This document shows, piece after piece, positions 1 through 64,000 of a stretch of 64,000 nucleotides of DNA. The stretch comes from Escherichia phage FL31. Where the stretch lies: the sequence record PP400782; one strand, 5' to 3'. The notes under the pieces are model-generated. The model did not search any database, was not told the origin of the DNA, and was given only the letters and a program-made list of their open reading frames with translations. A program made the translations under genes and the position numbers. Every line of letters begins with the position of its first letter. Position 1 is the first letter of the stretch.

Positions 1-1710
1 AAGTGCACCATAAAGTGAGTTGATGAGCAATTTACGGTTAATCTGTGCAGTCATACCTGCAACTTCAGTACGTTGAGCTCTAAACAACATTTCATTAAGA
101 GATTTAGCAGACAACTTTTTAATCTTTTCTTTAATCTCATCGCTGAAGTCGAAACGATAATCAACATCTAATGGTTCGTCAACAGAAAGATTAGGATTAT
201 GCAATGCCTCTTTAATTATTTCACCATTACGTTGAGCTGCAAGCATGTAACCTTTATGTTCTTTACGTTGATTAAAGACCTTAGTGATTTCAGTTGGAAC
301 TACACCATCACGGTCTTTATAATACATCATGCCGTTAGGAGAGCAACTGTACACATCTGAAGGACGTTCAGCGATTGCGTTAATATAATCATGCAATGGA
401 GCTACTTTAAACGTTCCTGCTATTGTTTCCGGGCTAATATTCACTTGGCGAATAATACTTGGATACAGAGATGTAAGGTCGAAACTCATTACATATTTGT
501 ATCGATTTGGAATAGGTTCCTTAACAAAAGCGCCAGGATAAGGTTGAACCGGGTGAGAACGACCTTGTGGAATCACCTTGTTTTGTTCTTTAAGGCTATT
601 AAAAATAATAGCATCCCAAGTTTTAATTGGACTGAACACAGATTGAATCTGAATTTTAGCATAATAACCCATGTCCAAGCTCAAGTTGATGAACTGACGC
701 TTAGAATCAATTTGCAATACACGATACACGTCGATAATGTTATAAGAAATATATCGTTGGTGATTGCTTTCACGAAGCTTAGAAATAGGGCCGTCATATT
801 TCAGTTTACCAACGTTCAATTCAAATTCTGAAATGTAATCCAGAGAATACGACGGTTGATTAGTAAAAGAGAATTTTTTGTAAAGGTCAATGTAATCAAG
901 AACAGAGATACCGAACAATGTAATGATTTCACGAGAACCATACATGTTTTCGATAACTTTAACACGAGTTTTACGATGTGGTGATAAACGTTTCGCAGTA
1001 GATTCACCAAAAATATTCTTGATTCGGTTATACACATATGGAATATCAAATGACTCAACGTTCCATCCAGTCAAAATGACAGGAGTTTTCTGTTGCCAGA
1101 AGTTGAGATATTCCATCAACAATTCTTTTTCGTTATCGAACGGCATATAAATGATTTTATCGATAATTTCAGATGGAACTTCATCACCGCCTTGTTCTTG
1201 AAGCTTAGCAGCGATTTCAATAGACCATTCTTCTACATTACCATATGGAGAATTCAATAGATCAAATACGTAGAACCTGTCGTCAATTGAGTCATAATGG
1301 GTGATAGCATCAATCGGATGTTTTGCTTGTGATGGCTCAGGGAACCCATCCGGAGATGTTACTTCGATGTCGAAGTTAGCCACACGAATTTTTGTATGGT
1401 CGTATTTGATTTCATAGTTATAAGTGTCAGACAAATACGCCAATTTGAAATCGTCCATGCCAAGTGCTTCAAGTCCGATATCTTCCATGCGTTTAATCCA
1501 TTGGGAGGCATCACGCATATTAGCGAACAGCTTACGAGTACACGGCTTACCGTAGATATCGAAATATTTCGTAGCCTGACTTTCTGGACAATGAGCAAAC
1601 AGTGATGGTTTATATTCTACTTCACGAGTACGTTCACGGCCATTAGAATCGATGTAACGTTCAAAAATTGAATCACCAATCTGTTCAACCGTTAAGTAAA
1701 ATTCTTTCAT
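1..1710 (-). CDS. 43: DNA polymerase gp43, N-terminal ~570 codons; ORF runs off the window at position 1
   Basis: ATG at 1710-1708; translation begins MKEFYLTVEQIGDSIFERYID... matching the recalled T4 gp43 N-terminus, with exonuclease-domain motifs (FDIEV) downstream. Confidence 0.95.
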   Translation of the reverse strand, partial: MKEFYLTVEQIGDSIFERYIDSNGRERTREVEYKPSLFAHCPESQATKYFDIYGKPCTRKLFANMRDASQWIKRMEDIGLEALGMDDFKLAYLSDTYNYEIKYDHTKIRVANFDIEVTSPDGFPEPSQAKHPIDAITHYDSIDDRFYVFDLLNSPYGNVEEWSIEIAAKLQEQGGDEVPSEIIDKIIYMPFDNEKELLMEYLNFWQQKTPVILTGWNVESFDIPYVYNRIKNIFGESTAKRLSPHRKTRVKVIENMYGSREIITLFGISVLDYIDLYKKFSFTNQPSYSLDYISEFELNVGKLKYDGPISKLRESNHQRYISYNIIDVYRVLQIDSKRQFINLSLDMGYYAKIQIQSVFSPIKTWDAIIFNSLKEQNKVIPQGRSHPVQPYPGAFVKEPIPNRYKYVMSFDLTSLYPSIIRQVNISPETIAGTFKVAPLHDYINAIAERPSDVYSCSPNGMMYYKDRDGVVPTEITKVFNQRKEHKGYMLAAQRNGEIIKEALHNPNLSVDEPLDVDYRFDFSDEIKEKIKKLSAKSLNEMLFRAQRTEVAGMTAQINRKLLINSLYGAL

Positions 1711-1768
1711 TTAATTTCCTTTAGACGAGTTATTGTCTTTTGTTTGTTGATGAACTTATTATACTCCA

Positions 1769-1788
1769 AATGGGACCGAAGTCCCATT
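1769..1788 (-). promoter_or_regulatory. RNA hairpin with UUCG tetraloop in the regA-43 intercistronic region; candidate gene 43 translational operator
   Basis: Plus strand aatgggaccgaagtcccatt; on the mRNA strand AAUGGGAC-UUCG-GUCCCAUU, about 60 nt upstream of the gene 43 ATG. Confidence 0.4.
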
Positions 1789-1791
1789 GCT

Positions 1792-2160
1792 TTAATTACC
1801 AATTGTATATTTTGCTTTCAAAGTCCAGTCATCTTTCTGTTTAAAAGAGATAACACGGAAGTTATTAGTCAGGCCAAACAGATCTTCACGAGCAGAGTCT
1901 TCAATAACAATCAATCCCCAGTCTTCAAGCAACTGAGCAATCGAATCACGTCGCTGATAGTCTTCACCATCAATATCAACCTGACGTCCGTCCATACGCA
2001 GCATTTCTTTAAAGTGGACGATGTAATATTTACCTTGCTTTTGGAGGATATGACAGGACTGATAAAGAACTTTATCCTTGTTATTAGCGATGCCCATACG
2101 GGTCAGAGTCTCTTTGACTTTCAGAAAATCTTCGGGGTTCTTCAATTTAATTTCAATCAT
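1792..2160 (-). CDS. regA: Translational repressor RegA
   Basis: 122 aa from ATG at 2160 (MIEIKLKNPEDFLKVKETLTRMGIANNKDKVLYQSCHILQK...), matches recalled T4 RegA; located between 62 and 43. Confidence 0.9.
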   Translation of the reverse strand: MIEIKLKNPEDFLKVKETLTRMGIANNKDKVLYQSCHILQKQGKYYIVHFKEMLRMDGRQVDIDGEDYQRRDSIAQLLEDWGLIVIEDSAREDLFGLTNNFRVISFKQKDDWTLKAKYTIGN

Positions 2161-2162
2161 TT

Positions 2163-2726
2163 TTACCATTCCAATGCTAATTTTTTAAATTGTTTTTGTT
2201 CTTTCACATTTTTTGTAACTTCTTTGAGAAACTCATCAGTGACCATGGCCTTCAGTTCTTTAAGGACTATTGGCAACTTGTTATTTTTTTCAAGGAGCCG
2301 CTTATACTCGGTAGCATCATTCACGTTGATTGTGTAATGTTTCATCAACAGTTTGATAACTAGTAACTCTGAAGTGTCTTCGACTAGTTTAGCCCATTTA
2401 GAGAATCGACGACCACGTGGAATTGCCGCCATCATATAGTTGAAGTGCGCTTCATCACTTAATTCAGAACCGACTAAGTTCATCATGTAAACGGCTGGCA
2501 TACATTCTGGGAACTGGGATAATGAGTTCTCAACCATAAATTTTGAGTAGTCGACCTGAGCAATTGACATAGATTTCTTTTCATTAATAGCATTAATGAT
2601 TTTAAAGAATTCGTTCTCAGGTTTTTCTTTAAACATGTCAGCACATTTTTGAATTGCATCAGCGTCATTAGACTTCCATGCAATTTGGTGCTCGTTAAGC
2701 CGGACGTCATCATCGAATAAGTTCAT
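2163..2726 (-). CDS. 62: Clamp loader small subunit gp62
   Basis: 187 aa, [21 protein letters not shown]...[13 protein letters not shown]; recalled T4 gp62 similarity and 44-62-regA synteny. Confidence 0.9.
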
Positions 2727-2727
2727 A

Positions 2728-3690
2728 TTATTTCCAAGTCAGTTCGCAGGTCAGTTGAAGAAGCATATACATAACATGTAATTCAATATTACTTGCTAAT
2801 CCATGAAACTTATTGTTTTCGCCTGCAATTTCATAAAGCGAAATAATACTTTTACCAGGTGCAACTTGGTCATAACATTCTGAAACTAATTTATCGATGA
2901 ACCATGAATAATCTGCGGCGTATTTTGGAGCTAATGCACGAAGCTGTTTGATATCTTTGTTCTTCATTGCTTCGATAACATCAGAGACTGTGCCACGGTC
3001 ATTAGTTACGATAGACAAAATACCCGCATCAAGAACACCTTTAGCCGAGTACTGGTCTAATTGACCAATTGTACGACGAAAGTCCGGGAAGTTCTTTTTA
3101 ACCAGAGCTGCAACAACTTTCATATCAGCGATTTCGATATTTTCGTTCTTACAGATTTCAACCATACGATGAATCATTTTCTTCATCATTGAGATTTTAT
3201 CTTCTTCGGTTGGACGTCCGAATTCGATAACTCGACAACGACTACGTAACGGTTCGATAATTCCATCGATGTTGTTGGCAGTAATAATAATAGAACAGTT
3301 ACTAGAGAATTCTTCCATGAATGTACGAAGGTGACGTTGTGATTCAGCGAGGCCACTACGGTCAAATTCATCAATAACAATAACTTTAGGCTTGCCTTCC
3401 ATTGAGACTGAACGAGCGAATGCAGTTAATGGACCACGCACAAAATCAATCTTACAATCAGAACCGTTGACGAACATCATTTCGGCGTTGATGTCATTAC
3501 ATAATGCTTTTGCTACGGTTGTTTTACCTGTACCAGGAGAAGGAGAGTGCAAAATAATATGAGGAAGTTTTCCTTTAGATACTAAAGACTTGAATGTTTC
3601 ATGGTCATACGCAGGCAGAATACATTCGTCAATGGAAGAAGGACGATATTTCTGTTCTAGAATGTGTTCTTTGGAATTGATAGTAATCAT
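2728..3690 (-). CDS. 44: Clamp loader large subunit gp44 (AAA+ ATPase)
   Basis: 320 aa; Walker [11 protein letters not shown], Walker [12 protein letters not shown] motif ([10 protein letters not shown]); T4 gp44-like. Confidence 0.95.
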
Positions 3691-3716
3691 GTAATTTTCC
3701 TCATTATCATTAAACT

Positions 3717-3732
3717 GGAGGATTTCTCCTCC
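3717..3732 (-). promoter_or_regulatory. Intercistronic hairpin between genes 45 and 44
   Basis: ggaggatttctcctcc; on mRNA GGAGGA-GAAA-UCCUCC (GNRA-type loop). Confidence 0.4.
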
Positions 3733-3765
3733 ATAATCGTATCACAATAAACGTAAAGCTTTGAC

Positions 3766-4452
3766 TTAGAAGTCGTGAGTAGAATCGGCTTCCATCGCAA
3801 TAACATAACTTACTTGAGAGCTTTCAAACTTAGCTGCAACTTTATCACCAGCTCCCCACAACATTACTTTATAGTTACCTGGCTGGATTTTCATATTAGC
3901 CATATTGATTACGAAGTTAAAGTTATTAGAACCGTCATAATCAGTAAGAGTCAAAGAATACTTAGGACGAGTTAGTCCGGAATCTTCAACTTTATTATAG
4001 CCATTGATAACAATTTTACCATCTTTATTTGTAATAGCAATTGTATCAATCTGAAGTCCACGTGAAACTCGAAGCAATTGTTGAAGGTCTTCAGCTTTAA
4101 TTTCAGTAATCACAGAAGCCACTGGGAATTGAATTGGCTTATTAGGAAAAACAATGGTGCTCTTGTCGGCAGCAGGCCAATAAACTGTGGAACGTGTATC
4201 TGCAATTTTAATATTGCCATCAGTATGCATTGAAATTTCGGCATCATCAGACACTAGACTCAAAATGCTTAAGAAGCTATTCAAATCATAAAGTGCTACG
4301 TCAAAATCAATTTCATCAGAGATATTTGCTTCCGCATAAGTGGTGCCATTAACTGCACGAGTCATAATAAATTTACCTTGGCTCAGCAGAATGCCAGAGT
4401 TAATAGAAGCGAAGTTTTTCAGAATATTTACGGTTTCACGGCTAAGTTTCAT
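3766..4452 (-). CDS. 45: Sliding clamp gp45
   Basis: 228 aa; MKLSRETVNILKNFASINSGI...ADSTHDF matches recalled T4 gp45. Confidence 0.95.
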   Translation of the reverse strand: MKLSRETVNILKNFASINSGILLSQGKFIMTRAVNGTTYAEANISDEIDFDVALYDLNSFLSILSLVSDDAEISMHTDGNIKIADTRSTVYWPAADKSTIVFPNKPIQFPVASVITEIKAEDLQQLLRVSRGLQIDTIAITNKDGKIVINGYNKVEDSGLTRPKYSLTLTDYDGSNNFNFVINMANMKIQPGNYKVMLWGAGDKVAAKFESSQVSYVIAMEADSTHDF

Positions 4453-5339
4453 TTAGGTTTCCTATTAGCATAATAATTTGTCCAAGACCGGATAGCACCT
4501 TGGTATGATTCATCATTAAAACCATGCTGAATTGCATGTTTTCTAAATGTAATATAACTTGGTTTTCCTAAAGCAATCCACAATTCCTTTAATTTTTGTT
4601 CATGAAATATCCATGTACCTCTAGCTTTAGATTTTCTGAATTTATCCTTAAATTCTTTGGTTGCATTTCTTTTCGAAGCTGCGATAGAGGCCTTTGCTCT
4701 ATTTTCAGGTTTAGACCAATACAATGTTTTAGATATTTTTATTTTATCTTTAACATTAGGAGAATTCATTATATCTTTAAATTTTAAAGCAAAATCTCTA
4801 TCGTTAAACATTTTTTTAGAACGAATAGAAACTTTCTCTCTTCGTTCTTTGGTCCAATATGTTTTTTGAAATTCTCTAATTGCGTTTAAATGATTCTCCG
4901 ACAATTTGCAATTTTTTCTAACACCGACGTAATCTTCGTTTATTTCGTTTTTAGAAAGTTTTACTATTTTGCCTGTTTTTAAATTTTTATACGGTGCATA
5001 TCCTTTAGCTGATATTCTAGACTTCTCGTTAGCATAAGCCTTATTAAAATATTTTTCATTTGAAACGGCTTTAACATTGAGTTGGAATAGTCTTTCTATT
5101 CTTCTAGGGTCTAATGTGGTTTCGCCTAAAATTTTTACAGAATATTCGCCTTGGTCTATTAATCTGTTATATAAAGGAGAATACGAGGAATTAACACTAC
5201 CGGTATATATTTTACCGGTAGAATCTTCAATAATATCCTTTCCATTAAAATGACACGAAACTTTAGAACCTATATAATAACACGGGTATTCATTTTTAAT
5301 CTCACGATTATAAAAGGTTATAAGATATATTAAATTCAT
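4449..5339 (-). CDS. Putative free-standing GIY-YIG-type homing endonuclease (seg-like) with lysine-rich NUMOD-like C-terminal region
   Basis: N-terminus NLIYLITFYN...YYIGSKVS resembles the GIY...YIG module (spacing longer than canonical); C-terminal SKPENRAKASIAASKRNATKEF repeats; AT-rich relative to flanking genes; ATG at 5339 (track start 5348 is TTG). Confidence 0.45.
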   Translation of the reverse strand: MNLIYLITFYNREIKNEYPCYYIGSKVSCHFNGKDIIEDSTGKIYTGSVNSSYSPLYNRLIDQGEYSVKILGETTLDPRRIERLFQLNVKAVSNEKYFNKAYANEKSRISAKGYAPYKNLKTGKIVKLSKNEINEDYVGVRKNCKLSENHLNAIREFQKTYWTKERREKVSIRSKKMFNDRDFALKFKDIMNSPNVKDKIKISKTLYWSKPENRAKASIAASKRNATKEFKDKFRKSKARGTWIFHEQKLKELWIALGKPSYITFRKHAIQHGFNDESYQGAIRSWTNYYANRKPK

Positions 5340-5344
5340 AATTA

Positions 5345-5761
5345 TCAAGCAGCAACCATCTGCTTTTTAATAGCTTCAGGCAGTGATTCAATATATTCTG
5401 GAATTTTAGAAGCAACAATTTCGCCAGCTGCAATTAGTTGTTCGTCGGCATCAACGCAGTAGAAATCTTCCAGACGTTCAGAACCGTCTTTATCAAGAAC
5501 GATTTTAGCACCTGCTTCGATAGAATCTTTATAGTGCTTACGCATCAAATGAATCCACATATCAGACACATCGTTATCAATAAAGCCATAAATCATGAAA
5601 CGAGTTTCTTGTGGAAGAGATTGAAGCTTTTTAGCACTTGCGTCATCACAATGCAGGACCCATGCTTTACGAACACGATTATGGTTATGTGGGTTAGCGT
5701 CAGTACGGATAGAAGTAACTTTCAGATCAGCAGCAGTGAAACCTTTAGCAGTAGTAAACAT
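5345..5761 (-). CDS. Hypothetical early protein at the position of T4 rpbA
   Basis: 138 aa ORF between gene 45 region and 45.2-like ORF; assignment by synteny only. Confidence 0.45.
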   Translation of the reverse strand: MFTTAKGFTAADLKVTSIRTDANPHNHNRVRKAWVLHCDDASAKKLQSLPQETRFMIYGFIDNDVSDMWIHLMRKHYKDSIEAGAKIVLDKDGSERLEDFYCVDADEQLIAAGEIVASKIPEYIESLPEAIKKQMVAA

Positions 5762-5773
5762 ATTATTTCTCTC

Positions 5774-5965
5774 TTATTCGTAGAAGTCGGTAACTGTCCA
5801 TGCGGAATTGCGATTAGACATTATTTTATTATACTCATCTTTAAAAGCAGATTTGAGCATTTGTTCAGTAACAATATGTTCTTCACCTGAAAACGTATTG
5901 GTCAAAACATATTTTTTAATTTCAGGGACAACAAGAAGATGTTGTCCGGTTGAATACTCCGCCAT
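5774..5965 (-). CDS. Small hypothetical protein (position of T4 45.2)
   Basis: 63 aa ORF, same orientation, upstream of rpbA-position gene. Confidence 0.45.
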   Translation of the reverse strand: MAEYSTGQHLLVVPEIKKYVLTNTFSGEEHIVTEQMLKSAFKDEYNKIMSNRNSAWTVTDFYE

Positions 5966-5989
5966 TATAAATCTCCTTGATTAAAGCAA

Positions 5990-5997
5990 TATAAATA
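5990..5997 (+). promoter_or_regulatory. T4 late-promoter-like TATAAATA box upstream of the HNH endonuclease gene
   Basis: Exact TATAAATA on the plus strand 46 nt upstream of the ATG at 6043. Confidence 0.5.
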
Positions 5998-6042
5998 GGT
6001 TTATCAATTTATCTGTTGCTGTATCAAATAAGGATTTAGTAA

Positions 6043-6759
6043 ATGAATTATAACTCAATATACGAAAAGCTTATTACCAATGCTAAATCAAGAAGTTTAG
6101 ATGGTTATACAGAACGTCATCACATTATACCACAATGTTTAGGTGGAAGTGATGATGCTTTAAACTTAGTAGATTTAACACCAGAAGAACATTATTTGGC
6201 ACATCAACTGCTAGTAAAAATCCATCCAGATAATGCCTCTTTAATATATGCTGCTCGTATGATGACTATCTCATCTCCTAAAGCAGATAGAAGCAAAAAC
6301 AAATTATTTGGATGGCTTCGACGTAAGAATCAAGAAGTTCAAAAGAACAAAGAATTCACTGCTGAAACTCGTAAGAAAATGTCCGAGTCGGCAAAAAATA
6401 AACCAAAGATTACATGTCCACACTGCGGTTTAACCGGCACTGAAGGAAACATGAGACGTTGGCATTTTGATAACTGTAAACAAGGCCCTACGCCTAAAAT
6501 AGTAAAACTTGATCAAGAAACAAAGGATAAAATAATTAAAACCATGGCCACGAAAATTTGGAAAGAAGATTCTTGCCCGTTTTGTGGCTTAACTACTAAG
6601 TTATCGGCGTTAAAGCCGCATATAAAATTCTGTAAATCAAATCCTAACAGAAAGAAAAAAGAGGACAAGAAAATTAAATGTCCTCATTGCGATAAAATAG
6701 GGATCCCTGCTAATATGCATCGTTGGCATTTTGATAACTGTAAACATAAGCCTCATTAA
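6043..6759 (+). CDS. HNH homing endonuclease with NUMOD-like motif and three C-terminal CxxC zinc-ribbon repeats; only plus-strand gene in the early region
   Basis: ERHHIIPQCLGGSDDALNLVDLTPEEHYLAH (HNH core); EFTAETRKKMSESAKNK (NUMOD3-like); repeats CPHCGLTGTEGNMRRWHFDNCK / CPFCGL...KFCK / CPHCDKIGIPANMHRWHFDNCK; AGGA RBS before ATG. Confidence 0.8.
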   Translation: MNYNSIYEKLITNAKSRSLDGYTERHHIIPQCLGGSDDALNLVDLTPEEHYLAHQLLVKIHPDNASLIYAARMMTISSPKADRSKNKLFGWLRRKNQEVQKNKEFTAETRKKMSESAKNKPKITCPHCGLTGTEGNMRRWHFDNCKQGPTPKIVKLDQETKDKIIKTMATKIWKEDSCPFCGLTTKLSALKPHIKFCKSNPNRKKKEDKKIKCPHCDKIGIPANMHRWHFDNCKHKPH

Positions 6760-8444
6760 GAGGCTTTCATTACAGTAAATCGTCCAACTTTGCTCATTTG
6801 AAGATGTTGTCCATAAGCTTGTGGGTCATGGTCTCTGTGACTAATTATAAACACGTTTGCATCGGTTAGAGAGTTAAGAATTGTTGAAATAGCTTTAATA
6901 CCTTCAGAATCAGTCGCGGAATCCATGACTTCGTCCATAATTAATGTATTGATTCTAACACCAGAGACCTTTTCAGCAATATCTCGCCATGTAAACAACA
7001 ATGCGATATCGATACGTGCCTTTTCACCTTGACTAAATGAAGCATAACTGAACTCTTCACGGCCACGTGATTTTATAGATTCATTGAATTCTTCGTCAAT
7101 AGAAAACACGTAATCAGCTTCCATGATTTTAAGATAATGGTTAATCTGCTTGTTGAACAGAGGCACATATTTTTTAATGATAGCACCTTTAATACCAGAA
7201 TCTTTTAACATATCTGTGATAATACCACGATGGTATTTTTCAAGAACGATATCCGATTTTGTTTTAATGATTTTATCAAGTTCTTTTTGAAGCAAAGCTA
7301 TCTCATCGGCATGGTCGATAAATTCTGCTGAGGCTTGCTCTATTGCAGCTTTAACTTTCTTAGCTTTATCAATAGTGGCAATCATTGCTTGTTTCTTGGT
7401 ACGAATATCAGATGCAAGGTCCTGCTTAGTCTTAACATTAGCTCTATATTCATCAACTAGGACACTCAGATTATCTCTGTGACAGGTAAGTTGCTCGAAT
7501 GAGTGATTACATTCATGAAGCTTATCGGTAATCTTAGAGACAATAGGGTCACCCTGGTGCAATTGTGATGCACAAGTAGGACATGTGCCACCGTCATGAT
7601 ACATCTTAATAACTTTGTTATATGAGTCGATTTTAGATTTAATCAAGAATGCTTCTTGTCCTATCTTGTTGAATGCCTCAGTAGGGTCTTCATCAAGAAC
7701 GATATTAAGTAGTCGCTCATTAGCTTCTTCGATTTCTGCCTTTAATGAACGAGCTTCTTTGGCTAGGTCGTCATACATATTCTGTAGACGCGCTACATTA
7801 TCACCAGATAATTTCTTTTGACGTTCGATATTCTCGTTATAAATCTTAATTTGTTGGATAATACCATCTTTCTTGGCATCGAGAACTTGTCCCTGGGAAT
7901 TAAGTTCTCGAACTTGAGACTTATTGATTTTATCCATTTCAGCGAGTGTGCCGACTTCTAAAAGGTCTTCGACAAGTTTTCTACGAGCAGGGGTGCTAAG
8001 AGCCATGAAAGGGGTATACCCTGCCGTCCCAAGCACAACGATTTGTTTAAAAGACGCGTATGACATTCCGATGCTACGTTCAAATTCTTCTTGGAAGTCA
8101 CGACTGCTGGCAGATTCATCGAGACGAACACCGTCAACGGAGATTTCGAAAATATTGGGCTTTTGGCCACGTTTAATGAAGTATTTTTTATCATCGAATT
8201 CCATCCAAAGCTCAACTAAGAGCTCTTTCTTGTTCGTGCTATTAATGATTTGTCCTTTCTTAACATCACGAAATGGTTTACCGAAAAGTCCGAAAGTAAT
8301 GGCTTCTAACATCGTAGATTTACCACCGCCATTTTTACCGGTGATTAAGGTCTTTTGGACTTTATCTAATTGGATATCGATAGGATTCCCACCTACCGAC
8401 ATGATGTTTTGATAACGAACACGATTTAATTTAAATGATTTCAT
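6756..8444 (-). CDS. 46: Recombination endonuclease subunit gp46 (Rad50/SbcC-like ATPase)
   Basis: 562 aa; Walker A GKNGGGKST, coiled-coil middle, CPTC zinc hook, Walker B LIMDEV; T4 gp46-like. Confidence 0.95.
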   Translation of the reverse strand: MKSFKLNRVRYQNIMSVGGNPIDIQLDKVQKTLITGKNGGGKSTMLEAITFGLFGKPFRDVKKGQIINSTNKKELLVELWMEFDDKKYFIKRGQKPNIFEISVDGVRLDESASSRDFQEEFERSIGMSYASFKQIVVLGTAGYTPFMALSTPARRKLVEDLLEVGTLAEMDKINKSQVRELNSQGQVLDAKKDGIIQQIKIYNENIERQKKLSGDNVARLQNMYDDLAKEARSLKAEIEEANERLLNIVLDEDPTEAFNKIGQEAFLIKSKIDSYNKVIKMYHDGGTCPTCASQLHQGDPIVSKITDKLHECNHSFEQLTCHRDNLSVLVDEYRANVKTKQDLASDIRTKKQAMIATIDKAKKVKAAIEQASAEFIDHADEIALLQKELDKIIKTKSDIVLEKYHRGIITDMLKDSGIKGAIIKKYVPLFNKQINHYLKIMEADYVFSIDEEFNESIKSRGREEFSYASFSQGEKARIDIALLFTWRDIAEKVSGVRINTLIMDEVMDSATDSEGIKAISTILNSLTDANVFIISHRDHDPQAYGQHLQMSKVGRFTVMKAS

Positions 8445-8689
8445 ATGTATTCTCTTCGAATGAAGTCCTCTACATATTTTAACATGTCATCTCTATCAGC
8501 AAAATACTCATCTAGTTCTGCATACATAACAACACCTGGTGCGTACTCACAGGTAACATACATTGTTCCAAAGAAACGAGGAGTTGATTCCTCGTAATTC
8601 TCAGTCCATTCAACGATGCCAATATAACCGTCACCAATACTAAATTCATGACGATGGATTTCATAATCAGTCTTCGTCATTATACGCAT
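8441..8689 (-). CDS. Hypothetical protein (46.1 position)
   Basis: Small ORF between 46 and 47; track start is TTG, first ATG at 8689. Confidence 0.45.
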   Translation of the reverse strand: MRIMTKTDYEIHRHEFSIGDGYIGIVEWTENYEESTPRFFGTMYVTCEYAPGVVMYAELDEYFADRDDMLKYVEDFIRREYI

Positions 8690-8924
8690 CCTCAATACAC
8701 GCTTCAGCCATTTTAAGAATAGAACCGGGAGTATCGTTGTCCATTATATTAAAGCTAAATTCAATAGCCCAGTCGGTGCAGACATGAACTGCTTTAACTT
8801 CATTGCCTTCAACGCGTAATGGCTCAATCCAATACTTGATAGTGTTCTCGAATCCATCATCATCTTTAACGTCTATTTCAACTTCAAGCCCGAGCCCAGC
8901 ATTGTTAAATTCATCTAAAGTCAT
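8667..8924 (-). CDS. Hypothetical protein (46.2 position)
   Basis: 85 aa ORF with ATG at 8924, overlapping start of downstream ORF. Confidence 0.45.
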   Translation of the reverse strand: MTLDEFNNAGLGLEVEIDVKDDDGFENTIKYWIEPLRVEGNEVKAVHVCTDWAIEFSFNIMDNDTPGSILKMAEACIEDAYNDED

Positions 8925-9940
8925 TGTGTTGCCTCAATATAAAGTTCGTTGGAATATTTGACCAGCGCTTCTCTGTCTTCGTCTGAGATATCTGGAATCG
9001 CGTCAATATATTCTTTAATGATATCTTGAAGTGATTTAATCTCGATTTCCTGGTCATCATCAGATTCAACACTGTTATCAACTTTAGAAACCATACGAAG
9101 AGAGTGAACTACTTTTTCAAGTTCAGATTCAAACTTAGTCAACTCTGAATCAATTTCTGATACTATAACACGTATGGCTAGATTAGTATAATCAGAATAA
9201 TTGATTTTGCCTTTAAACGGATAAGTGATTCGTCGATGCCATGTTGTTTCATTAGGAATAAATTCCATACGTTCAACATCAGTGTCAAATACCCAGAATC
9301 CGCGCGGGTCGTTCTCATCACCTGCAGTAAGGGTCCATGGTGTCCCAATATATTTGACGTTAGCAGCTTCAGAGATTGTGTGGAAGTGGCCGGACCAGAC
9401 TTGTTTATAGGTCTTTAAGAAATCAGGTTCAAGCCCATGAGACTTCATTCCTTTATAGAAATAAAAGCCATTCAGTTCCCAGTGCCCAACACAATACGCT
9501 GCGGAAGAAGTCTTGATGTGCTCTAAGATTTCACCTGTATTTTCTTCACACATCCATGGAACGATATCAATCAGACATCCGTCAAAATCTACGGTAGTTG
9601 GATGCTCGTAAATAGTAAAGTTTTCAAATTGAGTCAACAATTCAGAAATAGTGTTAGGTGTTATTGTATTCTTAAACGCCATGTCATGGTTTCCTATCGT
9701 GACATGAACGTGAATGCCTGCTTTAGAAATCATATCAACGATTTCACGATTGAATTCCATTGTACGATGTGTTATTGCTTTACGGACGTCAAACCAATCG
9801 CCGTACTGAATCCAAGTTTTAATCCCGTGTTTCTTAGAGTATTCAATTGCTTGACGAATACCATCACGTTGAATATCTTGAACCCATGGGTCGTCTTGTT
9901 TGACTCCGATATGGAAGTCGCCTAAGTGCAAAATTTTCAT
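8921..9940 (-). CDS. 47: Recombination endonuclease subunit gp47 (Mre11/SbcD-like phosphoesterase)
   Basis: 339 aa; MKILHLGDFH..., GNHD, GHWE, GHFH metallophosphatase motifs; T4 gp47-like. Confidence 0.95.
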   Translation of the reverse strand: MKILHLGDFHIGVKQDDPWVQDIQRDGIRQAIEYSKKHGIKTWIQYGDWFDVRKAITHRTMEFNREIVDMISKAGIHVHVTIGNHDMAFKNTITPNTISELLTQFENFTIYEHPTTVDFDGCLIDIVPWMCEENTGEILEHIKTSSAAYCVGHWELNGFYFYKGMKSHGLEPDFLKTYKQVWSGHFHTISEAANVKYIGTPWTLTAGDENDPRGFWVFDTDVERMEFIPNETTWHRRITYPFKGKINYSDYTNLAIRVIVSEIDSELTKFESELEKVVHSLRMVSKVDNSVESDDDQEIEIKSLQDIIKEYIDAIPDISDEDREALVKYSNELYIEATQ

Positions 9941-9992
9941 ATTATTTCCTCATTAGTTAATTCATTTTATCATCCGTTTATAAAGCAAAAAA

Positions 9993-10010
9993 GGAACTCC
10001 GAAGAGTTCC
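9993..10010 (-). terminator. Rho-independent terminator-like hairpin (UUCG loop) followed by U6 on the minus-strand transcript
   Basis: ggaactccgaagagttcc preceded on plus strand by aaaaaa; mRNA GGAACUC-UUCG-GAGUUCC-UUUUUU. Confidence 0.5.
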
Positions 10011-10183
10011 TATCCACATAGTACACCGTACAGAGGCTCATTTGAACTTTTAAATCGAATGGGCTTGTATGTAATAGTTCCTTCGGCTTTAGCTTTATCA
10101 TAAGACTCTTTAAAACGTCTCATTCTTTCTGCTTTGCCTTTACGGATTTTATCGAAATTTTCAGAAGTCGGGATGTTCGTCAT
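10010..10183 (-). CDS. Small hypothetical ORF (57 aa) not in the supplied track
   Basis: ATG at 10183 to TAG at 10012-10010 (MTNIPTSENFDKIRKGKAERMRRFKESYDK...), ends at the terminator hairpin. Confidence 0.3.
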   Translation of the reverse strand: MTNIPTSENFDKIRKGKAERMRRFKESYDKAKAEGTITYKPIRFKSSNEPLYGVLCG

Positions 10184-10222
10184 GCATAAGCACCTCTCAG
10201 AAAATGCCTAAATCAATTTCTC

Positions 10223-10429
10223 TCATCGTTTCCACCATTTCTTAACTTGAAATGAATCGGCCCACACGAGTTGTTTTGGGTCTGCCTTTACAATAGGCGG
10301 ACAAATTTCTGTAATAGAACCGTCGTGGTATTCCTTTTCAGAAATTTTAACACAAAGAGGACCTCCCAATTTAAGGGTGAACCCTGCGTTCAGCTTCAGA
10401 CGTTTAAACTTTATTTGAACTAGCGCCAT
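10223..10429 (-). CDS. Hypothetical small protein
   Basis: ORF in region where T4 carries a-gt; first ATG at 10429. Confidence 0.4.
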   Translation of the reverse strand: MALVQIKFKRLKLNAGFTLKLGGPLCVKISEKEYHDGSITEICPPIVKADPKQLVWADSFQVKKWWKR

Positions 10430-10727
10430 TAATGATGTCCTCAATAGCCTGACGAGTAGTAACCCACTGGATTTTAATTAACTTGTCATTGTATGGTTGT
10501 CGTAGAATATCCCGAGATTTCTTAATAGCATATTCGTAAGCTTCGAAGTTGTTTTGAATTGCTGCTTCTTGAGCATGAGCATAAAGACGGTTTAGTTCAA
10601 AACGATTCTTTTTAAGAATCTTTTCGGATTTTTTACGTGCTTCAGCTTCATTTTTCTTTTGGATTTCTTGTAGCATTTTAGCTACTGCATCTTCTGCTTC
10701 TTTATTTTCAATAATCTCGGTAGTCAT
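10404..10727 (-). CDS. Hypothetical protein, predicted helical/coiled-coil
   Basis: 107 aa ORF with ATG at 10727; K/E-rich. Confidence 0.5.
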   Translation of the reverse strand: MTTEIIENKEAEDAVAKMLQEIQKKNEAEARKKSEKILKKNRFELNRLYAHAQEAAIQNNFEAYEYAIKKSRDILRQPYNDKLIKIQWVTTRQAIEDIINGASSNKV

Positions 10728-10728
10728 A

Positions 10729-10944
10729 TTATCTCATTAAATTAAAATAAAAACGTCCGTCCTCTTCAATACAGAACTCGTACTCAACTGGAGTCCCATT
10801 TATCGAAAATGACACGTCATGTGGGTTCAAAGGGTCGATGTCAAAATTAATTTTAAATTCACGACCCAACAGTTTTACCAAATAAGGGATTGCTTCGTCA
10901 AAAGGTTCTTCTAAGTAGTTAGAGATGTCAATTGTCATCCTCAT
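10729..10944 (-). CDS. Hypothetical small protein immediately downstream of gene 55
   Basis: ATG at 10944/10938 overlapping the gene 55 stop; longer track ORF overlaps gene 55 out of frame. Confidence 0.4.
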
Positions 10945-11485
10945 ATAAAAAATCCAAACTAGGCGAATCGCTAACAACTTCCTTCTTTTCAGCCCCAGGA
11001 GCTTTATAAGCGGATTCTTCATAATGCGTCATTTTATCGTAGATGTCTTGAATAAACGTTTCATCTACCAACGCTACCATATCATCGTCATGACTGTCGT
11101 AGACATTATGAACGAAGTAACTATATTTCTTTGCAACTTCCTTACGTTCTTTTTTGATACGTTGGACAAAAGCATTAAAACAAGCTCGAGTTATGTATGC
11201 ATGTGGGTTATTGTACTTAGTTTCGTCGAAATTATGAAGTCCCTTAATAGAGGCTTCAATCCCATCTGCAATCATCTCCTGCTTCCAAGACTGGGTATAT
11301 CCTGAAAAGTTGAAACGTTTGGACAGGCCTTCGGCGATAAGCATAATTGCTAAACCGATGGTATCATTCTGACGAATAATTTTGTTTGGGTCTTTATTAT
11401 TTAAGAGCTCCTTTTTCCACTCGATTATAGCGGCGAGAAGCTCTTTATTATTCACATAGTTATTTTTAGGTTTTTGTTCAGTCAT
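10928..11485 (-). CDS. 55: Late-transcription sigma factor gp55
   Basis: ATG at 11485 with GAGG RBS; [35 protein letters not shown]...[36 protein letters not shown] matches recalled T4 gp55. Confidence 0.9.
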
Positions 11486-11504
11486 AAGTACCTCTTGGCT
11501 CAAT

Positions 11505-11550
11505 TCATAGGTCTATTATATCATAATATTTAGAGACCTATCTTAAAGCA
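11505..11550 (-). promoter_or_regulatory. Middle-promoter-like element (MotA-box TGCTTTA) with inverted repeat, upstream of gene 55
   Basis: Minus strand TGCTTTAAGATAGGTCTCTAAATATTATGATATAATAGACCTAT; ATAGGTCT/AGACCTAT arms. Confidence 0.35.
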
Positions 11551-11640
11551 CGAGATACTATCAAAGATACGTAACTTTCATAAAGTTGTCGACTTAAAAT
11601 TCGCCCAGCTTTTCTTCAGTTATACTGATTCGAGTTAATT

Positions 11641-11868
11641 TCATTCTAGTTCCTTTGCTGCTTCAAGAGCAGCATCCAGCGAATCAAATTGGTCAACGAA
11701 ATCAATATTCAATGCATCGTCAACCGTAGCATATAACCACCATTGTTTGAATTCATATTCTAGAATAAATCCAGGACCTTCAATCTGAGGAAGACCTAGG
11801 CTATTTGTACCAACTTCGTAACCAGCTAGACGCAGGTCATTAATCAAAGTTTCTGTTAATACGCTCAT
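11641..11868 (-). CDS. Hypothetical acidic small protein
   Basis: 75 aa ORF, co-oriented and tightly packed. Confidence 0.5.
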   Translation of the reverse strand: MSVLTETLINDLRLAGYEVGTNSLGLPQIEGPGFILEYEFKQWWLYATVDDALNIDFVDQFDSLDAALEAAKELE

Positions 11869-12197
11869 TTTACCGCCTTAACAATTTTAAGGTCAACGAA
11901 TTTTTTCTTACGTTGATTTTTCATACGACGGATAGTTTTTTCAGAGATTTCATGTTTCTGATAAGCTTTAGATTCAACACCAAATGCAGCAACGTCAAAT
12001 TCAGAAAGAATATATTGTACTAGAATTTCGCGAATAGAATTACGTCCAATTTTCTGGTCGTGTTTTTGCATGATTTCATAAAGACGGAATTCCCACGCGT
12101 CAAGAACTTGAGGAGTAACAATATTGCCGGATTCCAGAAGAGCAACAACTTTATCGAAAGCGAAAGAATTAACTACGTTTTTGATTTTAGTAGACAT
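11865..12197 (-). CDS. Hypothetical protein
   Basis: ATG at 12197 with GAGGAAA RBS (track N-terminus extends into the promoter cassette). Confidence 0.5.
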   Translation of the reverse strand: MSTKIKNVVNSFAFDKVVALLESGNIVTPQVLDAWEFRLYEIMQKHDQKIGRNSIREILVQYILSEFDVAAFGVESKAYQKHEISEKTIRRMKNQRKKKFVDLKIVKAVK

Positions 12198-12216
12198 ATT
12201 ATTTTCCTCGGTTATT

Positions 12217-12264
12217 TTATTATCCAATGAGAGCATTATACTCTGCTCTCAAGAGTTTGTAAAT
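12217..12264 (-). repeat. PeSL-like early promoter cassette; 48-nt copy A (47/48 identical to 40375-40422)
   Basis: Minus strand ATTTACA-N17-TATAAT with GAGAGCA/TGCTCTC inverted repeat flanking the -10. Confidence 0.6.
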
Positions 12265-12266
12265 CG

Positions 12267-12479
12267 TTATCCGAACTTTTTAGCGCCTTTCCAGCCTTCG
12301 TACATAACTGCGCAAGTCAATAGCACAGCATGTTGGCATTCTTTGTATTTGTAAATCCAGAACCAGCGTAAGAAGTCTTCATCCTCAACACCGTTGAGTT
12401 TCATGTTGGCAAAGAATTCGGCACGTTCTTCACGAAGCTTTTGCGATAACATAGATTCAGGATTCATTTTGTATTCCAC
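12267..12479 (-). CDS. Hypothetical small protein
   Basis: 70 aa ORF. Confidence 0.45.
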   Translation of the reverse strand: MEYKMNPESMLSQKLREERAEFFANMKLNGVEDEDFLRWFWIYKYKECQHAVLLTCAVMYEGWKGAKKFG

Positions 12480-12691
12480 ACCCCATTTTCATCGATGAAC
12501 TTAATCCAGTCATTTACAGACCATTTAGTTGTATCGCCCTTTGGATTAACATTTAAAGTATATAATCCCTGCTTAAAAAGCATTCGTTTGATATTCATAA
12601 TTTCCTCAACTGTAACGATAACATTCGTTAGCTTTACGTTTGGCTTCAGTATGAGAAGTATTATAATCATAATCTTCTTTACTGTAAACAT
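12464..12691 (-). CDS. Hypothetical small protein
   Basis: 75 aa ORF. Confidence 0.45.
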   Translation of the reverse strand: MFTVKKIMIIILLILKPNVKLTNVIVTVEEIMNIKRMLFKQGLYTLNVNPKGDTTKWSVNDWIKFIDENGVWNTK

Positions 12692-12950
12692 CTTTTTTCA
12701 ACTTACGAACTTCTTTGCGGAGTTGTCGATTCATTTCATTCTTGACTTCAGAATCAACGCCTTTCATACGTTTCCATTTATCTGAGCGGAAAATGTTTTC
12801 AACCATGTCTTTGTGGCTAACACCGTCAGGAGCTTTACGTTTACCCATGTAATAAAAATCTTTAGAAGACAAATCTTTACGACGATACATTTTACCCATA
12901 AGTACCTCAGAGATTGATTTCAATGATACGTTTGATATACTGCACATCAC
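12606..12950 (-). CDS. Hypothetical basic protein
   Basis: 114 aa ORF overlapping the previous one in another frame; start uncertain. Confidence 0.4.
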   Translation of the reverse strand: MMCSISNVSLKSISEVLMGKMYRRKDLSSKDFYYMGKRKAPDGVSHKDMVENIFRSDKWKRMKGVDSEVKNEMNRQLRKEVRKLKKDVYSKEDYDYNTSHTEAKRKANECYRYS

Positions 12951-13155
12951 TTACTGAAAGGTCTTTAAGACCAATTGATTCTAAACGTTGTGCAAATGTT
13001 AACATATGGGTGAAGTCCAATTGCGTTTTAGTCATTTGATAAGTGTGAATGCCATTAGCAATTTCAACCTTCAAATCGTTAATGGTGACGAAAATCATTC
13101 GTTCATCATTCATGTTAAGAACTAGAACAACTTTCTTTGAATCTAAACTAATCAT
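12907..13155 (-). CDS. Hypothetical small protein
   Basis: 82 aa ORF. Confidence 0.45.
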   Translation of the reverse strand: MISLDSKKVVLVLNMNDERMIFVTINDLKVEIANGIHTYQMTKTQLDFTHMLTFAQRLESIGLKDLSVSDVQYIKRIIEINL

Positions 13156-13496
13156 GGCTTAATTTCCTTCGCAATTGAACAGAAGATACCACGGTCACAA
13201 AGCATTTCACCAATTTCTGGATATTTGATTGAATGGTACCAAACATCCAGGCTTGAAACTCTGGTTATCTGTACTGCATTACCGTTGACAGAATAGTACT
13301 GGTCAACCTTAATTTCTTTATCTTCAATTGCCATTTTGTTTTCCTCTGTGGTAGATGGTGCTAATCTTAACATATCTATCGAGGATGTAAACTGTTTTAT
13401 GAAAATATTTTCAATTTGGGAGGGGCACAAGGAGATAGTGAAGTGAAGATTCCAATGGATTATATTAGAAATGAGATAAAGAAGACCAGGCGGCAC
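13152..13496 (-). CDS. Hypothetical protein
   Basis: 114 aa ORF; start uncertain. Confidence 0.4.
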   Translation of the reverse strand: MPPGLLYLISNIIHWNLHFTISLCPSQIENIFIKQFTSSIDMLRLAPSTTEENKMAIEDKEIKVDQYYSVNGNAVQITRVSSLDVWYHSIKYPEIGEMLCDRGIFCSIAKEIKP

Positions 13497-13500
13497 CTGG

Positions 13501-13809
13501 TCAATCTTCTATGATATCAAAGTCATATCCTAATGAAATCAAGGACTTTTTAAACTCTGCAATATTCTTTTGTTTCTTATCATTTAAAAATATGACAGGA
13601 TAACGAATATTAAGTGAAGTGAATCCTGCACGTTTAGCAAGAGATACGATTAAAGGACGGTCATATTCAATCTTACCATTATTAGTGAGGACTTTATAAA
13701 ATGTATAAGGAACATTGAGCTCCTTTAAAAGTTTTGTAACAGTATAACATCCTGGACAACGTCCTACTTCTTCAGGGATGCCATAAATTTCAATCTTGTT
13801 GTGTTCCAC
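13501..13809 (-). CDS. nrdH: Glutaredoxin-like protein NrdH
   Basis: 102 aa with CPGC redox motif; adjacent to nrdG/nrdD. Confidence 0.65.
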   Translation of the reverse strand: MEHNKIEIYGIPEEVGRCPGCYTVTKLLKELNVPYTFYKVLTNNGKIEYDRPLIVSLAKRAGFTSLNIRYPVIFLNDKKQKNIAEFKKSLISLGYDFDIIED

Positions 13810-13811
13810 AA

Positions 13812-14024
13812 TTATTCCTTGCCAAGAACAGAATTCAGTTTATTAGTAATTTTGTCCAAACGTTCATTGAATTCGCTGGAGGATAAACCCTTTTCCGGAG
13901 AAATTAAACTAATCACGAAAAATACAACAGTAAAAGGAATAAGAAAAATAGCTCCAACTGCCATAAACGAAAAGAACGTTACAGTTGTAAGAAAATCAGC
14001 TAAACCTTTACGAAATTTATACAT
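13812..14024 (-). CDS. Small membrane protein
   Basis: 70 aa with one long hydrophobic helix (FFSFMAVGAIFLIPFTVVFFVISLI). Confidence 0.45.
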   Translation of the reverse strand: MYKFRKGLADFLTTVTFFSFMAVGAIFLIPFTVVFFVISLISPEKGLSSSEFNERLDKITNKLNSVLGKE

Positions 14025-14134
14025 ATTTACCCTTAATTAACTAAGCATTGATAAGCACTAAACTATATTGCGAATAAAATTCTGGACCAAAACGAAAAAT
14101 CATATCATTTATAGTATCCATAATGTAATTCAAT

Positions 14135-14605
14135 TTAATCATGTTTCCACACCCCATCGGTATTTGACCAAAGTCGCTGATTATCTGATCCTCGCCACAG
14201 TTTTTTGGTCGGAAGATTTTTCTCATACTTCCCATCAATAATAACATCAACATATTTAAGCATTTCTAGTTGTTTAATATCTTCAAACTTATATCCTGTC
14301 CACAACCAAATGCTTTTATTGGGATAAAGATTTTTAATAGTTTGAACCACAGAGTGAATCACATCTCTGTTATCAGGATAGAGAGGGTCTCCTCCGGTTA
14401 TAGTCAATCCTTCTATATAATCATTATTCAAGCATTCAATCAATTGTTCTAGTGTTTCACCAGTGAATGGAATACCATTTCTAGCATTCCATGTTGATTT
14501 ATTATAACACCCTTCGCATTTATGCAAACAACCTGTGACGAAAAGAACGACCCTGCAACCAGGGCCATTCACAAAATCACAAGGATAAAATCTATCATAA
14601 TTCAT
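14135..14605 (-). CDS. nrdG: Anaerobic ribonucleotide reductase activating protein NrdG (radical SAM)
   Basis: 156 aa; CxxxCxxC cluster (CLHKCEGCYN), GGDP motif. Confidence 0.9.
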   Translation of the reverse strand: MNYDRFYPCDFVNGPGCRVVLFVTGCLHKCEGCYNKSTWNARNGIPFTGETLEQLIECLNNDYIEGLTITGGDPLYPDNRDVIHSVVQTIKNLYPNKSIWLWTGYKFEDIKQLEMLKYVDVIIDGKYEKNLPTKKLWRGSDNQRLWSNTDGVWKHD

Positions 14606-16419
14606 TGGTGTTTAACCCTATGCATGATTTCTTTATTTTTACCGAGATTAAATCCACGTTCGTTCGGATTTCCCAAATAACCGCATGTTCTTCTTATGGT
14701 GTTCATCTTTTTAGGATCAGTTTCTCCGCAAACTGAACAAACAAATCCATTTTCAGTAGGAGTCATCTCATGGGTACTTCCACACGTAAAACATTTATCT
14801 ACTGGCATATTAACACCAAAATAATCTAAATGTTGTGCAGCATAATCCCAGACGGCCTCAAGTCCTTTTAAGTTATTTTTCATATCAGGAAGTTCAACAT
14901 AAGAAATGTGACCACCTGTCGCAATGAAATGATATGGCGCTTCACGAGAAATCTTTTCAAACGGAGTAATATTTTCTTCTACTGAAACATGGAAACTATT
15001 AGTGTACCAGCCTTTATCAGTGACATCCTTTACACTTCCATATTTTTCTGTATCAAGTTTACAGAAGCGATAACAAAGGTTTTCAGCAGGAGTCGAATAT
15101 AAACTAAAAGCAAATCCAGTTCTTTCAGTCCACTGTTTAAGATGAGCATTCATTTTAGTTAAAATTTCTTGCCCAATATCGCGACCGACAAGAATATTCA
15201 ATTCGTGAATACCAATGTATCCCAAAGACACTGAACTTCTACCGTTTTTAAATAACTCAATTATGTCGTCATCAGGTTTAAGACGAACCCCGAATGCACC
15301 TTCTTGGTAAAGAATAGGAGCTACAGTTGCTTTAACACCCTTTAAAGAACTAATTCTGCACATCAAGGCTTCAAAACACAGGTCCATTCGCTCATCAAAC
15401 AATTCAGTAAATTTCTGTTCATTGAACTGTGTTCCAATATAAGAATCTAACGCGATACGAGGAAGATTCAGTGTTACAACACCAAGATTATTGCGTCCAT
15501 CAAGAATTTCATTGCCAGTTGAATCTTTCCATACGCTCAAGAAACTACGGCAGCCCATTGGAGAAACTGGAACTGAAGAACCGGTAATAGCTTTATTATT
15601 CTTAGCTGAAATAATATCAGGATACATCCTTTTGCTTGCGCACTCTAAAGCAAGTTGCTTAATGTCGTAATTCGGATCGTCTTTATAAAGATTAACGCCT
15701 TCTTCAACGAACATAACAAGCTTAGGGAAAATAGGAGTTATTCCATCACGACCAAGGCCTTTAATACGATTTTTCAGAATTGCTTTCTGAATCATTCGTT
15801 CAGTCCAGTCAGTTCCTGTTCCAAATGTTATAGTAACAAAAGGAGTTTGACCGTTTGAGCTAAAAAGAGTATTTACTTCATACTCATAAGCTTGAAATGC
15901 GTCATAGACATCTTTTTCTGTTTTGGATTGAGCATAATTCAACGCATCGGCGATTTGCCATTTTTCTGCATCCTCAATATGTTTTGCATAGGTGCGTTTA
16001 ACATAAGGAGAAAGTACTTTATCTACATTAGCAAAAGTCGTTCCGCCATATTGGTGAGAAGCAACCTGTGCAGTAATTTGTGCCATAATTGCAGTAGCAA
16101 CGCCAATTGATTTAGGAGTTTCAATCTGTGCATTACCAAGCTTAAATCCGTTCTCAAGCATTCCTTTTAAATCTACTAAACAGCAATTAGTAAATGGAAG
16201 AGCAGGGGAATAATCAATATCGTGGAAATGGATAATTCCGCTTTCATGTGCTTTCATAATAAAAGACGGGACCATATTTTTGGCAATGTGTTTAGACACA
16301 ATACCAGCCATAAGGTCCCGTTGAGTTGGAAAAACACGAGAATCTTTATTAGCATTCTCGTTTAAAAGGTCTTTATTAGTTTTATTAATCAGTCCTTCAA
16401 TTTCTTTTTCAATTTTCAT
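14602..16419 (-). CDS. nrdD: Anaerobic ribonucleoside-triphosphate reductase NrdD, uninterrupted
   Basis: 605 aa continuous ORF; C-terminal zinc-ribbon CFTCGSTHEM...CSVCG and glycyl radical motif RRTCGYLG. Confidence 0.95.
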   Translation of the reverse strand: MKIEKEIEGLINKTNKDLLNENANKDSRVFPTQRDLMAGIVSKHIAKNMVPSFIMKAHESGIIHFHDIDYSPALPFTNCCLVDLKGMLENGFKLGNAQIETPKSIGVATAIMAQITAQVASHQYGGTTFANVDKVLSPYVKRTYAKHIEDAEKWQIADALNYAQSKTEKDVYDAFQAYEYEVNTLFSSNGQTPFVTITFGTGTDWTERMIQKAILKNRIKGLGRDGITPIFPKLVMFVEEGVNLYKDDPNYDIKQLALECASKRMYPDIISAKNNKAITGSSVPVSPMGCRSFLSVWKDSTGNEILDGRNNLGVVTLNLPRIALDSYIGTQFNEQKFTELFDERMDLCFEALMCRISSLKGVKATVAPILYQEGAFGVRLKPDDDIIELFKNGRSSVSLGYIGIHELNILVGRDIGQEILTKMNAHLKQWTERTGFAFSLYSTPAENLCYRFCKLDTEKYGSVKDVTDKGWYTNSFHVSVEENITPFEKISREAPYHFIATGGHISYVELPDMKNNLKGLEAVWDYAAQHLDYFGVNMPVDKCFTCGSTHEMTPTENGFVCSVCGETDPKKMNTIRRTCGYLGNPNERGFNLGKNKEIMHRVKHQ

Positions 16420-16889
16420 TTTAAACTCTTTCTAAGCTGCTTCTTAAATGAAGTTATTAACTGTGTTTTAGTATCAGATTCATTATATTCAAATCCTCTT
16501 TGAAGCATCTCGGTCATCATTTCCTCTTTACCTAGTCTTGAGAACTCTTTAGTTTTGTCTGGAACAAAATTAGGATGGATATTATTATCAGAATAATCTT
16601 GTTTCAAATAAGCAAGAAGAGCTTCAAGCCATTCGAGGTAGTCGACATCACGACCTTTAAGACCAGAACGGTTGAACTTATGCTTCATTTGGCCTTCTGC
16701 TGCGTTGCACAGATTACAGAGTAATCCACGAACTCTACCGGCTTTTGGCCCGTTTAACTCGTGGTCGTGGTCAAGATGGTTACCTTGAACATCAGGGTCT
16801 AATTCACGGTGGCAAATAGGACACTTACCGTTCTGTGCATCATAAAATTTTTGTTTTTCTTCTTTATATTTTGCGCCTGATAATAACAT
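16416..16889 (-). CDS. 49: Endonuclease VII (Holliday junction resolvase) gp49
   Basis: 157 aa; MLLSGAKYKEEKQKFYDAQNGKCPICHRELD...HLDHDHELNGPKAG matches recalled T4 endo VII. Confidence 0.95.
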   Translation of the reverse strand: MLLSGAKYKEEKQKFYDAQNGKCPICHRELDPDVQGNHLDHDHELNGPKAGRVRGLLCNLCNAAEGQMKHKFNRSGLKGRDVDYLEWLEALLAYLKQDYSDNNIHPNFVPDKTKEFSRLGKEEMMTEMLQRGFEYNESDTKTQLITSFKKQLRKSLK

Positions 16890-16924
16890 GATAAACCCTT
16901 ACCTTAAATAGATAAGGGTATTTA

Positions 16925-17350
16925 TTAACTTAAACGTCTTTCTAAATATTCAATGTATTCTGCGGCTGCTTGCATCAGGTTACCTTCATAGCCGTCGTTA
17001 TTTTCTTGTCCGGCTAATTTAGCTAATGCATAAGAAATTCGTTCACCTTCGAATTCGCCAAGTTTACTACCTAGCACATCCGCAATATCAGCCGAATCAA
17101 TTTCTTCGAGTTCATCTATTGAATGTGATTCCCAGAAGCACCAAAGAGAAGTATCACGGTCATAGATGCAAAGTTTCTCACCAGTGTTCAACATCACTTC
17201 AATAATGCCATGGTCGCCATAACCATCTTCGGTCGTAGTACCAATTACCTTGATGATTGTTCCTTTCTTTAATTCAGGAAACTTGACTTGTAGTTCTTCA
17301 TCTTCTTTAACAATCTTGAACCATTTACCACGTGTGTCAGAAATATTCAT
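16925..17350 (-). CDS. Hypothetical acidic protein (position of T4 pin; identity unverified)
   Basis: ATG at 17350 with GAGGA RBS; the longer track ORF to 17488 may be an N-terminal over-extension. Confidence 0.4.
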   Translation of the reverse strand: MNISDTRGKWFKIVKEDEELQVKFPELKKGTIIKVIGTTTEDGYGDHGIIEVMLNTGEKLCIYDRDTSLWCFWESHSIDELEEIDSADIADVLGSKLGEFEGERISYALAKLAGQENNDGYEGNLMQAAAEYIEYLERRLS

Positions 17351-17650
17351 ATCAATATCCTCTATAAAAGTTGCGATGCGTGCGTTTCGCTTTGCGAAGC
17401 TGACGTTTAGTTGGTCGAACCGTAAATGGTTGTCCAGAGAAAAAATTCGGATCGGTTTTAATAAGCAAATACCAATCATGTTTGCCATTTTTTAATAAAC
17501 GGTACAATAATTTAACTTGCATAATAATCTCTTCCCATTTCCAAATCAATCATATCGTTTACTGTAGGTTCATCATAACACGTTTCTTCGTCGTTGTAAA
17601 CTGTTTCGACGTCTGGCTCGACAGTTTCCCATCGAGCCGAATACCATGGC

Positions 17651-18007
17651 TTAACCACGGAGTTTATTGAGCTCTTCATAATCAATCCAGGATTCTAGCC
17701 CTGACGGCAGGTCACATTCAATGTTCCACAGAAGCTCTTCAATGGCTTGCAGGCGATTATATTCTTCAACGGTAATGGTAACCATTGGTGCAACCGGTTC
17801 TGCCTTTTTAACCATCATGTCGTTCATCAGGACGTAAAGGTCATCACGAACGACAGTGTCGTTCCAACCCCATGATTTGGCTTCGTAAGCTAATGATGAA
17901 GGGAGCACATTTAAAACTTCAATAATAGTTGGAGCATCAGGACCAAGTTCATTGGCACAAACTTCGTATACATCTTGGAAATCTTTAAGATTTAATGAAT
18001 ATGTCAT
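17651..18007 (-). CDS. Hypothetical protein
   Basis: 118 aa ORF between nrdC and gene 49 region. Confidence 0.5.
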   Translation of the reverse strand: MTYSLNLKDFQDVYEVCANELGPDAPTIIEVLNVLPSSLAYEAKSWGWNDTVVRDDLYVLMNDMMVKKAEPVAPMVTITVEEYNRLQAIEELLWNIECDLPSGLESWIDYEELNKLRG

Positions 18008-18267
18008 TTAAAATATTCTCGCAGTTGGTCAAATCCACCAATATGTCTTCCATCAGGAGCAAATACCTGAGGCATAGTCAATCCAACTTGTGATTCACGT
18101 CCTAGTTTATTCAGAAGCTCGTCAATTTTTTCTTCATCAAATACACCTTTCTCTGGCATCACGTTAATGAATTCGAACGGCTGTTTCTTAACAGTCAGCA
18201 ATCGTTTCGCATTATCACAATAAATGCATTTATGAATAGTAGAGTCATACCCGTACACTTTAAACAT
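18004..18267 (-). CDS. nrdC: Thioredoxin/glutaredoxin NrdC
   Basis: ATG at 18267; MFKVYGYDSTIHKCIYCDNAKRLLTVKKQPFEFINVMPEKG matches recalled T4 NrdC. Confidence 0.9.
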   Translation of the reverse strand: MFKVYGYDSTIHKCIYCDNAKRLLTVKKQPFEFINVMPEKGVFDEEKIDELLNKLGRESQVGLTMPQVFAPDGRHIGGFDQLREYFK

Positions 18268-18673
18268 TATTTTTCCTTTCATCAATTAAATATGCAATGC
18301 CAAATACAATACATGTAATAAAACCTGTGATACAGATAGAAACCAACAACACTGTACCAAAGAACCAAATCAAGTTATCTTTAGTAGTTTGTTTGATATC
18401 CATCTCACGAATTTCTATAGCTATCGTATCACCTTTATTCAGAAGCGTATAAAACGATGGCGATACACGCCTGTCAAAAACTCGTCCTTGCTCATCTTTA
18501 TAGACTGCAATAAATTCTAATTTAGAATATTTTCCTGTAGATTGGCCTGAGATTAATTCCACTACCTCCACAGGAATTACTTTAGTTTCCATGTAAGTAT
18601 TCTGACTGTTCCAAATGAATGGAATAATAGCAAAAACTAAAGCTGCGATAAAACAACGAAGGCTATATCTCAT
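18260..18673 (-). CDS. Membrane protein (two predicted TM helices)
   Basis: 137 aa; hydrophobic N- and C-terminal segments. Confidence 0.5.
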   Translation of the reverse strand: MRYSLRCFIAALVFAIIPFIWNSQNTYMETKVIPVEVVELISGQSTGKYSKLEFIAVYKDEQGRVFDRRVSPSFYTLLNKGDTIAIEIREMDIKQTTKDNLIWFFGTVLLVSICITGFITCIVFGIAYLIDERKNNV

Positions 18674-18978
18674 TATAATGTTCTCTCAAATTTGTGGAAG
18701 CATTTACGGCATTTCAATTTCAAGTTATCAGTGGTCCAGTTAACCAGTTGGACTTGGATAGTTCCACATTCCGGGCATGGATGTTTTGCTGCCGATTTGG
18801 CAGCATTTTCACGTCGTTCAACCATTTTCATTATTTCGTTCCATGCCGGAGGAACGAACTCTTCTTCACCGTGGATTTTATCTCGCTGAACAAATTCAAT
18901 CTTTGAACTATCGTCAATAAACTTAACCAAGCGGTGATTAGTGTTCATATCAATATCCTCTAGAAGACGTAGGTTCAT
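18673..18978 (-). CDS. Zinc-ribbon protein
   Basis: 101 aa; CPECG...CRKC. Confidence 0.5.
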   Translation of the reverse strand: MNLRLLEDIDMNTNHRLVKFIDDSSKIEFVQRDKIHGEEEFVPPAWNEIMKMVERRENAAKSAAKHPCPECGTIQVQLVNWTTDNLKLKCRKCFHKFERTL

Positions 18979-19928
18979 TATAACACCTCAATGGCATTTC
19001 GTAAACCGTCCGCTTTCGCATTCAGAGCTTTTAATGATTTAGTTTGTTCTGCAATTTGGGCTTCGACTTCTTTCAGACGAGATTTGAGATATTCGCGTTC
19101 TTCAGCCATGATATCGACCTTTTCTGCTTTAGGTTCTTTAATAGGCTTAGGTTTATACGTATTAGGGTTCTTCAGCTTAATTCGGGTACGAGAACTGTAT
19201 AACATTGAACCGTTATCTTCGGATTCGTCGAACGTTTCAACAACATCCATAGTCTCTAACAATGTAATAAGTTTATAAGACAACGAACGAATAGTTTTGT
19301 TGTGCTTATTAATTTCTTCGGCTTTCATGGTACCGAGATTACGTGAGTAATAATAAGGAACCTGGATATCAATTGATAATGATGCGTTACCATTACCGGT
19401 TGGTTTGAATACTGCAGTAACCCAATCTTTAACATGAACTTTATTTGTACGACCATCACCGCCTGTGAATAATTTACGAGAATGTTTAAAAAGCATATTC
19501 ACTTGTTTATTGAATTCACAAGCAAATTTATCAGCGAATTTAGTTTCAGGAATGGTAGTTAACCAATCAGCCAAATGAGTCTTTTTAACATCATTAACAA
19601 TAGTGAATTCAACCAAATCGGTTTTAGATGTCACAGATTTAATAAAGTTCGGCTTCATAAAGTTTTTGATGTTATCACGAGCCACAGTAGAAGATAATAA
19701 ACGAGAACGTTTGAACCATTGAAGCAGTGTCCCTAATGAATGAGAATACGCATTCTGAGTATCTTTACAGATATGATTTTCTTGGCCTGTGTATGTACCA
19801 AAATCGCGAAGAATACCACTTACTACATCTCGGTGTGGAACATCAAATCCTAGTGCGCCAGTAGCGCGCTGAGCATGAACGTTAGCGATAAGGCCGGCAA
19901 AGTATTCAATGTAATGTGAACGTGTCAT
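18978..19928 (-). CDS. Hypothetical protein with C-terminal coiled coil
   Basis: 316 aa ORF, ATG at 19928. Confidence 0.55.
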   Translation of the reverse strand: MTRSHYIEYFAGLIANVHAQRATGALGFDVPHRDVVSGILRDFGTYTGQENHICKDTQNAYSHSLGTLLQWFKRSRLLSSTVARDNIKNFMKPNFIKSVTSKTDLVEFTIVNDVKKTHLADWLTTIPETKFADKFACEFNKQVNMLFKHSRKLFTGGDGRTNKVHVKDWVTAVFKPTGNGNASLSIDIQVPYYYSRNLGTMKAEEINKHNKTIRSLSYKLITLLETMDVVETFDESEDNGSMLYSSRTRIKLKNPNTYKPKPIKEPKAEKVDIMAEEREYLKSRLKEVEAQIAEQTKSLKALNAKADGLRNAIEVL

Positions 19929-19947
19929 AATATTTTCCTCTCGTTAA

Positions 19948-19985
19948 GATAGAAAGATTATACTCCAACCATCCTTGGTTGTACA
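19948..19985 (-). promoter_or_regulatory. PeSL-like early promoter cassette
   Basis: Minus strand TGTACA-N17-TATAAT with CAACCA/TGGTTG inverted repeat in the spacer. Confidence 0.5.
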
Positions 19986-20981
19986 TCATTCCTTAAGAAG
20001 TTTTACTACTTGAATAAGATTAGCTCGTTCTGTTTTATTTTTACCATTTAAGCCTGCTAATCGTGAGATTTCATCGTCAGTCTGTTGAATAGTTACATTA
20101 AGTTCGTTAATCAAAGCTTCAAAGTATTTGATTTGCTCAGCATGTTTTGATTCAAATTTCTGAACAGGAATAACGTCTTGGTTCAGTTCATCAATAAGGT
20201 CTTTAAGAGCATCTTCTTGGTTGATATCATATTCAACTTCTTTTATTTCTTCAACGAGCTCGTCTTTATATCTAACGTCTTTTAGTCCTGGTGCTGGTCC
20301 TGAAATCTCTTCTTTAAGAGTACAAACATATCCAATACGGTATCCAGTTCCGTCTCGCTTGATATCAACTTCGTCGATAAATCCACAATGTTTAAGCCCG
20401 GAGCCGATTATGTCAAAATATCCTTGACGTCGTCCTTCAAACGTTACACGAACTACTAAGACAGTTTTGCCACCGACCTTTTGAAGCTCACATTTATAAA
20501 AGTTTGTTGAACCTGAATAACATGGATGAGTTTTAAAGTTCATCTGACGATCTAGGCCCATTTGTAAACGTGCTGTTACGGCCATAAAACGTGTTTGGTT
20601 CTCGTTAAGATGAGCAACAATCCATTTCAAAGGCATTTTACACTGTTCACGGCCGAACAAATCAGTACGTCCTAGATTACGCAGGATGTTGTTAGAGTTA
20701 ATCATCGACAGAACGTTAAGTTTATTCAGCGCGCTGAAGATTCCATCAGCCATTGATTTTCCATAACCTTTACACGCTTTAATAAGTGCTCGCGGCAGAT
20801 TAGTATAGATTTCAGACGGCATATGAAAATCAAATTTACTAACCGGTAATTGATGAACTTGGATAGCAATTTGCTCATAATTAAGTGCTCTGCGATCATT
20901 ATGGTCTTTAAACCACACTTTAATCTGTGAAGCACATAAACCGTTAATTTCATGTTTTACCGCATCAGATGTAATGCTCAT
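19986..20981 (-). CDS. Hypothetical protein
   Basis: 331 aa ORF. Confidence 0.55.
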   Translation of the reverse strand: MSITSDAVKHEINGLCASQIKVWFKDHNDRRALNYEQIAIQVHQLPVSKFDFHMPSEIYTNLPRALIKACKGYGKSMADGIFSALNKLNVLSMINSNNILRNLGRTDLFGREQCKMPLKWIVAHLNENQTRFMAVTARLQMGLDRQMNFKTHPCYSGSTNFYKCELQKVGGKTVLVVRVTFEGRRQGYFDIIGSGLKHCGFIDEVDIKRDGTGYRIGYVCTLKEEISGPAPGLKDVRYKDELVEEIKEVEYDINQEDALKDLIDELNQDVIPVQKFESKHAEQIKYFEALINELNVTIQQTDDEISRLAGLNGKNKTERANLIQVVKLLKE

Positions 20982-21043
20982 AACTATTTCCTCAGATTGA
21001 ATTGGAACTCAAAACCATTATAACCCGTCCTTGGGTAAAGCGT

Positions 21044-21571
21044 TTATGCGTGAACCGTCTTTAAACGTTCTTCAAATTTCCGAAGAGTACTAATACGTTC
21101 TGCTTTCTGTTTTGTATAGTTTGCAATACGTTCTGAAGTGAGAGCGTATCGTTCGTTTACTGATTCTTTCATGAAGTCAGGGATTTCACGAGAAGCTTTA
21201 ATTTCATCAAACTTATCGAGTACTGCCTGGTCTTCAGCAATTAAATTTTCGTACATCTCGATATCTTTCTTGATGAAGTCGATATCTTCCTGGGTTACTT
21301 TGGATAAACGAGATGCTTTATCCTTTTTGTACTGCTCGTTAGTTTCACGAGACCAGAATAATGTACGTTTTTTGTTAGTGTTTTTGTAGACTTCCACAAT
21401 TCCAACTGAATCGATGATAACAATCCAATTCCAGCGAGATTTGAAAATCTGACCTCCGTCCACGGTAATCTCGTTACCATAAGCAACGTCATTAAAGAAC
21501 TTGCTTTGTGCTTCAGATTTAAATTTACCGTCGTTATAATTTACCAGGTTGAAAATATCTTTAGCGTTCAT
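21044..21571 (-). CDS. Hypothetical protein
   Basis: 175 aa ORF with GGAGG RBS. Confidence 0.55.
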   Translation of the reverse strand: MNAKDIFNLVNYNDGKFKSEAQSKFFNDVAYGNEITVDGGQIFKSRWNWIVIIDSVGIVEVYKNTNKKRTLFWSRETNEQYKKDKASRLSKVTQEDIDFIKKDIEMYENLIAEDQAVLDKFDEIKASREIPDFMKESVNERYALTSERIANYTKQKAERISTLRKFEERLKTVHA

Positions 21572-21589
21572 GTTTTACCTCCAGTAGTT

Positions 21590-21628
21590 GATAGGTCTAT
21601 AATAACATAACCATAGACCTTGTAAACA
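21590..21628 (-). promoter_or_regulatory. PeSL-like early promoter cassette
   Basis: Minus strand GTTTACA-N16/17-TATTAT; AGGTCTAT/ATAGACCT inverted repeat spans the -10. Confidence 0.6.
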
Positions 21629-21629
21629 A

Positions 21630-21917
21630 CTAAAAGAAACTTTTTTCGGTATTTTTTCCACTGAACCAAACAGACTTCGGGATTTTTTGTAATTTTTCAG
21701 ATTTAAGTTTCTCTTCCTGTTCTTTCTTATATACACCCTTGTCGTACTGGAGCATCTCTATGGCATTCTTTTGCAAACGATCTAAGGTAATTAAGGCTTT
21801 AGTTTTTCCTTTCAAGGAAGAGTCCTGGCGAACCTCCTCGCTATATTGCATAGTAGAACTAACCATACGATGAGCATAGAGTTCGACTGCGGCTTTAATT
21901 TTTTGCGTAAAATCCAT
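21630..21917 (-). CDS. Hypothetical small protein
   Basis: 95 aa ORF. Confidence 0.45.
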   Translation of the reverse strand: MDFTQKIKAAVELYAHRMVSSTMQYSEEVRQDSSLKGKTKALITLDRLQKNAIEMLQYDKGVYKKEQEEKLKSEKLQKIPKSVWFSGKNTEKSFF

Positions 21918-22056
21918 AACATATCCTCTTTGATTTGTACATCATTATTTTTAAATATTTCTATGCCCTCAGTAGGTTCCCTGGTGTCCTTCTTTGAGGT
22001 AAGCCATATGATTATTCATCTTTATGGCTTTTGTTACCTCAGAACTTCCTATAAGC

Positions 22057-23037
22057 TTATTTCAGTAAAGTAACTTCCGAGATTTCTTCCCAACCATCTT
22101 TATCGGTTGAAATAAAATCTGCTACATAAAGAGCCGTACGTAATGATACATTGCGAAGACGAGATACGTTAGCCTTCATCCAGGACAATGCTTTATACGT
22201 TTCAGCATCAGTCAGACCACGTTTCTGCATCATGTCAGTAGATAATATTACATCTTCAACTCGAACCATAATCTCTTCATTAGAGTGTACTCCAAGGTCC
22301 AAATACACTGAACGAGATACTAAAGCTTGAAGGTGTGGAGCAAGTTTCGAACCGCGTTCTAACTCTTTATCGATATCAACGTTTGTAATGAAAACGATAG
22401 TACCTTCAAACTCAAATTCTTTATCAATACCCTTATCCTCGAGATAAGATGACGCAGTGCTCCAACAAACTTTGCGTTTATCGCCGGTATCTAATGCTGC
22501 TTTAAGAAGGTTCAAGATGTCCATATCTGAGAATACGTCAACGTCGTCGATTAAGAGAACGCTGTCTGCATCACGGTTGAGCCAAAGTTGTTCGTAAAGG
22601 CCAATACCAGAGATTTTACCATTAATGCTTTTGTATTTGATGAAACCATTATCATTAGCATTATTAAGTGCTTTATCCAGAGAATACGTCTTACCAATAC
22701 CGGCTGCACCTGAAATAATGAGTGAACGAATTTTGCCATCGATAATGCCATTCGTCATCATGTTCATTACTTTAAAGCGTTTGTTGATACGAGTTTTCAT
22801 ATCTTCAGTGCTTTCAATAACTGCAACTGGTGACGTCTCAACTCCTTCCATTATGATGTCTGATTTGAAGACCCATACTCCACGTTCAGAACCATCGATC
22901 ATAACGAAAATTTTACCATCACCTAAGTGGGAACATTCAGGATTAAGCTTTGCCGGGAACCAGGTCTTTGTGGCAACATAAGAACCAGAGATTTCGTTAT
23001 TACGGTAGATACCTTTTTTGATTTGAACGTTGAACAT
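22057..23037 (-). CDS. P-loop NTPase (Walker A/B) of unknown function
   Basis: ATG at 23037; GAAGIGKT (Walker A), LLIDDVD (Walker B). Confidence 0.6.
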   Translation of the reverse strand: MFNVQIKKGIYRNNEISGSYVATKTWFPAKLNPECSHLGDGKIFVMIDGSERGVWVFKSDIIMEGVETSPVAVIESTEDMKTRINKRFKVMNMMTNGIIDGKIRSLIISGAAGIGKTYSLDKALNNANDNGFIKYKSINGKISGIGLYEQLWLNRDADSVLLIDDVDVFSDMDILNLLKAALDTGDKRKVCWSTASSYLEDKGIDKEFEFEGTIVFITNVDIDKELERGSKLAPHLQALVSRSVYLDLGVHSNEEIMVRVEDVILSTDMMQKRGLTDAETYKALSWMKANVSRLRNVSLRTALYVADFISTDKDGWEEISEVTLLK

Positions 23038-23067
23038 TTTATTCTCCAAATTTACTCATTTCGTTTC

Positions 23068-23106
23068 GATAGGTCTATAATAACATGTTTAAAGCAAAAG
23101 TAAACA
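23068..23106 (-). promoter_or_regulatory. PeSL-like early promoter cassette (also carries a TGCTTTA MotA-box-like motif)
   Basis: Minus strand GTTTAC-TTTTGCTTTAAACATGT-TATTAT-AGACCTATC. Confidence 0.55.
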
Positions 23107-23107
23107 A

Positions 23108-23326
23108 TTATTTGCGACGAGATTTTTTGATAAGAGGTTGAAAGAACACTGCTTTACCAGCAGGAGTCAAAGTGACTCGTAATGCATTACCGATTCCCAA
23201 GGATGCTTTAACCAGACCTTTAGATTTCAGTTCACCAAATGCTTGACGTTGGTCTGCATCACGAGTGTTAACCATAAGACCTTTATCACCGGCTTCACGA
23301 ATCATTTCTAACATTTTGGTTTTCAT
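23108..23326 (-). CDS. Small basic protein, possible DNA-binding
   Basis: 72 aa ORF with GAGGAG RBS. Confidence 0.45.
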   Translation of the reverse strand: MKTKMLEMIREAGDKGLMVNTRDADQRQAFGELKSKGLVKASLGIGNALRVTLTPAGKAVFFQPLIKKSRRK

Positions 23327-23347
23327 TTTGTTTTCTCCTCTTGTTTT

Positions 23348-23385
23348 GATAGGTCTATAATAACATATCCTAAAAGCGTGTACAC
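23348..23385 (-). promoter_or_regulatory. PeSL-like early promoter cassette
   Basis: Minus strand GTACAC...TATTAT-AGACCTATCAAAAC. Confidence 0.5.
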
Positions 23386-23414
23386 TACTTTTTAAAAATA
23401 TTTTGACCCCCTAA

Positions 23415-23430
23415 AGGGCCCGAAGGCCCT
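23415..23430 (-). other. UUCG-tetraloop hairpin just downstream of the nucleotidyltransferase-like gene
   Basis: agggcccgaaggccct; mRNA GGGCC-UUCG-GGCCC. Confidence 0.45.
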
Positions 23431-23432
23431 TA

Positions 23433-24422
23433 TCATTTATAGTACGAATTGTGGTTTTCTAAGTAGACTTGTTCAAGGAAGTCATCCCAGAAACTCATAT
23501 CTACTTTTTGTTGCATACCGTTCTTAGCGGCTTGTTCTGATGCTTTTTCAACTTGGTCGACGATATCTTCTAGGAATTCTTGTACAGTTTTAAACGTATG
23601 TTTACCAAGCTTAACATCGAGAATAAATGGAGCATCTTGAAGTGGGTAAACCAGGTCACCGGTTTTGTAAATTTCCAATAGTTGGAGTCCACCACGACAT
23701 GCATGACTCAATGCTTTCCAGTCAATACCTTCGTTGGCTTCCGCCTTACGAGCACGTTCGCCATAGTTCTCTTCCAGTTTAACCAGGATGGCATTGAACT
23801 CTTTATTGGTTAACGTATCTTGGAATTTACGGTCTAACAGATTATAGAATGTTTGCTTACCTGTTTTCTCGTTTTCGGTTTCAACCCATGAAGCAAATTC
23901 ACCTACAGGCAGAACATTCTTCATATGTGATAAACGAATTACTGCACCATTATCAAAGTATTGTCCCCATTCATTAGAACGTTTAAGGGCTTGACGAAGA
24001 ACAGCCAGTCGAGAACCCTTGACACCGTATTTAGAAGCTTGCTTACGGACATACCCTAAATAAGATTTCATGTTAGTGGTATAGAAACGAGACCTGTTAT
24101 CTTGAATATACTTCCATACATCAGGCAAATCAGATTTAACTACTAGACTTTGTGGAGTGTGAAGCATATCTAATGCGACGGTTTCACCATCCGCAGCTAG
24201 TTTAAAGAAATATTTGAGACTATACAACTCATGGTCCACGTCGTCTTTTGTGTTCTTAGAAGATGTGTTATTCGTGTTCTTGCTCATGTGTTCTTTAACG
24301 TTACCGGTCAAGATATCACGAGCATGAGGGACATAAATTTCTTTAAAATCGACGTCAGATTCAGGAGTAGACGTTCCATAAAGGTGGCTACCAAAGTAGC
24401 CTTTCATAATTGTTTTCATCAT
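23433..24422 (-). CDS. Nucleotidyltransferase-fold (pol-beta superfamily) protein
   Basis: N-terminal GSHLYGTSTPESDVDF fits G[GS]x9-13[DE]h[DE]h; 329 aa. Confidence 0.45.
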   Translation of the reverse strand: MMKTIMKGYFGSHLYGTSTPESDVDFKEIYVPHARDILTGNVKEHMSKNTNNTSSKNTKDDVDHELYSLKYFFKLAADGETVALDMLHTPQSLVVKSDLPDVWKYIQDNRSRFYTTNMKSYLGYVRKQASKYGVKGSRLAVLRQALKRSNEWGQYFDNGAVIRLSHMKNVLPVGEFASWVETENEKTGKQTFYNLLDRKFQDTLTNKEFNAILVKLEENYGERARKAEANEGIDWKALSHACRGGLQLLEIYKTGDLVYPLQDAPFILDVKLGKHTFKTVQEFLEDIVDQVEKASEQAAKNGMQQKVDMSFWDDFLEQVYLENHNSYYK

Positions 24423-24892
24423 TTAGCCTTATATTCAAGAGTAGGACAGACTTTTTCTTTACGAGCTTTAAGGTATTCGCCTATTAATGATTTCTTACGT
24501 TCAATAGGCTCAAGTCCATTTTTAATTCGTTCTTGGTTTTGTGCAATGAGCTCAATTTCTTTATAATATTTTCTGTCGTTATATTTGTCTAACAACCAAG
24601 ACGGACCAATTACCAACCCGGTAGAAATAAAAGCCATGACTGCTACAATTAAAACGCCTACACCAATTGAAGCTGGAACTAATGTCCATAGACTGCTAAA
24701 AACAAAGAATTTAGTTAAAATTTCATGGCCAATGATTGTGACTGCTGCTAAAATCGCAAATCCAATAATTGAAACAGCTAATACCGGGATTAGCGTTTTC
24801 CAAAAATAAGCACACAACGTTTTCGGACGATTCCATGTACTATTGAACGCGGCATAAATTTTAAAGTGCCAAGAGTTTTCATTGATAATCAT
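24419..24892 (-). CDS. Integral membrane protein (about 4 TM helices)
   Basis: 157 aa, long hydrophobic stretches; overlaps start of the nucleotidyltransferase-like gene. Confidence 0.55.
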   Translation of the reverse strand: MIINENSWHFKIYAAFNSTWNRPKTLCAYFWKTLIPVLAVSIIGFAILAAVTIIGHEILTKFFVFSSLWTLVPASIGVGVLIVAVMAFISTGLVIGPSWLLDKYNDRKYYKEIELIAQNQERIKNGLEPIERKKSLIGEYLKARKEKVCPTLEYKAK

Positions 24893-24901
24893 AATAATTC
24901 C

Positions 24902-25444
24902 TTATTTCAAAGTTGGGATAATGGAATCGAGATAAGCTTTAAGAGCTACAGCTTCGTCTTTGGTAAATGTAGTAACATGTGAACGTAAATCATCATTTTG
25001 GCGAATAGTTACTACATCACCATCTTCATAAGAATTCATGACAGCCAAAGTCGTGGTATAGTTTGGAGCTATTGGATTAATAATGTAAGCACCACGACTG
25101 ATACCCCATTTAAGTTTAGCCTTTTCAGGTGGTTCGGATTCCAAGAATTCTTTCACCTTAGCAACGAATGTTTTCCAGTTATCGATAGAAAGGCATTTGT
25201 CTTCAGTTTCGATATTAGCACCGTTATAAAGCCCATGATAAAAACGAGCCTGAAGGTCTCCACCAATATTAATTGCCGATGCATGACCAGGCGGATTGAG
25301 TTTCAAAATCTCGTCTAGTTCCATAGGACAAATAGTAATACCATCATCTTCCTGAGTCAGAACGTATACATTACCACGTTTTTCGATAGTCAAATCACCG
25401 AACAGTTCGGTTGTTTCAATTACAGTTTTCATATTATTCACCAA
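24902..25444 (-). CDS. Hypothetical protein
   Basis: 180 aa ORF. Confidence 0.5.
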   Translation of the reverse strand: MVNNMKTVIETTELFGDLTIEKRGNVYVLTQEDDGITICPMELDEILKLNPPGHASAINIGGDLQARFYHGLYNGANIETEDKCLSIDNWKTFVAKVKEFLESEPPEKAKLKWGISRGAYIINPIAPNYTTTLAVMNSYEDGDVVTIRQNDDLRSHVTTFTKDEAVALKAYLDSIIPTLK

Positions 25445-25739
25445 TTAAAGTTTCAACAAAATTCACCAAATCATTCTGACGAGCATCAACTTGTTTTTCA
25501 TAAAAGTCTCCACAGTCATTTACTGCATGATAAGCTACATCATTTAAATCTGAATCAGCTTCACGTAAGTCATGGATAAGGTCCATCAATTTATTAGCTT
25601 GTTCGCGTGTCATTTTACCATACTCGCTTCAATAAGATTCACTATGCCGTTTACCATGTTATAAGTAAACATCGGATAATTGTATTGTACTACAACATAA
25701 GCGATAAGCAAAAGTTTCATTTTGTTCTCCGTTCGTTTT

Positions 25740-25778
25740 GGTAGGACTACTATAACATAATCCTACCAAGATGTAAAC
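25740..25778 (-). promoter_or_regulatory. PeSL-like early promoter cassette
   Basis: ggtaggactactataacataatcctacc followed by gtaaac (minus-strand GTTTAC -35); GGTAGGA/TCCTACC arms. Confidence 0.5.
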
Positions 25779-26011
25779 TACCGATTGTGTTTTAAATGTT
25801 GATAAAGTTCTTCAACTTGTTTAGGGTCCAAAACAATTAGGTCATTTTCTTGACGAAGATAAATCCATCCCTTATCCCCAGGTCCATTTTTACAAAACAT
25901 CACCACCGTATCATCATCTTCAGCGCTTTCAGGTAAAAGTTCAAGTACACCGTCTTCAGATTTTCCAGTATAATCGTAAAGCATAATATCCTCACATAAT
26001 CTCGTTAACAT
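25778..26011 (-). CDS. Hypothetical small acidic protein
   Basis: 77 aa ORF. Confidence 0.4.
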   Translation of the reverse strand: MLTRLCEDIMLYDYTGKSEDGVLELLPESAEDDDTVVMFCKNGPGDKGWIYLRQENDLIVLDPKQVEELYQHLKHNR

Positions 26012-26171
26012 ACATTTGCAATTCGGTGTGGGCTTCGGCCATCTTTTTCATAGCTCTGTTAATGTCGATGTCTCCATCTTCGCAACCATGAGCATTTTCC
26101 CAATCAGATACCGCATTAGCGTACTCTTCAATCAAAAACATCAACTTAGAAATCTTTTCTTTACGTGTCAT
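25992..26171 (-). CDS. Hypothetical small protein
   Basis: ATG at 26171 with GAGGAG RBS (track ORF over-extended to 26240). Confidence 0.4.
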   Translation of the reverse strand: MTRKEKISKLMFLIEEYANAVSDWENAHGCEDGDIDINRAMKKMAEAHTELQMYVNEIM

Positions 26172-26198
26172 AGCGTTCTCCTCTAGTAAGTAAGGTTT

Positions 26199-26227
26199 AC
26201 TATAACACAACCTGAGGAGAAGTAAAC
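26199..26227 (-). promoter_or_regulatory. PeSL-like early promoter
   Basis: Minus strand GTTTAC-TTCTCCTCAGGTTGTGT-TATAGT. Confidence 0.5.
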
Positions 26228-26242
26228 TGATAGATGCCAAAA

Positions 26243-26266
26243 AGCCCCAACCATAAGGAAGGGGCT
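26243..26266 (-). terminator. Terminator-like hairpin followed by U-run, immediately upstream of a promoter cassette
   Basis: agccccaaccataaggaaggggct preceded on plus strand by aaaa. Confidence 0.5.
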
Positions 26267-26272
26267 AGTAAA

Positions 26273-26575
26273 TTAGATAGATGTAGGCTCTAATTTTATT
26301 TTCATGAACTCGGCAAATTGTCTGGCAGTTTTTATGCCTTGTTCATGACATTCAAATGCATCATCACAGGGGCTATTTTTGTAATGCTTTGCCATATACT
26401 TATAGAATTTTTCAGAATTCTCAACATTTTGAATTTCGAACAAAGTATATACGTTTTTAATCCCTGATTCCATAAAGTTATCAAAGTATGGGTCAACATA
26501 TGCAGTACCAACGATAGGAGTTGTTGCTGCAAAAAACCCTAGCATCGCCATGACAGCTATCGCTCTTAAGGCCAT
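26273..26575 (-). CDS. Secreted/periplasmic small protein (signal peptide)
   Basis: MALRAIAVMAMLGFFAATTPIVGTAYV N-terminus. Confidence 0.5.
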   Translation of the reverse strand: MALRAIAVMAMLGFFAATTPIVGTAYVDPYFDNFMESGIKNVYTLFEIQNVENSEKFYKYMAKHYKNSPCDDAFECHEQGIKTARQFAEFMKIKLEPTSI

Positions 26576-26587
26576 ATAGGCCTCCTG

Positions 26588-26800
26588 TTAATTTTGGCCA
26601 GTATTTATTTTTCGCCTTTGGACGGCCTTAACATCTGTGAGGTATTTTTCCAGCTTGCGCTTGCGTGTATAATCAGCTTTAGAACCAGTTTGACGGATAT
26701 CCTCGTTTAAATGAGAAATAGAATGTCCTAATTCTCTTCGGATTTCATCCAATTGGGTTACAGTAAGATTACGAAGTTGTCTTTCGTTTAATTGCTGCAT
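26588..26800 (-). CDS. Hypothetical small protein
   Basis: 70 aa ORF. Confidence 0.45.
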
Positions 26801-26827
26801 ATATACCTCTTGGTTAGATATTAGTAT

Positions 26828-27409
26828 TTATAACAACCCTGTCAAATCATTCCAATGCTTCCGGCATAATGACACGTATCTATCGGTATCACCAATTTCA
26901 ATTTGACTGCCATCTGTAATTGGAAGTCCGTCTTCCGTGACTCTAGCTACCATTGTGGCCTTTTTACCACAATGACAGACACCTTTAAGTTCAACAAGCT
27001 TATCGGCAATAGCCATTAATGCTTGAGAACCTTCAAATAGATTACCTTTAAAATCTGTTCGTAGTCCATATGCCATTACCGGCACATTGTATACGTCAAC
27101 AATACGACTAAGTTGATACACCTTTTCAGTAGTTAAGAACTGAGCTTCGTCAACAAATACACAGTGAATATCCTTTTGTGCTGCAGCCCATTTATAGAAT
27201 TCAAAGATATCCATGTCTTTTGTAATTATATTGGCATCCTGACGAATACCAATACGAGAGACTATTTCACCTTTTGAATCACGAGTATCAATAGCCGGTT
27301 TAAGAACTAATACACCCATGCCACGTTCTTTATAGTTGTGTGCGGCAGTAAGTAATGAAGCAGACTTACCAGCGTTCATAGCGGCATATGTAAAAATTAA
27401 ACTAGCCAT
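26828..27409 (-). CDS. tk: Thymidine kinase
   Basis: 193 aa; MASLIFTYAAMNAGKSASLL P-loop, VDEAQF, C-terminal zinc-binding cysteines; matches recalled T4 Tk. Confidence 0.95.
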   Translation of the reverse strand: MASLIFTYAAMNAGKSASLLTAAHNYKERGMGVLVLKPAIDTRDSKGEIVSRIGIRQDANIITKDMDIFEFYKWAAAQKDIHCVFVDEAQFLTTEKVYQLSRIVDVYNVPVMAYGLRTDFKGNLFEGSQALMAIADKLVELKGVCHCGKKATMVARVTEDGLPITDGSQIEIGDTDRYVSLCRKHWNDLTGLL

Positions 27410-27418
27410 AAGAGTCCC

Positions 27419-27601
27419 TTATAGTGAATTCACGTAGTCAATGAGTTCTTGTTCTTTCCTGTCAAATGATTCCATCAATGCTTGATATTCTTCGTCCGTC
27501 AAAGGAGCATATTCATCATACGCATTGGTGGCTGCTTGCTCATCCAATAGGTCATGGATAAGTTCAAACAGTTTAGTTTTCTCTTCTTTAGTCAATTTCA
27601 T
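27419..27601 (-). CDS. Hypothetical small acidic protein
   Basis: 60 aa ORF. Confidence 0.45.
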   Translation of the reverse strand: MKLTKEEKTKLFELIHDLLDEQAATNAYDEYAPLTDEEYQALMESFDRKEQELIDYVNSL

Positions 27602-27819
27602 TTAGGTTCACCTTCTTTAACGAAATCTGGGTAAGGGTAAAATCCTGAGTAAAACCCTTCACCTTTATGATTGCTACAACCTTTGTTCGAACAGTAACAC
27701 CAATAATCAAAATCACAAGCCATTTCGTCATTGCATAAAGCAAAAACTACAGGCCATTCGCATTTTTCGCATTTAGCACCTGTAAGAATTTTTGTTTGGC
27801 TCATAACAATGGTTCCCAA
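27598..27819 (-). CDS. Cysteine-rich small protein (putative zinc finger)
   Basis: 73 aa; CEKCEW...CNDEMACDFDYWCYCSNKGC. Confidence 0.5.
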   Translation of the reverse strand: MGTIVMSQTKILTGAKCEKCEWPVVFALCNDEMACDFDYWCYCSNKGCSNHKGEGFYSGFYPYPDFVKEGEPK

Positions 27820-28298
27820 TCAACAATCACAATTTCTAGTTTAGTGGAATACGTATCTAAAATCTCTTCGATGACATCCCAGTTTCCACCACCAATACCT
27901 GCACCAATTCTTGGCATATAAATTACAGGCTTTGTTATCTTATTTTTTCCGAATTCATTTAATTCTATTATACAATTCATTAAAGCAGAGTACTCAAAAT
28001 TAGGTCCCGGCTCAAACTGTGTATAAAGATTAAAGCAATAAGCTTTATGGGTCTTAAAATATTTTTCATAAACCGAATAAGTCCCGAGTTTAGACTCGTC
28101 TCCGAATTCGGTTTGAAGTTTATCGGCTTCTAAAATTTTTGGATAAGCCTTTGCCAATTGACCTGCTACACCGGCACCCATTGTATGAAAACAATTGCAC
28201 CCATGAGCAATATTATTACCTTTAGAAAACAGGGCGACAATATCGCCCTTGATATAGTTTTTAATCACTTGCTGCAAGTCCTCTAGTATAAGAGTCAA
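27801..28298 (-). CDS. Macro-domain-like protein (putative ADP-ribose binding/processing)
   Basis: NIAHGCNCFHTMGAGVAGQLAKAYP and PRIGAGIGGG motifs typical of macro domains. Confidence 0.5.
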   Translation of the reverse strand: MTLILEDLQQVIKNYIKGDIVALFSKGNNIAHGCNCFHTMGAGVAGQLAKAYPKILEADKLQTEFGDESKLGTYSVYEKYFKTHKAYCFNLYTQFEPGPNFEYSALMNCIIELNEFGKNKITKPVIYMPRIGAGIGGGNWDVIEEILDTYSTKLEIVIVDWEPLL

Positions 28299-28608
28299 CT
28301 AGACGGTCCACCATAGAATTGCATGCTGCCTTATCTTTAGGTTCCGCCACCGAGCATTCTAATATTTGCCATTTTTTATGATATCGTTTAATTAAGGTAG
28401 ACGCCTTGAACCTACTAGACGCCCCATCTTTTTCTCCGTCTTTATACGCGTATAACAATTTTTGTGAAAAATCTACTTTACACTCTTGACTTTTACCACA
28501 ATAATCAGACGCCGTTCTGTTTGTATACTCCGTTACATCAGTATATGTAGTATTAGCAAGAGCGTTAAATGAAACCAAGCCAACTATTAAAGCCAACATT
28601 TTGGTCAT
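28261..28608 (-). CDS. Secreted protein with signal peptide
   Basis: MTKMLALIVGLVSFNALA N-terminus; several cysteines. Confidence 0.5.
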   Translation of the reverse strand: MTKMLALIVGLVSFNALANTTYTDVTEYTNRTASDYCGKSQECKVDFSQKLLYAYKDGEKDGASSRFKASTLIKRYHKKWQILECSVAEPKDKAACNSMVDRLVDSYTRGLAASD

Positions 28609-29147
28609 TCTTTTATTTCCAGTAGTTTATTTGATTTAAGGTAATTAGCCTTTTCTAGGACTTCAGAAGCATATTTACTTCCAGCACTTGTCTTCCATCC
28701 AGCATTATATGAGGATATAGCTTTTCTTATATCCCCGTTATGTATATTTAACCAATAAGAAAATTCGATATAAGCCCATCTGGCTGAATTAGACCGCTTA
28801 GATAGCATTTTCTTAATTTGGGCATCAGTCATATTATAACCAAGCTGGTTAATTCTTGCCCTCATTGTTGGTAGATAATTTTGGAACATTCCATACGCAT
28901 GGTGACCTTTCTTATCTTTAAGATTAATACCGGCAGATGATTCCTGCCATAGTATTGCGGCCATTATGTATCCAAGTCCTTTCTTATGCATATTTTCATG
29001 CGTTTTAAATTTTCCGTCCTTAGAAAACTGTTCCCCAAACTGATAAGCATAATTCAAGTTATCGAGTTGGACATTACTAAAAGTATGCTCGGAGCTATGT
29101 GCTGATAATGAAAGAGCAAATAGACCAGCGAGTAGTGCTTTTCTCAT
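28605..29147 (-). CDS. Secreted lytic-transglycosylase-like (SLT domain) protein
   Basis: Signal peptide MRKALLAGLFALSLSAHS; WQESS (catalytic E-S), AYGMFQ, SYNAGW motifs. Confidence 0.6.
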   Translation of the reverse strand: MRKALLAGLFALSLSAHSSEHTFSNVQLDNLNYAYQFGEQFSKDGKFKTHENMHKKGLGYIMAAILWQESSAGINLKDKKGHHAYGMFQNYLPTMRARINQLGYNMTDAQIKKMLSKRSNSARWAYIEFSYWLNIHNGDIRKAISSYNAGWKTSAGSKYASEVLEKANYLKSNKLLEIKE

Positions 29148-29155
29148 GTTTACCT

Positions 29156-29614
29156 CTAGATTTTAATCACTGCTTTAGAAGCTTTTCCTGGTAGTCGTTT
29201 ACTGTTAATAATAGCCATTCTGCATTGAAGAGTCTTCATTTTGAATGCCGGATTTTCGCGACAAACTGTAAGTCCTAACCAAAGATTTCCGTCAGTTATT
29301 TCTAAACGGCCCGGGCGATATTCGACACCTTCGTCAAAATCTTCATCAACATCTGGACGTGCCGGCATTGATAAAAATTCTGCAACTTCTTTAACATGAT
29401 TTTTTACTTTATGAAATAATTCAAAAACGTAATTCTCATCTATTTCTCTCTGGATGGCACGATCTAAGAGATGCTGAGAATACTTGATATGAAAGCCTGG
29501 TAGTCCAAGAGACTTTGCAGCATCTTTTATACCGGCATTTATTTTGCGGAACTCCGTTTCAAAGATTCGACGGAGTTTATTACGGCGGATAAAAACTTCC
29601 GAATTGATAGTCAT
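29156..29614 (-). CDS. regB: Endoribonuclease RegB
   Basis: ATG at 29614 with GAGGAG RBS; MTINSEVFIRRNKLRR... resembles recalled T4 RegB. Confidence 0.8.
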   Translation of the reverse strand: MTINSEVFIRRNKLRRIFETEFRKINAGIKDAAKSLGLPGFHIKYSQHLLDRAIQREIDENYVFELFHKVKNHVKEVAEFLSMPARPDVDEDFDEGVEYRPGRLEITDGNLWLGLTVCRENPAFKMKTLQCRMAIINSKRLPGKASKAVIKI

Positions 29615-29625
29615 TTTGATTTCTC

Positions 29626-29671
29626 CTCTAGTTGACAAGTCTATAGTAACACAACTAGAGGAGAAGTAAAC
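29626..29671 (-). promoter_or_regulatory. PeSL-like early promoter with perfect 10-bp inverted repeat; drives regB
   Basis: Minus strand GTTTAC-TTCTCCTCTAGTTGTGT-TACTAT; arms CCTCTAGTTG/CAACTAGAGG, downstream arm includes the regB Shine-Dalgarno. Confidence 0.6.
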
Positions 29672-29675
29672 TACT

Positions 29676-29891
29676 TTATTGATAAAACGGAGTTAAAGCC
29701 CAAGATTCTTTAGATACTATATTGGCGAAACGCCTCATCTCTTCGATTTGGCGTCGACGCTGATCAGCATAGTCTTCTTCGCCTTCTTCCTTACAATCTT
29801 CAAGGTCTTCTTCAAGATACTTTAAGTATTCACTACAAATTTTGTTGACCTTTTCTTGAAAGTCCAATAACCCAGTAATAGTAGAAGCCAT
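29676..29891 (-). CDS. Hypothetical small acidic protein
   Basis: 71 aa ORF. Confidence 0.45.
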   Translation of the reverse strand: MASTITGLLDFQEKVNKICSEYLKYLEEDLEDCKEEGEEDYADQRRRQIEEMRRFANIVSKESWALTPFYQ

Positions 29892-30325
29892 TAGTATTTT
29901 TCCTCAGGTCGAAATACCGCACGACATGCCCACATGCTGGCTTCTTTTAGATGTTGCTTAGCATACTTAAGAGCCTGCACTGCATCCATATCTTCTTTGG
30001 TTTGTTGCTCTGTTTCATTTTCTTTCAAGATATATGCTTCTTCAATCAGAGCATCAAACAACAATCCAAGACGGACTTCGGCATCTTTAATAGCGTTCAC
30101 TTTACCGATTTTATCATCGGTATGCGGCTTGTAGCCTTTGATGTCTTCAATCGACATAAGGAATTTCCTCATCGGTGGCAAGGTCATATTCGACAAATTG
30201 GATAGGCTTATTAATACCATATCCACGTACAGTGATATCAGTTGTCGGGTAGTTTCCAGTAATATCACCCATTCTAAATGATTCAATGAATGATTGCTCG
30301 CCTGGGCAAGTAAACCAGGCGGCAA
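29891..30325 (-). CDS. Hypothetical protein (start uncertain)
   Basis: 144 aa track ORF overlaps the 30147-30371 ORF; internal Met (MSIEDIKGY...) may be the true start. Confidence 0.35.
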   Translation of the reverse strand: MPPGLLAQASNHSLNHLEWVILLETTRQLISLYVDMVLISLSNLSNMTLPPMRKFLMSIEDIKGYKPHTDDKIGKVNAIKDAEVRLGLLFDALIEEAYILKENETEQQTKEDMDAVQALKYAKQHLKEASMWACRAVFRPEEKY

Positions 30326-30371
30326 AACATTTTAAAACATCTTCAGACCCTTCTATAAACAATTTAGCCAT
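30147..30371 (-). CDS. Hypothetical small protein
   Basis: 74 aa ORF. Confidence 0.4.
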   Translation of the reverse strand: MAKLFIEGSEDVLKCFAAWFTCPGEQSFIESFRMGDITGNYPTTDITVRGYGINKPIQFVEYDLATDEEIPYVD

Positions 30372-30733
30372 TATAGACTCTCAGTAAAGGTGCGAGCGAT
30401 AACGTCACGCTGCTGTTCCGGAGTCAGAGAGTTAAAGCGAACTGCATAACCGGATACACGGATGGTCAGCTGCGGATATTTTTCCGGATGCTTAACTGCA
30501 TCTTCCAGAGTTTCACGACGCAGAACGTTAACGTTTAGATGTTGTCCACCTTCAATTTTAACTTTAGGTTGATGTTCAATTTCAATTTCACGGGCATTCA
30601 AACCGTAGAAAATTTCTGGGTCTACAATAGCGTCTTCTTTAAAAGTTTTAGAGACAATAATCCGGGCTTGAGTACCGTCTTCAAAATAAATAGTGCCTTT
30701 GTGTGTGCCTTCAAGAATTTGATATGCTTTCAT
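30371..30733 (-). CDS. Autonomous glycyl radical cofactor (GrcA/YfiD-like; T4 Y06I-type)
   Basis: C-terminal [29 protein letters not shown] glycyl-radical signature. Confidence 0.8.
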
Positions 30734-30739
30734 ATAACC

Positions 30740-31048
30740 TCAATTAGAAAATAAATTTATCCAAGTTTTTTCTTTAATCAAAAATGGGTCGGAATTAAAC
30801 GCCATTAAACTTTGAGTGATTAATCCCTTAAATGGCCCATCAATAAATTCCATTTTGAAATGTGGAATACTAGTCATCAACCGTGCATTAGGAGCAGTAC
30901 AAAGAACCTGCTGCCCTGCGAACGGTCCTTTAGTCAAACGGTATCGTTTAGGTTTAAAATGGTAAATCTCGTAATTTTCTACAAGAGCCATTTTATTGCA
31001 TACTGGGCTGTTATAACAATATTCAAAAACTTCAATAGTGGTCATCAT
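30740..31048 (-). CDS. Hypothetical protein
   Basis: 102 aa ORF. Confidence 0.45.
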   Translation of the reverse strand: MMTTIEVFEYCYNSPVCNKMALVENYEIYHFKPKRYRLTKGPFAGQQVLCTAPNARLMTSIPHFKMEFIDGPFKGLITQSLMAFNSDPFLIKEKTWINLFSN

Positions 31049-31584
31049 TGCATTCCAATCACAAAAAATTGAGGACGAGCATTACCGCCGATGCAATATT
31101 TGCTTTTGCAACAGTGTTGGACTGTTTTAATATGCACATTGTAAATCTTATCCATATCAGGAGCTTTAATAGGCTCGTCAATTATGTACAGAATACGAGA
31201 AAGCGTTAATCCACGGAATTTAGAACCTTCATTGCCAATAAAACTACGAACAGAATCAGTAAATAAACGGAATCGAATATCGTCGCTAGAATAACGAGAA
31301 AATTCTTTTTTAATGTTGCAGGCAGAAATTTTAGCATAAGCTGAAGTATTAGAAAGAACAATAACTGTTCCACCATCATACAGCCAATTAACAGCAAAAT
31401 TAGTTACTGCGGTCGATTTACCTGATTGTCTGCCGCCGTCTAAACGAAGTGTACAGTACTGCTTGAGTACGTCTTCAAATGGTGGGACATAACCGTTCTT
31501 ACAAATTTCTTCTACTCTAGCATCAGAATGGTGTGTAAAAGCATTCATCAGGGATAGATAAGGACCAGTTAAAAATGTTCTCAT
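31045..31584 (-). CDS. P-loop NTPase of unknown function
   Basis: GGRQSGKST (Walker A), ILYIIDEP (Walker B). Confidence 0.55.
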   Translation of the reverse strand: MRTFLTGPYLSLMNAFTHHSDARVEEICKNGYVPPFEDVLKQYCTLRLDGGRQSGKSTAVTNFAVNWLYDGGTVIVLSNTSAYAKISACNIKKEFSRYSSDDIRFRLFTDSVRSFIGNEGSKFRGLTLSRILYIIDEPIKAPDMDKIYNVHIKTVQHCCKSKYCIGGNARPQFFVIGMQ

Positions 31585-31697
31585 TTAGTTTCTCTTTTAG
31601 GTTGGGCCATTCCGTGGCGCATGAATTGTCCATTTCTGTATTTACCCCTCCAAGTAATTATGAATATACTATCACAATTCTAGGAGAAAGTAAACTG

Positions 31698-32000
31698 TTA
31701 TTTATCTTTAATTACTTTAGCTGCTTCGATAGCCGCTTGCTGAAGGTCATCCATAGACATACCGAATTTAGAAGCAAAGTTATCAATTTTCTTTTCGACA
31801 GCATTCAAAGGCTTGGCCTGTTTACCTTCATTAGCGCCAGGAAGAGCGAGAATACGCTCTTTGTCAATATAAAGGCTTACAAGTTTCTTACGGTCTTTAT
31901 CGGACAAATCATGAAATGAATGGGCCTTTTTATTTATAGCGGCTTCTAATTTACCTGCACTCACTCGCGCTTCAGTAATAAATTCTTGATATGTTTTCAT
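31698..32000 (-). CDS. ipII: Internal protein II-like (capsid targeting sequence)
   Basis: 100 aa; N-terminal MKTYQEFITEA capsid-targeting motif. Confidence 0.7.
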   Translation of the reverse strand: MKTYQEFITEARVSAGKLEAAINKKAHSFHDLSDKDRKKLVSLYIDKERILALPGANEGKQAKPLNAVEKKIDNFASKFGMSMDDLQQAAIEAAKVIKDK

Positions 32001-32041
32001 ATGTTTCCTTTAAATGTAAATAGGTCTGAGTATTAGCTTTA

Positions 32042-32620
32042 TTAGGAATTACGGGCTGCATTAGCAACGGCGTAAGCGTACTGAACATTAGCGTCTTTAA
32101 ACGTGCCCTTAGTTGTATCTAGTTCTACCTTAAAACCGCCTTTAGCCATAACATCGGCAAATTCTTTACGGAAAGCCATTGCATCAAGACCTTTCCATGA
32201 TGATTTATGCTTGGCAAATTCAAGACCTGCGAAGTTGACAGCTTTAGCTAATTTATTATCAATGACCCATTTACCTGCTTTAGGCACAAACTTCGGACCT
32301 TTTTGTTTAGAGAACAGTTTTAAATTCCAGCGACGAAGGTCACTGTCGGCTTTAACAAAAGCTGCGTCTAAGTTACTAGCAACAACATCTTCAATATGAG
32401 CAAATTTAAGTCCGTCAACTTCAATATTTAGATCATTACGCCAGCGTAGTCCTTCCCAAGCGAAGGCTTTAAAGTCGGAAGCCTTTGTAGCTAAGTACCG
32501 TTCAATAGGAGCAGTTTTAGGGTCAAAGCCGTTTCCGCCACGATAAGTCCACTCGTCTTTATTAATGCCTTGAGCTTTTCCTGCAAAGGCCTCGGCGATA
32601 AATTCTTTATATGTTTTCAT
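32042..32620 (-). CDS. ipIII: Internal protein III-like
   Basis: 192 aa; MKTYKEFIAEA N-terminus; size matches T4 IPIII. Confidence 0.7.
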   Translation of the reverse strand: MKTYKEFIAEAFAGKAQGINKDEWTYRGGNGFDPKTAPIERYLATKASDFKAFAWEGLRWRNDLNIEVDGLKFAHIEDVVASNLDAAFVKADSDLRRWNLKLFSKQKGPKFVPKAGKWVIDNKLAKAVNFAGLEFAKHKSSWKGLDAMAFRKEFADVMAKGGFKVELDTTKGTFKDANVQYAYAVANAARNS

Positions 32621-32645
32621 TTTGTTCCTATTGATTTAATTTATG

Positions 32646-32960
32646 TTATTCTTTAGGGAAGTTTTTAGAGTATGCGTCATAAAGTTTATTACCGATGCGA
32701 CGGAAGACTTTAGCTGCAAAACGGTTTTCAGGGTTTTTAATCATGATTTGCATCATGTAAGTTCCTGCATCCGAAAGAGCTTCTTCATAGTACCCATTAA
32801 TTTCTTTAAGAGTCCTACGTTTACCACCAGGACCATCAACAGTAATTTTCCATTTACCAGTAGAAGTGCGGCTCGGTGGTTCAACTTGTTCAATCCAAAT
32901 ATAACCACCTTCAACGCGTTGGTTGGCGGATTCTGCAATAAATTCTTTATACGTTTTCAT
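32646..32960 (-). CDS. Internal-protein-like protein (CTS-bearing)
   Basis: MKTYKEFIAES N-terminus, 104 aa. Confidence 0.6.
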   Translation of the reverse strand: MKTYKEFIAESANQRVEGGYIWIEQVEPPSRTSTGKWKITVDGPGGKRRTLKEINGYYEEALSDAGTYMMQIMIKNPENRFAAKVFRRIGNKLYDAYSKNFPKE

Positions 32961-33023
32961 TTTTGTTTCCTTGTTTGTTTTGATAGAGTAATTATACCAT
33001 ATTAATACTTAAGCGTAAACAAT

Positions 33024-33284
33024 TTAAGCTTTACCGTCAGAAATAATTCCGAAGTTGTTAAAATCGTATCCAATATCGTCAACATCTACTTTAGGACTTG
33101 CTACAACATAAGCAATTTCACTACGTTTTGCATAGGTGTTGATTTCTTTACCATCGCCACCTAAGAAAGAATACCCATTACGTTTTAATGAGCCAAAGTC
33201 TTCCGCATCACCAATGAAAGCTTTAACTTTAAATTTAGGACCTTTGACATCTGTTTCAATGATAAATTCTTGATACATTTTCAT
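33024..33284 (-). CDS. Internal-protein-like protein (CTS-bearing)
   Basis: MKMYQEFIIET N-terminus, 86 aa. Confidence 0.6.
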   Translation of the reverse strand: MKMYQEFIIETDVKGPKFKVKAFIGDAEDFGSLKRNGYSFLGGDGKEINTYAKRSEIAYVVASPKVDVDDIGYDFNNFGIISDGKA

Positions 33285-33290
33285 TTTTCC

Positions 33291-33704
33291 TTAGTAAATT
33301 GATTTACCATAGTATTTGTACCAAGTAGGACGCTGAGCAATTTTTTCATCTAAGCGTGCTTGACTTATCGCAATGGACGCTTCGGACGGGACATAATTAT
33401 TACGAAATTCTACAGGAATATCGGAAATATCCTGGACAGTCGTGTCCTTGATTTTGAAACCACGTTTCAAACATTCGGCTATTAGCTCGATTTGACGTAA
33501 ACGTAAAAATTCGAGTTTGTCGTAAAAGAATGTTACGTGACCTGTGCCTAAGATAAATGTTGGAGAGATTTTAAAATCCTTTACACGTTTACCGTTTTGA
33601 ACATGTTTACGGACTGCACCAAATACGCGTGGTAATTCACGATACTCAGCCATAAGATGTTGGTCGGTCAGTTCAGAAACAAGTGTTAAATTGATACGGG
33701 TCAT
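33291..33704 (-). CDS. denV: Endonuclease V (pyrimidine dimer DNA glycosylase) DenV
   Basis: ATG at 33704; [35 protein letters not shown]... matches recalled T4 DenV. Confidence 0.9.
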
Positions 33705-33709
33705 AATTT

Positions 33710-33761
33710 CCTCCAAGTAGTTGATGAATGTATAGTATCAAAGTCCTTGGAGGAAGTAAAC
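33710..33761 (-). promoter_or_regulatory. PeSL-like early promoter with 8-bp inverted repeat, upstream of denV
   Basis: Minus strand GTTTAC...TACTAT; arms CCTCCAAG/CTTGGAGG. Confidence 0.55.
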
Positions 33762-33762
33762 A

Positions 33763-34044
33763 CTATTTTTCTGAAGCGCCTGAAATATATTTTTCAAGAC
33801 GCTGTTTCATCAACGAGCCGTTCTTAGCGATTTCTTCCGGTTTATCGCACATACGCAACAATGCTTCAAGCTTAACGATATCACTGGTGCGCTCAAATTT
33901 GCGAGTATCTATCTTACTAGCAAGTTCAGAAATACGTGCTAATAGACTTTCGGCTTCAACCAAAGCTGCACCTAGCTTAGTTGCAAATGTGTCAGTAGCT
34001 TCGTTAAGAATAGATTCCGATAAAAATTCACTATATGTTTTCAT
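33763..34044 (-). CDS. Internal-protein-like protein (CTS-bearing)
   Basis: ATG at 34044 gives [11 protein letters not shown]...; overlaps lysozyme stop (ATGA). Confidence 0.55.
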
Positions 34045-34529
34045 ATATACGCTTTCCAAGTTCCTGTTTTAAATGTTGAGATTACGCGTTTCGCGCGATT
34101 AGGTGTCTGACGATACCATTTAGATTGGGCTAGATTTACTGCCGCTTCGTCCCAACGTTTCTGTTGAAGCATACGAAGAGAATTAGTAAAACCGGCGACG
34201 CCTGCTACACCCATTTGGAAGACCATATTGACCAATGCACAACGACGAACCGCATCTAAAAAATCATATACCGGTTTAAGTTTAGCATTACCCAAGATTC
34301 CGCGAACGGCTTTATCAACGTCTTCATTAAATAGCTTTTCAGCCTCATCAAGGGTAATTGTACCGTTGCATTTACGACCGATCATTCTGTCAAGTTCAGC
34401 TTTAGCTACGGCTAAAGACGGGTTCTTTGTTACCAAATGGCCTATGCCAATCGTCCAAAAGCCTTCAGTGTCTTTGTATAAAGTCAGTCTAAGACCTTCG
34501 TCATTACGAAGCATTTCAAATATATTCAT
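34041..34529 (-). CDS. e: Lysozyme (endolysin) e
   Basis: ATG at 34529; [32 protein letters not shown]... matches recalled T4 lysozyme. Confidence 0.95.
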
Positions 34530-34563
34530 AATACCTCCCACGTTTATAGGAGGTATTTATTAC

Positions 34564-35037
34564 TTATAGGAGGGTAGTGAGCACCTTATATAATGATTTG
34601 CCCATTACATATTCCCATTGAGAAGGTTTAATTAAAGCGAATGCATCAAATTCAGGAATCTGTCGTCCGTCTGGGAATGTATGATAGGAATTACAAACAC
34701 TGTTTCTGAATTGCTCGTGCTCTACAGGGATGGTATATTGGAACAGATGAATATTCTTATTGTCTGAGTAATGATGTTCACCTAGGTCTTTCAGGAAGGC
34801 AGGGTCATATTGTGTAAACCCAGTTTCTTCTTCGCATTCACGAATAGCGGCTTCAATAGGAGATTCGCCAGGTTCGACACGGCCTTTAGGAATATCCCAC
34901 CGATGAGCTAAAGAACCTTTAGGACGAGAACCAGTTACACGGCCCATGAATAATTCTTTATCTTCGGTAAGGAAAATAATACCAGCTGATAGTTCTTTCA
35001 CTTTATTTTTCTTACTCATCATCTCAAATTCCTGCAT
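34564..35037 (-). CDS. nudE: Nudix hydrolase NudE
   Basis: Nudix box GRVEPGESPIEAAIRECEEETGF; start among three Met codons uncertain. Confidence 0.85.
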   Translation of the reverse strand: MQEFEMMSKKNKVKELSAGIIFLTEDKELFMGRVTGSRPKGSLAHRWDIPKGRVEPGESPIEAAIRECEEETGFTQYDPAFLKDLGEHHYSDNKNIHLFQYTIPVEHEQFRNSVCNSYHTFPDGRQIPEFDAFALIKPSQWEYVMGKSLYKVLTTLL

Positions 35038-35417
35038 TCGGTGATAAAACGTTCAACTTCATTATTCTTGGCTTTTATCTTGTCTTTACGTTCCTGTAAA
35101 CTACTTTTAACAAGATTAATAATGATGCCTACAGTACCTCCACCAATAATACCACCAATAATACTTACGATAGTAGATGCTAATAAGATAGCGATAATAT
35201 CTAGTATAGCAAAGGCACTTACTTTAGTACTAAAAAACCACACTGACGGTACAAATATAATCCATCCTGTTATCCATTGACACTTATTGAAAAACTTTTC
35301 AAGCTCAGCTTGAGTTGTTCGTATTACTTCATCGATAGGTTGATATCCATTAATGTATCTGTTCACGATAATACCTGCTGGCTGGTTGATTTTAAATTCT
35401 TGGCAAATATGTTTCAC
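35019..35417 (-). CDS. Membrane protein
   Basis: 132 aa with hydrophobic segments (GGIIGGGTVGIIINLV). Confidence 0.5.
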   Translation of the reverse strand: MKHICQEFKINQPAGIIVNRYINGYQPIDEVIRTTQAELEKFFNKCQWITGWIIFVPSVWFFSTKVSAFAILDIIAILLASTIVSIIGGIIGGGTVGIIINLVKSSLQERKDKIKAKNNEVERFITECRNLR

Positions 35418-35499
35418 TAAGTAGGATGGACATCCTGTCCAATCTACTGAATAATACGAAATACCTTCGTTGCATTAGACCAATATGTTTTGTTAATCA

Positions 35500-36186
35500 T
35501 TACCAGCCTTCCATAGGGAATTCCAGATAAACTTGAGCGTTGACACGAATTTCATTGGTAATCTTTTTAACTCGGTCTGTATTACGAGATACACGTCCAA
35601 ACCAACGCCATCCGTTACTAATTGCACGAGAACCAGTGTGCCATGTTTGCCAATCAAATTGAAGAAGAGTACGGTCTGGAGCTTCCCATTTCTCTAGTTC
35701 GCCTTTTTCGATTTTTTCGAGGACTTCTTTGTGCCACTGGCGATAGATAAGTTCGCCATCAGGAATCTGACTGAACTCTGCAGTTCCTGTTGCAAAATGA
35801 GTAGGACACACATCAGCGTTAACAAGACCAAGAATATGTTCAGACAAATAGCGAGGATTGTCATAGTCAGGTTGTCCTGCAGTAATAAAGTGTTGACCAA
35901 CTGGAATATCAGGGCGTGGAACATCGTCATGGTGATATCCAGGAATAGCAGGGTACCAGCCAGGCATCAGCATGTGGACTCGTGAATCAAATACAACCTG
36001 GTCGGTGTTCCAATCATCCGGCAAGTTCATGATGAAGCTGCGAGTAATAGGACCGCCGTTATTATAAGCAAATTCTAAACTACAGTTGAAGAACATAGGC
36101 TCGTTCTTGATTTTATCATTAGAAATACCGCCGGCAAAACCACCTACTGCACGAGCTTGACTATTAAACACTTTAGAACTATTCAT
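35500..36186 (-). CDS. Hypothetical protein
   Basis: 228 aa ORF, W/H/D-rich, no motif recognised. Confidence 0.55.
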   Translation of the reverse strand: MNSSKVFNSQARAVGGFAGGISNDKIKNEPMFFNCSLEFAYNNGGPITRSFIMNLPDDWNTDQVVFDSRVHMLMPGWYPAIPGYHHDDVPRPDIPVGQHFITAGQPDYDNPRYLSEHILGLVNADVCPTHFATGTAEFSQIPDGELIYRQWHKEVLEKIEKGELEKWEAPDRTLLQFDWQTWHTGSRAISNGWRWFGRVSRNTDRVKKITNEIRVNAQVYLEFPMEGW

Positions 36187-36187
36187 A

Positions 36188-36493
36188 TTATTTTCCTCGA
36201 CATTCTTTAATGAAATTTTCTAGATTGGTAGATTCAATAGCTTTTTTACGAGCTTCTGCGTGTTCTTCTTCGGTCAATTTATGTTTATAATTGACCCAGA
36301 CATTATGGTCGAAACTAGTCGTGGCATATAATAACAAAGCTCCGACGAATAATAAAAACGGTGATAAGAATATACAACCAGGCACACCATCCATACTGTA
36401 AGCCTTTTGTAATACTGCAACAGAAAGAGTTGCGTAAAAAAGTGATGCAAATATTGTTAAAAGACCAATTCGGTTGGTTTCGCCTAATTTCAT
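36188..36493 (-). CDS. Small membrane protein
   Basis: 101 aa, two hydrophobic helices; GAGGAG RBS. Confidence 0.5.
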   Translation of the reverse strand: MKLGETNRIGLLTIFASLFYATLSVAVLQKAYSMDGVPGCIFLSPFLLFVGALLLYATTSFDHNVWVNYKHKLTEEEHAEARKKAIESTNLENFIKECRGK

Positions 36494-36512
36494 AATATTC
36501 TCCTCATGTTTT

Positions 36513-36552
36513 GGTAGGACTACTATAACATAGTCCTATAATTGTGTAAACA
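36513..36552 (-). promoter_or_regulatory. PeSL-like early promoter cassette
   Basis: ggtaggactactataacatagtcctata + gtaaaca; TAGGACTA/TAGTCCTA arms around the -10. Confidence 0.55.
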
Positions 36553-36563
36553 GTTTTGCGAAA

Positions 36564-37520
36564 TTATTTGAAAGGTTTTACCATATGGAAATTTTGTTTG
36601 AAACGTTTGACGTAATCGTCATGTCCTAAGCTTTGGTACATACTTACTACTTTGCTGTAGTTTTCCCAGGCGTATTCACGGAACCAACCGGAGGTGATGC
36701 TTGTACAGACCTTTTCCAATGCCGTCATAAAACTGGCTTCAGGGTTAATTTTAAAGTCATTAGGAATCTGAGAACGTTCTAATGCTAATACACATGATTC
36801 TTCATATACACCGGCCAATTTGACCATTTCCGGTAATGATTCGAACTTCTCGCGTGAGGTCATGACTTCAGAACCATCTTTCATGTAAAATGTATACGCT
36901 GGACGGTCTGTTAGTGCAATGGCTTCATGAATAGTATCATGGTCATATGTATAGATGTCATCTTTAAAGAATGCGCTTTTAGAAGTGTCAAGAACCGGGT
37001 GAGCATAATTCAAGGTTTCTTTCTGGCGTTTCAGCATAATTTCAGTAAGTTCATCGTTCAGTGTAACACCTTTACCACGAAGATACTGAATATGGTTCAT
37101 AGTCTTTAAAAAGAATGGATTATTTTTCTTGAAACGATGAGACATCTTAATTGCAAGACACATCTCAGGAGTTGCCCAGTAAAACCCGTTAAAACGATCT
37201 TTAGTCAAATTTTTCTTGGCGTATTTTAAAAGGTCATAAGAAGACGTGAAATCTTCAGGAGTGAGTTCACCGACTAATTCACGGACATTAGTGATTGCCG
37301 GAACAATATATGCTTCAAAATGAGTTTCGCGTCCATTATGGAAGCATTTGAAAACTTGGACATCAGGGTTATCTTGGTGAACATATACACCCATCATTTG
37401 ATTTTTGAATGCATTCCAAGAACCTTGGTCCGCAATAAAGTCCCAATCACTATTTTTAATAGCGCTAGAATCAATAAGACCGTGATAGTGAAGTGCACGA
37501 GAACCAATAACTAACATCAT
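36564..37520 (-). CDS. Hypothetical protein
   Basis: 318 aa ORF. Confidence 0.55.
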   Translation of the reverse strand: MMLVIGSRALHYHGLIDSSAIKNSDWDFIADQGSWNAFKNQMMGVYVHQDNPDVQVFKCFHNGRETHFEAYIVPAITNVRELVGELTPEDFTSSYDLLKYAKKNLTKDRFNGFYWATPEMCLAIKMSHRFKKNNPFFLKTMNHIQYLRGKGVTLNDELTEIMLKRQKETLNYAHPVLDTSKSAFFKDDIYTYDHDTIHEAIALTDRPAYTFYMKDGSEVMTSREKFESLPEMVKLAGVYEESCVLALERSQIPNDFKINPEASFMTALEKVCTSITSGWFREYAWENYSKVVSMYQSLGHDDYVKRFKQNFHMVKPFK

Positions 37521-37548
37521 AATATTTTCCTCGGATTAATTCATTAAC

Positions 37549-37800
37549 TTAAATTTCACGACATGCGATATTATATTCATCCCAGAGGTCATCGTGTGAA
37601 GCCTCTACTAATGGAACGATTGTACCATTTATGTCTTCATTATAAGGGCAAATTGTACAATGTGCATCTTCGAATCGGATGCCTTTGTGTTCAGATTTTT
37701 TATAACGCATATCGAATATCTTTGCAAACTTTTCACGAGTAATGGTTTTACCAACCACTTCGGTTCCGATACTTTCGTAATAAATCATTGTGGACTCCAT
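37549..37800 (-). CDS. Hypothetical small protein
   Basis: 83 aa ORF. Confidence 0.5.
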   Translation of the reverse strand: MESTMIYYESIGTEVVGKTITREKFAKIFDMRYKKSEHKGIRFEDAHCTICPYNEDINGTIVPLVEASHDDLWDEYNIACREI

Positions 37801-37807
37801 TTAATTT

Positions 37808-37846
37808 GATAGGACTACTATAACATAGCCCTATCTTGTTGTAAAC
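37808..37846 (-). promoter_or_regulatory. PeSL-like early promoter cassette
   Basis: gataggactactataacatagccctatc + gtaaac. Confidence 0.55.
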
Positions 37847-37851
37847 TGTTT

Positions 37852-38049
37852 TTAGCAAGAATAACTAGATGATACCCAGCCTTGAACAGTAATACTATTG
37901 TGGGATAATGAGATCGCGTCCTGGAGATTCAGACCTGCGTTATCTTCAATCCATAATGTAACTTCTTCGCGTTCTTCTGTTGCAATTTGGAACAGGTTTT
38001 CTAGAGCAGCTACTGCGGTACGTACAGCACAATCTAATTCACGAGACAT
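37852..38049 (-). CDS. Small protein, WVSSSxxC family paralogue C
   Basis: 65 aa ending ...QGWVSSSYSC. Confidence 0.5.
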   Translation of the reverse strand: MSRELDCAVRTAVAALENLFQIATEEREEVTLWIEDNAGLNLQDAISLSHNSITVQGWVSSSYSC

Positions 38050-38058
38050 ATGGTTTCC

Positions 38059-38331
38059 TTAGCAAGTGTGAGAAGATGCAACCCAACCACCAGTTTCGAG
38101 GCTCAGGTTGTAGTCATATTGGTAAACGTCCGCCCATTCAGCATAGCCGTTTTTTGTACAACGTTCAAGATCGGCTTTAAGATGTCCGGGTGAATGATAG
38201 GTTCCACCCATACCATAAGCTGGGTACAAGTTGAATGTTGTGTTTTGTTTATCAGCAATTTCTTTGGCAGCCTCAATAGCTGCATAGATTTTTGCTACAG
38301 CTTCGGCCAGTTCGGTTTGTTCTTTAGACAT
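38059..38331 (-). CDS. Small protein, WVSSSxxC family paralogue B
   Basis: 90 aa ending ...GGWVASSHTC; MSKE N-terminus. Confidence 0.5.
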   Translation of the reverse strand: MSKEQTELAEAVAKIYAAIEAAKEIADKQNTTFNLYPAYGMGGTYHSPGHLKADLERCTKNGYAEWADVYQYDYNLSLETGGWVASSHTC

Positions 38332-38340
38332 AATGATTCC

Positions 38341-38646
38341 TTAGCACAACGCAGAAGACGAAACCCAAGCACCTTCAGTAATAACGTATCCATTACCTTC
38401 ACGCTTAACATCGCCGCCATTATTTTCAATTTCATCTTTCATCCACTGGGATACGATTTCACCCTTAGGATAATAAGTACGACCGCTACCATAATCACCT
38501 ACAGAAAATGATACGGCATATTGGTCTGCGATCTTTGTTGCTTCTTCTTCGATACGTTCAGCTTGATTCAGAAGTTTATAAATTGCATCTGAAGCGGATT
38601 TGGCATCATTAAACTCTGGTACTTTAATTTCAATAATCTTACTCAT
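38341..38646 (-). CDS. Small protein, WVSSSxxC family paralogue A
   Basis: 101 aa ending ...GAWVSSSALC; MSK N-terminus. Confidence 0.5.
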   Translation of the reverse strand: MSKIIEIKVPEFNDAKSASDAIYKLLNQAERIEEEATKIADQYAVSFSVGDYGSGRTYYPKGEIVSQWMKDEIENNGGDVKREGNGYVITEGAWVSSSALC

Positions 38647-38744
38647 TTTCTACATTCCTTAATAAAGTTTTCGATTGTTTCATTTTCACGTCTAGCTAGG
38701 AGTTCATTATAACTAATCATTTGAGAAGCGTAAACAGCATAATT

Positions 38745-39167
38745 TCAGTTGAGGCTTTTGCATCTTATTTCCTTAACGAATTCCATAGCTTCTTCATATT
38801 CATACTTTTTAACAGCTTCATCATACTGAGCTTGGGCTTTTGCGCACTGAACTTTCCATTCTCTTAATCTGGCTCTGTGATGACGTCCTTGGTACCAATA
38901 TCCCATCCAGTTAATAGGCATTAATAAAAACGGTATAATAAGTGGTGCGACGAACATTAATGAAAATGCTGCATCAGACGATATAACTTCACTAGAATCT
39001 AAAACAGCTCCTATAATCATAAAGATTAAAAATGCTAAAGCTAAAATAGGGCCAAATAATACTTCATTTGGGATTAATTTACGCTTGTATTCATACGCCC
39101 AGGGCTTAATTGGCATGTATAGGGTTGGCTTTGACATATTCTCTACATTCCATAATAAATTGCTCAA
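38745..39167 (-). CDS. Membrane protein
   Basis: 140 aa with TM helices; basic C-terminus. Confidence 0.5.
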   Translation of the reverse strand: MSNLLWNVENMSKPTLYMPIKPWAYEYKRKLIPNEVLFGPILALAFLIFMIIGAVLDSSEVISSDAAFSLMFVAPLIIPFLLMPINWMGYWYQGRHHRARLREWKVQCAKAQAQYDEAVKKYEYEEAMEFVKEIRCKSLN

Positions 39168-39729
39168 GGATTAAATTGTTAGTGAAATTAGGACTAACAA
39201 CCATAGTTTCATAAAGCGCATCAATAGCACTTAAAGCATCAGCTCTTTTAAGCAAAGGCTTGCCTTCATACATAGTTTCAGAATCGACGATTAACGTAAA
39301 GTAATATTTTTTATTATCGACTAGAACTTCTGTATCGATATAAAACATATTAGACCTTAAAAGCTTATCTCTAAAACCATAATAATCTTCAGAGCGTTCG
39401 CTGATATATTCCCATTCAGTGTTTAAACAACAAACAGACCATGTAGGAGCAACGAAATCAGTGAATCTAATATCATGGTCTGCAACTAGTTTAGCAATAG
39501 CTCCGATATCATGAATCATAATACCTGGGGCTAATAAAGATTTTCTGTTATGGCTAGCCGTTTTCTCGGTGGTCTCATAAGAAGCCGACCAGTACCATTT
39601 ACGACCGGTTGCGGCATATCGTAATGAATCAACTAAAGACGTAGGTGGATTTACCTTATTTCGGAACTCTTCGAACATTGAGTCAATATCATTATTTTGG
39701 TTTCGCATGTTAACTCCTTTATTATCCAA
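39106..39729 (-). CDS. Hypothetical protein
   Basis: 207 aa ORF. Confidence 0.5.
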   Translation of the reverse strand: MDNKGVNMRNQNNDIDSMFEEFRNKVNPPTSLVDSLRYAATGRKWYWSASYETTEKTASHNRKSLLAPGIMIHDIGAIAKLVADHDIRFTDFVAPTWSVCCLNTEWEYISERSEDYYGFRDKLLRSNMFYIDTEVLVDNKKYYFTLIVDSETMYEGKPLLKRADALSAIDALYETMVVSPNFTNNLILEQFIMECREYVKANPIHAN

Positions 39730-39757
39730 AAGGAGGACCGGAGTCCTCCGTATTATT

Positions 39758-40351
39758 TTATTTCAAAGAGTTAATATATTCTTGTACATCAGCAGAAGTG
39801 GTTTCGACACCGACCGGAGTGCCATTGAATGTTTCGACACGAGTCAGAGTGTCTTCGATATCAACCTTAGTCAGTGCAGCGATTTCAATTACATCATCGG
39901 CCGTAGAGATACCAAGGGCATTGGCTGCTCGAGTTTCACGAATGTATTCGAGTTTGATTGCCAGGTTCTGACGAGCATCGTCAAGTTCAACCACCTTACG
40001 AGCAATTTCAATTCGCATAGCGGCATACCCGTCAGCTTTTGTATTAAGTTGTTCGGCAGTTCGACGATACAGAAGACCAAGCTTAGCATGCATGGTAACA
40101 TCTTGTCCTTCGGCCAGGAGCTTACGAATTTCACGTTCCTTAGAAGCGGCTTGCTTGTTCTTTTCATTAACAAGTTCGCGAATACGTTTTTCTTCATTAA
40201 TAGATTTAACAGAAGCCGTTTTTAGTTCTTTGATTTGGGTAATCAACTTATCTGCAGCTGCGTTATACTGTTCTTCAACAGTCAGATTTTTAGCCATAGC
40301 AGTACCCAGTTTAGTGCGGATGAATTCAACAAGTTTCTTCAGTGTGTTCAT
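39758..40351 (-). CDS. Coiled-coil protein, possibly PspA/IM30-like
   Basis: ATG at 40351; long heptad-like K/E/A-rich helices. Confidence 0.35.
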
Positions 40352-40374
40352 ATTATTACCTTTCAATTGGTGGT

Positions 40375-40422
40375 TTATTATCCAACGAGAGCATTATACT
40401 CTGCTCTCAAGAGTTTGTAAAT
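40375..40422 (-). repeat. PeSL-like early promoter cassette; 48-nt copy B (47/48 identical to 12217-12264)
   Basis: ttattatccaacgagagcattatactctgctctcaagagtttgtaaat. Confidence 0.6.
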
Positions 40423-40649
40423 TATTTTTTAATCAAATTGACATAAAACTTGGCGTCTTCGGGGTGCATGCCTTCGCAGTATTCTTCAACCATGAACTTC
40501 TTAATAGCTTCATAAGGACCACTCAGATTAAGCTCAGTTGTCCAGAACTTGGAATCTTGGGCTGAATCGATACGAACTTCAGGGTGACGGTTGCGAATAA
40601 CTTCTTCGGTGTATTCATAATCAACGACATCAATACTAACTGTAGCCAT
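40422..40649 (-). CDS. Hypothetical small protein
   Basis: 75 aa ORF. Confidence 0.45.
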   Translation of the reverse strand: MATVSIDVVDYEYTEEVIRNRHPEVRIDSAQDSKFWTTELNLSGPYEAIKKFMVEEYCEGMHPEDAKFYVNLIKK

Positions 40650-40668
40650 TTTGTTTTCCTCTTGATTT

Positions 40669-40709
40669 GATAGGAGACTACTATAACATAAACTTACTTA
40701 GATGTAAAT
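40669..40709 (-). promoter_or_regulatory. PeSL-like early promoter cassette
   Basis: gataggagactactataacata...gtaaat. Confidence 0.45.
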
Positions 40710-40885
40710 TATTTCAACGTCACCTTTAGCTGCTTTATAACCTTCAGCCCAAGATACAACAGAGTTTTTATCTGAGGATTCAAATTCAGGCATTGGACTT
40801 TCACCAATATTCACACAGTATGTTTCTTCATTTTCATCGAACCAAATAATTAAAGTAGTCATTTTGTTTACTCCTCTGTAGTTGA

Positions 40886-40921
40886 TAAGTCTATAGTATC
40901 ACCATCCTTGGTGCTTGTACA
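40886..40921 (-). promoter_or_regulatory. PeSL-like early promoter cassette
   Basis: Minus strand TGTACA-N17-TACTAT with CACCAAGG/ATGGTG imperfect inverted repeat; precedes an unlisted ~57-codon ORF starting at 40861. Confidence 0.45.
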
Positions 40922-40930
40922 TCATTATTT

Positions 40931-41236
40931 TTAATTTTTCCAACTTAACAACTTGTAGTGTCCTTCATTCATACGTGGTTTATCCCAAGAAATACTAATA
41001 TATGATTCGCTGTCAATAGAAGTCGCCGGGTTTTTCTCTACCGTAAGACCTTCACTTTCCAGCCATTCAATAGTATTTGCGCATAAATCAGAAGAACACC
41101 TAATCGGAAACCGGCAAGATTTTTCACCTTTAGCTGCAGTGTTATACATCTTTTCTAAAATACGCTTTTGCACGTTTTTAAAAATAGTTTCAGCAGATTC
41201 TTCAGATTTTTTATTCAGTTCAGTGTAAAGACTCAT
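40931..41236 (-). CDS. Hypothetical protein
   Basis: 101 aa ORF with GAGGAG RBS. Confidence 0.5.
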   Translation of the reverse strand: MSLYTELNKKSEESAETIFKNVQKRILEKMYNTAAKGEKSCRFPIRCSSDLCANTIEWLESEGLTVEKNPATSIDSESYISISWDKPRMNEGHYKLLSWKN

Positions 41237-41255
41237 AATATTCTCCTCATGTTTT

Positions 41256-41294
41256 GATAGGTCTATAGTAACACATCTAGGGAAGAAGTAAACA
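41256..41294 (-). promoter_or_regulatory. PeSL-like early promoter cassette
   Basis: gataggtctatagtaacacatctagggaagaagtaaaca. Confidence 0.55.
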
Positions 41295-41324
41295 ACTTTT
41301 TCAGTAAGTTATAGACCCCCTAAA

Positions 41325-41340
41325 GGGGACCGAAGTCCCC
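41325..41340 (-). other. UUCG-tetraloop hairpin downstream of the 41346-41972 gene
   Basis: ggggaccgaagtcccc, overlapping a second potential stem cccc-taaa-gggg. Confidence 0.45.
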
Positions 41341-41345
41341 ATTCT

Positions 41346-41972
41346 TTACTTACGAGTTTTTGCATACTGAGCAGCGTCAGCAGCCAAACGACCTGCCTGA
41401 CGAAGTTTTTCTTTAATCGCATCGTGAAGTGGTTGAGTGTACTTCAAACCTTCGATAGTCAAATAAAGACGATAAAGGTCCGGGGTATCAAGGTTGTTGA
41501 TATGTTGGCCATTACGAAGAATATTGAATTCACGAACGAGTGAAGATGTATCGGATTCAATATCACGAACAAGCGAAGATAGTTGTTTATATTTTTTTTC
41601 CAGACTAGAAGTATCAAACTTAAGAGCAGGAGCTTTAGGAGTTGCTTTTACTTCAGGCTTAGGCTCAGGTTTTGCTATTGCTTTAGGGGTCGCAGGTTTA
41701 GGAATGGAAGGAGTAGGTTTTACTTTAGGCGAACCCGATTTAGCAGAAACACCACCACTAACAATATCTTTGAATGCTTTAGAAGCTCTGTAATATTCTT
41801 TTTGGCTGGAAGTGTCGATACCGTACATGGCTTGAACGTTTTTGAAAAACTCTGTACTAGTTTTTGTACCAGAAATAGCATCGTAAGCAGCTTGCCATTT
41901 CTCTTTTGTCATACGTACACCGGCTTCGGTGATTACTTCCGTTTCGGCTAAAAATTCATTAAAAGTATACAT
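41346..41972 (-). CDS. Internal-protein-like protein with CTS and Pro/Lys-rich linker
   Basis: ATG at 41972 gives MYTFNEFLAETEV...; SPKVKPTPSIPKPATPKAIAKPEPKPEVKATPKAPA low-complexity segment. Confidence 0.55.
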   Translation of the reverse strand: MYTFNEFLAETEVITEAGVRMTKEKWQAAYDAISGTKTSTEFFKNVQAMYGIDTSSQKEYYRASKAFKDIVSGGVSAKSGSPKVKPTPSIPKPATPKAIAKPEPKPEVKATPKAPALKFDTSSLEKKYKQLSSLVRDIESDTSSLVREFNILRNGQHINNLDTPDLYRLYLTIEGLKYTQPLHDAIKEKLRQAGRLAADAAQYAKTRK

Positions 41973-42021
41973 CAATGGTCCTTAGAAAGTAGGTTTATTG
42001 TTTACTATATTTATACAAAAA

Positions 42022-42046
42022 AGCCCCAACCTTTCGGAAGGGGCTA
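42022..42046 (-). terminator. Terminator-like hairpin plus U-run at the distal end of the tRNA/stable-RNA cluster
   Basis: agccccaacctttcggaaggggct preceded on plus strand by aaaaa. Confidence 0.5.
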
Positions 42047-42084
42047 TATACCTTGTCGGGGTTCCACCTGCTAAGGCAAGTGTT

Positions 42085-42179
42085 TGTACGAAACGCCGGG
42101 ATTCGAACCCGGTTATTAAGTAGTTGACGCTACTCAATATTTTTAAAAGGCCATATCTCGACCATATCCGAACGTTCCG
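42085..42179 (-). ncRNA. tRNA-like small RNA candidate (acceptor-like stem and canonical T-arm but no canonical anticodon arm)
   Basis: Minus strand CGGAACG...CCGGG-TTCGAAT-CCCGG-CGTTTCG; about 92 nt; a second stable hairpin GGCATTAA...TTAATGCC lies at 42261-42292. Confidence 0.35.
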
Positions 42180-42347
42180 TCAAAAACGCTACTCGGCTTA
42201 CGGCAAAGATATTTCCTCGAATCGATAATTCGGTGCGCCGTTTCTGCTGTGATATAAGGGGGCATTAACAAAACATAAAGATTTATTAATGCCAGTCCTT
42301 ACTCAGGGAACATCAGTCCGACGACTTACCGGTAGCGACCCGGCTTC

Positions 42348-42692
42348 TTATTTTGGCATATCATCAATTTGCTCTCGACGCCGACGCCATAGATTAATCG
42401 CTTCATAAACACATTCTGCGTTTGGTATATGACGGCAATAATATAATGATTCGCGTTTCTGGAATCGATGTTGCAATGGGATTTCGTTTAAAAGGTCTTT
42501 ACGGTCAAAGTATTCAAAACTAGTTAACCCGGAACGGTTTTTAATGAACTTCCAATGACCAAATTCATTTTGAACATAGATGTAATCTGCATGTTGGTAT
42601 AACAAATTAATCAATCGGTCTGAAATAACTGTATCATGTTCGTTAAAATAAAACGTTAAATCATGAACTACTAAGTAAACATTACCTTTCAT
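42348..42692 (-). CDS. Hypothetical protein between tRNA-Arg and the stable-RNA region
   Basis: ATG at 42692 with GAGGAAA RBS; the longer track ORF would overlap tRNA-Arg. Confidence 0.5.
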   Translation of the reverse strand: MKGNVYLVVHDLTFYFNEHDTVISDRLINLLYQHADYIYVQNEFGHWKFIKNRSGLTSFEYFDRKDLLNEIPLQHRFQKRESLYYCRHIPNAECVYEAINLWRRRREQIDDMPK

Positions 42693-42710
42693 ATTTTCCT
42701 CACTTAAAAT

Positions 42711-42787
<77 letters not shown>

Positions 42788-42887
42788 ATGATGCGGCTTT
42801 GGGTGTTTCAGTGTTACTCGTTTGTAGGTTCTACTTTTAACCCTTATTCGAACAACTTACCTACCTAAGAGCGTACTCACCGCGAAT

Positions 42888-42962
42888 TGGTGGCCCTGGC
42901 TGGTTTCGATCCAGCTACCTATCAGTTATGAGCTGACAGCTCTCCCATTGAGCTACAGGGCC
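42888..42962 (-). tRNA. tRNA with CAT anticodon (Met, or Ile if lysidine-modified as in T4 tRNA-Ile)
   Basis: Acceptor GGCCCTG/CAGGGCC, D stem GCTC/GAGC, anticodon loop CTCATAA, T stem GCTGG/CCAGC, encoded CCA. Confidence 0.7.
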
Positions 42963-43024
42963 TAAATAACTTTCTATTATGAAAGGCACTTGAGGGAGCA
43001 CCTTTGGTAATAGAGGGTAGATTA

Positions 43025-43049
43025 ATAATAACACATAATTCTTAAAGCA
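43025..43049 (-). promoter_or_regulatory. Middle-promoter-like element (MotA box + -10) upstream of the tRNA cluster
   Basis: Minus strand TGCTTTA-N12-TATTAT. Confidence 0.45.
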
Positions 43050-43058
43050 AATTACGTT

Positions 43059-43349
43059 TTACCGTACCATATTAATGTAGTTATATTCAATGCAACGTAA
43101 TTTCAAAGGGTTCTTGAAAATATCATATTCAAGAGGGCCTTTTTCTGTTTCAATAAAGAAATCAAAGTTAACTGTGTTAAATTTAACGTCTTCACAGAGT
43201 AATTTAACTTGTGAAGATGAACGGTCGATATAAACCTTTTCAACCTCAAAGATAGTCAGAATACCGTAGTCATTAACCAGTGCTTTAGCTGCACGTTGGT
43301 CGCTTTCATATCCGTTCTCAATGGACGATACTTTAGCATAAAGAATCAT
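43059..43349 (-). CDS. Hypothetical protein
   Basis: 96 aa ORF. Confidence 0.5.
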   Translation of the reverse strand: MILYAKVSSIENGYESDQRAAKALVNDYGILTIFEVEKVYIDRSSSQVKLLCEDVKFNTVNFDFFIETEKGPLEYDIFKNPLKLRCIEYNYINMVR

Positions 43350-43708
43350 GAATGTTCCACCATTTCAAAGGTATGAGCATCAACAATATGATACCAGTCA
43401 AAATTTTCTTCCGCGTTTTTATAAATTTCGCGAAGAGCTTCAACAGTTTTTCCTGTAGCAACAAGATCGTCAATACCACCAAGAGGATAACAGTAATAAC
43501 CAGCAAACAGAAGGAAATTAATAGTTTCTGTAGGTTCTGGATGCAGAACTCCGTTATCGTCTACCACTTCAAAGAAAGTGTAAGAAGGAGTACAAGTTTT
43601 AATCCAAGCCCATGCTTGAGCTGCCGAATCAAATGGTTTGCGTATCAAACGACAATCAGGGTCTTTAGAAGGATTTGCTTCAAAATCTGCATATACATGA
43701 TATTTCAT
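43346..43708 (-). CDS. Hypothetical protein
   Basis: 120 aa ORF. Confidence 0.5.
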   Translation of the reverse strand: MKYHVYADFEANPSKDPDCRLIRKPFDSAAQAWAWIKTCTPSYTFFEVVDDNGVLHPEPTETINFLLFAGYYCYPLGGIDDLVATGKTVEALREIYKNAEENFDWYHIVDAHTFEMVEHS

Positions 43709-43915
43709 TTACTCACCTTTTGCAATTTTATCCATAACAATAGCGATTAAACCGATTAGAAATGCTACTACCAATGAGATAGAATTTTCTGTTGTTGTCA
43801 GTAGTCCACAAATGAATCCTACAAACATCGAAAAACTAAAAGCCATTGAAGCAATTACTACAGCAACATTACGAATCAGTTCAGCGCGTTTCATTTTATT
43901 TCTCCATTTACTCAT
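43709..43915 (-). CDS. Small membrane protein
   Basis: One TM helix; better RBS at internal Met (ATG 43894). Confidence 0.45.
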   Translation of the reverse strand: MSKWRNKMKRAELIRNVAVVIASMAFSFSMFVGFICGLLTTTENSISLVVAFLIGLIAIVMDKIAKGE

Positions 43916-43922
43916 TTGTTTT

Positions 43923-43961
43923 GATAGGACTACTATAACATATCCCTATAGGCTTGTATAC
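43923..43961 (-). promoter_or_regulatory. PeSL-like early promoter cassette
   Basis: gataggactactataacatatccctata...gtatac. Confidence 0.5.
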
Positions 43962-43963
43962 CT

Positions 43964-44228
43964 TTATTTCAAATATATTGCGTATTTTTTATAGCCACCA
44001 GGCTCGTGTCGAAGACCTTTATCATTCGCAAAACGTTGAATGTTATTGAACTGGTTTTCATCAAGTTCGGATGTGTTAAATATAAAAAAAGTTTCGTTTG
44101 TTACCAAGCGTGATATGCGGAGTTAAGTCAATGTTATACAAATTAAGAATATCAGCAATAACCTGATTAACCGCTTTGTTAATTTTCACGCCAGACGATT
44201 CTGAGATGAATTCGTTGAAAGTTTTCAT
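43964..44228 (-). pseudogene. Internal-protein-like gene interrupted by a frameshift at a 7-nt homopolymer (or a short 50-aa CTS protein)
   Basis: ATG at 44228 gives MKTFNEFISESSGVKINKAVNQV... and stops after 50 codons just past the A7 run at 44084-44090; removing one base restores an ~87-aa reading frame ending at 43964. Confidence 0.45.
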
Positions 44229-44251
44229 TTTAGGTTCCATTTGGTTGTTTT

Positions 44252-44290
44252 GATAGGACTACTATAACATAGTCCTATCATGTTGTAAAT
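44252..44290 (-). promoter_or_regulatory. PeSL-like early promoter cassette with perfect 10-bp inverted repeat
   Basis: gataggacta-ctataaca-tagtcctatc + gtaaat; minus strand ATTTACA-N17-TATAGT. Confidence 0.6.
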
Positions 44291-44601
44291 TATTTTATGC
44301 CTTTAGAAGAAATGGTATTTTGGCGTTTGGCCCCTGTTTGTGAAAAATCGTGGTTATCGATTTGGTCAACTCTCATAACACCAAATGCGGATTTAATTTT
44401 GGCTTTTGAACCTTTTTTGATACTAATTATCATATAAGTATCATTTTTCTTATATTCGAAATTTGTTACTTCAACGCCTTGATTAGAAATTGACTTAATA
44501 ATAGCATTAGCGTATTCATCATCTAATGGACCGGTAGTGTTAATAATAAAATTTTTATCTGGTTTAGTAGCTTCAGCGATAAACTCTTGATAAGTTTTCA
44601 T
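44290..44601 (-). CDS. Internal protein I-like (CTS-bearing), adjacent to 57B
   Basis: ATG at 44601 gives MKTYQEFIAEATKPDKNF..., 103 aa; position corresponds to T4 ipI. Confidence 0.6.
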   Translation of the reverse strand: MKTYQEFIAEATKPDKNFIINTTGPLDDEYANAIIKSISNQGVEVTNFEYKKNDTYMIISIKKGSKAKIKSAFGVMRVDQIDNHDFSQTGAKRQNTISSKGIK

Positions 44602-44627
44602 TTGTTTTTCCGTTTGGTTTGTGATTT

Positions 44628-44666
44628 GATAGGATGATAGTAACACACCATCATCCTTATGTAAAC
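44628..44666 (-). promoter_or_regulatory. PeSL-like early promoter cassette
   Basis: gataggatgatagtaacacaccatcatcc + gtaaac; GGATGAT/ATCATCC arms. Confidence 0.55.
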
Positions 44667-44679
44667 TGTTTTGTGAAAA

Positions 44680-45365
<686 letters not shown>

Positions 45366-45369
45366 TTTA

Positions 45370-46104
45370 TTACCTTAAGATTTTTTCAATTTTAGAATAA
45401 AGCTCTTCTAACGAGCCGTCGTTTGTAATAACTAAGTCGCCTTCTTCAATAGGCAACCCAGCTTCTGTAATATGTTTATCAGTGGATTCCGTACCAGAGC
45501 GAACCACATGAATAACTGTAGCACCCATCGCTCTAGCGGTTTCCATTTCATGGACTTGGCGTGTATCGGTCACAACGTAGTAATCGAAATCACTTCCAAT
45601 ATAATCCATATAGTTTAATGCAAAAAGTTTAACCCAATACATACGGTCAAATAAATTAACGACAACATCCGTACCGAGGGCTTGCATAAGACGGCGGATT
45701 GACCACGTGTCGTTGATATTATTTATAGCTTCACGCAGGGCTTCGTACGGTTTAATATCTAGATATGAGTATCCACCTTCTAGTGATGATAATACGTTAA
45801 CACCATTAATTGGCAGGTATTGTCGTTGTAAATAAATTAGCGTTTCTTCCATTAATTCAATAACATCCAATTTATTGAGATTTAATGGTGTTTCACGGTC
45901 GTATCCAATGCCTTCAAAGTATTCATATTTCAACTCGGTGAATACATCAGGGTTTTCGGCATGTTTACGCTCCCAAGCTATTGCTAGAGCGTCTTTAATT
46001 GGATACGCTAATTGATATTTTATAGATTTAAAGTTTGAATTGATGTAATCAGCAGTAGTGTCTTTACCACTACGTTTGATGCCGCTTAAAAAGATTAGCT
46101 CCAT
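45370..46104 (-). CDS. 1: Deoxynucleoside monophosphate kinase gp1
   Basis: 244 aa; MELIFLSGIKRSGKDTTADYI P-loop; T4 gp1-like. Confidence 0.9.
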   Translation of the reverse strand: MELIFLSGIKRSGKDTTADYINSNFKSIKYQLAYPIKDALAIAWERKHAENPDVFTELKYEYFEGIGYDRETPLNLNKLDVIELMEETLIYLQRQYLPINGVNVLSSLEGGYSYLDIKPYEALREAINNINDTWSIRRLMQALGTDVVVNLFDRMYWVKLFALNYMDYIGSDFDYYVVTDTRQVHEMETARAMGATVIHVVRSGTESTDKHITEAGLPIEEGDLVITNDGSLEELYSKIEKILR

Positions 46105-46158
46105 AGGTTTTTCCTCATATAATTTATGAACGATTATAACATATGGAGCTAGAAGCGA

Positions 46159-46743
46159 TTAGCGCAAGGAAGGGTGTCTAGAAATGGATTTAGATTCGGC
46201 AGCCTGACGTGGTTGTTGAGATACAATGACTTCGCCATCCTTTTCTATCGTCATATACGCGTAATGAATAGTTGCTACGCAAGTAACGGCAGGGTCAGAG
46301 TCTTCGGTGTAACTAAATTCAATTTCACTCAAATCAGAAATCCATGGTTTATAGAAATTCGCCGTCAAAACTACTTCAGTCTTATTGTTGTTTAAAATGT
46401 GCAAAGTAACAAACTCAGGACCATCGGAGTGTGCCGTATTATGTCCGGTTATATAGTTATTAGTGCTGAGCATCCATTTATACATGTTCATCCAGGACGT
46501 CATGTCTTCATCAACTATAAATCGTACAACAAAAGGGTCATATTCAAATGTGGTGCCTGCACGCATTGCACGTCCTAACCCCATTGTGCCTGTCACAGTT
46601 TCAACAACAGGAATTCTCACACCTGGCAATGGAGCCGTTTGGGCATTGAGCACAAAACCTGAAGTTCGTGTACTATCCGGGATATCCACAACAAAGTTTG
46701 TTATATTTGTTTGGTTAAAAATCTGTCTCGCTGGACGAGTCAT
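46159..46743 (-). CDS. 3: Tail completion/sheath stabiliser gp3
   Basis: By synteny (1-3-2-4) and size; ATG at 46743 (track start is GTG). Confidence 0.7.
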   Translation of the reverse strand: MTRPARQIFNQTNITNFVVDIPDSTRTSGFVLNAQTAPLPGVRIPVVETVTGTMGLGRAMRAGTTFEYDPFVVRFIVDEDMTSWMNMYKWMLSTNNYITGHNTAHSDGPEFVTLHILNNNKTEVVLTANFYKPWISDLSEIEFSYTEDSDPAVTCVATIHYAYMTIEKDGEVIVSQQPRQAAESKSISRHPSLR

Positions 46744-46845
46744 AAGCACCTCAAAAACGCTTTAATAAAAATGCAGTATAATGGTTTTAGGTCTCTTCCA
46801 TTAATCCGGTTTAACAGAATATCAGACGAACGGAAGAGAATAGAA

Positions 46846-47667
46846 TTAAGATTTCCAAACAGTATTTGCAGAGAAACGTTTTCCTTTTGACATAAACTGC
46901 TGAGTAGGTAACATGATTATGTTAGCCCAGTCTTTAGGAGCTATTTCTGTTATTGTTCCTCTAATGTGGCCTGGCAGGTATGCTTTAATCATTTTGTCAG
47001 CACCTTGAAATCCTTTCACCTTGCTCCAGTCTATCTTCAACTTTGTGTTATTAGTAATAGTAGTTGTGCTAGCATATTGCTTCAGCAATTCTTCAAGAAA
47101 CTGTTGACGTGCTTTAGGTGGGATATAGTGCAAGTTTAACCCATACATCAAATTATGTTTACCTAATCCTAAATAAATAATCAAAGGATATCTGTCCCAA
47201 TACGGTAGAGTATCTTTATGTTTAGCATCATACACGTAAGTATAAATTTTGCCTGGCGTAGGCTTGACTACTTTATGACCTTTTACACTTTTCTTAATTG
47301 TTTCAACAAACCACTTGGATGATTTGTTGTTTACTGCTGCGCCTTCATTTCTAATCTTTTCTCGTATTGAACTGCGAAACGAGTTTATCATCAGAAGTTG
47401 ACGTTCTTGCTTATTGAGTTTATTTTTAGGTTTAGATTCAAGCGTTTCAATTTTCTGTGCAGTCTTAATAGATGATGCATATCTAGACATTGCAGATGTA
47501 AACGACGAGTATTTTATTCCTTTTGATTCTGCAAATGCTTTTGCAGTGATTCCTTTCTCTTTAGCTTTCTTGTATTCTAATCCTATCTCAATCCATTTTC
47601 TTTCATTCATAGACTGAGCAATCTTAGGGGCTTGTACGCCTTCAGATATAATTTGGAATATGCTCAT
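46846..47667 (-). CDS. 2: DNA end protector gp2
   Basis: 273 aa, basic; synteny between 3 and 4. Confidence 0.75.
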
Positions 47668-47669
47668 AA

Positions 47670-48119
47670 TTACCCCTTGTATCCGAGTTTTCTAAGTCCG
47701 TCTTCGGTTAGAACTCGAAATTTTATATTTCTCTTTTCAGCAACAGCTGAGGCAGCTTTCCATTTGTCACAGTTCACAGACCACGTGTAGATTTCATTCA
47801 TATAACGTTTCTTAGCCGCAGTTGTAAGATTCACCGGTTTAATAGGCGGCTGAGTTTCTTTCTTTGGTTTTATTTCTACAAAGAACTCTTGACCTGATGC
47901 ATCTTTCATCCATATGTCCATATAGTATCGACGTTTCTTACCTTCGGCATTACAAAAATATGGAATTACTGCTGTTTCACTACCCCATGCAATAATTTCT
48001 GGATTTTTATCCAACCATTCGAAAAAGAATTTTTCCCAGTTTGAACGATACGTTATTTTGGTATGGTCTCCACGGTATTTTTTTAAATTTTTTGGGACCC
48101 ATTTACCAGAGTAGGCCAT
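47670..48119 (-). CDS. 4: Head completion protein gp4
   Basis: ATG at 48119 with AAGGAGG RBS; [26 protein letters not shown]... matches recalled T4 gp4. Confidence 0.85.
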
Positions 48120-48130
48120 GTTGTCCTCCT

Positions 48131-48138
48131 TATAAATA
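48131..48138 (+). promoter_or_regulatory. T4 late promoter (TATAAATA) for gene 53
   Basis: Exact TATAAATA 43 nt upstream of the gene 53 start. Confidence 0.6.
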
Positions 48139-48145
48139 GTATTAT

Positions 48146-48153
48146 TATTTATA
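48146..48153 (-). promoter_or_regulatory. Divergent T4 late promoter (TATAAATA on minus strand) for genes 4-2-3
   Basis: Plus strand tatttata = minus strand TATAAATA, about 27 nt upstream of the gene 4 ATG. Confidence 0.55.
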
Positions 48154-48180
48154 CCAATTTCATATTGGAAGGAGACTATC

Positions 48181-48756
48181 TTGTTATTTACATTCTTCGA
48201 CCCAATAGGATATAGTGCTAAAACAGTTGATAAGAATGCACCTACTATTCCTATGACAGACATATTTCGTAACTATAAAGAGTACTTTAAGCGTGTTGCT
48301 GCCAATTATAGATTACGTTCTTATTATATTAAAGGCTCTCCACGTCCTGAAGAACTAGCGAATATCATTTATGGCAACCCTCAATTATACTGGGTCCTTT
48401 TGATGTGTAATGATAACTATGATCCGTATTATGGTTGGATTACATCTCAGGAAGCAGCGTATCAAGCTTCTATTCAGAAGTATGCAAATGCAGGTGGAGA
48501 CCAAATTCTTTATCATATTAACGAAAAACGCGAGAAATTTTACAACTTAGTTTCATATCCAGATGAGCCATTAGTATGGTATGATAAAGGCGACAAAGCT
48601 CGTAAGTATCCGCAATATAAAGGACCTTTAGCTGCAGTAGATACTTATGAAGCGGCAGTATTAGATAATGAAAAACTTCGTAAAATAAAAATTGTTGCAA
48701 AAGAAGATATAAACTCATTTATCACTGATTTGATTCGTGAGATGGAGATTGCATAA
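48181..48756 (+). CDS. 53: Baseplate wedge protein gp53 (apparent TTG start)
   Basis: 191 aa; MLFTFFDPIGYSAKTVDKNAPTIPMTDIFRNY...; strong GGAAGGAG RBS; no in-frame ATG upstream. Confidence 0.85.
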   Translation: MLFTFFDPIGYSAKTVDKNAPTIPMTDIFRNYKEYFKRVAANYRLRSYYIKGSPRPEELANIIYGNPQLYWVLLMCNDNYDPYYGWITSQEAAYQASIQKYANAGGDQILYHINEKREKFYNLVSYPDEPLVWYDKGDKARKYPQYKGPLAAVDTYEAAVLDNEKLRKIKIVAKEDINSFITDLIREMEIA

Positions 48757-50489
48757 TGGAAATGATTAGTAGTAGCCTTAATTGGTTTGTAGGTGTTGTT
48801 GAAGACAGAATGGACCCATTGAAACAAGGGCGTGTTCGAGTACGAGTCGTAGGCCTGCATCCGGCGCAGAGAACACAAGGTGATGTACAAGGTATTCCTA
48901 CAGAAAAACTTCCATGGATGACTGTTATTCAACCTATTACGTCTGCATCAATGTCAGGTATTGGTGGTTCTGTTACAGGTCCTGTTGAAGGAACTCGAGT
49001 ATATGGTCATTTCTTAGACAAATGGAAAACAAACGGTATTGTACTCGGTACATACGGTGGAATCGTACGTGAAAAGCCTAATAGACTTGAAGGTTTTTCA
49101 GACCCGACAGGCCAGTATCCACGACGTTTAGGTAATGATACGAACGTATTAAACCAAGGTGGTGAAGCTGGTTATTATTCGAACTCTAACGTAATTCAAG
49201 ATAACAACTTGGATTATGGTATAAACCCAGACGATACAGATTTAGCAAATATTCCAGAAGATGATGACCCAAATTTTACAATAACAGAAATGTTACGTCG
49301 TGACGAAGGTCTTCGTGATAAAGTGTATTGGGACCATCTCGGATATCCTACAGTAGGTATTGGACACCTTATCGTAATGGAAAAGACCCGAGATATGTCT
49401 CGAATTAATAAATTGTTATCCGATCAAGTAGGGCGTGAAGTAACAGGAAATCCAGGGACTATTACATTAGAAGAAGCAACAGCGTTATTTGAGAAAGACC
49501 TTGCTAAGATGCAGAAAGACATTCGTTCTAATTCTAAAGTAGGTCCTGTTTATGCTAAAATGAACAGATCTCGCCAAATGGCATTAGAAAACATGTGCTT
49601 CCAAATGGGCGTTGGTGGTGTAGCAAAATTCAATACTATGCTTAAAGCAATGGCCGAAGGTGATTGGAAAACTGCATACAAATCTGGACGCGATTCATTA
49701 TGGTTCCAACAGACTAAAGGACGCGCTTCACGTGTAACAACAATTATTTTAACCGGTAACATGGAATCATACGGTGTTCCTGTTAAAACACCGCCTTCAC
49801 CAGGAGTTGGTGCCGATTTAGTTACTAGAAATACCGATCCAGAAGACCCGGCTGGTCCTCCTGTTCCATTAGATTCACGCATCCTTTTTAAAGAACCGGA
49901 ATCAAGTTATCGTGGTGAGTATCCATACGTTCATGCTATGGAAACAGAAAGTGGTCATATCCAAGAATTTGACGATACTCCAGGTAATGAACGTTATCGC
50001 TTAGTTCATCCAACAGGGTCATATGAGGAAGTTTCTCCATCCGGGCGTCGTACTCGTAAAACTGTAGAAGACCTTTTTGACATCACTAATGGTGATGGGA
50101 ACTTTTTGATTTCTGGCGATAAGCTTGTTAACGTTGGTGCTAATGAAATATATTATAACATGGCAGACCGCCTCCATCAAATAGATGGCAATGACACAAT
50201 CTTTATTCGTGGCAACCAAGTTAAAACTGTTGAAGGCGATGGAACTCTTTATGTTAAGGGTAATATCAAAATAGTTGTTGACGGAAATGCAGATATTCTT
50301 GTTAAAGGTGATGCTAAAACTCAGGTCGAAGGGAATCATGATTACACCGTAAACGGAAACGTTAAATGGACTGTTAATGGTAATGTTGATATGACTGTTA
50401 CCGGGGATTGGGCAGAGACAATGTCTACAATGAGCTCAATAGCTTCAGGACAATACACTGTTGACGGATCTCGTATTGATATTGGGTAA
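48756..50489 (+). CDS. 5: Baseplate hub/tail lysozyme gp5
   Basis: 577 aa; central T4-lysozyme-like domain (TEMLRRDEGLRDKVYWDHLGYPTVGIGHL) and C-terminal VxGxxxV beta-helix repeats. Confidence 0.95.
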   Translation: MEMISSSLNWFVGVVEDRMDPLKQGRVRVRVVGLHPAQRTQGDVQGIPTEKLPWMTVIQPITSASMSGIGGSVTGPVEGTRVYGHFLDKWKTNGIVLGTYGGIVREKPNRLEGFSDPTGQYPRRLGNDTNVLNQGGEAGYYSNSNVIQDNNLDYGINPDDTDLANIPEDDDPNFTITEMLRRDEGLRDKVYWDHLGYPTVGIGHLIVMEKTRDMSRINKLLSDQVGREVTGNPGTITLEEATALFEKDLAKMQKDIRSNSKVGPVYAKMNRSRQMALENMCFQMGVGGVAKFNTMLKAMAEGDWKTAYKSGRDSLWFQQTKGRASRVTTIILTGNMESYGVPVKTPPSPGVGADLVTRNTDPEDPAGPPVPLDSRILFKEPESSYRGEYPYVHAMETESGHIQEFDDTPGNERYRLVHPTGSYEEVSPSGRRTRKTVEDLFDITNGDGNFLISGDKLVNVGANEIYYNMADRLHQIDGNDTIFIRGNQVKTVEGDGTLYVKGNIKIVVDGNADILVKGDAKTQVEGNHDYTVNGNVKWTVNGNVDMTVTGDWAETMSTMSSIASGQYTVDGSRIDIG

Positions 50490-50492
50490 TAT

Positions 50493-51008
50493 ATGGCACA
50501 AATACTTCCTTTAAATACCGACTTAGGAGAAGACATGGAAGGGGCGTCTATTGACGTCCTTTTTACTCCGCAGTTAGAAACAACCGAAACTTTAGTGTCA
50601 ATAAATATAACAGATTATGAACCGACACAAGGCATTGCGGTAGATGGCAATCGTTTATATGGAACATATGAAAGTGTGTTTAGCTTTTCTTCAGATGCAT
50701 TGAAATACCGATTAAATGATGATTTTGAAACCGCATCTTCATGGGATGATTTACCAAAAGATGAATCCACACAGTTATATTTGTGGAGAGCTCCTCAGAA
50801 TCTTCGTAAAGTGTTTAGTTATACGGTTGAAATGATTTATAACTACCAAGAAGAAAGTTCATCAGGCGGTTCTAGAAGTGACTCTGGTACAGAACCTCCG
50901 CCAGCTCCGATACAAAAAACTCTTACTAAGGTTTATACAAAAACTATAGTAGGAAATTGGAGCAAATGGGCTCAACAATTACGAAACTATGTTTATGCGA
51001 GGCCATAA
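50493..51008 (+). CDS. Hypothetical protein (5.1 position)
   Basis: 171 aa ORF between 5 and 5.4. Confidence 0.6.
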
Positions 51009-51010
51009 AA

Positions 51011-51304
51011 ATGTCTGGATTAAGTTACGACAAGTGCGTTACAGCAGGTCATGAAGCATGGCCTCCTACTGTAATAAATGCTTCCCAATCTAAAGTGTTC
51101 ACCGGCGGTATTCCTGTTCTTGTGGCAGGAGACCAAATAACACCTCATACAGAAATTAAAAAACCATACGAGACTCATGGAGGTGTTACTGAACCTCGTA
51201 CATCTAAAGTATACGTCACCGGTAAAAAGGCCGTTCAAATGGCTGACCCAATTTCATGCGGGGATACTGTTTCTCAGGCCTCGTCAAAAGTCTTTATAAA
51301 ATAG
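51011..51304 (+). CDS. 5.4: PAAR-repeat spike tip protein gp5.4
   Basis: 97 aa from ATG at 51011; size and position match T4 gp5.4. Confidence 0.7.
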
Positions 51305-51312
51305 GAATTAAA

Positions 51313-53283
51313 ATGGCAAACACTCCTGTAAATTATCAATTAACCCGAACAGCGAATGCTATTCCCGAGATTTTTATCGGGGGCACATTTGCCGAAATCA
51401 AACAGAACATTATCGAATGGCTTAATGGACAGAATGAATTTCTTGATTATGATTTTGAAGGTTCACGCTTAAACGTATTGTGTGACCTTTTAGCATATAA
51501 TACTCTTTATATCCAACAGTTCAGTAATAGTGCAGTGTATGAAAGCTTTATGCGTACTGCTAACTTGCGCAGTTCCGTTGTACAAGCGGCTCAGGATAAT
51601 GGATATCTGCCTGCATCTAAATCAGCAGCACAAACAGAAATTATGCTCACATGTACGGATGCATTAAATAGAAACTATATCACTATTCCACGTGGTACTC
51701 GTTTCCTGGCGTATGCTAAAGGTACTTCTGTAAATCCATATAACTTTGTTTCCACCGAAGACGTCATTGTAGTTAAAGACAAAAATAATCAATATTTCCC
51801 ACGTCTTAGGTTAGCTCAGGGACGTATTGTTCGTACTGAATTAATATTTGATAAATTAAAACCTATCATTATTCGTGATAAGAACATCGACCGTAATTTG
51901 GTTAAATTGTATGTTGACGGAGCAGAATGGATTAACTGGACTCGCAAATCGATGGTTCATGCTGGTTCTACTTCAACCATTTATTATATGCGAGAAACTG
52001 TTGACGGGAACACTGAATTTTATTTTGGTGAAGGTGAAATCTCTATTAACACATCAGAAGGTGCTTTAACATCCAACTACATTGGTGGCCTTAAACCTGT
52101 CCAGGGTTCTAAAATCGTAATTGAATATATTTCTACTAATGGTGCTGAAGCAAATGGTGCAGTAGGATTCTCTTATGCTGATACATTAGCTAATATCACA
52201 GTTATTGGAATTAATGAAAACCCAAGTAATAACCCTGACTTCGTTGGTGCGGATGGCGGTGGCGACCCTGAAGATATTGAACGTATCCGTGAATTAGGTA
52301 CAATTAAACGTGAAACTCAACAACGATGTGTGACTGCGACTGATTACGACACATTCGTCTCTGAACGATTTGGTTCTATTATTCAAGCGGTTCAGACATT
52401 TACGGATTCATCTAAGCCTGGGTACGCATTTATTGCTGCTAAACCTAAGTCTGGGTTATATTTGACTTCCGTCCAACGAGATGATATTAAAAATTATCTT
52501 AATGAGTATAACTTAGGGACGATAACTCCTGTTGTTATTTCTCCTGATTATTTGTTTATTAAAATGAATATTCGCGTTACGTATGCATTGAACAAATTAC
52601 AGGAATCTGAACAATGGTTAGAAGGCCAAATTATTAATAAAATCGACCGTTATTATATTGAAGACGTGGAAATTTTTAACTCGTCATTCGCAAAATCTAA
52701 AATGTTAACGTATGTCGATGACGCGGATATTTCTATCATTGGTTCGTCTGCGACTATTCAAATGGTTCGCGAGGTACAGAACTTCTACAAAACACCTGAA
52801 ACAGGTATTAAATACAATAACCAGATTAAAGATAGAACATTAGAATCTAACGTGTTTTCATTTGATAGTTTACGCGTTGACCCTGAAACGGAAGCTACTA
52901 TTAAATACGACGTTCGCATTGTAGGTTCAGATAGAAATGACCGCGGCATTGGACAAGTTATTATTGGCCCGTTTGCAGATGGCGACGTTATAGAAAACGC
53001 TTATATTCAACCATATACTGGTGACGATTTTAATAAACTTCATGTTACGGACGGAAGAAACAAATATTACTCTATAGGTGAAGTAAATTATCCGGCTGAT
53101 TCAATTTATTGGAATATAGCTAAAATTGATTTAACTTCTGATAGGTTTGAAGTTCAAACTATTGAACTCTATTCAGACCCAGCTGATGATGTTATCTTTA
53201 CTAAAGACGGGTCATTAATTGTATTTGAAAATGACTTACGTCCACAATATTTAACCATAGATTTGGAGCCTATTTCACAATGA
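51313..53283 (+). CDS. 6: Baseplate wedge protein gp6
   Basis: ATG at 51313; MANTPVNYQLTRTANAIPEIF... matches recalled T4 gp6. Confidence 0.9.
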   Translation: MANTPVNYQLTRTANAIPEIFIGGTFAEIKQNIIEWLNGQNEFLDYDFEGSRLNVLCDLLAYNTLYIQQFSNSAVYESFMRTANLRSSVVQAAQDNGYLPASKSAAQTEIMLTCTDALNRNYITIPRGTRFLAYAKGTSVNPYNFVSTEDVIVVKDKNNQYFPRLRLAQGRIVRTELIFDKLKPIIIRDKNIDRNLVKLYVDGAEWINWTRKSMVHAGSTSTIYYMRETVDGNTEFYFGEGEISINTSEGALTSNYIGGLKPVQGSKIVIEYISTNGAEANGAVGFSYADTLANITVIGINENPSNNPDFVGADGGGDPEDIERIRELGTIKRETQQRCVTATDYDTFVSERFGSIIQAVQTFTDSSKPGYAFIAAKPKSGLYLTSVQRDDIKNYLNEYNLGTITPVVISPDYLFIKMNIRVTYALNKLQESEQWLEGQIINKIDRYYIEDVEIFNSSFAKSKMLTYVDDADISIIGSSATIQMVREVQNFYKTPETGIKYNNQIKDRTLESNVFSFDSLRVDPETEATIKYDVRIVGSDRNDRGIGQVIIGPFADGDVIENAYIQPYTGDDFNKLHVTDGRNKYYSIGEVNYPADSIYWNIAKIDLTSDRFEVQTIELYSDPADDVIFTKDGSLIVFENDLRPQYLTIDLEPISQ

Positions 53284-56200
53284 CAGTAAAAGCGCCAGCA
53301 GTCACGAGTCTCAGATTATCTAAATTGTCCGCAAACCAAGTTCAAATTCGCTGGGATGAGGTTGGCGCTAATTTCTACTATTTTGTGGAAATAGCTGAGA
53401 CCAAAACAGCTAACGGGGAAGTAATTCCACGTAATAGCTATAGATGGACTAATTTAGGATATACCGCTGATAACAATTTCTTTGAGTCCGGTTTAAATTC
53501 ATTAACAACATATATGATGCGTGTGGCTACAGCAGCGGAGGGATTTGAGCAGTCTGATTGGAGATACACCGAAGAGTTTGAAACATTTGAAATAAACGCT
53601 TACACATTCCAACATATGATTGAAATGCAATTAGCTAATGAGTTTATTTCTGAAAAATTTACAAAAAATAATACAAACTACGTTGATTTTAATAATGACA
53701 CGATCATGGCAGCCCTGATGAGCGAGTCGTTCCAATTTAGTCCTGCATACACCGATGTGTCGTCGATTAGAAATTTTATAATTGGTGAAAATCAGTATCA
53801 TGAAATCCAGGGGCATATCCAGGACGTATGTAAAGATATAAATCGAGTATATCTAATGGAATCTGAAGGAATTCTTTACCTTTTTGAAAGATTCCAACCT
53901 ATTGTAAAAGTGTCTAATGATAAAGGCCAAACATGGAAAGCGGTTAAATTGCTTAATGACCGTGTAGGATATCCACTTTCACGAACTGTATATTACCAAT
54001 CAGAATATACGACGTATTTGCTCGGCTATGATAAGATTTTTTACGGGCGTAAATCATCCGATATTCGTTGGTCTGCTGATGATGTTCGTTTCAGTTCACA
54101 AGATGTAACATTTGCTAAAATCGGGGACCGATTAAATTTAGGTTTTGATGTAGAGATTTTCGGTACATACGCGTCATTACCAGGAAACGTATCACGTATT
54201 GCAGAAGCTATTACTTGTAATGATGACTATGTTTATATTGCGGCCAGAGATAAAGTTCGCTTCGTTAAAACCAGTAACGCTCCTATTGATTCAGATCCAT
54301 TATCTCCGACCTATTCCGAACGGTTGTTTGAACCTGAGACGTTTACAATAACAGGCAACCCTAAAGCAGTTTGTTATAAAATGGATTCTGTTGGTGGAAG
54401 AATATTCGCTCTTATTATTGGTGAAGTCGAAAACGTTAATGACGACCCAAGAACAAAGCCTATTTTGGATTCCGTTGATAAAGGTGTATACGTTTTAGAC
54501 CATGACGCTGGAACATTTAAAAGGATATTTGGTAATACCGAAGAAGAACGCCGTCGTATAGAACCGGCTTTCACCAATATGTCTACTGATGGTGTTGAGC
54601 TTTATATCTCTTCTAGTAATTTTAAATTTTTAGAATCTGATATTGTTGACGACCCAGAAACGCAATCTAAGTATGGACTTTTAGAAGCAGTTAAGTATGA
54701 ATATCCTAGAGAATGGCTCGCAGATAAACATTACCATATGATGATTTTCGCATCAAACGAAGAAAGTAATTGGGAAACTTTTTCACCAACTCCTATGCAG
54801 TATTATGCAGAACCTTTCTTTAGTTATTCTAGAAAATCAGGCACACGTTCTTGGATTAATAACTCTGATAGAGCGGTAGTGATTTATTCTGATTTGCTTT
54901 ACACAAAGGTAGTGGAAAGCCACCCTAGCACTTCACCTGATCGCAAAGTTCATGAATACTGGAATGATGGCGATTGTAAGATTGTTATGCCGAATATAGA
55001 ATTCACCGGATTTAAAAAATACGCATCTGGTATGTTATTTTATAAATCATCAGGTGAAATAATTTCATATTATGATTTTAGTTATCGTGTTAGAGATAAC
55101 GTTTCTATAATTTGGAAGCCCACTAACGTATTCTTGACCGCCTCATTACAAAACCAAGAAAAAGAAACTTCTTGGGTTCCTGTTGAAGAGACAGGTCTAG
55201 CTGACCCGGATTTACGCCCATTACTCACTACAATGATGCCAGAGTCTTATCTGTTGGATAATACAAACTTTGAAGCATTTTGTGAAGCGTATATTCAATA
55301 TCTTTCTGATGGATACGGGACTCATTATAATAACTTATTGAATTTGATTAAAAATAAATACCCACGAGAAGAACACGCCTGGGAATATCTTTGGTCTGAA
55401 ATTTATAAACGGAACATTTATTTGAATGCTGAGAAACGTGATTTAGTTTCTAGGTTCTTTGAGTCCAGAAGTTATGATTTTTATTCTACTAAAGGAACTG
55501 AAGCGTCGTATAAGTTTTTGTTTAAAGTTCTTTATAACGAAGACGTTGAAGTTGAAATCGAGTCATCTGCTGGAACAGAGTACGATATCATAATTCAATC
55601 TGATTCTATAAGTGAAGATTTGGTTGGACAAACTATATACACCGCTACAGGTAGATGTAATGTTACATATTTAGAAAGAAGCTATTCTAAAGGTAAATTA
55701 CAATGGACTGTGACTATTCATAACCTTTTAGGTAGGCTTTTAGTCGGTCAAGAAGTAAAAGCCGAAAGACTAGCAGATTTTGAAGGTGAAATAGTTCGCG
55801 GTATTAAAGGTAAAGAACTTGCCCAAAACACTATCGATTATTTTAATCGTGGTAGAGCTTATTACGTCATGAAAATAAAGTCAAATCTTCCATCCTCTCG
55901 TTGGAAATCTGACGTACTACGTTTTGTACATCCGGTAGGATTTGGATTTATTGCAATAACCTTATTAACAATGTTTATTAATACAGGATTAACGCTTAAA
56001 CATGTTGGAACTATTATTAATAAATATAAAAATTATAAGTGGGATTCCGGACTGCCTACGGAATATGCAGACCGAGTCGCTCGTTTAGACCCTCAAGGTA
56101 ATGTGGAATTCAATCCTGTTACAGGTGAAGTAATTTATGATGCTGGTCCTTATGCTGGTATCGAATACCCTTTACCTGCAAATTATAACGAAGAAAATGA

Positions 56201-56378
56201 TAACTCTATTTTCCAAGGACAATTACCGTCCGAACGACGCAAGCAAATGAGCCCATTATTTGATGCATCAGGTACAACGTTCTCTAGATTTAGAGAGCTT
56301 GTTAATGAAAGATTGTTAGATAACGTGGGAAATCCTAGAGACCCGATTAATCCACCACAGGTTAAATTAGATGAATGA
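53280..56378 (+). CDS. 7: Baseplate wedge initiator gp7
   Basis: 1032 aa ORF; size and synteny. Confidence 0.9.
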   Translation: MTVKAPAVTSLRLSKLSANQVQIRWDEVGANFYYFVEIAETKTANGEVIPRNSYRWTNLGYTADNNFFESGLNSLTTYMMRVATAAEGFEQSDWRYTEEFETFEINAYTFQHMIEMQLANEFISEKFTKNNTNYVDFNNDTIMAALMSESFQFSPAYTDVSSIRNFIIGENQYHEIQGHIQDVCKDINRVYLMESEGILYLFERFQPIVKVSNDKGQTWKAVKLLNDRVGYPLSRTVYYQSEYTTYLLGYDKIFYGRKSSDIRWSADDVRFSSQDVTFAKIGDRLNLGFDVEIFGTYASLPGNVSRIAEAITCNDDYVYIAARDKVRFVKTSNAPIDSDPLSPTYSERLFEPETFTITGNPKAVCYKMDSVGGRIFALIIGEVENVNDDPRTKPILDSVDKGVYVLDHDAGTFKRIFGNTEEERRRIEPAFTNMSTDGVELYISSSNFKFLESDIVDDPETQSKYGLLEAVKYEYPREWLADKHYHMMIFASNEESNWETFSPTPMQYYAEPFFSYSRKSGTRSWINNSDRAVVIYSDLLYTKVVESHPSTSPDRKVHEYWNDGDCKIVMPNIEFTGFKKYASGMLFYKSSGEIISYYDFSYRVRDNVSIIWKPTNVFLTASLQNQEKETSWVPVEETGLADPDLRPLLTTMMPESYLLDNTNFEAFCEAYIQYLSDGYGTHYNNLLNLIKNKYPREEHAWEYLWSEIYKRNIYLNAEKRDLVSRFFESRSYDFYSTKGTEASYKFLFKVLYNEDVEVEIESSAGTEYDIIIQSDSISEDLVGQTIYTATGRCNVTYLERSYSKGKLQWTVTIHNLLGRLLVGQEVKAERLADFEGEIVRGIKGKELAQNTIDYFNRGRAYYVMKIKSNLPSSRWKSDVLRFVHPVGFGFIAITLLTMFINTGLTLKHVGTIINKYKNYKWDSGLPTEYADRVARLDPQGNVEFNPVTGEVIYDAGPYAGIEYPLPANYNEENDNSIFQGQLPSERRKQMSPLFDASGTTFSRFRELVNERLLDNVGNPRDPINPPQVKLDE

Positions 56379-57375
56379 TTCAAGTGTTGTCTATCGTTCG
56401 ATAGTTACTTCAAAATTTAGAACTGAAAAAATGTTGAATTTCTACAATTCAATAGGTGATGGTGATAATAAAAACACCATCTTTATAACGTTTGGTCGGT
56501 CTGAACCATGGGCTGCTAATGAAAATGAGGTGGGCTTCGCCCCGCCGTATCCAACAGACTCGGTTTTAGGTGTAACAGATATGTGGACTAACATGATGGG
56601 TTTAGTTAAAGTTATCCCATCTATGTTAGACTCGGTTATTCCTAGACGTGACTGGGGAGATATTCGTTATCCAGACCCTTATACATTCAAAATAAATGAT
56701 ATAGTCGTATGTAATACAGCCCCTTATAATGCTACTGAAGACGGGGCAGGATGGTTAGTATATCGTTGCGTAGATGTTCCTGATGTTGGGATGTGTTCTA
56801 TTGAGTCTCTCGACAACAAAGAAGAATGTCTTAAATTAGGTGGTAAATGGACTCCATCTGTTAGGTCTTTAACACCTCCTGAAGGCCGTGGAGATGCTGA
56901 AGGGATTATCGAAGTTGGTGATGGATATATATGGGAGTATCTTTATGAGATTCCACCTGATGTGTCTATAAACCGATGTACTAATGAATATATAGTCGTT
57001 CCATGGCCGGAAGAAGTTAAAGAAGACCCTGCTCGTTGGGGATATGAAAACAATCTAACCTGGCAACAAGATGATTTTGGCCTTGTGTATAGAGTTAAAG
57101 CAAACATAATTCGTTTTAAAGCCTATTTAGACTCAGTTTATTTCCCTAATGCAGCACTGCCTGGTAATAAAGGATTTAGACAAATTTCTATTATCACAAA
57201 CCCGTTGGAAGCTAAACTCCGTCCTAATGACCCTAATATAAAAGCTGAAAAGGATTATTATGACCCCAGAGATTTACAGCGTCATTCTGGTGAAATGATT
57301 TATATGGAAAACCGTCCACCTATTATTATGGCAATGGACCAAACCGAAGAGATCAATATTTTGTTTATGTTCTAA
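56371..57375 (+). CDS. 8: Baseplate wedge protein gp8
   Basis: 334 aa; size and synteny. Confidence 0.9.
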   Translation: MNDSSVVYRSIVTSKFRTEKMLNFYNSIGDGDNKNTIFITFGRSEPWAANENEVGFAPPYPTDSVLGVTDMWTNMMGLVKVIPSMLDSVIPRRDWGDIRYPDPYTFKINDIVVCNTAPYNATEDGAGWLVYRCVDVPDVGMCSIESLDNKEECLKLGGKWTPSVRSLTPPEGRGDAEGIIEVGDGYIWEYLYEIPPDVSINRCTNEYIVVPWPEEVKEDPARWGYENNLTWQQDDFGLVYRVKANIIRFKAYLDSVYFPNAALPGNKGFRQISIITNPLEAKLRPNDPNIKAEKDYYDPRDLQRHSGEMIYMENRPPIIMAMDQTEEINILFMF

Positions 57376-57379
57376 TTTA

Positions 57380-57397
57380 GGGAGACTTCGGTCTCCC
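57380..57397 (+). terminator. UUCG-tetraloop hairpin after gene 8 (terminator or stability element)
   Basis: gggagacttcggtctccc followed by ttt. Confidence 0.4.
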
Positions 57398-57404
57398 TTT
57401 CGTG

Positions 57405-57412
57405 TATAAATA
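57405..57412 (+). promoter_or_regulatory. T4 late promoter (TATAAATA) for gene 9
   Basis: Exact TATAAATA 26 nt upstream of the gene 9 ATG. Confidence 0.6.
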
Positions 57413-57437
57413 GTATAAACTATTAAGGATTAGCCAC

Positions 57438-58301
57438 ATGTATATTCAAACTCCAAAACAATTGATTGACGTTGGCGAAATTGGTAACGCTTCTACAGGC
57501 GATATCCTTTTTGACGGCGGTGTTAAAATAAACAGTGATATAAATGCTATTTACAACGCGTTTGGTGATCAACGAAAAATGGCAACTGCTAATGGGACAG
57601 GACCAAATGGACAAATAATCCATGCCACTGGATACTACCAAAAAGGAGGTCCTACTGATTATTTCACCCCTGTTCCAGTAGGAAGTAGACATGACATAGA
57701 TGCTTCTACCGGTGGTGTTATTGTTACTGTTGCTAGAGGTGAACTCGGTGATTCCGTGGAATTTATAAATTCAAACGGGTCAATTTCTGTAAACAACCCA
57801 TTAAGTATCCAAGCATTAGATTCTATTAAAGGTGTTGCAGGTAATTTAGTTATAACTACACCTTATACTAAAGTTACTCTTCGTTGTATTTCTTCTGGTG
57901 CAGGCGGTTCAATATGGGATTATTCTACAGAAAGTATGTTTAGTCATACCGAAATTCCTGTAGACGGGACATGGAATATTATTTCAGACTATGTCAATAT
58001 TCCTCTATTTTATAAAACTGAATATAATGCTGCTAAACTTTTGGTTACATGCCAATCTGCCAACGGTAGAAAAATTAAATCATGTGAAATAAATATTCTA
58101 ATAGATACAATTAATTCAAGAGTTATTTCAACCGAATACGCAGTGATGCGCGTTGGAAATGATAACGAAGAAGATGAAATTGCGAATATTAGTTTTTCGA
58201 TAATTAACAATTTTGCCACTATGACAGTTTCTTCACATATAAATGGTCTTCGAGTGGCAGCTAAAGTTATTTCAACTCAGAAAATTAGGGTCGCTCAATA
58301 A
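57438..58301 (+). CDS. 9: Baseplate wedge/long tail fibre connector gp9
   Basis: 287 aa; size and synteny. Confidence 0.9.
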   Translation: MYIQTPKQLIDVGEIGNASTGDILFDGGVKINSDINAIYNAFGDQRKMATANGTGPNGQIIHATGYYQKGGPTDYFTPVPVGSRHDIDASTGGVIVTVARGELGDSVEFINSNGSISVNNPLSIQALDSIKGVAGNLVITTPYTKVTLRCISSGAGGSIWDYSTESMFSHTEIPVDGTWNIISDYVNIPLFYKTEYNAAKLLVTCQSANGRKIKSCEINILIDTINSRVISTEYAVMRVGNDNEEDEIANISFSIINNFATMTVSSHINGLRVAAKVISTQKIRVAQ

Positions 58302-60115
58302 TGAAACAAAATATTAAAATTGGGAACGTCGTTGATGACGGACAAGGCGATTACCTTCGTCGTGGTGGTGCAAAAATTAATGAAAACTTTGATGAGTTGT
58401 ATTATGAATTAGGCGATGGCGAAGTTCCATATTCCGCTGGTGCCTGGAAAACATACCATTCTTCAGATGGACTTAATTTAGCTGCTGAATGGGGTAAATC
58501 ATACGCAATTGATACTTCAACAGGGCGTGTTTCTATAAATTTACCTAAAGGAACAGTGGAAGATTATAATAAAGTAATTAGAGCCCGTGATGTATTCGCC
58601 ACATGGAATATTAACCCTGTAACATTAATTGCTGCCAGCGGTGATACTATTAAAGGTTCTTCTAGCCCAGTAGAAATCAATGTGCAGTTTTCAGACTTAG
58701 AATTAGTTTACTGTTCTCCTGGGCGATGGGAATACGTTAAAAATAAACAAATAGACAAAATTACTAGTTCTGATATTAGTAGTGTAGCTCGTAAAGAATT
58801 TTTAGTCGAAGTTCAAGGTCAAACTGATTTTCTTGATGTATTTGGGTCTGTTTCTTATAATGTGAATAATATCCGTGTAAAACATCGTGGTAACGAATTA
58901 TACTACGGTGATGCGTTCAGTGACAATAGTGACTTTGGTTCTCCAGGAGCTAATCCTGGTGAAATCGTTGCATTAGATGGTAAAAACATCCGTTTAAGAC
59001 AACCATGTAATATTGGCGACACCGTACAAATTGAAACCTTTTTGGATGGGATTACACAATTACGCAGTTCTTATTCTCGCCGCCAAATACGTATTTTAGA
59101 TTCGAAATTAACAACCCGTCCTTCCTTAGAAGGAAGTGTATATGTCGCTGATTTGTCAACTTTGAAATCTATTCCTTTTTCGGCATTTGGAGTTAATCCT
59201 TCAGAACCTGTCAATACTAATTCTTTAGAAGTTCGTTTTAATGGTATTCTTCAAGAATTAGCTGGTACTGTTGGTTTACCTATGTTCAGATGTGAAGGTG
59301 CTGATGCAGAAACTTCTACCGAGTGTTCAGCTTTAGGTGGGACTTGGGTTACATCTAACACCGATTATTCTATTGAATATGATGATAACGATGCAACTAT
59401 TGCACGTGCTTTAGTCTTTGACCGTAAGTTTGAAGACCAAGACATTATTGATATTACATGGTTTAATAACGATTTAGGCACTTTATTAAGTATCGATGAC
59501 ATTTTAGATACAACTGATGAAAGATATGTTGCACAAGGTGCAACCGTAAATGTGACCGGCGATGTGGCTTTGACCGATTTCAATAATATCGGATGGCCTA
59601 ATGTAGAATCTGTTCCGGCATATAGCAGGGAATTCTCATCTATTGCAAATATTTTTAACACTATTTACCCTGTCGGTACTATTTACGAAAATGCAGTGAA
59701 CCCTAATAACCCAGCCACGTATTTAGGATTTGGCTCTTGGAAATTATGGGGACAAGGAAAAGTATTAGTTGGATGGAACGACGATATTAGCGATCCTAAT
59801 TTTGCATTAAATAATAACGACCTTGATTCTAGCGGGAATCCTACACATACCGCCGGTGGAACAGTCGGAACAACGTCTAACACACTAACTAATTCTGATT
59901 TACCTCCTACTCAAACTGACGAGAAAGTTCTTATTTCCGATGAGAACGGTACAATTATTATTGGTGGCTGTCAATACGACCCTGATGCAGAAGGTCCTAT
60001 ATACACCAAATACCGTGAAGGCCACGCCACAACGAATAGTACACACATACCGCCTCAAGCCGTAAATAATATTCAACCGTCAATTACCGTATACCGTTGG
60101 GTAAGGATTGCATAA
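58301..60115 (+). CDS. 10: Baseplate wedge/tail pin gp10
   Basis: 604 aa; size and synteny. Confidence 0.9.
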
Positions 60116-60774
60116 TGACCATACTTAATACTAAAGCGGGAGTAATATCCCGCGAAGCAGATTTTTTAGGATTTAGAAAAAATCCTACTCAAATTGATAT
60201 TTTAAACAACCAAGGCGTAGGTTCTGTAACCATTTCTCAATTGGCAAAAGGATTCTACGATGATAACGTAGAATCTGCAATAAACGATGTTCATAATATT
60301 GCTAGAGCAGATGTAGGAACAGTTACAATTAACACCTCAGGTGTATCTCCTGAAGGAACTTCACAGGTAGATTATTGGTCCTTTAGTGGAAGTGTAACTG
60401 ACCCTAGTTTGCCCGATGGAAGCCCTGTTATTGTAAAAGTTTACGGGCTTCCTGTTAATGCTACTGTAGGTATGACAGCCGACGAATTTGTTGTACAATT
60501 ACGTACTACTCTCCGGAATGCGATTTCCGACCAATTGGCTATTGCAGAGTATAAAGATGACCCTACTGTTGGGACTAAATTACAAATAACATATTTAGAT
60601 AACCAAAGACACGTACTCCCAACGTATTCCTCTTATGGTATCACGGTTTCTCAAGAAATAGTGTCTCAGGCTAAGTCCGGGTACGGCACTTGGAATTTAC
60701 TAGGTGCGCAAACCATTACTCTTGACAACCATATTTCACCTACAACCTTTTATTATTTTGTGAGAACCGCATGA
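60115..60774 (+). CDS. 11: Baseplate wedge/short tail fibre attachment gp11
   Basis: ATG at 60115; [26 protein letters not shown]... matches recalled T4 gp11. Confidence 0.9.
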
Positions 60775-62321
60775 GTAACAATACATATCAACACGTTTCG
60801 AACGAATCGGTATATGTTGAATTTGACCCGGTAGGGTCAAATTTTGATAGTTCAATAACCAATGTCCAGGCAGCCTTAGCCTCAATTAGCGCATATGGTG
60901 TTAAAGGTGTTCCGGACGCAAGCGAAGCAGAAAAAGGTGTAATTCAATTAGCGACAGAACAAGAAGTTCTTGATGGATTTAATAGTACTAAAGCCGTTAC
61001 ACCCGCCACATTAAATGCAAGACTTCAGTATCCGAACGCGTCAGAAACACAGTACGGCGTAACTAAATATGCAACACAAGAGGAGGCCATTGCTGGCACT
61101 TTAGACACTGTTTCTATTACTCCGCTTAAATTAAACCAAACTATTGATAACACGTTCTCTACTCGTTATTCAACAGAAACAACTAACGGTGTTATTAAAA
61201 TTGCAACTCAAACCGCTGCACTTGCCGGGTCTGATGACACCACAGCAATGACTCCGCTTAAAACGCAGCAATTAGCAATAAAATTAATTTCTCAAATAGC
61301 TCCTAATAACGACCCGGCTTCAGAATCTATTACCGGTGTTGTGCGTTTAGCTACGGTGGCTCAAACACGTCAAGGAACTCTTCGCGAAGGATATGCAATT
61401 TCCCCATATACCTTTATGAATTCTGTTGCAACACAAGAATATAAAGGTGTTATACGTCTAGGAACACAAGCGGAAATTAATAGTAATTTGGGAGATGTTG
61501 CTGTAACAGGTGAAACGCTAAATGGTAGAGGAGCTACCGGTTCTATGCGTGGAGTCGTAAAATTAACGACGCAGGCCGGTATTGCCCCTGAAGGCGATAG
61601 CTCCGGAGCATTAGCATGGAACGCAGATGTAATTAATACACGCGGTGGACAAACTATTAATGGTTCTTTAAATTTAGATCACCTCACAGCAAATGGAATT
61701 TGGTCGCGTGGCGGAATGTGGAAAAACGGTGACCAGCCAGTTGCAACAGAGAGATATGCATCTGAACGTGTTCCTGTTGGAACAATTCAAATGTTCGCAG
61801 GTGATAGCGCTCCTCCAGGTTGGGTTTTATGTCATGGTGGGACCATTTCTGGAGACCAATTTCCGGACTATCGAAATGTGGTTGGAACAAGATTTGGCGG
61901 TGATTGGAATAATCCTGGAATTCCGGATATGCGCGGCCTTTTTGTTAGAGGAGCTGGTACTGGCAGTCATATTTTAAATAATCGTGGCCAAGACGGCTAT
62001 GGAAAGGATAGATTAGGTGTAGGATGTGACGGCATGCATGTTGGTGGTGTCCAAGCACAACAAATGTCATATCATAAACATGCCGGTGGATGGGGCGAAT
62101 ATCAACGTCATGAGGCACCGTTCGGAGCATCCGTATATCAAGGTTATTTAGGTACTAGAAAATACTCTGATTGGGATAACGCATCATATTTCACAAATGA
62201 CGGCTTCGAATTAGGTGGTCACCGCGACGCGCTGGGTACTCTTAACCGTGAAGGACTTATCGGATATGAGACTCGTCCGTGGAATATATCTTTAAATTAT
62301 ATTATTAAAGTCCATTACTAA
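60771..62321 (+). CDS. 12: Short tail fibre gp12
   Basis: 516 aa; [20 protein letters not shown]...; C-terminal [13 protein letters not shown]. Confidence 0.95.
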
Positions 62322-62330
62322 GGGTAAAAA

Positions 62331-63773
62331 ATGATCGAATTAAAAAGTCTACCATATGTTGATGGCCCTCCTGACGAGGGTCAAAAACGTTTAAACTGGA
62401 TTAAAAATTCAGAAGAAATAACTGGTGCTGACACGTTATATGGTTCTGAAGGAGTAATGAACCGTCCAATAACAGAAGTTCAACGAAATGTGGAAACAAT
62501 TAACGATAACGTTAAGACTATTGCAGAATCTTTAGATACCGCTAATGCTGATATTGTCACAATTAAAAGTATCTTGGATGTTTCTGGTGACGTAGATGCT
62601 TTAGCACAAATTGGACATAACACTGATGATATTGAAGTATTAAAACATACTGTAAATTCACACGGTGTTGATATTTTAAACACTGAAGAAAAACTAGATG
62701 ATACTATTGCTAATATCGGAGTAGTTAATCCGGAAACAGATTCAGTGTATCGTACGGTGCGTAACGACCTTCTTTGGATTAAAACCGAATTAGGGCAATA
62801 TACTGGACAAGATATTAATGGTGTCCCGACCGAAGGTAATGAAAGCACCGGGATGAAACGACGTATTATTACTAACAGCTCAGTGTTGGTTGACCAAGGC
62901 GTTCGTTTAACCGAGTTGGAAAATAAATTTGCCGATTCTGATGTTGGGGCTCTGACAACTGAAGTTGAAAACCTCCGCCAAGAAATGGGTCCTAGACCAT
63001 CGTTAACAGTACCGGTTTACACTCGTTTATCTAGTATTGATTCATCCATTTCTATCCAAACCAGAGATATTGCGGCATTAAAAGATTTTGTTGGATATCC
63101 TAATTCAACCGCTATTAAAACTCAAGTCGAGGCCAATCGTCTTTCTATATCAACAATAAATTCAGACATTAACTCGCCTGGTGGTATTAAACCACGTTTG
63201 ACAACGTTAGAAACTACTATAGGCTCTCCGGATTTACCGACTACTCTTCAGGGTAAGATCAAATTAAATACCGATTCCATTTCAGGTATTAACACAGTTT
63301 TAGGTGTTGATTCTTCTAGCGGTTTACGTTTTAACGTAGCATGGCTTAATCAGGTGGTTGGCGTCGATTCAAATGGTGGACAACCTGAACCGGCTGGTTC
63401 ACTTTTATATAGGACTCGTATTCTTGAAAATGGTGTTACTGACCTAGGCAATAACATTCAAAACGTTCAAACCGAATTGGGAACTAATTCGTCCGGTATT
63501 AAAGGACAAGTGACTAGTTTAAATAAACTTATAAGCGGCACTAACCCAAACGGTCAAACCATAGAAGAACGTGGTATATTGCCAACAGTTAAAAACCATG
63601 ACACGACAATTACGGATTTAACTACGCGTGTTACCACTTTAGAAACAGACCTTGCTGCAGCAGAAGAAGAAATTCAAGCCCTTAAAGAGGCCGGATATAT
63701 CGAAGACGCTCCTTCAGACGGTAAATTCTATGTTCGTAAAGATGGTGCTTGGGTTGAACTTCCTACAGCTTAA
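62331..63773 (+). CDS. wac: Fibritin (whisker antigen control) Wac
   Basis: 480 aa coiled-coil protein ending in foldon GYIEDAPSDGKFYVRKDGAWVELPTA. Confidence 0.95.
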   Translation: MIELKSLPYVDGPPDEGQKRLNWIKNSEEITGADTLYGSEGVMNRPITEVQRNVETINDNVKTIAESLDTANADIVTIKSILDVSGDVDALAQIGHNTDDIEVLKHTVNSHGVDILNTEEKLDDTIANIGVVNPETDSVYRTVRNDLLWIKTELGQYTGQDINGVPTEGNESTGMKRRIITNSSVLVDQGVRLTELENKFADSDVGALTTEVENLRQEMGPRPSLTVPVYTRLSSIDSSISIQTRDIAALKDFVGYPNSTAIKTQVEANRLSISTINSDINSPGGIKPRLTTLETTIGSPDLPTTLQGKIKLNTDSISGINTVLGVDSSSGLRFNVAWLNQVVGVDSNGGQPEPAGSLLYRTRILENGVTDLGNNIQNVQTELGTNSSGIKGQVTSLNKLISGTNPNGQTIEERGILPTVKNHDTTITDLTTRVTTLETDLAAAEEEIQALKEAGYIEDAPSDGKFYVRKDGAWVELPTA

Positions 63774-63779
63774 TGAAAA

Positions 63780-63793
63780 GGGCCTTCGGGCCC
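63780..63793 (+). other. UUCG-tetraloop hairpin between wac and gene 13
   Basis: gggccttcgggccc immediately after the wac stop. Confidence 0.45.
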
Positions 63794-63805
63794 TAAAGGA
63801 TTTAT

Positions 63806-64000
63806 ATGTCAGGTTATAATGCACAAAACCCTAAAGAATTAAAGGATGTAATATTACGTCGTTTAGGCGCTCCTATTGTAAATGTTGAATTAACTACAGA
63901 CCAAATTTATGATTGTATTTCACGGGCGTTAGAACTTTATGGTGAATATCATTTTGACGGATTGAATAAAGGTTTTCACGTATTTTTTGTTGATGACGAA
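63806..64000 (+). CDS. 13: Neck protein gp13, N-terminal part; ORF runs off the window end
   Basis: [65 protein letters not shown] matches recalled T4 gp13 N-terminus. Confidence 0.9.

Follow-up and report, generated by a model that had tools for sequence, protein, structure and literature searches.

Two near-identical copies of a 49-nt sequence, about 28 kb apart in Escherichia phage FL31, are in all probability (roughly 80%) separate sigma-70-dependent early promoters belonging to a small dispersed family of promoter-plus-hairpin cassettes of the PeSL type. Both are directed leftward, one to the gene 55.2 unit and the other to the e.6 unit. The DNA analysed, called the window here, is a 64,000-nt stretch of record PP400782 and represents an RB69-like Mosigvirus of the T4 family. 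PeSLs, or promoter-early stem-loops, are cassettes of T4-type phages (Arbiol et al. 2010, PMC2839356; Comeau et al. 2014, PMC4122927). They are known from RB49/phi1, T4/PST and KVP40/nt-1; here the concept is extended to RB69-like phages, for which they had not been described. A T4-family genome is expected to contain early promoters in repeated copies, and both of these had already been predicted in RB69, so the pair as originally posed matters little.

Two probable intergenic early promoters

The first-pass annotation had described two near-identical direct repeats, and these are real. A search with the 48-mer hits 12217-12264 exactly and 40375-40422 with a single mismatch. Both hits are on the + strand, and 100 dinucleotide shuffles gave none. 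The repeat grows by one base to 49 nt (12216-12264 and 40374-40422), resulting in two copies that are 98% identical (48 of 49 positions), include 36 nt of uninterrupted identity and lie 28,158 nt apart. Their sole difference, T12228 versus C40386 on the + strand (A versus G on the sense strand), is located 7 nt past the -10, at the predicted start nucleotide. No third copy was found inside the window in a blastn-short scan. The flanks part immediately on both sides (ggttat and cgttat around copy 1, ggtgg and tatttt around copy 2), with no shared target-site duplication, and the inverted repeat is internal, around the -10, and not at the element ends. A transposable or miniature inverted-repeat element was rejected on these grounds.

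The designation as promoter cassettes also proved correct. On the minus strand, both copies read TTTACA-N17-TATAAT, an 11/12 match to the sigma-70 consensus, 30-40 nt upstream of the Shine-Dalgarno sequence and ATG of 55.2 or e.6. Both are intergenic, with the upstream stop codon on one side and the Shine-Dalgarno sequence and start codon on the other. Copy 1 (12216-12264, minus strand; about -36 to +13) has its -35 hexamer TTTACA at 12258-12263 and its -10 hexamer TATAAT at 12235-12240, and is predicted to drive gene 55.2 (11865-12197, minus strand; 110 aa, PHROG 1475), whose Shine-Dalgarno sequence GAGGAAAA is at 12202-12209 and whose ATG is at 12197. The 55.3 homologue ends in a stop codon at 12267-12269, 3 nt upstream of this -35. 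The sequence preceding the -35, CGGATAACG, is coding sequence plus stop codon and does not have the AT-rich tract that is usual in PeSLs and T4 early promoters. Copy 2 (40374-40422, minus strand) has its -35 at 40416-40421, directly abutted by the frd.3 stop codon (40422-40424) and preceded by an A-rich tract, TTAAAAAATA. Its -10 is located at 40393-40398, and the gene presumably driven is e.6 (39758-40351, minus strand; 197 aa, PHROG 1203), with its ATG at 40351.

These sites are conserved across relatives. Copy 1 is identical in phage G2285, and 16 records match a 131-nt query over copy 1 and both its junctions (12170-12300) at 99% identity or more. For copy 2, RB69 and at least 59 records have exactly the same sequence, and 65 records reach 99% or more. 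In RB69, early promoters Pe:42515 and Pe:72069 were predicted at the sites homologous to P55.2 and Pe.6 (Nolan et al. 2006, PMC1524935). Copy 2 equals RB69 72007-72055, which overlaps Pe:72069; together with Pe:165022 (Additional file 3 of the same paper), these predictions fall at the same three loci as the family described below. The RB69 55.2 copy is diverged, differing from Pe.6 at 6 of 49 positions, and has a low score of 8.9. The T4-like RB69 early-promoter consensus (xTTTAC at -35, TATAAT at -10 and a C-rich -3 to -1; PMC1524935) is common to the cassettes. A text search of that paper for "hairpin", "stem-loop" and "palindrom" gave no occurrence, and no mention of a three-locus family was seen in it.

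The 28-kb interval between the copies

It had been suggested that the pair could support homologous recombination deleting or inverting the intervening DNA. Inversion has to be discarded, as direct repeats cannot invert. The comparison with sister genomes for rearrangements at the cassettes did not favour deletion either: both the predicted deletion junction and the reciprocal circle junction were absent from all 162 related phage records (0/162 each), and the interval is colinear in more than 130 relatives. Among seven IMG/VR and metagenome loci with the core, neither junction was found and only the three normal contexts occurred. Genes in the interval include nrdD/G, gene 49 (endonuclease VII), tk, regB, denV and lysozyme e; in T4, gene 49 and lysozyme e are needed for packaging and lysis. 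With these genes inside, a deletion would not be viable.

The copies are thus improbable as a working recombination substrate that, in a biologically relevant subpopulation, deletes the 28 kb and releases it as a circle, in spite of their direct orientation and the length of unbroken identity. Circles between nearby PeSLs have been detected, for one species at roughly 1 in 10^5 virions, but they measure 0.4-1.4 kb, not 28 kb (Arbiol 2010, PMC2839356). Rare junction molecules within a stock are possible.

A hairpin around the -10

The GAGAGCA/TGCTCTC arms surround the -10 as annotated earlier. In copy 1 (12228-12251, minus strand), the hairpin consists of TGAGAGCA, loop GAGTATAA and TGCTCTCA, and is indicated by both fold energy and covariation. 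Its stem counts 8 bp, including the outer T-A pair. One side of it is formed by the promoter spacer and the other by the bases that separate the -10 from the start site, which places the -10 in the 8-nt loop, extending into the 3' arm. This arm ends at the predicted +1 (A, 12228). The RNA minimum free energy is -13.8 kcal/mol (z about -3.6). In the copy 2 hairpin (40386-40409, minus strand), the arms are unchanged except that the outer pair is a weaker T-G, and the predicted +1 is G, 40386; its minimum free energy is -12.6 kcal/mol (z about -3.75).

Covariation provides comparative evidence that a stem enclosing the -10 is maintained across genera. In an alignment that covers 12 homologues and at least four genera, paired cells make up 91.7%, versus 35-51% with the partners slid, although these homologues are related and shuffle statistics overstate their independence. 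Both sides have changed at five of the eight stem pairs, a pattern that in quasi-palindromes can also come from template switching without selection on structure. The stems found are GAGAGC/GCTCTC, GAGAGA/TCTCTC, GGGACC/GGTCCC, GAGGAC/GTCCTC, GGGTCA/TGACCC and GGGAAC/GTTCCC. The same intergenic site keeps a hairpin in at least five genera, with unrelated stems and even without a promoter. T4 has intercistronic C(UUCG)G hairpins, and one of this kind occupies its 55.3/55.2 site: at the same position and before the same downstream leader, GGATAATAAAAT, a UUCG tetraloop hairpin followed by T5 stands without a promoter, compared to the 8-nt loop carrying the -10 here.

Such hairpins are frequent elsewhere in the window. 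Between 12 and 45 kb, 19 intergenic early promoters were examined, forming several repeat families, and in nine of them the -10 lies within a strong hairpin, with z values as low as -7. The sense-strand RNA folds better than the antisense in 15 of the 19 (summed energies of -213.9 versus -182.5 kcal/mol; 33 versus 19 G-U pairs). The commonest other class is exemplified by GATAGGACTA / TGTTA / TAGTCCTATC around TATAGT (44261-44289, minus strand), with similar sites at 25749-25777, 36522-36550 and 37817-37845. Only a weak, partial hairpin is present at 43932-43960 (-5.6 kcal/mol, z -1.2). The early promoter upstream of regB (29643-29670, minus strand) forms a 13-bp hairpin in which the promoter spacer pairs with the regB Shine-Dalgarno sequence (TCTCCTCTAGTTG / CAACTAGAGGAGA), and the promoter upstream of denV (33732-33760) has the same build.

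In T4 genes e, soc, 49 and I-TevI, a promoter also lies inside a hairpin; read-through transcripts contain both arms, and transcripts from the internal promoter are without the 5' arm. In those T4 genes, the internal promoter is a late or middle one, and the ribosome-binding site is masked by the 3' arm. Within the window, this design fits the promoters of regB and denV, whereas in copies 1 and 2 the Shine-Dalgarno sequence is not part of the stem.

The persistence of hairpins also bears on whether they do anything at all. They could be functionless, self-perpetuating quasi-palindromes, maintained by replication template switching while the promoter works independently of them. At the neighbouring ORF075c promoter, the whole loop between the arms is inverted among isolates, which shows that template-switch-type events do happen at such hairpins; a single event of this type also produces apparent compensatory changes. 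Nevertheless, this explanation is extremely improbable given the maintenance across five or more genera with unrelated stems, the occurrence at about half of the early promoters examined and the sense-strand bias. Moreover, one PeSL stem-loop (RB49/phi1) stopped transcription in vivo with an efficiency close to that of rrnB T1 (Arbiol 2010, PMC2839356).

Alternatively, the inverted repeat could act as DNA rather than as an RNA hairpin, serving as the operator through which a dimeric, lineage-specific regulator of phage or host origin switches this subset of early promoters. The palindrome is centred on the -10, and the arms are the same at three loci within one genome but not from genus to genus, a pattern that co-evolution with a binding protein would produce. 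This is nonetheless a very doubtful reading, as other early promoters of the same genome have unrelated arms, both the G-T positions and the fold energies point to the sense strand, the T4 hairpin at the same place is unrelated, and the arm sequence changes freely while pairing is kept.

A PeSL-type cassette with a structured read-through transcript agrees better with these observations. The cassette extends from the stop codon of the upstream gene over the -35, the 17-nt spacer and the -10 to about +13, and RNA polymerase would initiate immediately 3' of the stem, on an A or G. Transcripts begun at its own promoter would then be free of the hairpin, which only read-through transcripts from upstream would carry; there, it may attenuate, punctuate or stabilize the upstream message. 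Classical intrinsic termination is doubtful, because there is no U-run after the stem (the tail is AUUGGAUAAU) and a terminator scan does not flag the hairpin of either copy; a Rho-independent terminator was rejected accordingly. The cassettes have no Rfam match, the only Rfam hits of the window being two tRNAs at 42.7-43.0 kb.

As judged from their sequence features, the cassettes are PeSLs in promoter, stem-loop, intergenic position, repetition and breakpoints. PeSLs combine a sigma-70-type early promoter with a stem-loop, mostly between the -35 and -10 or overlapping the -10 (Arbiol 2010, PMC2839356). They are located between an upstream stop codon and a downstream Shine-Dalgarno sequence plus ATG, are repeated many times in hyperplastic regions, and mark breakpoints of insertion, deletion or replacement between close relatives, as copy 1 does at the edge of the ORF075c module. 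In contrast to PeSLs, the stems here are not of the G-tract/C-tract type and lack the U-run, and the copies are 28 kb apart instead of flanking a single ORF. For the two copies described here, promoter activity is predicted from sequence, and terminator or attenuator activity and mini-circle formation are putative.

Cassette copies at three loci and gene gain or loss

Both the 55.2 and the e.6 sites are occupied across the 160 Mosigvirus records holding the element. The same core drives ndd in CEV1, at a third locus outside the window, where about 152 of these 160 records have it, giving a Mosigvirus cassette family of three loci (ndd, 55.2 and e.6). In each of two metagenome contigs of genome size, the same 27-nt core recurs at ndd and e.6. 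The 55.2 site has a hairpin promoter in several other genera too, and relationships between loci are visible there as well. In Gaprivervirus, the stem GGGGTCA is common to the ndd and 55.2 promoters, and the motB promoter of Tequatrovirus pSs-1 is identical to the JS98 55.2 promoter over 37 nt. Mosigvirus Pe.6 differs from JS98 P55.2 at only 5 of 36 positions, versus 11 of 36 for its positional orthologue, JS98 Pe.6. Stem sequences follow the phage lineage more than the locus, which points to copying or conversion of cassettes between loci, with a direction and timing that rest on a handful of genomes per genus.

The first-pass annotation had alternatively regarded the pair as the footprint of a recent cassette transposition. 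The movement holds in the form of copying or conversion between loci, but the timing does not: site occupancy across Mosigvirus and the hairpin promoters of other genera support an older event, before the Mosigvirus radiation. The near-identity of the copies would then go back to the T4-type replication system, which is proficient in recombination and would have copied or converted cassettes between loci, with conservation afterwards.

Gene content at copy 1 is relevant to this timing. In most Mosigvirus relatives, the -35 of P55.2 is the exact insertion point of a module of about 300 bp that comprises ORF075c and a hairpin promoter of its own. The module is absent from the window and from the outgroups JS98, Klebsiella phage HMGUkp2, T4 and TH22. 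A recent event in this isolate, in which the e.6 cassette was transposed or converted into the 55.2 site with deletion of ORF075c, would account for the loss exactly at the cassette edge, for a window-type junction in only 16 records and for the single difference between the copies against six in RB69. Such an event is hardly probable, however. The P55.2 cassette is shared with G2285 and those 16 records, and the ORF075c carriers HX01, Ec2-ASingh and LF82-3 have the Pe.6 core and depart from it in the -35 alone. With the outgroups being without ORF075c and JS98 having TTTACA directly after the 55.3 stop codon, the window arrangement looks ancestral. In addition, the window sequence upstream of the -35 is not the hybrid that a crossover between P55.2 and P075c predicts.

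Copy 2 is colinear in relatives. In a 33-kb comparison of the window with G2285, 5 of the 26 homology breakpoints fall inside promoter cassettes, which make up 4.6% of the sequence (P ~0.006). Cassette sequences that track lineage more than locus support the view that promoter cassettes are exchanged between loci and may act as portable joints for gene gain and loss. A more speculative and rather unlikely extension is that hairpin-embedded T-even early promoters form dispersed families, here ndd, 55.2 and e.6, kept identical within a genome by ongoing gene conversion, and that their short arms may also invert the -10 loop, as at the ORF075c promoter, creating a heritable on/off switch for individual accessory genes. 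In practical terms, near-identical 49-nt repeats at three distant loci are worth knowing when such phages are assembled or engineered.

The repeated promoter cassette and its genomic setting

The 48-nt sequence occurs twice on the plus strand, exactly at 12217-12264 and with one mismatch at 40375-40422, and had no match in 100 shuffles. A repeat finder lengthened the pair to 49 nt (12216-12264 and 40374-40422, family D13), spaced by 28,158 nt. The near-identical direct repeat with a single change, as described in the first-pass annotation, is thus confirmed. A sensitive local search revealed no additional copy in the window, and similarity between the two copies ends sharply at both flanks. 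The window is colinear with RB69-like phages (genus Mosigvirus, Tevenvirinae) at 95-99% identity, and nearly all of its genes lie on the minus strand. Copy 1 (P55.2, minus strand) follows the 55.3 homologue, whose stop codon is at 12267-12269, and precedes the Shine-Dalgarno (SD) sequence and ATG of 55.2 (12197). Copy 2 (Pe.6, minus strand) is flanked by the frd.3 stop codon (40422-40424) on one side and by the ATG of e.6 (40351) on the other.

Read on the minus strand, both copies contain TTTACA-N17-TATAAT, matching the sigma-70 consensus at 11 of 12 positions. Early promoters have been predicted at the homologous RB69 sites, Pe:42515 (55.2) and Pe:72069 (e.6) (Nolan et al. 2006, Additional file 3, PMC1524935), and the RB69 sequence equals copy 2 at every base. 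The consensus match, the intergenic placement and the RB69 predictions together bear out the reading as promoters. The sole difference between the window copies, A versus G, lies 7 nt past the -10, where the start nucleotide is expected; based on standard promoter geometry, we infer that transcription starts there. The leader UUGGAUAAUAAA (12216-12227 and 40374-40385) forms a conserved transcript start. It resembles the UAA-triplet RNA AAUAAUAAUAA, selected in vitro by RB69 RegA (Uzan and Miller review), and could be a RegA-type operator or merely an A/U-rich leader.

This organization is that of the promoter-early stem-loop (PeSL) cassettes, defined in RB49 and phi1. PeSLs lie between the stop codon of one gene and the SD and ATG of the next, occur repeatedly in hyperplastic regions and mark insertion/deletion breakpoints; one of their stem-loops terminates transcription at about the level of rrnB T1, and mini-circles arise from recombination between nearby PeSLs (Arbiol et al. 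2010, PMC2839356). The concept was later widened to T4/PST and KVP40/nt-1 (Comeau et al. 2014, PMC4122927). Both copies show every PeSL trait testable at the sequence level, except that copy 1 has no AT-rich tract upstream of the -35. We estimate the probability of this cassette identity and kind at about 0.8.

A hairpin around the -10

The arms noticed earlier on either side of the -10 pair as a stem of 8 bp in copy 1, and of 7 bp and one T-G pair in copy 2. The loop contains GAGTATAA, which places the -10 in the loop and at the opening base of the 3' arm. The minimum free energies of the RNA are -13.8 (copy 1) and -12.6 kcal/mol (copy 2), with z-scores of about -3.6 and -3.75. Among 19 intergenic minus-strand early promoters examined in the window, nine carry a strong -10 hairpin (-11.7 to -18.3 kcal/mol, z -3.2 to -7.4) and several more a partial one, indicating that the hairpin is not special to the two repeat copies. 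The sense RNA folds better than the antisense RNA at 15 of these 19 promoters (summed energies of -213.9 versus -182.5 kcal/mol, with 33 versus 19 G-U pairs), which weakly favours a function of the hairpin in sense RNA over one in DNA. The hairpin is no classical intrinsic terminator, as no U-run follows it in either copy, and an Rfam scan returned no family at the cassettes.

The stem differs among phages. Upstream of 55.2, it is GAGAGA/TCTCTC in the Mosigvirus members RB69, JK42 and FP43, with one-step intermediates in mar005P1 and NicPhage (also Mosigvirus), GGGACC/GGTCCC in JS98 (Dhakavirus), GAGGAC/GTCCTC in the Klebsiella phage HMGUkp2 and GGGTCA/TGACCC in TH22 (Gaprivervirus). Upstream of e.6, it is GAGGAC/GTCCTC in JS98 and GGGAAC/GTTCCC in pEC-M719. 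In an ungapped alignment of 12 sequences, 91.7% of the cells are paired, versus 35-51% with the 3' partners slid, and two-sided changes are found at five of the eight stem pairs; the 12 sequences are related, and template switching can give quasi-palindromes such "compensatory" changes in one step.

In T4, the 55.3/55.2 site (positions 195-250 of locus L018) has no promoter. It contains a UUCG-tetraloop hairpin, a T5 run and, downstream of these, the leader GGATAATAAAAT, which is also that of the window cassette. The fold energy of this hairpin alone is not statistically unusual (z -0.36); its relevance derives from its position and the common leader. The occurrence of a hairpin without a promoter indicates that, at this position, the hairpin predates the promoter and can be separated from it. 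The hairpin position is thus conserved at the 55.3/55.2 site and the promoter optional. The e.6 site is not universally occupied, since in T2 the promoter spacer is only 12 nt long and the 5' arm is gone, and the cassette is absent from the e.6 upstream regions of Jiaodavirus and Karamvirus.

The two copies would act as independent early promoters, used by the host RNA polymerase at once upon infection. With a start just 3' of the conserved stem, the hairpin would form only in read-through RNA from upstream promoters, which it might attenuate or punctuate. This specific role, suggested by analogy with the RB49 PeSLs and by the hairpin that T4 carries at the 55.3/55.2 site, is put forward tentatively. 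In the promoters of regB and denV, the SD sequence lies inside the 3' arm. The spacer pairs with the downstream SD over 13 bp upstream of regB (29605-29670, TCTCCTCTAGTTG/CAACTAGAGGAGA, -20.5 kcal/mol) and over 10 bp upstream of denV (33720-33760, TTCCTCCAAG/CTTGGAGGAA, -16.7 kcal/mol). The ribosome-binding site would thus be hidden in read-through transcripts and exposed in those from the local promoter.

G+C-rich hairpins that resemble each other also recur as pairs in intergenic regions, some of them TTCG-looped (1768-1804/41322-41358, 26234-26267/42013-42046 and 23410-23437/63772-63799). Certain ones are located directly upstream of early promoters, such as 23410-23437 before the promoter at 23357-23384, and represent the other, upstream PeSL geometry.

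Probable copying between loci and the 28-kb interval

Outside the window, the same core as in the two copies, TGTACAAACTCTTGAGAGCAGAGTATAATGCTCTCA, was found upstream of ndd in a CEV1 contig, an arrangement shared by 152 of 160 Mosigvirus records. This third copy is absent from the RB69 regions 11.4-13 kb and 165.15-165.95 kb, where srd/modA and class-A promoters are found. Two genome-size metagenome contigs each have the identical 27-nt core at ndd and e.6, and an IMG/VR scan with the exact 36-mer retrieved two contigs only, an insufficient number to compare. In Gaprivervirus, the promoters of ndd (EAWsc9) and 55.2 (TH22) have the stem GGGGTCA in common, and the motB promoter of pSs-1 (Tequatrovirus) equals the 55.2 promoter of JS98 over 37 nt. 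Over 36 positions, five differences separate the Mosigvirus Pe.6 from JS98 P55.2, and 11 separate it from its positional orthologue, JS98 Pe.6. The cassette sequence therefore tracks lineage more than locus, the hallmark of cassettes copied or converted from one locus to another. Since the cassette is present at all three loci across Mosigvirus, the copying is old and not isolate-specific. Of the "recent cassette transposition" proposed earlier, the historical movement stands and the recency does not. The near-identity of the two copies would reflect old copying between cassette sites followed by conservation, possibly with occasional conversion.

Recombination between the copies had also been proposed to delete or invert the intervening 28 kb. 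A deletion would join the 55.2 leader, the cassette and the end of frd.3, and the reciprocal product the e.6 leader, the cassette and the end of 55.3. Both junctions were searched in 50,697 phage records; each half was matched by 162 relatives, none of which matched across either junction, so these sister genomes hold no such rearrangement bounded by the cassettes. The seven core loci from IMG/VR and the metagenomes are solely in ndd, 55.2 or e.6 contexts, none rearranged. The interval encodes nrdG, nrdD, endonuclease VII (gene 49), PinA, thymidine kinase, RegB, DenV and lysozyme e, and loss of gene 49 and e is not known to be tolerated in T4. The deletion is thus unsupported, and inversion is impossible between direct repeats. 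Rare non-viable deletion or circle molecules may occur within a stock. The first-pass annotation was right about the repeat, the promoters and the historical movement of cassettes, and wrong about the 28-kb rearrangement, the inversion and the recency.

Plasticity at the cassette edge and elsewhere in the window

Compared with RB69, the window misses ~296 bp, comprising the small RB69ORF075c and its own hairpin promoter (P075c), and the homology breaks inside the -35 of P55.2. A 131-nt query spanning the cassette and both junctions has at least 99% identity in 16 records; among the matches listed, other Mosigvirus records align in two pieces spanning ~420-433 nt, indicating an insertion. In genomes of the ORF075c type, the P55.2 core often equals Pe.6, with a degraded -35 (TATACA, TGCACA, CGCACA or TGTACA). 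JS98, HMGUkp2, T4 and TH22 all lack ORF075c; most simply, the window arrangement is ancestral and the ORF075c module was inserted at the cassette edge. A recent ORF075c deletion was rejected, as a crossover between the P55.2 and P075c -35 elements mismatches the junction (4/11 bases). An origin of ORF075c as a Frd.3 paralogue, by gene-plus-promoter duplication, was also rejected for want of BLASTP similarity; TATTTTTTAA, common to both loci, is merely an A-rich tract upstream of the -35.

Between the window and the related phage G2285, five of 26 homology breakpoints fall in promoter cassettes, which make up 4.6% of the sequence (binomial P about 0.006), an enrichment partly confounded by the intergenic position of the cassettes. 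The window also lacks ~184 bp of RB69ORF072c and ~324 bp containing RB69ORF082c (11562-11564 and 13800-13823, versus RB69), single-ORF differences typical of hyperplastic regions.

In the ORF075c promoter, absent from the window (RB69 locus L001, 3706-3752; JK42, NicPhage, LF82-3 and SF), the -10-bearing loop is inverted among isolates between constant arms: GATAGGAAGA-TAATAACATG-TCTTCC in RB69 versus GATAGGAAG-TCATGTTATTA-TCTTCC in JK42, with TAACAC in NicPhage and GTGTTA in LF82-3. This looks like a template switch or a short-inverted-repeat inversion, and would turn the -10 on or off.

Six genes share a near-identical first ~50 nt encoding MKTYQEFI(T/A)E (31969-34063 and 44570-44620, families D4/D5). 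We take this start to be the capsid-targeting leader of T4 internal proteins, which suggests that internal-protein-like genes are arrayed in tandem here; one unit (~308 nt, 32624-32931) is missing from G2285. A 238-aa HNH-type endonuclease ORF (6043-6759, plus strand) runs counter to the genes around it and overlaps the end of a 562-aa ORF (6756-8444), presumably gene 46 as judged from its sequence. It contains repeats at 6406-6482 and 6670-6746 and two copies of the zinc-finger-like motif CPHCG...RWHFDNCK, and is probably a free-standing homing endonuclease.

Follow-up and report, generated by a model that had tools for sequence, protein, structure and literature searches.

A stand-alone macrodomain at the tk.4 position of Escherichia phage FL31, a probable orphan antitoxin against DarTG2

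Results

The tk.4 locus and its start codon

The window analyzed here, a stretch of 64,000 nucleotides of Escherichia phage FL31 (PP400782), is from a Mosigvirus, an RB69-like T-even phage. A macrodomain gene lies directly downstream of vs, on the same strand, in the tk-regB cluster (Table 1). Its neighbors were identified by the T4 annotation, by a tblastn search of T4 proteins against the window, and by PHROGs. The gene order is rI, rI.1, tk, tk.2, the macrodomain gene, vs, vs.1, regB, vs.3, vs.4, and vs.6 as in T4, and the T4 position of the gene is kept. The original prediction had placed the gene in the tk-regB early region, and this was confirmed, since tk, vs, vs.1, and regB were all found by both the tblastn search and PHROGs. 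One difference lies in the small ORFs between the macrodomain gene and tk, where homologues of T4 tk.1 and tk.3 are absent and a small Cys-rich ORF of PHROG-2306 is present instead. The macrodomain gene has vs on one side and the PHROG-2306 ORF on the other side, and no darT gene adjoins it.

The FL31 protein and T4 Tk.4 are identical at 131 of 155 residues (85%), with 146 positives and no gaps. T4 Tk.4, which is also 155 residues long, has every family-invariant residue in common with the FL31 protein, while 24 residues are substituted (for example, GIGGGNW in FL31 and GIGKGNW in T4). By this sequence comparison and the gene order, the FL31 gene is the orthologue of T4 tk.4, also named adfM.

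The T4 gene begins with ATG, while the FL31 gene probably begins with GTG. The original prediction described a product of 165 amino acids at 27801..28298. The minus-strand ORF at these positions, which opens with a TTG codon, is real and its translation includes both HGCNCFHTMGAGVAGQLAKAYP and PRIGAGIGGGNW, but the likely product is the shorter protein of 155 amino acids. The GTG codon at 28268 is most likely the true start codon, and it was preferred to the TTG codon at 28298 because T4 Tk.4 aligns with the FL31 protein end to end without gaps from this GTG codon, because the alignments of orthologues from other phage groups begin at residue 11 of the 165-residue ORF, because the codon in frame directly before the T4 tk.4 ATG is a stop codon, and because both phages have a GAGGA sequence upstream (11 nucleotides before the ATG in T4). 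The extra 30 nucleotides of the longer ORF sit in the 3′ end of vs, and this ten-codon extension is probably untranslated. The GTG codon overlaps with the end of vs (GTGATTAA), whose stop codon TAA lies at 28263..28261.

Table 1. Features of the macrodomain gene in the FL31 window
Feature	Position	Strand	Remarks
Macrodomain protein CDS, orthologue of T4 tk.4 / adfM	27801..28268	-	155 aa; stop codon at 27803..27801
Probable GTG start codon	28266..28268	-	Aligned with the annotated T4 ATG; orthologue alignments start there
Ten codons ahead of the GTG in the longer ORF (TTG 28298)	28269..28298	-	Within the 3′ end of vs
Shine-Dalgarno-like GAGGA	28279..28283	-	10 nt upstream of GTG; putative function
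RNA hairpin of 8 bp, AGGGCGAU-AUU-GUCGCCCU, followed by GUUUUCU	28231..28249	-	Codons 7-13; terminator-like match
Asp9 codon, IKGD motif	28242..28244	-	At the position of TARG1 Asp20 (hhalign)
Residues 22-43, HGCNCFHTMGAGVAGQLAKAYP; His22, Asn25, and MGAG (residues 30-33), the first of the two glycine-rich loops for ADP-ribose binding	28140..28205	-	
Gln84 codon CAG	28017..28019	-	Aligned with the catalytic lysine, which is K84 in TARG1 and K80 in DarG
Residues 119-130, PRIGAGIGGGNW; second glycine-rich (diphosphate-binding) loop	27879..27914	-	Aligned to TARG1 PRIGCGLDRLQW

The hairpin near the start of the gene is identical in T4 and kept in JS98 and JK32, while it has been lost in Klebsiella phage Roth68. 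A gene-specific promoter or terminator was considered and rejected; the consensus scan returned 13 promoter-like sites, while 18.1 were expected from shuffled sequences, and none of the sites upstream of the macrodomain gene was convincing. The gene is presumably co-transcribed with vs and regB, and its translation may be coupled.

The product has a macro fold

It was found that the Pfam Macro profile (PF01661) matches the FL31 protein with 28.1 bits (E 2.2e-6) over profile positions 2-117 of 118, where the curated gathering cut-off is 22 bits. The protein also matches PHROG 335 with an E value of 7e-67. When the family profile was compared with the PDB, BT1257 (2.5e-17), TARG1 (1.3e-16), SCO6735 (1.3e-14; PDB 5E3B, ranked eighth), Poa1p (2.4e-13), and Mycobacterium tuberculosis DarG (3e-13) were matched. 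By sequence, BT1257 and Poa1p (phmmer 1.4e-8 for Poa1p) are the nearest relatives with a solved structure, not DarG; the phmmer E value against M. tuberculosis DarG is about 1e-3.

The AlphaFold2 model of the protein (pLDDT 96.0, pTM 0.91) has strands alternating with helices, and together with Foldseek it gives the three-layer alpha/beta/alpha macro fold with a central mixed sheet. A Foldseek search of the PDB returned 142 matches at E <= 0.001, and the best 50 of these 142 consist of naturally occurring macrodomains and of serine hydrolases for which a macrodomain served as the design scaffold. The top matches are all macrodomains with a probability of 1.00, namely TARG1 (E 3.4e-10), Poa1p (TM 0.80), DarG (TM 0.75-0.77), BT1257, and SCO6735 (TM 0.71). 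The product of the tk.4-position gene of FL31 is a macrodomain, and the match is far beyond chance. The macro fold that had been predicted from the letters alone was thus upheld by the Pfam score, the model, and the structural matches, and a non-macro outcome did not occur.

Conserved loops and a glutamine in place of the catalytic lysine

Conservation was counted over 63 homologues of 38-88% identity. H22, G33, N80, Q84, P119, I121, G122, and G124 are invariant, and G8, N25, M30, G31, and G128 are at least 90% conserved. The second loop reads PRIGAGIGGG (residues 119-128). The paired glycine-rich motifs reported from the sequence are both in the translation, and the two loops are conserved in the 63 homologues. 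The features that mark the macro superfamily, namely the two loops and an N-terminal (K)GD motif with its Asp, are present. In the hhalign alignment, IKGDIV stands opposite VKGDLF of TARG1, and D9 corresponds to TARG1 D20; the macrodomain aspartate at this position presumably contacts adenine.

The hhalign and hmmsearch alignments put NLYTQ of FL31 opposite YLITK of TARG1 and NFPTK of DarG, so that Q84 falls on the catalytic lysine, while Gly126 falls on the position of TARG1 Asp125. The residue assignments were taken from these profile alignments, which are mutually consistent, in preference to two others: the pairwise phmmer alignment to BT1257, an ungapped run, has the catalytic strand out of register, and a MAFFT alignment of seven sequences has it shifted by two residues. 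Asn25 aligns with N23 of PhiKZ gp104, whose mutation reduces activity (PMC13309987).

In SCO6735, Gln85 is at the position of TARG1 K84 and DarG K80, and the Q85A mutant is inactive (PMC9411070). The FL31 protein has the same pattern of a Gln at the catalytic-lysine position and a His and an Asn in the first strand-loop; the equivalence of SCO6735 Q85, H24, and N27 to Q84, H22, and N25 is transitive via TARG1 and DarG. The Tk.4-type clade is not DarG-like in detail and rather resembles the lysine-less SCO6735. The original prediction would have been refuted by a lack of the conserved ADP-ribose-contacting residues, and this objection applies in part. The loops, D9, H22, and N25 are there, but the lysine of TARG1 and DarG and the aspartate of TARG1 are absent. 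The residues in their place follow SCO6735, an enzyme that actively hydrolyzes thymidine-linked ADP-ribose (PMC9411070).

Comparison with known macrodomains and antitoxins

SCO6735 of Streptomyces coelicolor is likewise a stand-alone, lysine-less, ALC1-like macrodomain which cleaves thymidine-linked ADP-ribose. Its Q85 corresponds to FL31 Q84, and its H24 and N27, both of which were mutated there, correspond to the His-x-x-Asn residues H22 and N25. In contrast to the FL31 gene, SCO6735 is a DNA-damage-inducible gene of a bacterium and not of a phage, and its product, about 22% identical to the FL31 protein, was described with an extra mobile loop.

DarG (DarG2, the antitoxin of DarTG2; PDB 5M31, 5M3I, and 7OMU) has the fold in common with the FL31 protein, and the substrate, thymidine-linked ADP-ribose on single-stranded DNA, is presumed to be the same. 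DarG neutralizes DarT2, and by analogy the FL31 macrodomain may have the same role. However, the catalytic lysine of DarG (K80 in Thermus aquaticus, in FPTK) is replaced by Gln84 in LYTQ of FL31 in the comparison with both DarG structures. Nor does the 155-residue FL31 protein have the domain at the C terminus of DarG that binds DarT, and only positions 4-146 of 338 in the DarG model were matched. The NCBIfam DarG model NF048014 gives 31.9 bits for the FL31 protein, below the equivalog cut-off of 250, and the PADLOC DarG model gives an E value of 9e-9 for it versus 4.4e-39 for PhiKZ gp104.

PhiKZ gp104, also called AdfM (Cell Rep 2026, PMC13309987), is a stand-alone phage macrodomain that counters DarTG2. 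It belongs to another, DarG-like lineage: phmmer matches it to DarG of M. tuberculosis at 9.4e-25, it scores 137.8 bits with the DarG model, and it carries the FPTK lysine that the FL31 protein does not have. BLASTP aligns only 23 residues of the two proteins, and hhalign gives a probability of 96% over 112 columns with 22% identity. PhiKZ gp104 enters the phage nucleus, while T-even phages have no phage nucleus.

The best Foldseek match is human TARG1/OARD1 (PDB 4J5R/4J5S; hhalign probability 98.3% over 137 columns), whose catalytic dyad Lys84/Asp125 is Gln84/Gly126 in the FL31 protein. BT1257 of Bacteroides (PDB 2FG1/2AFC; 28% identity) also has a Gln at the catalytic-lysine position (NMIGQ) and the loop PRIGCGLAGGKW, but it has no assigned function and no DarT link. 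Yeast Poa1p (PDB 6LFQ-6LFU) is an Appr-1''-p phosphatase whose chain is 20-30 residues longer, and it has no DarT link either. T4 AdfN, the product of gene 30.3, represents the strategy proposed for the FL31 protein, being an orphan ADP-ribosylglycohydrolase of the antitoxin type in a lytic phage that cleans phage DNA (PMC11825919). In contrast, its NADAR fold is unrelated, and it counters DarTG1, removing only the guanosine adducts made by DarT1 and giving no protection against DarTG2 (PMC11825919).

Discussion

Is the FL31 macrodomain an anti-DarTG2 factor?

In a transposon screen by HIDEN-SEQ, tk.4 was the single significant gene of T4 on E. coli expressing DarTG2, and a clean tk.4 knockout sensitized T4 to DarTG2, after which the gene was renamed adfM, for anti-DarT factor Macrodomain (bioRxiv 10.1101/2025.11.20.689424). 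This evidence is genetic, comes from a preprint of November 2025, and concerns the DarTG2 phenotype of T4 only. It had been known that T4 lacking adfA and adfN is still resistant to DarTG2 (PMC11825919), and the tk.4 result fills this earlier gap. [quoted passage not shown] Phage T5 is sensitive to DarTG2 (bioRxiv 10.1101/2025.11.20.689424; PMC11825919), and no macrodomain of the Tk.4 type or the DarG type was found in T5 bases 1-86,000, the region scanned. The absence from these first 86 kb correlates with the sensitivity and lends weak support. The last 36 kb of T5, outside the scan, holds late genes and the left-end repeat, going by the layout of the record. T5.105, annotated as "Sir2", was rejected as a candidate, being actually a HAD domain.

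The FL31 protein is a stand-alone Mosigvirus orthologue of Tk.4/AdfM, and from sequence and by analogy I consider it quite likely that it is an orphan antitoxin against DarTG2 with SCO6735-like catalysis. In an infected host, DarT2 ADP-ribosylates thymidines of single-stranded DNA, and phage DNA replication is blocked. The two glycine-rich loops of the phage macrodomain may hold the ADP-ribose moiety, and hydrolysis of the thymine-ribose bond would restore clean DNA. In the place of the DarG/TARG1 lysine, catalysis may use an SCO6735-like constellation of His22, Asn25, and Gln84, in which Gln84 would position the substrate and the cleavage would be mediated by water. The protein might add to the effect by binding DarT2 directly and inhibiting it, which has been reported for SCO6735. 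Since the catalytic lysine of DarG and TARG1 and Asp125 of TARG1 are missing, the proposed activity leans on the single precedent of SCO6735. I infer the enzymatic activity, its mechanism, and the transfer of the phenotype to phage FL31 by analogy.

Could the protein rather process small ADP-ribose metabolites? A Poa1p-like Appr-1''-p phosphatase or an O-acetyl-ADP-ribose deacetylase would clean up by-products of RNA repair or sirtuins, and I regard this as improbable. Poa1p, from which the older name "phosphatase / A1pp motif" derives, is among the best matches by sequence and structure (phmmer, profile, and TM values above), the T4 and JS98 records read "phosphatase; contains A1pp phosphatase motif", and homologues were named "O-acetyl-ADP-ribose deacetylase" by JGI; these phosphatase and deacetylase names are homology-derived, however, and the protein is about as similar to BT1257, TARG1, SCO6735, and DarG as it is to Poa1p. 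His22 is common to Poa1p, and the 6lfs structure of Poa1p used an H23A mutant. Hydrolysis of such metabolites in vitro is a side activity of many macrodomains. The RNA repair of T4 by Pnkp and RNA ligase is not known to make ADP-ribose-1''-phosphate, which counts against this function. The sole T4 tk.4 phenotype found is the DarTG2 sensitivity (bioRxiv 10.1101/2025.11.20.689424). Still less probable is a mainly non-catalytic neutralization of DarT2 or another NAD-dependent defense, in which the protein would bind the toxin or act as a sponge for an ADP-ribose signal. The FL31 protein is missing the canonical catalytic lysine, and catalytically dead SCO6735 (Q85A), DarG (K80A), and TARG1 (K84A) inhibit DarT in vitro, SCO6735 most strongly (PMC9411070). 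In contrast, PhiKZ gp104 works catalytically (PMC13309987), and the DarT-binding domain of DarG is not part of the FL31 protein. The residues invariant in the 63 homologues are those of the active site, H22 and Q84, and of the two glycine-rich loops. This pattern is more in keeping with an enzyme than with a protein that binds toxins under fast evolution.

The least probable function is that of an eraser for the phage's own ADP-ribosyltransferases. During infection, it would tune or reverse the marks, whether ADP-ribosylation or RNAylation, that these enzymes leave on translation factors and on the RNA polymerase of the host. T-even phages encode three such enzymes, Alt, ModA, and ModB, and the macrodomain gene lies in an early-gene cluster. 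Among phages, it is the myoviruses in which both macrodomains and ADP-ribosyltransferases are concentrated (PMC9503650). However, Alt, ModA, and ModB target arginine, and TARG1-class macrodomains are not known to cleave arginine-linked ADP-ribose. No ADP-ribosyltransferase gene adjoins the macrodomain gene according to tblastn and PHROGs. In the screen, the depletion of tk.4 insertions was specific to the presence of DarTG2 (bioRxiv 10.1101/2025.11.20.689424). The original prediction had offered two options, tuning of the phage's own modifications and reversal of a host toxin's mark. The former has no support, while the latter is backed experimentally for the 85%-identical T4 orthologue (bioRxiv 10.1101/2025.11.20.689424).

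Implications for T-even phages

The gene is already known, with public GenBank records reading "macro domain protein" or "phosphatase", and the T4 orthologue is already characterized; the value of the FL31 window is confirmatory. What is added here is that the catalytic lysine known from DarG and TARG1 is missing from the AdfM of T-even phages, a protein that by sequence resembles the SCO6735 type. The mechanism of DarG or PhiKZ gp104 should not be carried over to it untested. It is conceivable, though I hold it only tentatively, that the Tk.4 clade (PHROG 335, about 2,800 phage records) is a lysine-less lineage recruited apart from PhiKZ gp104, so that two unrelated branches of macrodomains, both called AdfM, would have converged on the anti-DarT2 function, the Tk.4 branch with a glutamine and water mechanism and maybe a wider range of erasure. 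If true, macrodomains of the Tk.4 type might, as SCO6735 and TARG1 do, erase ADP-ribose marks of other kinds (on protein Glu/Asp or on RNA) and protect beyond DarT2.

The annotation adfM, an anti-DarT2 macrodomain, could supersede "phosphatase" and "hypothetical protein" in the records. DarTG systems are found in pathogenic E. coli, Klebsiella, and M. tuberculosis, and they block phages through the ADP-ribosylation of DNA. A phage with a working Tk.4/AdfM should plate on DarTG2 strains, and this is relevant to the choice of therapeutic phages.

Gene limits and locus

The original prediction placed a macro-domain-like protein of 165 aa at 27801-28298, where the longest ORF, on the minus strand, opens with TTG. 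The ORF and both glycine-rich strings quoted from its translation are present, but the start codon did not hold. It was found that a GTG preceded by GAGGA at a distance of 10 nt overlaps the stop codon of the upstream gene vs (GTGATTAA). The product from this GTG aligns without gaps, end to end, with the 155-aa T4 Tk.4 (131/155 identical). In tblastn, all T-even matches outside FL31's own group start at residue 11 of the longer ORF, and T4 has a stop codon in the same frame immediately 5′ of the tk.4 ATG. Thus, the TTG start was rejected; the true gene is probably the GTG-initiated one, and the ten extra codons would then be an accident of the overlapping vs frame.

Many genomes of Mosigvirus, the RB69-like T-even phages, match the 4.5 kb around the gene at about 98% identity. 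Counterparts of T4 proteins follow one another in the window as they do in T4 (identities: rI 53%, rI.1 64%, tk 81%, tk.2 48%, tk.4 84%, vs 67%, vs.1 83%, regB 78%, vs.3 40%, vs.4 66%, vs.6 94%), and PHROGs confirmed thymidine kinase, the valyl-tRNA-synthetase modifier and RegB endoribonuclease nearby, in agreement with the predicted tk-regB location. From this order and the Tk.4 match, the macrodomain gene is the T4 tk.4 orthologue, and it is among the best conserved genes of the stretch. Its start and stop codons overlap codons of both neighbouring genes, and a consensus scan found no promoter excess. I infer that the gene would be co-transcribed and translationally coupled within the cluster.

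Between the macrodomain gene and the tk.2 homologue lies a small Cys-rich ORF, in an interval about 209 bp shorter than in the closest relatives, which have one extra small ORF. T4 tk.3 has no match in the window, and the sole match of T4 tk.1 is weak and lies elsewhere in the window, so that no tk.1 homologue is found there.

A terminator-like hairpin was scored inside the gene. T4 has the same 20 nt. JS98 (Dhakavirus) retains the stem, as does the Krischvirus JK32, in which a GUC-to-AUC change replaces a G.U pair by A-U; Klebsiella phage Roth68 has lost it. The hairpin may act in mRNA stability or attenuation, or it may simply result from the conserved Gly-Asp ... Val/Ile-Ala codons.

Features of the tk.4 region and of two comparison records
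Record	Position (strand)	Feature	Remarks
FL31	27598..27804 (-)	68-aa ORF	PHROG 2306; ATGA overlap with macrodomain stop codon
FL31	27801..28268 (-)	macrodomain gene	155 aa
FL31	27801..28298 (-)	longest ORF	165 aa; TTG at 28298
FL31	28268..28266 (-)	probable GTG start
FL31	28231..28249 (-)	8-bp GC-rich hairpin, codons 7-13	AGGGCGAU-AUU-GUCGCCCU, then GUUUUCU
FL31	29891..30154 (-)	T4 vs.4 orthologue	PHROG 717
vB_Eco_NicPhage (Escherichia phage)	3511..3891	truncated CDS, 126 aa	starts at internal Met of MGAG loop; labelled 'cyanophages only'
T5	7588..8094	T5.105	annotated 'Sir2 (NAD-dependent deacetylase)'; matches Pfam HAD_SAK_2 (73 bits), not SIR2

Relatives occur in about 2,800 phage records (tblastn), and macro domains are frequent in myoviruses (41%; PMC9503650). 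Public records call the gene 'macro domain protein', 'phosphatase' (as in T4 and JS98) or 'Tk.4; contains A1pp phosphatase motif', and many use 'hypothetical protein'. The adjacent vs is often mislabelled 'valyl-tRNA synthetase'.

Fold and active site

The protein is a macrodomain. Pfam Macro PF01661 matches over nearly the full model with 28.1 bits (gathering score 22), and PHROG 335 matches at 7e-67. A family profile of 63 homologues (38-88% identity) retrieved the solved macrodomains BT1257 (2.5e-17), TARG1 (1.3e-16), SCO6735 (1.3e-14), Poa1p (2.4e-13) and the DarG antitoxins of M. tuberculosis (3.1e-13) and T. aquaticus (1.9e-11). Structure prediction gave the macro fold: the AlphaFold2 model from this alignment has pLDDT 96.0 and pTM 0.91, and all Foldseek matches listed from the PDB are macrodomains or designs derived from them, with a probability of 1.00 (top: TARG1, Poa1p (TM 0.80), DarG (0.75-0.77), BT1257 (0.77), SCO6735 (0.71)).

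Among the 63 homologues, H22, C26, G33, A35, D49, G62, N80, Y82, Q84, P119, I121, G122 and G124 are invariant, and G8, N25, M30, G31, T83 and W130 nearly so. In three independent profile alignments, the N-L-Y-T-Q84 strand end pairs with Y-L-I-T-K84 of TARG1 and N-F-P-T-K of DarG (K80 in T. aquaticus, counted on the 5M31 chain with numbering taken as offset by 10), and G126 pairs with TARG1 D125. Thus, the ADP-ribose loop residues are conserved, while the residues known to serve catalysis in TARG1 and DarG are absent. This is no argument for inactivity, since SCO6735 of Streptomyces coelicolor also lacks the Lys and Asp, with Gln85 at the same position (PMC9411070), yet clears DarT-made thymidine-ADP-ribose from DNA better than DarG or TARG1. 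Its Q85A mutant is inactive, the wild type rescues cells from DarT, and the mechanism proposed for it is water-mediated, with Gln85 doing the positioning (PMC9411070; PMC12879935). Gln is likewise found at this position in BT1257 (NMIGQ), the nearest relative with a solved structure, and the mutated H24/N27 of SCO6735 have the same spacing as the His-x-x-Asn H22/N25 here. The active site is therefore predicted to be of the SCO6735 type, and T-even AdfM (the Tk.4 product) would use lysine-less catalysis rather than the DarG kind.

Two lineages named AdfM

The macrodomain gp104 of the chimallivirus PhiKZ was independently named AdfM; it removes ADP-ribose from DarT2-modified DNA in vitro, an activity lowered by N23A (PMC13309987). 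N25 of the FL31 protein aligns with N23. Judged from the translated published construct, gp104 is a close DarG relative: it matches M. tuberculosis DarG (phmmer 9.4e-25), has the FPTK lysine, and scores 137.8 bits (NCBIfam) and 4.4e-39 (PADLOC) on DarG models. The FL31 protein reaches 9e-9 on the PADLOC model and 31.9 bits (cut-off 250) on positions 4-146 of 338 of the NCBIfam model; its BLASTP alignment with gp104 spans only 23 residues. By these comparisons, gp104 and T4 Tk.4 are non-orthologous, and the name covers two lineages with different catalytic residues (Lys in gp104, Gln84 in Tk.4), which suggests independent recruitment. DarG also has a C-terminal DarT-binding half that the FL31 protein lacks, so the macrodomain alone would have to account for any stoichiometric DarT2 inhibition, an effect reported for SCO6735 (PMC9411070).

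Biological role

In a preprint screen, tk.4 insertions were depleted specifically in the presence of DarTG2, a toxin-antitoxin defence, and a clean knockout sensitised T4 to it. Arguing from the structural analogy with M. tuberculosis DarG, the authors suggested that the product enzymatically removes ADP-ribose from DNA, and they gave the gene the new name adfM, for anti-DarT factor Macrodomain (bioRxiv 10.1101/2025.11.20.689424). T4 without adfA and adfN is still fully DarTG2-resistant; AdfN is a NADAR enzyme reversing DarT1 guanosine adducts, while the DarTG2 toxin modifies thymidine (PMC11825919). The knockout phenotype closes the gap left by that work. It is likely that the FL31 gene encodes a working DNA ADP-ribosylglycohydrolase directed against DarT2. 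Neither the macrodomain annotation in public records nor the anti-DarTG2 phenotype of the T4 orthologue (85% identical; preprint) is new. In a small correlative check, the first 86 kb of DarTG2-sensitive T5 had no Tk.4-type or DarG-type macrodomain. The actual SIR2-family gene of T5 is T5.102, two small ORFs upstream of T5.105.

Of the two roles originally considered, reversal of a host toxin's mark is supported by the knockout phenotype, while tuning of the phage's own modifications is possible with little support. The marks made by Alt, ModA and ModB are arginine-linked, a linkage that macrodomains of this class are not known to cleave, and the DarTG2-specific depletion also speaks against such an eraser. 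Metabolite processing, as an Appr-1''-p phosphatase or O-acetyl-ADP-ribose deacetylase, fits the Poa1p similarity and gave rise to the legacy 'phosphatase' annotation, but no phenotype backs it, and it too is possible with little in its favour. The same may be said of a non-catalytic binder or sponge, which is hard to square with the active-site residues being precisely the invariant ones.

If T4 Vs.4 is the anti-CBASS sponge Acb2, the FL31 vs.4 orthologue would be a second counter-defence gene of the cluster, no more than 2.5 kb away from the macrodomain gene.

Follow-up and report, generated by a model that had tools for sequence, protein, structure and literature searches.

The 64,000-nt stretch of Escherichia phage FL31 DNA analysed here (PP400782; hereafter the window) encodes a 120-aa homologue of the T4 protein Vs.6 that is probably a functional phage GrcA/YfiD spare part, activated by the host pyruvate formate-lyase (PFL) activase PflA and rescuing host PFL. 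Its gene is a mosaic at the DNA level, in which a 3' half of apparent Escherichia grcA origin follows an older phage-lineage 5' half. This host-derived tract adds modestly to the evolutionary picture and does not amount to a new kind of system.

Domain architecture of the vs.6-like protein

The vs.6-like gene, with an ATG start and a TAA stop on the minus strand, is closely packed with neighbours running in the same direction (Table 1). A promoter and terminator scan of positions 29000-33000 returned nothing usable (6 promoter-like sites compared to 11.1±3.1 expected), and the gene is viewed as one member of the packed series of co-directional genes. Two genes downstream, the vs.4 homologue (66% identical to T4 Vs.4) carries a Pfam Acb2/Tad1 hairpin domain (4.4e-18), characteristic of the anti-CBASS cyclic-nucleotide sponge family.

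Gly_radical (PF01228) was the sole Pfam domain of the 120-aa protein (E = 2e-18; 67.3 bits, cutoff 22.2), with model positions 64-106 of 106 aligned to residues 59-101. The candidate radical glycine is G95 (codon GGT at 30449-30451), within RVSGY at residues 92-96, and the RVSGYAV loop is the same in the vs.6-like protein, in GrcA and in PflB around G734. The NMR structure of E. coli GrcA (6OWR) matched residues 21-120 (E = 2e-42), residues 60-120 being 100% identical to GrcA 67-127, while PflB matched residues 57-120 (E = 3e-26), with 49 of the 64 residues of PflB 696-759 identical in the C-terminal half (77%). The initial annotation had reported a C-terminal glycyl-radical signature typical of GrcA/YfiD, and the motif that it quoted is the exact end of the protein, G95 included. 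The alignment with E. coli GrcA that it proposed as a check gave the complete identity over residues 60-120, and in place of an absent radical glycine or a similarity limited to a short low-complexity stretch, G95 and the Gly_radical and 6OWR matches were found.

The NCBIfam GrcA model TIGR04365 scored 159.1 bits (E = 6e-47, residues 18-120), narrowly short of its curated equivalog cutoff of 170 bits because the N-terminal half has diverged; RefSeq calls vs.6 orthologs GrcA despite this sub-cutoff score. The NCBIfam short-form models NF038360 (4.9e-31) and NF008341 (1.3e-27) also matched. The equivalog score excepted, the protein has the sequence features of the GrcA/YfiD family (InterPro IPR011140 / TIGR04365), being a small stand-alone radical-domain protein without a catalytic barrel, with the RVSGYAV loop, a C-terminal domain homologous to PFL 693-759 and GrcA 61-127, and homology in the N-terminal half. 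This last homology amounted to 35% identity across 40 aa with GrcA 28-67 (E = 3e-6), and a skeleton of QI near the start, ARxIVxK, FxED and RExxxE..P was common to phage and host N-terminal halves in an alignment of 24 sequences. Purifying selection acts on both halves of the gene: compared to the ortholog of the Klebsiella phage vB_KpnM-JEC (Jiaodavirus), dN/dS was 0.206/1.41 (~0.15) in the N-terminal half, and dN was ~0 in the C-terminal half.

Table 1. Position of the vs.6-like gene, its parts and other features of the window discussed in the text.
Feature	Position	Strand	Description and evidence
vs.6/grcA-like ORF	30371..30733	(-)	120 aa and stop; autonomous glycyl radical cofactor; ORF list, profile matches, T4 orthology
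Shine-Dalgarno GAGG	30738..30741	(-)	4 nt 5' of the ATG; shares bases with the stop codon of the vs.7 homologue upstream; read from sequence
N-terminal half, codons 1-59	30557..30733	(-)	Phage-lineage, AT-rich (35% GC); homologous, with divergence, to the N-terminal half of GrcA, which is disordered
C-terminal half, codons 60-120 and stop	30371..30556	(-)	Glycyl-radical domain; 47.5% GC; protein equals GrcA 67-127
RVSGYAV glycyl-radical loop, residues 92-98	30440..30460	(-)	Direct sequence reading
128-nt exact run with E. coli grcA	30408..30535	(-)	Gene positions 199-326; right-anchored comparison
vs.4 homologue	29891-30157	(-)	Acb2/Tad1 hairpin domain
ipII-like internal protein gene	31698-32000	(-)	
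NrdG activase (radical SAM)	14135..14605	(-)	Pfam Fer4_12 7.2e-49, Radical_SAM 1.2e-7
NrdD anaerobic ribonucleotide reductase	14602..16419	(-)	Pfam NRDD 6.3e-172, Gly_radical 1.5e-25; uninterrupted

Orthology with T4 vs.6

The T4 ortholog is vs.6 (NP_049730; UniProt P13316, GRCA_BPT4; annotated as GrcA in RefSeq), and the gene order regB-vs.3-vs.4-vs.5-vs.6-vs.7-vs.8-denV is common to the window and T4. Its UniProt neighbours bear the names Y06G (P13314) and Y06J (P13317), and P13316 is therefore taken to be the former Y06I, the T4 homologue mentioned by the initial annotation, which proved to be 94% identical and embedded in the same gene order. The 2 kb around the vs.6-like gene were 97-98% identical to genomes of Mosigvirus, T4-type phages of E. 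coli, many records of which label the gene "autonomous glycyl radical cofactor", and the exact window protein is already present in public databases under that name. The gene identification is correct; it was known before, and annotation of the gene is widespread.

Host origin of the 3' half

At the DNA level, codons 60-120 were 95.2% identical to E. coli chromosomal grcA, with an exact run of 128 nt, and the 3' half of T4 vs.6 was 97.8% identical, with an exact run of 138 nt. Codons 1-59 were only ~54% identical and could not be aligned upstream of about codon 45. The GC content was 47.5% in the 3' half, compared to 35% in the 5' half and 37% in the whole window. A maximum chi-square analysis placed the breakpoint before phage codon 61, with 53.6% identity on its left and 95.6% on its right (permutation p ≤ 1e-4), and the dS relative to E. 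coli grcA was 1.11 left of the break and 0.20 right of it (dN of 0 in the C-terminal half). The break sits near the published 60/61 domain boundary of YfiD, six codons downstream of it.

The grcA genes of other genera reached at most 87.6% identity with the 3' half, and those of E. coli and Salmonella were 84.4% identical over the tract (dS = 0.98); these DNA comparisons place the source of the tract specifically in the Escherichia lineage. A total of 638 phage records matched the E. coli tract at 95% identity or more, with a maximum of 99.5%, whereas other phage lineages were 64-84% identical to the nearest host DNA. Slopekvirus-like loci (L095-097) encode identical C-terminal 60 residues at only 83% DNA identity, and the near-identity of the tract is therefore attributed to recency and not to selection at the protein level. 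Nucleotide-level constraint on the 128-nt exact run was also considered and rejected, as other phages vary at core positions 219, 228, 237, 249 and 282, and in old lineages the protein is unchanged although DNA identity is down to 83%. The Klebsiella phage JEC possesses an orthologous phage-type N-terminal half but a C-terminal half only 85% identical to E. coli, so that the N-terminal half predates the Escherichia tract. The 3' half thus appears to have been replaced by Escherichia grcA DNA after the T4/Mosigvirus lineage split from Jiaodavirus (Klebsiella T4-like phages).

No earlier description of this host tract at the DNA level, or of the split genealogy presented below, was found in the literature searched, and both may still have been reported elsewhere. 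With its near-identical Escherichia grcA tract joined in frame to an N-terminal half of old phage descent, and with apparently separate genealogies of the two, vs.6 documents DNA flow from host to lytic phage, here to hmC-containing T-even phages, and is a tractable locus for measuring this flow.

Genealogies of the two halves within T-even phages

Between the window and T4, neighbouring genes differed with a dS of 0.7-2.5 and nucleotide identities of 46-85%, from which vs.6 stood out with 93% identity and a dS of 0.25. The high-identity tract extends from ~30384 to ~30900 and ends at the vs.6 stop codon. In a set of 13 alleles from Tequatrovirus and Mosigvirus, the N-terminal half showed 10 sites with fixed differences between the genera and 16 polymorphic ones, compared to 1 fixed and 19 polymorphic sites in the C-terminal half (Fisher p = 0.013), and in one intergeneric pair the dS was 0.40 in the former and 0.022 in the latter. 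The consensus of the 13 phage C-terminal halves matched E. coli at all sites but four at the edges (nt 178, 354, 357 and 358). For this small sample of 13 alleles, the patterns are suggestive of separate genealogies for the two halves of vs.6 in Tequatrovirus and Mosigvirus.

One tentative explanation, considered possible but rather doubtful, is that gene conversion in infected cells has replaced the C-terminal half, time after time, with chromosomal grcA sequence from the host of the moment, the refreshed alleles spreading between T-even genera. It fits the data because the phage consensus is close to the E. coli allele, fixed sites contrast between the halves, the dS of the intergeneric pair is low in the C-terminal half, and a Klebsiella phage has residues of the Klebsiella type; a stretch of 128-138 nt that matches the host chromosome exactly is available as a recombination substrate. 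If so, the phage radical domain would always match one that fits host PFL and PflA. The same data fit a single capture, after which the C-terminal half would have spread from phage to phage. The 5' junction was the same in all sampled Tequatrovirus and Mosigvirus alleles, which favours few exchange events; the Slopekvirus-like loci encode the E. coli-type protein at only 83% DNA identity. Monotonic conversion-tract endpoints at the 3' end were also sought, and the patterns at sites 354, 357, 358 and 360 were not monotonic.

Elsewhere in the region, the ipII-like internal protein gene was 96% identical to T4 at the nucleotide level (dS = 0.085; background identity 46-85%), and the vs.8 homologue contained patches of 100% identity to T4 at about 31322-31381 and 31502-31561. 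Both look like further recent exchanges between Mosigvirus and Tequatrovirus.

Distribution of homologues in phages

Homologues were found in 1,588 phage records, 1,534 of them full-length and intact at ≥80% coverage. Their carriers include T4-like phages that infect Escherichia, Klebsiella, Salmonella, Yersinia and Aeromonas, T5-like Demerecviridae, among them a T5-like phage with the grcA-like gene in its tRNA region, and 350-kb jumbo phages. Short phage forms were also detected (L120, L123, L125/L213). Three copies (JEC, L169 421-783; L100; L101) encode ETLLDAVEHPE, a variant of Klebsiella, Salmonella and Raoultella GrcA, in place of the E. coli-type sequence, and their DNA was about 0.8-0.9 dS from any sampled host. 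Strict tracking of the host by the C-terminal protein sequence was only partly supported, JEC and L100/L101 being of the Klebsiella/Salmonella type and the Slopekvirus-like L095-097 of the E. coli type.

Several candidate records were set aside. A locus (L112/L200) considered as a second recent host-derived phage copy proved to be a full-length Yersinia-type host grcA, flanked in L200 (9131-9583) by ung, grpE and nadK and adjoining prophage genes, and ten IMG/VR 'viral' matches (L241-L250) were C-termini of PflB and not phage grcA. Identical or near-identical phage GrcA proteins (P0010, P0012, P0013, P0015) are deposited as 'Escherichia coli', 'Salmonella enterica' and 'Enterococcus faecalis' on contigs of 165-169 kb, and a DNA match of 95-99% occurs in five 'complete genome' records of E. 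coli; such bacterial-labelled records are presumably T-even phage genomes inside bacterial assemblies.

The near-identity of the 3' half to the host chromosome and its retained host-like GC content would be compatible with a neutral passenger, that is, a fragment of host DNA acquired by recombination and functionless for the phage. This reading is extremely unlikely and is largely refuted by conservation: the full-length ORF is intact in the 1,534 records (≥80% coverage), across unrelated phage families, dN is ~0 in the C-terminal half and dN/dS ~0.15 in the N-terminal half, and the old lineages L095-097 retain an identical protein at 83% DNA identity. In addition, the T4 ortholog is strongly expressed and active in vitro.

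Spare-part function and proposed mechanism

According to Andorfer et al. (2021, PMC8683613), only two spare-part proteins have been validated, E. coli YfiD and T4 Y06I. According to passages of that paper citing Wagner et al. (2001), the PFL activase (PFL-AE) installs a glycyl radical on YfiD and Y06I, and both rescue O2-cleaved PFL. Residues 1-60 of YfiD are disordered and aid binding to cleaved PFL (cPFL) and radical installation, while residues 61-127 reproduce PFL 693-759, the segment replaced by the spare part (PMC8683613). By analogy with its 94%-identical T4 ortholog, the window protein would likewise be activated by PFL-AE and rescue cleaved PFL. The ability to restore oxygen-cleaved PFL that the initial annotation had attributed to this protein agrees with the reactivation reported for Y06I (PMC8683613). 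The role of the N-terminal half in cPFL binding was mapped on E. coli YfiD and may extend to the phage protein, in which this half is only about 35% identical.

In a proteomic time course of T4 infection, Vs.6 rose from 0 to an intensity of about 2e9, exceeding host GrcA (PMC9697503, supplement file 5), its RNA being classed as early and its protein as middle (PMC9697503). These data come from a standard and not an anaerobic culture, and document expression, not use. In the same infection, the intensity of host GRCA_ECOLI seemed to double, from 4.3e8 to 9.3e8, despite the shut-off of host synthesis, an apparent rise that is likely due to C-terminal tryptic peptides identical in host and phage GrcA. 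Such shared peptides call for caution in proteomic studies of infected cells.

In the proposed mechanism, the vs.6-like protein would be made early to mid infection, within the co-directional early gene array, and host PflA would install the radical on G95, on which it can be expected to act because the C-terminal 61 residues are those of host GrcA, with the RVSGYAV loop. The radical domain would then dock into host PFL whose C-terminal radical segment has been cut by O2 at G734, restoring the conversion of pyruvate to acetyl-CoA and formate. The diverged but conserved N-terminal half would be the counterpart of the disordered half of YfiD and improve cleaved-PFL binding and radical installation. 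Since T-even infection shuts off host gene expression, a phage copy may keep the PFL repair capacity supplied during infection, and the outcome would be that fermentation goes on yielding ATP and acetyl-CoA when oxygen is low or fluctuates. A benefit to the phage in vivo would follow. The vs.6-like gene would be a clear case of an auxiliary metabolic gene with which a phage repairs a host enzyme and does not encode the enzyme itself, and it suggests that PFL-dependent fermentation limits T-even phages in the gut.

The protein might instead donate its radical domain to intact but inactive PflB or TdcE, boosting or re-routing fermentation even under strictly anaerobic conditions. The phage protein exceeds the host GrcA level in T4 infection and its C-terminal half is the same as that of host GrcA, as this alternative would have it; passages of Andorfer et al. 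(PMC8683613), however, report features that preclude YfiD activation on undamaged PFL, and such a role is considered unlikely.

Genomic context of nrdD and nrdG

The initial annotation had pointed to the phage's own NrdD and NrdG 15 kb away, and both genes were indeed found on the same strand, about 14-16.6 kb off. The window nrdD is a single uninterrupted 605-aa ORF abutting nrdG; in T4, nrdD contains a group I intron with I-TevII, and the homing endonuclease gene mobC lies between nrdD and nrdG. The C-terminus of the window NrdD comprises a Cys4 zinc ribbon (CFTCGS...CSVCGE) before the radical segment RRTCGYLG. These NrdD-like features (a CxxC...CxxC zinc ribbon and an RxCGY loop) were looked for in the vs.6-like protein and were missing, and a BLASTP comparison of the vs.6-like protein with the window NrdD detected no similarity (best E = 6.3, radical loops unaligned).

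At the level of IMG/VR loci, nrdD or nrdG was absent from the 10-kb flanks of the grcA-like gene in 76 of 80 cases, and a general grcA-nrdDG linkage, seen in only 4 of the 80, was rejected. In the Erwinia jumbo phage pEa_SNUABM_50 (L171, 3995-4357) and in three Erwinia-type phages of roughly 350 kb (L196, L198, L199; about 10001-10345), nrdD and nrdG flank the grcA-like gene on either side, and a 235-kb phage (L213, 10001-10219) possesses a 73-aa short form after nrdD-nrdG, within 200 bp. From gene order, the jumbo-phage arrangement would reflect a co-placement of anaerobic-lifestyle genes in some lineages and is not evidence of NrdD repair. The vs.6-like gene may plausibly be viewed, together with nrdD and nrdG, as an anaerobic or microaerobic gene set, an idea that gains some support because jumbo phages place the grcA-like gene in the nrdD-nrdG cluster.

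In an alternative reading, the protein would serve the phage's own system, being activated by NrdG and/or replacing the O2-cleaved C-terminus of NrdD and so sustaining anaerobic dNTP synthesis; Nolan et al. (2006) had raised nucleotide metabolism as a speculative function. This reading would draw on the encoding of NrdD and NrdG by the same genome and on the two jumbo-phage lineages with the grcA-like gene inside or directly after nrdD-nrdG. It is nevertheless very unlikely, given the undetectable similarity to the window NrdD and the missing zinc ribbon, a C-terminal half that is that of host GrcA and 77% identical to the PflB C-terminus, the lack of nrdD/nrdG within 10 kb in most IMG/VR loci, and the PFL-AE activation and PFL rescue reported in the literature (PMC8683613). 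The broader suggestion of the initial annotation, that the phage maintains glycyl-radical enzyme function during infection, is supported for host PFL, through the T4 ortholog, but finds no support in the sequence as far as NrdD is concerned.

Comparison with known systems

The closest known system is T4 Vs.6, which, like the window protein, is 120 aa long with the same start and stop, and is identical at 113 of 120 residues (94%). The two genes occupy the same slot between the vs.5 and vs.7 homologues, downstream of regB, and in both the mosaic passes into E. coli-like DNA at codon 60. The seven differing residues (T4 state second) are T21I, A35S, I36F, N46H, H54P, K57T and R73H. Position 73 is R in the window protein and in E. 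coli GrcA but H in T4, and the C-terminal half of the window protein is consequently identical to that of host GrcA, whereas that of T4 is one residue off. At the DNA level, in contrast, the 3' half differs from E. coli at 9 positions in the window and at 4 in T4.

E. coli GrcA/YfiD (P68066; 6OWR) has the same architecture, an N-terminal half followed by the glycyl-radical domain. The window protein is seven residues shorter, its N-terminal half is ~35% identical over 40 aa, and its gene belongs to a 37% GC phage genome and to the phage early/middle programme, whereas E. coli grcA is under the host's own regulation. The C-terminal domain of PflB (residues 693-759; PDB 2PFL, 1H16) has the same radical loop and C-terminal helix region, but the window protein is a stand-alone 14-kDa protein without the roughly 690-residue barrel and the catalytic cysteines of PflB, and is therefore no enzyme by itself. 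Finally, the short GrcA2/GrcA3-type and phage forms (about 60-80 aa) possess the same radical domain without the N-terminal half, which is conserved in the window protein.

Follow-up and report, generated by a model that had tools for sequence, protein, structure and literature searches.

Eight open reading frames (ORFs) on the minus strand of the window, the 64-kb stretch of Escherichia phage FL31 DNA analysed here, share an N-terminal leader and are confirmed as genuine genes of the long-known T4-like "internal protein" (IP) family. The window derives from a Mosigvirus, an RB69-like T-even phage, and is 98% identical to phage vB_EcoM_G2469; its IP gene set is ordinary for an RB69-like phage, with one member that had carried no earlier IP label. 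Recognised IP families cover seven of the eight ORFs, the exception being a 208-aa ORF (phrog_2280, function unknown). Six match PHROG profiles of 'internal head/virion protein' families, and corresponding GenBank labels in phage mogra are ipII, IpIII, Ip7 and Ip9. Seven of the genes sit in two polymorphic IP loci (the e/denV region and beside 57B), and the 208-aa ORF lies elsewhere. By analogy with T4, from which packaging and function are extrapolated, the products are very probably targeted to the prohead by their leaders, processed by gp21, injected with the DNA and active against host defences. The gp21 and scaffold genes lie outside the window.

All eight ORFs open with the pattern M-x-x-[Y/F]-x-E-F-[I/L]-x-E, for which about zero occurrences are expected by chance. 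A six-frame scan of the whole window with the pattern M..[YFW].EF[ILVM].[ED] returned precisely these eight and no others, thus recovering every one of the minus-strand ORFs with an MKTYQEFIAE-like start listed in an earlier note on this DNA, at the coordinates given below; 200 mononucleotide shuffles yielded 0 matches and 200 triplet shuffles a mean of 0.005. Residue 4 is Y or F and residue 7 is F throughout, residues 8-10 always read I/L-x-E, and the next residue is invariably A, S or T. In T4 IpIII, amber-suppressor genetics assigned residues 4 and 7 to targeting and residues 8 and 10 to processing (PMC9026906), so that, at the level of sequence, the positions kept in all eight are those that T4 genetics ties to capsid targeting and prohead-protease cleavage. 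The earlier note was right that T4 has three such genes (ipI, ipII and ipIII) and that the leader directs their products into the prohead before being removed, as this N-terminal peptide is the capsid targeting sequence, which the prohead protease gp21 cuts off at L/I-x-E (PMC9026906). A second site of the form [IL]-x-E followed by A is conserved in the 93-aa and 208-aa members and recalls the 19-residue propeptide of T4 IpI. A GGAA/AGGA ribosome-binding site lies ahead of each ATG start codon. Across the eight leaders there are 59 synonymous and 103 non-synonymous codon-pair differences, a pattern that points to conservation acting on the peptide and not merely on a DNA cassette. Between families, similarity ends at residue 11, which bears out the description of divergent bodies behind a conserved leader: in an all-against-all BLAST comparison, inter-family matches were confined to the leader save for the Ip7/86-aa pair, and an hhalign comparison of the 208-aa family with the Ip7 family aligned residues 1-11 and nothing further.

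In the first locus the gene order is e, 93-aa, denV, 86-aa, Ip10-like, ipIII, ipII, and in T4 it is e, ipIII, ipII, denV. The IpII orthologue (100 aa, 31698..32000, minus strand; leader MKTYQEFITE, then A) is 94% identical to its T4 counterpart in amino acid and 94.7% in nucleotide sequence and matches phrog_7857 'internal virion protein' over its full length (E = 8e-55; mature pI 9.5). The IpIII orthologue (192 aa, 32042..32620, minus strand; MKTYKEFIAE, then A) reaches 91% and 91.1%, respectively, and matches phrog_5341 (E = 1e-117; mature pI 9.6). By comparison with these nucleotide identities, the flanking denV and e genes are only 79% and 77% identical to those of T4. Next comes a 104-aa ORF (32646..32960, minus strand; MKTYKEFIAE, then S) that matches phrog_3966 (labelled unknown, E = 4.5e-34) and is assigned to the Ip10 family by annotation, on the basis of 72% identity to 'Ip10' of Shigella phage SP18; it occurs in 189 phage records, is labelled 'internal head protein' in phages moskry and ADUt, and has RB69ORF124c as its RB69 counterpart. 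The 86-aa ORF (33024..33284, minus strand; MKMYQEFIIE, then T), an internal head protein and distant paralogue of Ip7, matches phrog_2667 'internal head protein' (E = 8e-20) and is 93% identical to RB69p125, annotated likewise. The 93-aa internal head protein (33763..34044, minus strand; leader followed by S, second site ILNE followed by A) matches phrog_3499 'internal head protein' (E = 1e-46) and is 92% identical to RB69p127; its start overlaps the stop codon of the lysozyme gene e (ATGA). This is the member that had been placed after denV; it exists, but its actual position is between e and denV. With mature pI values of 5.2 (86 aa) and 6.3 (93 aa), these last two proteins are not basic, unlike classical IPs.

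In the second locus, the gene adjoining 57B does occupy the ipI position, as previously noted, but it encodes Ip7 and is not an IpI orthologue; none is present in the window, where tblastn gave leader-only matches. Ip7 (103 aa, 44290..44601, minus strand; MKTYQEFIAE, then A) matches phrog_2667 (E = 2e-38), is labelled 'internal head protein 7' or 'Ip7' in mogra and vB_EclM_AS6, is 95% identical to RB69p156, and is predicted by AF2 to adopt a ferredoxin-like β-α-β-β-α-β fold (pLDDT 74). Its neighbour (43964..44228, minus strand) is the member rightly described as frameshifted: an extra base, a run of seven T (44084-44090) compared with T5C in mogra, splits an 87-aa Ip9 gene into an N-terminal part (44228-44076, 50 aa, MKTFNEFISES) and a C-terminal part in the next frame that runs to 43964. 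Both halves match phrog_7673 'internal head protein' (profile positions 1-52 and 48-90), the intact 87-aa gene is present in mogra and G2469, the best database matches to the region measure 400 nt compared with 401 nt in the window, and database searches found no record of the truncated product. As the sequence reads, Ip9 is inactivated by the frameshift. It is conceivable, if rather doubtful, that the gene is alive after all, either owing to a homopolymer sequencing error, which would leave eight functional genes, or through occasional +1/-1 frameshifting on a slippery T-run that would yield the full-length protein. The lesion is indeed one extra T in a run of seven, a classic error site, the N-terminal part matches mogra Ip9 without a difference over 48 aa and lies in a 321-column region of 97% identity, and all closest relatives have an intact gene; however, the sequence as given holds no intact frame, and the change from T5C to T7 also carries a C-to-T substitution and is therefore not a pure length error.

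Three of the genes are preceded by early-promoter cassettes on the minus strand. Upstream of the Ip10-like gene, alignment identifies a T4-type early promoter, 5'UTR and ribosome-binding site (32961..33023; -35 GTTTAC at 33020-33015, -10 TATAAT at 32996-32991, UTR CTATCAAAAC). The cassettes before ip9 (44229..44289; -35 ATTTAC, -10 TATAGT) and ip7 (44602..44679; -35 GTTTAC at 44666-44661, -10 TACTAT) have their -10 boxes within hairpins of -17.5 and -15.4 kcal/mol, respectively, and stem-loops spanning the -10 box have been described for IP loci (PMC2839356). The region upstream of ip7 resembles those of T4 ipI and RB69p156 in sequence and layout, and an alignment of upstream regions shows that promoter, UTR and leader are common to the Ip10-like gene, ip9, ip7, T4 ipI, RB69 ipI and RB69p156. 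Apart from the 208-aa gene, the members have early-type promoters or depend on read-through, as do T4 ipI, ipII and ipIII. Gene content varies among relatives: RB69 lacks ipII and ipIII, G2469 lacks the Ip10-like gene, and at the e.8-tRNA locus mogra and RB69 hold different leader-bearing ORFs. Cassette exchange would keep the IP set diverse, with promoter/stem-loop, UTR and leader modules flanking unrelated bodies and supplying short homologies for recombination; this would account for the differing IP combinations in sister phages and for the T4-like ipII/ipIII pair in a new position. Comparable promoter-early stem-loop (PeSL) cassettes in RB49 and phi1, in which promoter, stem-loop and ribosome-binding site flank accessory ORFs, have been proposed to drive modular exchange (PMC2839356). 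The elements found here differ from them in being T-even analogues of the T4 early-promoter type with AT-rich stems, and in reaching into the coding leader, so that recombination would swap protein bodies behind a fixed targeting peptide.

The Pro/Lys-rich member reported at 41346..41972 (minus strand) is present as the 208-aa ORF, with the leader MYTFNEFLAE followed by T and a second site, VITE, followed by A. The protein is IpIII-sized (mature pI 9.7) and consists of a helical N-domain, a Pro/Lys/Ala-rich disordered linker (about 74-112) and a three-helix C-domain (AF2 model, pLDDT 72). Its family is tiny, modular and confined to phages, with only 13 cluster representatives among 1.84 billion proteins; all matches listed or named (138 phage records and 18 database clusters) are 'hypothetical protein', and no IP annotation was found among the records listed. 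Homologues from other genera bear the canonical leader MKTYNEFLNES. F7 does not vary within the family, M1 and E10 vary very little, residue 4 is Y or F in all aligned homologues and residue 8 is I or L in nearly all, and the leader and second [IL]-x-E-[AS] site are kept down to ~33% body identity. The DNA upstream is unrelated to the ipI cassette. Its locus, a third one, has e.8-like genes on one side and tRNA-Arg/Met on the other. Upstream of the gene stand an intrinsic terminator and a T4 late promoter (42008..42044, minus strand): a hairpin (42044-42023, -16.4 kcal/mol) is followed by a T-run and then by the promoter TATAAATA (42015-42008), 43 nt before the gene. Hairpin and TATAAATA also precede the homologues in IME08 (Dhakavirus, -33) and vB_EclM-UFV01 (Karamvirus, -36), and are thus conserved across three genera; the terminator is annotated in G2469. 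Among the eight genes, only this one has an exact T4 late promoter. Taken together, these sequence features make it most likely that the gene is a further, late-transcribed member of the IP targeting system at a third locus. That locus falls outside the two to which IP genes are reportedly confined (PMC2839356), which counts against an IP reading.

Each ORF encodes a precursor that matches the capsid targeting sequence of T4 over its first ten residues. Extrapolating from T4, the leader would bind the scaffolding core as the prohead is assembled, with the aromatic residue 4 and Phe7 as targeting determinants, and gp21 would cleave after Glu10 at L/I-x-E. The mature IPs would remain in the head with the DNA and be ejected into the next host before gene expression, where each body would bind and block one specific defence. 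For Ip1-3, those defences are distinct type IV nucleases of the GmrSD type, which act on DNA with sugar-modified hmC. That IPI inhibits host restriction, as the earlier note stated, is established, the target being a type IV restriction enzyme (PMC3012670); each of the three T4 proteins, Ip1, Ip2 and Ip3, is active against a single GmrSD variant and gives no cross-protection (PMC12373910), and a leaderless IpIII present inside the cell still rescues infection (PMC9391042). Only Ip2 (94%) and Ip3 (91%) have orthologues here among IPs with a demonstrated GmrSD target, and past the leader the remaining six bodies do not resemble Ip1-3. Anti-defence function has been demonstrated only for T4 Ip1-3, and the other six members would share it by analogy. 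As Ip4-10 from T4-like phages gave no reproducible inhibition against 15 GmrSD groups (PMC12373910), the targets of the extra members are perhaps not type IV nucleases. The extra IP body compared with the IPI* fold (two β-sheets flanked by terminal helices) showed no structural similarity to it. We found no published virion proteomics covering these IP proteins, the 208-aa family included.

The extra proteins might instead be mainly structural, as core or scaffold accessories or as proteins that condense the packaged DNA and neutralise its charge. Of the eight mature proteins, six have a strongly basic pI (9.3-9.7), the ~40-residue Pro/Lys/Ala-rich disordered linker of the 208-aa protein resembles histone-tail DNA binders in composition, and the absence of reproducible GmrSD inhibition by Ip4-10 would fit such a role. 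In T4, ~1000 IP molecules lie within the DNA, and IpIII mutants, which assemble heads at about half the rate and build up polyheads (PMC9026906, PMC3012670), have a head-assembly defect, so that anti-defence is not the sole role. However, T4 mutants that lack IpI, IpII and IpIII together remain viable on laboratory hosts, specific nuclease targets are now known for all three, two members here are acidic or neutral, and gene content varies strongly among near-identical phages, a pattern more in keeping with accessory host-range genes than with structural parts; we regard a mainly structural role as unlikely. More improbable still is that the shared N-terminus is a by-product of a recombination cassette (promoter, UTR and first codons) and that some members, especially those of 86, 93 and 208 aa, are cytoplasmic and not packaged. 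In three members, as in T4/RB69 ipI, promoter, UTR and leader are indeed conserved as a single DNA unit, a late promoter is missing from most members, and in the RB69 reference record a compensated -1/+1 frameshift scrambles leader residues 5-12 of the 93-aa orthologue but leaves the body intact, which therefore appears able to persist without the leader. Yet the leader is kept in five members without the upstream cassette, many of its codon differences are synonymous, the 208-aa family retains its residues on an unrelated upstream background as the body diverges, and conservation falls on precisely those positions that genetics ties to targeting and cleavage.

Targeted, injected anti-defence IPs of the T4 type thus remain the favoured reading. 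The set shares with T4 IpI/IpII/IpIII the ten-residue leader with its targeting and cleavage positions, two direct orthologues and the e/denV and 57B neighbourhoods; it differs in gene order, in lacking IpI and in its six additional bodies, and the DNA of this phage probably carries arabinosyl-hmC, as shown for RB69 (PMC6024577), not glucosyl-hmC as in T4. P1 DarA/DarB/Hdf and the phiKZ/SPN3US inner-body and ejection proteins are likewise packaged in the head, co-injected and protective of incoming DNA, and lose propeptides to a prohead protease that cuts after Glu; they show no sequence or leader similarity and are large proteins with ordered incorporation dependencies, unlike the portable ten-residue tag of the T4 type.

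The family is, as the earlier note had it, larger than that of T4 (eight members compared with three), but this is not unusual: Mosigvirus relatives have 5-7 genes with the leader at the same loci, so that the "expansion" is typical of the genus, and the family exceeds that of T4 solely because T4 is at the low end. The reading of the set as a diversified arsenal of injected anti-defence effectors is supported, yet not new, having been put forward by Repoila 1994 (as cited in PMC3012670 and PMC2839356), Srikant 2022 (PMC9391042) and Silas 2025 (PMC12373910); the literature counts from at least 10 to more than 30 IP variants. In the T-even repertoire, as cited from Repoila et al. 1994 and Comeau et al. 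2007 in PMC2839356 and PMC12373910 (Ip4-Ip13 and more), unrelated small bodies likewise follow a conserved 11-residue leader at two hyperplastic loci, with early-promoter/stem-loop elements as possible mediators of shuffling, and Ip7, Ip9 and Ip10 belong to it by name. Against that account, the 208-aa family stands apart in its third locus, its terminator and late promoter in place of an early-promoter cassette, its double size, two domains and disordered linker, and the lack of an IP label among listed records. The idea of numerous IPs that join a common leader to variable bodies, are shuffled as cassettes and act against restriction has been in print since 1994 and was extended in 2022-2025, which leaves the 208-aa member as the sole mildly new item of the gene set.

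Eight minus-strand ORFs of the 64-kb window open with the ten-residue capsid targeting leader (M-x-x-[Y/F]-x-E-F-[I/L]-x-E), and a listing of ORFs in all six frames agrees with a motif scan in placing them where the earlier note had put them; the motif scan finds the pattern nowhere else in the window, and shuffled windows contain it 0 to 0.005 times each. Escherichia phage vB_EcoM_G2469 (G2469) matches the window at 98% identity over 98% of the window's length, and many further genomes of Mosigvirus (RB69-like, Tevenvirinae) reach 95-97%. Genetic work on T4 IpIII assigned leader residues 4 and 7 to capsid targeting and residues 8 and 10 to processing by the prohead protease gp21, which cleaves after L/I-x-E (PMC9026906). 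In all eight ORFs residue 4 is Y or F, residue 7 is F, residue 8 is I or L and residue 10 is E; the residue after that is A, S or T. We rejected the reading that the leader similarity reflects untranslated cassette DNA in view of the long in-frame ORFs, the GGAA/AGGA ribosome-binding site before each of the eight start codons, the synonymous variation among the leaders, and the fact that homologues whose upstream DNA is unrelated keep the residues defined by genetics. Across the eleven leader codons of the eight copies we counted 59 synonymous codon-pair differences and 103 non-synonymous ones, so that it is the peptide itself that is conserved, beyond mere conservation of DNA.

Based on PHROG profiles and on comparison with phages T4, RB69, mogra and p000v, two members are orthologues of T4 internal proteins (IPs): IpII (100 aa; 31698-32000, -), with 94% amino acid identity to T4, and IpIII (192 aa; 32042-32620, -), with 91%. 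The others are 1) a 104-aa member of the Ip10 family (32646-32960, -), 72% identical to "Ip10" of Shigella phage SP18 and in some records called internal head protein, 2) an 86-aa distant paralogue of Ip7 (33024-33284, -) in a PHROG "internal head protein" family, 3) a 93-aa internal head protein (33763-34044, -), which is translationally coupled to lysozyme e and belongs to a separate PHROG IP family, 4) Ip7 (103 aa; 44290-44601, -), which adjoins 57B, 5) a split Ip9, and 6) a Pro/Lys-rich protein of 208 aa (41346-41972, -) that carries no IP label and maps to phrog_2280 ("unknown"). No IpI orthologue was found in the window. All-against-all BLAST between the families gives matches confined to the leader, with the exception of the 86-aa protein and Ip7. 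None of the nine peptides has a significant Pfam match, and searches of PDB sequences with profiles of the 208-aa and Ip7 families and with the single IpIII sequence yielded 0 matches with a solved structure. Six members are basic in their mature form (pI 9.3-9.7), the exceptions being the 86-aa protein (5.2) and the 93-aa protein (6.3). In RB69, the orthologue of the 93-aa protein (RB69p127; NC_004928, 10135-10220, -) carries a -1 deletion and, at a distance of 21 nt, a +1 insertion, which together scramble leader residues 5-12 (MKTYMNFYQNLSLNE...) before the frame is restored; this is either the loss of a targeting peptide or the trace of old sequencing errors.

The earlier note had described these genes as an expanded set that includes a frameshifted member. 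Eight genes, seven of them intact, are indeed present; an unusual expansion they are not, since the relatives carry 5-7 leader-bearing genes each and the window thus lies at the upper end of the normal range. The Ip10-like gene is absent from G2469, and ipII and ip9 are absent from p000v, while mogra and RB69 have other leader-bearing ORFs. Nor are the four genes at 31698-33284 products of local tandem duplication, as their bodies are mutually unrelated. The frameshift is present in the sequence as given: Ip9 (44228-43964, -), an intact gene in the closest database relatives, is split into 50 + 47 aa by an extra base in a T-run (T7 at 44084-44090, against T5C in mogra). It is either a true mutation or a homopolymer sequencing error; an exact-product look-up of the shortened protein returned no record.

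A common module precedes the Ip10-like gene, ip9 and ip7, consisting of a T4-type early promoter (GTTTAC, 17-18 nt, TAnnAT), the 5'UTR CCTATCAAAAC and a ribosome-binding site, and it aligns with the regions upstream of T4 ipI, RB69 ipI and RB69 p156. At ip9 (44229-44289, -; -17.5 kcal/mol) and ip7 (44602-44679, -; -15.4 kcal/mol) the -10 box lies within a stem-loop. These are the "PeSL-like" elements that Arbiol et al. credit to Repoila et al. 1994 and propose as recombination sites for IP shuffling (PMC2839356). Such stem-loops around the -10 box could act as attenuators of upstream transcription and also as recombination hot spots. Over ipII and ipIII (31665-32629) the nucleotide identity to T4 is 94.7% and 91.1%, against 79% and 77% in the denV and e flanks (33295-34531); RB69 lacks both genes, and their order differs from that in T4. 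By sequence, this looks like a recent cassette transfer between the Tequatrovirus and Mosigvirus lineages. Despite this apparent transfer, the DNA modifications of the two groups probably differ.

The 208-aa gene lies between e.8-like genes and tRNA-Arg/tRNA-Met, outside both loci to which IP genes have been said to be confined (PMC2839356), and its product is called "hypothetical protein" in every match listed or named among 138 phage records and 18 database clusters. Upstream of the gene come a strong terminator hairpin (42044-42023, -) and then, 43 nt from the ATG, an exact T4 late promoter (TATAAATA, 42015-42008). Hairpin and TATAAATA recur upstream of the homologues in IME08 (Dhakavirus) and vB_EclM-UFV01 (Karamvirus), which are only 65% and 35% identical to the 208-aa protein in sequence. 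The homologues retain canonical or near-canonical leaders (MKTYNEFLNES, MLKFKEF.ISEA, MLNFNEFITES, MITFNEFLNES) and, a few residues further on, a second conserved [IL]-x-E-[AS] site, which recalls the 19-residue propeptide of T4 IpI, ending ...TITE|A. In a profile-profile comparison with the Ip7 family, residues 1-11 align and nothing beyond. An exhaustive profile search recovered only 13 clusters among 1.84 billion representatives; all 13 representatives are short and phage-like, so that there is no cellular homologue from which to borrow a function.

Domains appear in different combinations within this group: P0023 shares the N-domain of the 208-aa protein and has a different C-domain, whereas mogra_134, P0025 and P0027 have a related C-domain and a different N-domain. 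At the same site, RB69 encodes ORF149c (MKTYAEFLTEA...) followed by ORF148c (18429-18991, -), apparently a frameshifted relative, and mogra a 154-aa ORF (MKSYAEFLTEQ...; 10583-11047, -) with a different N-domain. The e.8-tRNA site thus behaves as a third polymorphic locus for leader-bearing genes.

Several neighbouring genes were also inspected. The tRNA genes are tRNA-Arg(TCT) at 42711-42787 and tRNA-Met(CAT) at 42888-42962 (-); a listed 130-aa ORF (42348-42740, TTG start at 42740) overlaps the former, and its real start is therefore probably an internal ATG, mogra having a 114-aa gene. Three tandem small ORFs of 65, 90 and 101 aa (37852-38646, -; phrog_4882 and phrog_899, both of unknown function in PHROG) share a C-terminus, W-V-[S/A]-S-S-x-x-C (GWVSSSYSC, GWVASSHTC, AWVSSSALC). 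Between nudE and this trio lie conserved ORFs of 228 and 318 aa (35500-36186 and 36564-37520, -), corresponding to RB69ORF132c and 134c, which lack a counterpart in T4 and are unannotated in all relatives inspected.

What we obtained here are sequence features and orthology to Ip2 and Ip3; the steps of packaging are taken over from T4, where they are established. By that model, the leader would anchor the precursor to the scaffolding core and be cut off by gp21 behind Glu10, and the mature protein would stay with the DNA, be ejected into the next cell and act there ahead of any phage gene expression. Each of T4 Ip1-3 blocks a single GmrSD-type type IV nuclease and gives no cross-protection (PMC12373910), and IpIII without its leader is effective from within the host (PMC9391042). 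The predicted targets are BrxU/GmrSD-ECOR21-like enzymes for the IpII orthologue and GmrSD-ECOR17-like enzymes for that of IpIII. In published assays, ip4-10 had no reproducible effect on any of 15 GmrSD groups (PMC12373910). Some members may have a structural or DNA-binding role, since T4 IpIII mutants also assemble heads poorly (PMC9026906). To read the set as injected anti-defence proteins, as the earlier note did, is sound but describes documented T-even biology: publications count from at least 10 to more than 30 IP variants and report their conserved 11-residue leader, their shuffling cassettes and a role against restriction (PMC3012670, PMC2839356, PMC12373910). No new principle emerges from the window, since family, leader, polymorphism and shuffling cassettes had all been described before.

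The only part not yet catalogued is the 208-aa family at its third, late-transcribed locus, plausibly a new member of a known targeting system. Its conserved leader, double cleavage motif, late promoter and basic charge make packaging likely; the literature searched contained no virion proteomics covering this family or Mosigvirus IPs. We give roughly even chances to the broader proposal that the protein and its relatives (mogra_134, RB69ORF149c/148c, IME08 orf129 and the Karamvirus/Winklervirus homologues) make up a third class of capsid-targeted, injected Tevenvirinae proteins, at a third locus, that has so far gone unrecognised. Its members would be larger, have two domains, be transcribed from a late promoter of their own and be cleaved by gp21 at two sites; their N- and C-domains would be exchanged independently around a disordered basic linker.

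For one Mosigvirus, the window provides a catalogue of Ip2 and Ip3 orthologues, four orphan IPs, one putative pseudogene and one unannotated leader-bearing family. The ten-residue leader is of practical use as a tag that brings cargo into T4-type heads. Host immunity meets internal proteins before any other phage product, and with T4 Ip1-3 each inhibiting type IV restriction in a subtype-specific way, every new IP body becomes a candidate inhibitor of a defence still unmatched. The third class, if true, would go against the published statement of two loci for IP genes and would bring a new scaffold, of an effector or of DNA-binding cargo, into the injected arsenal.
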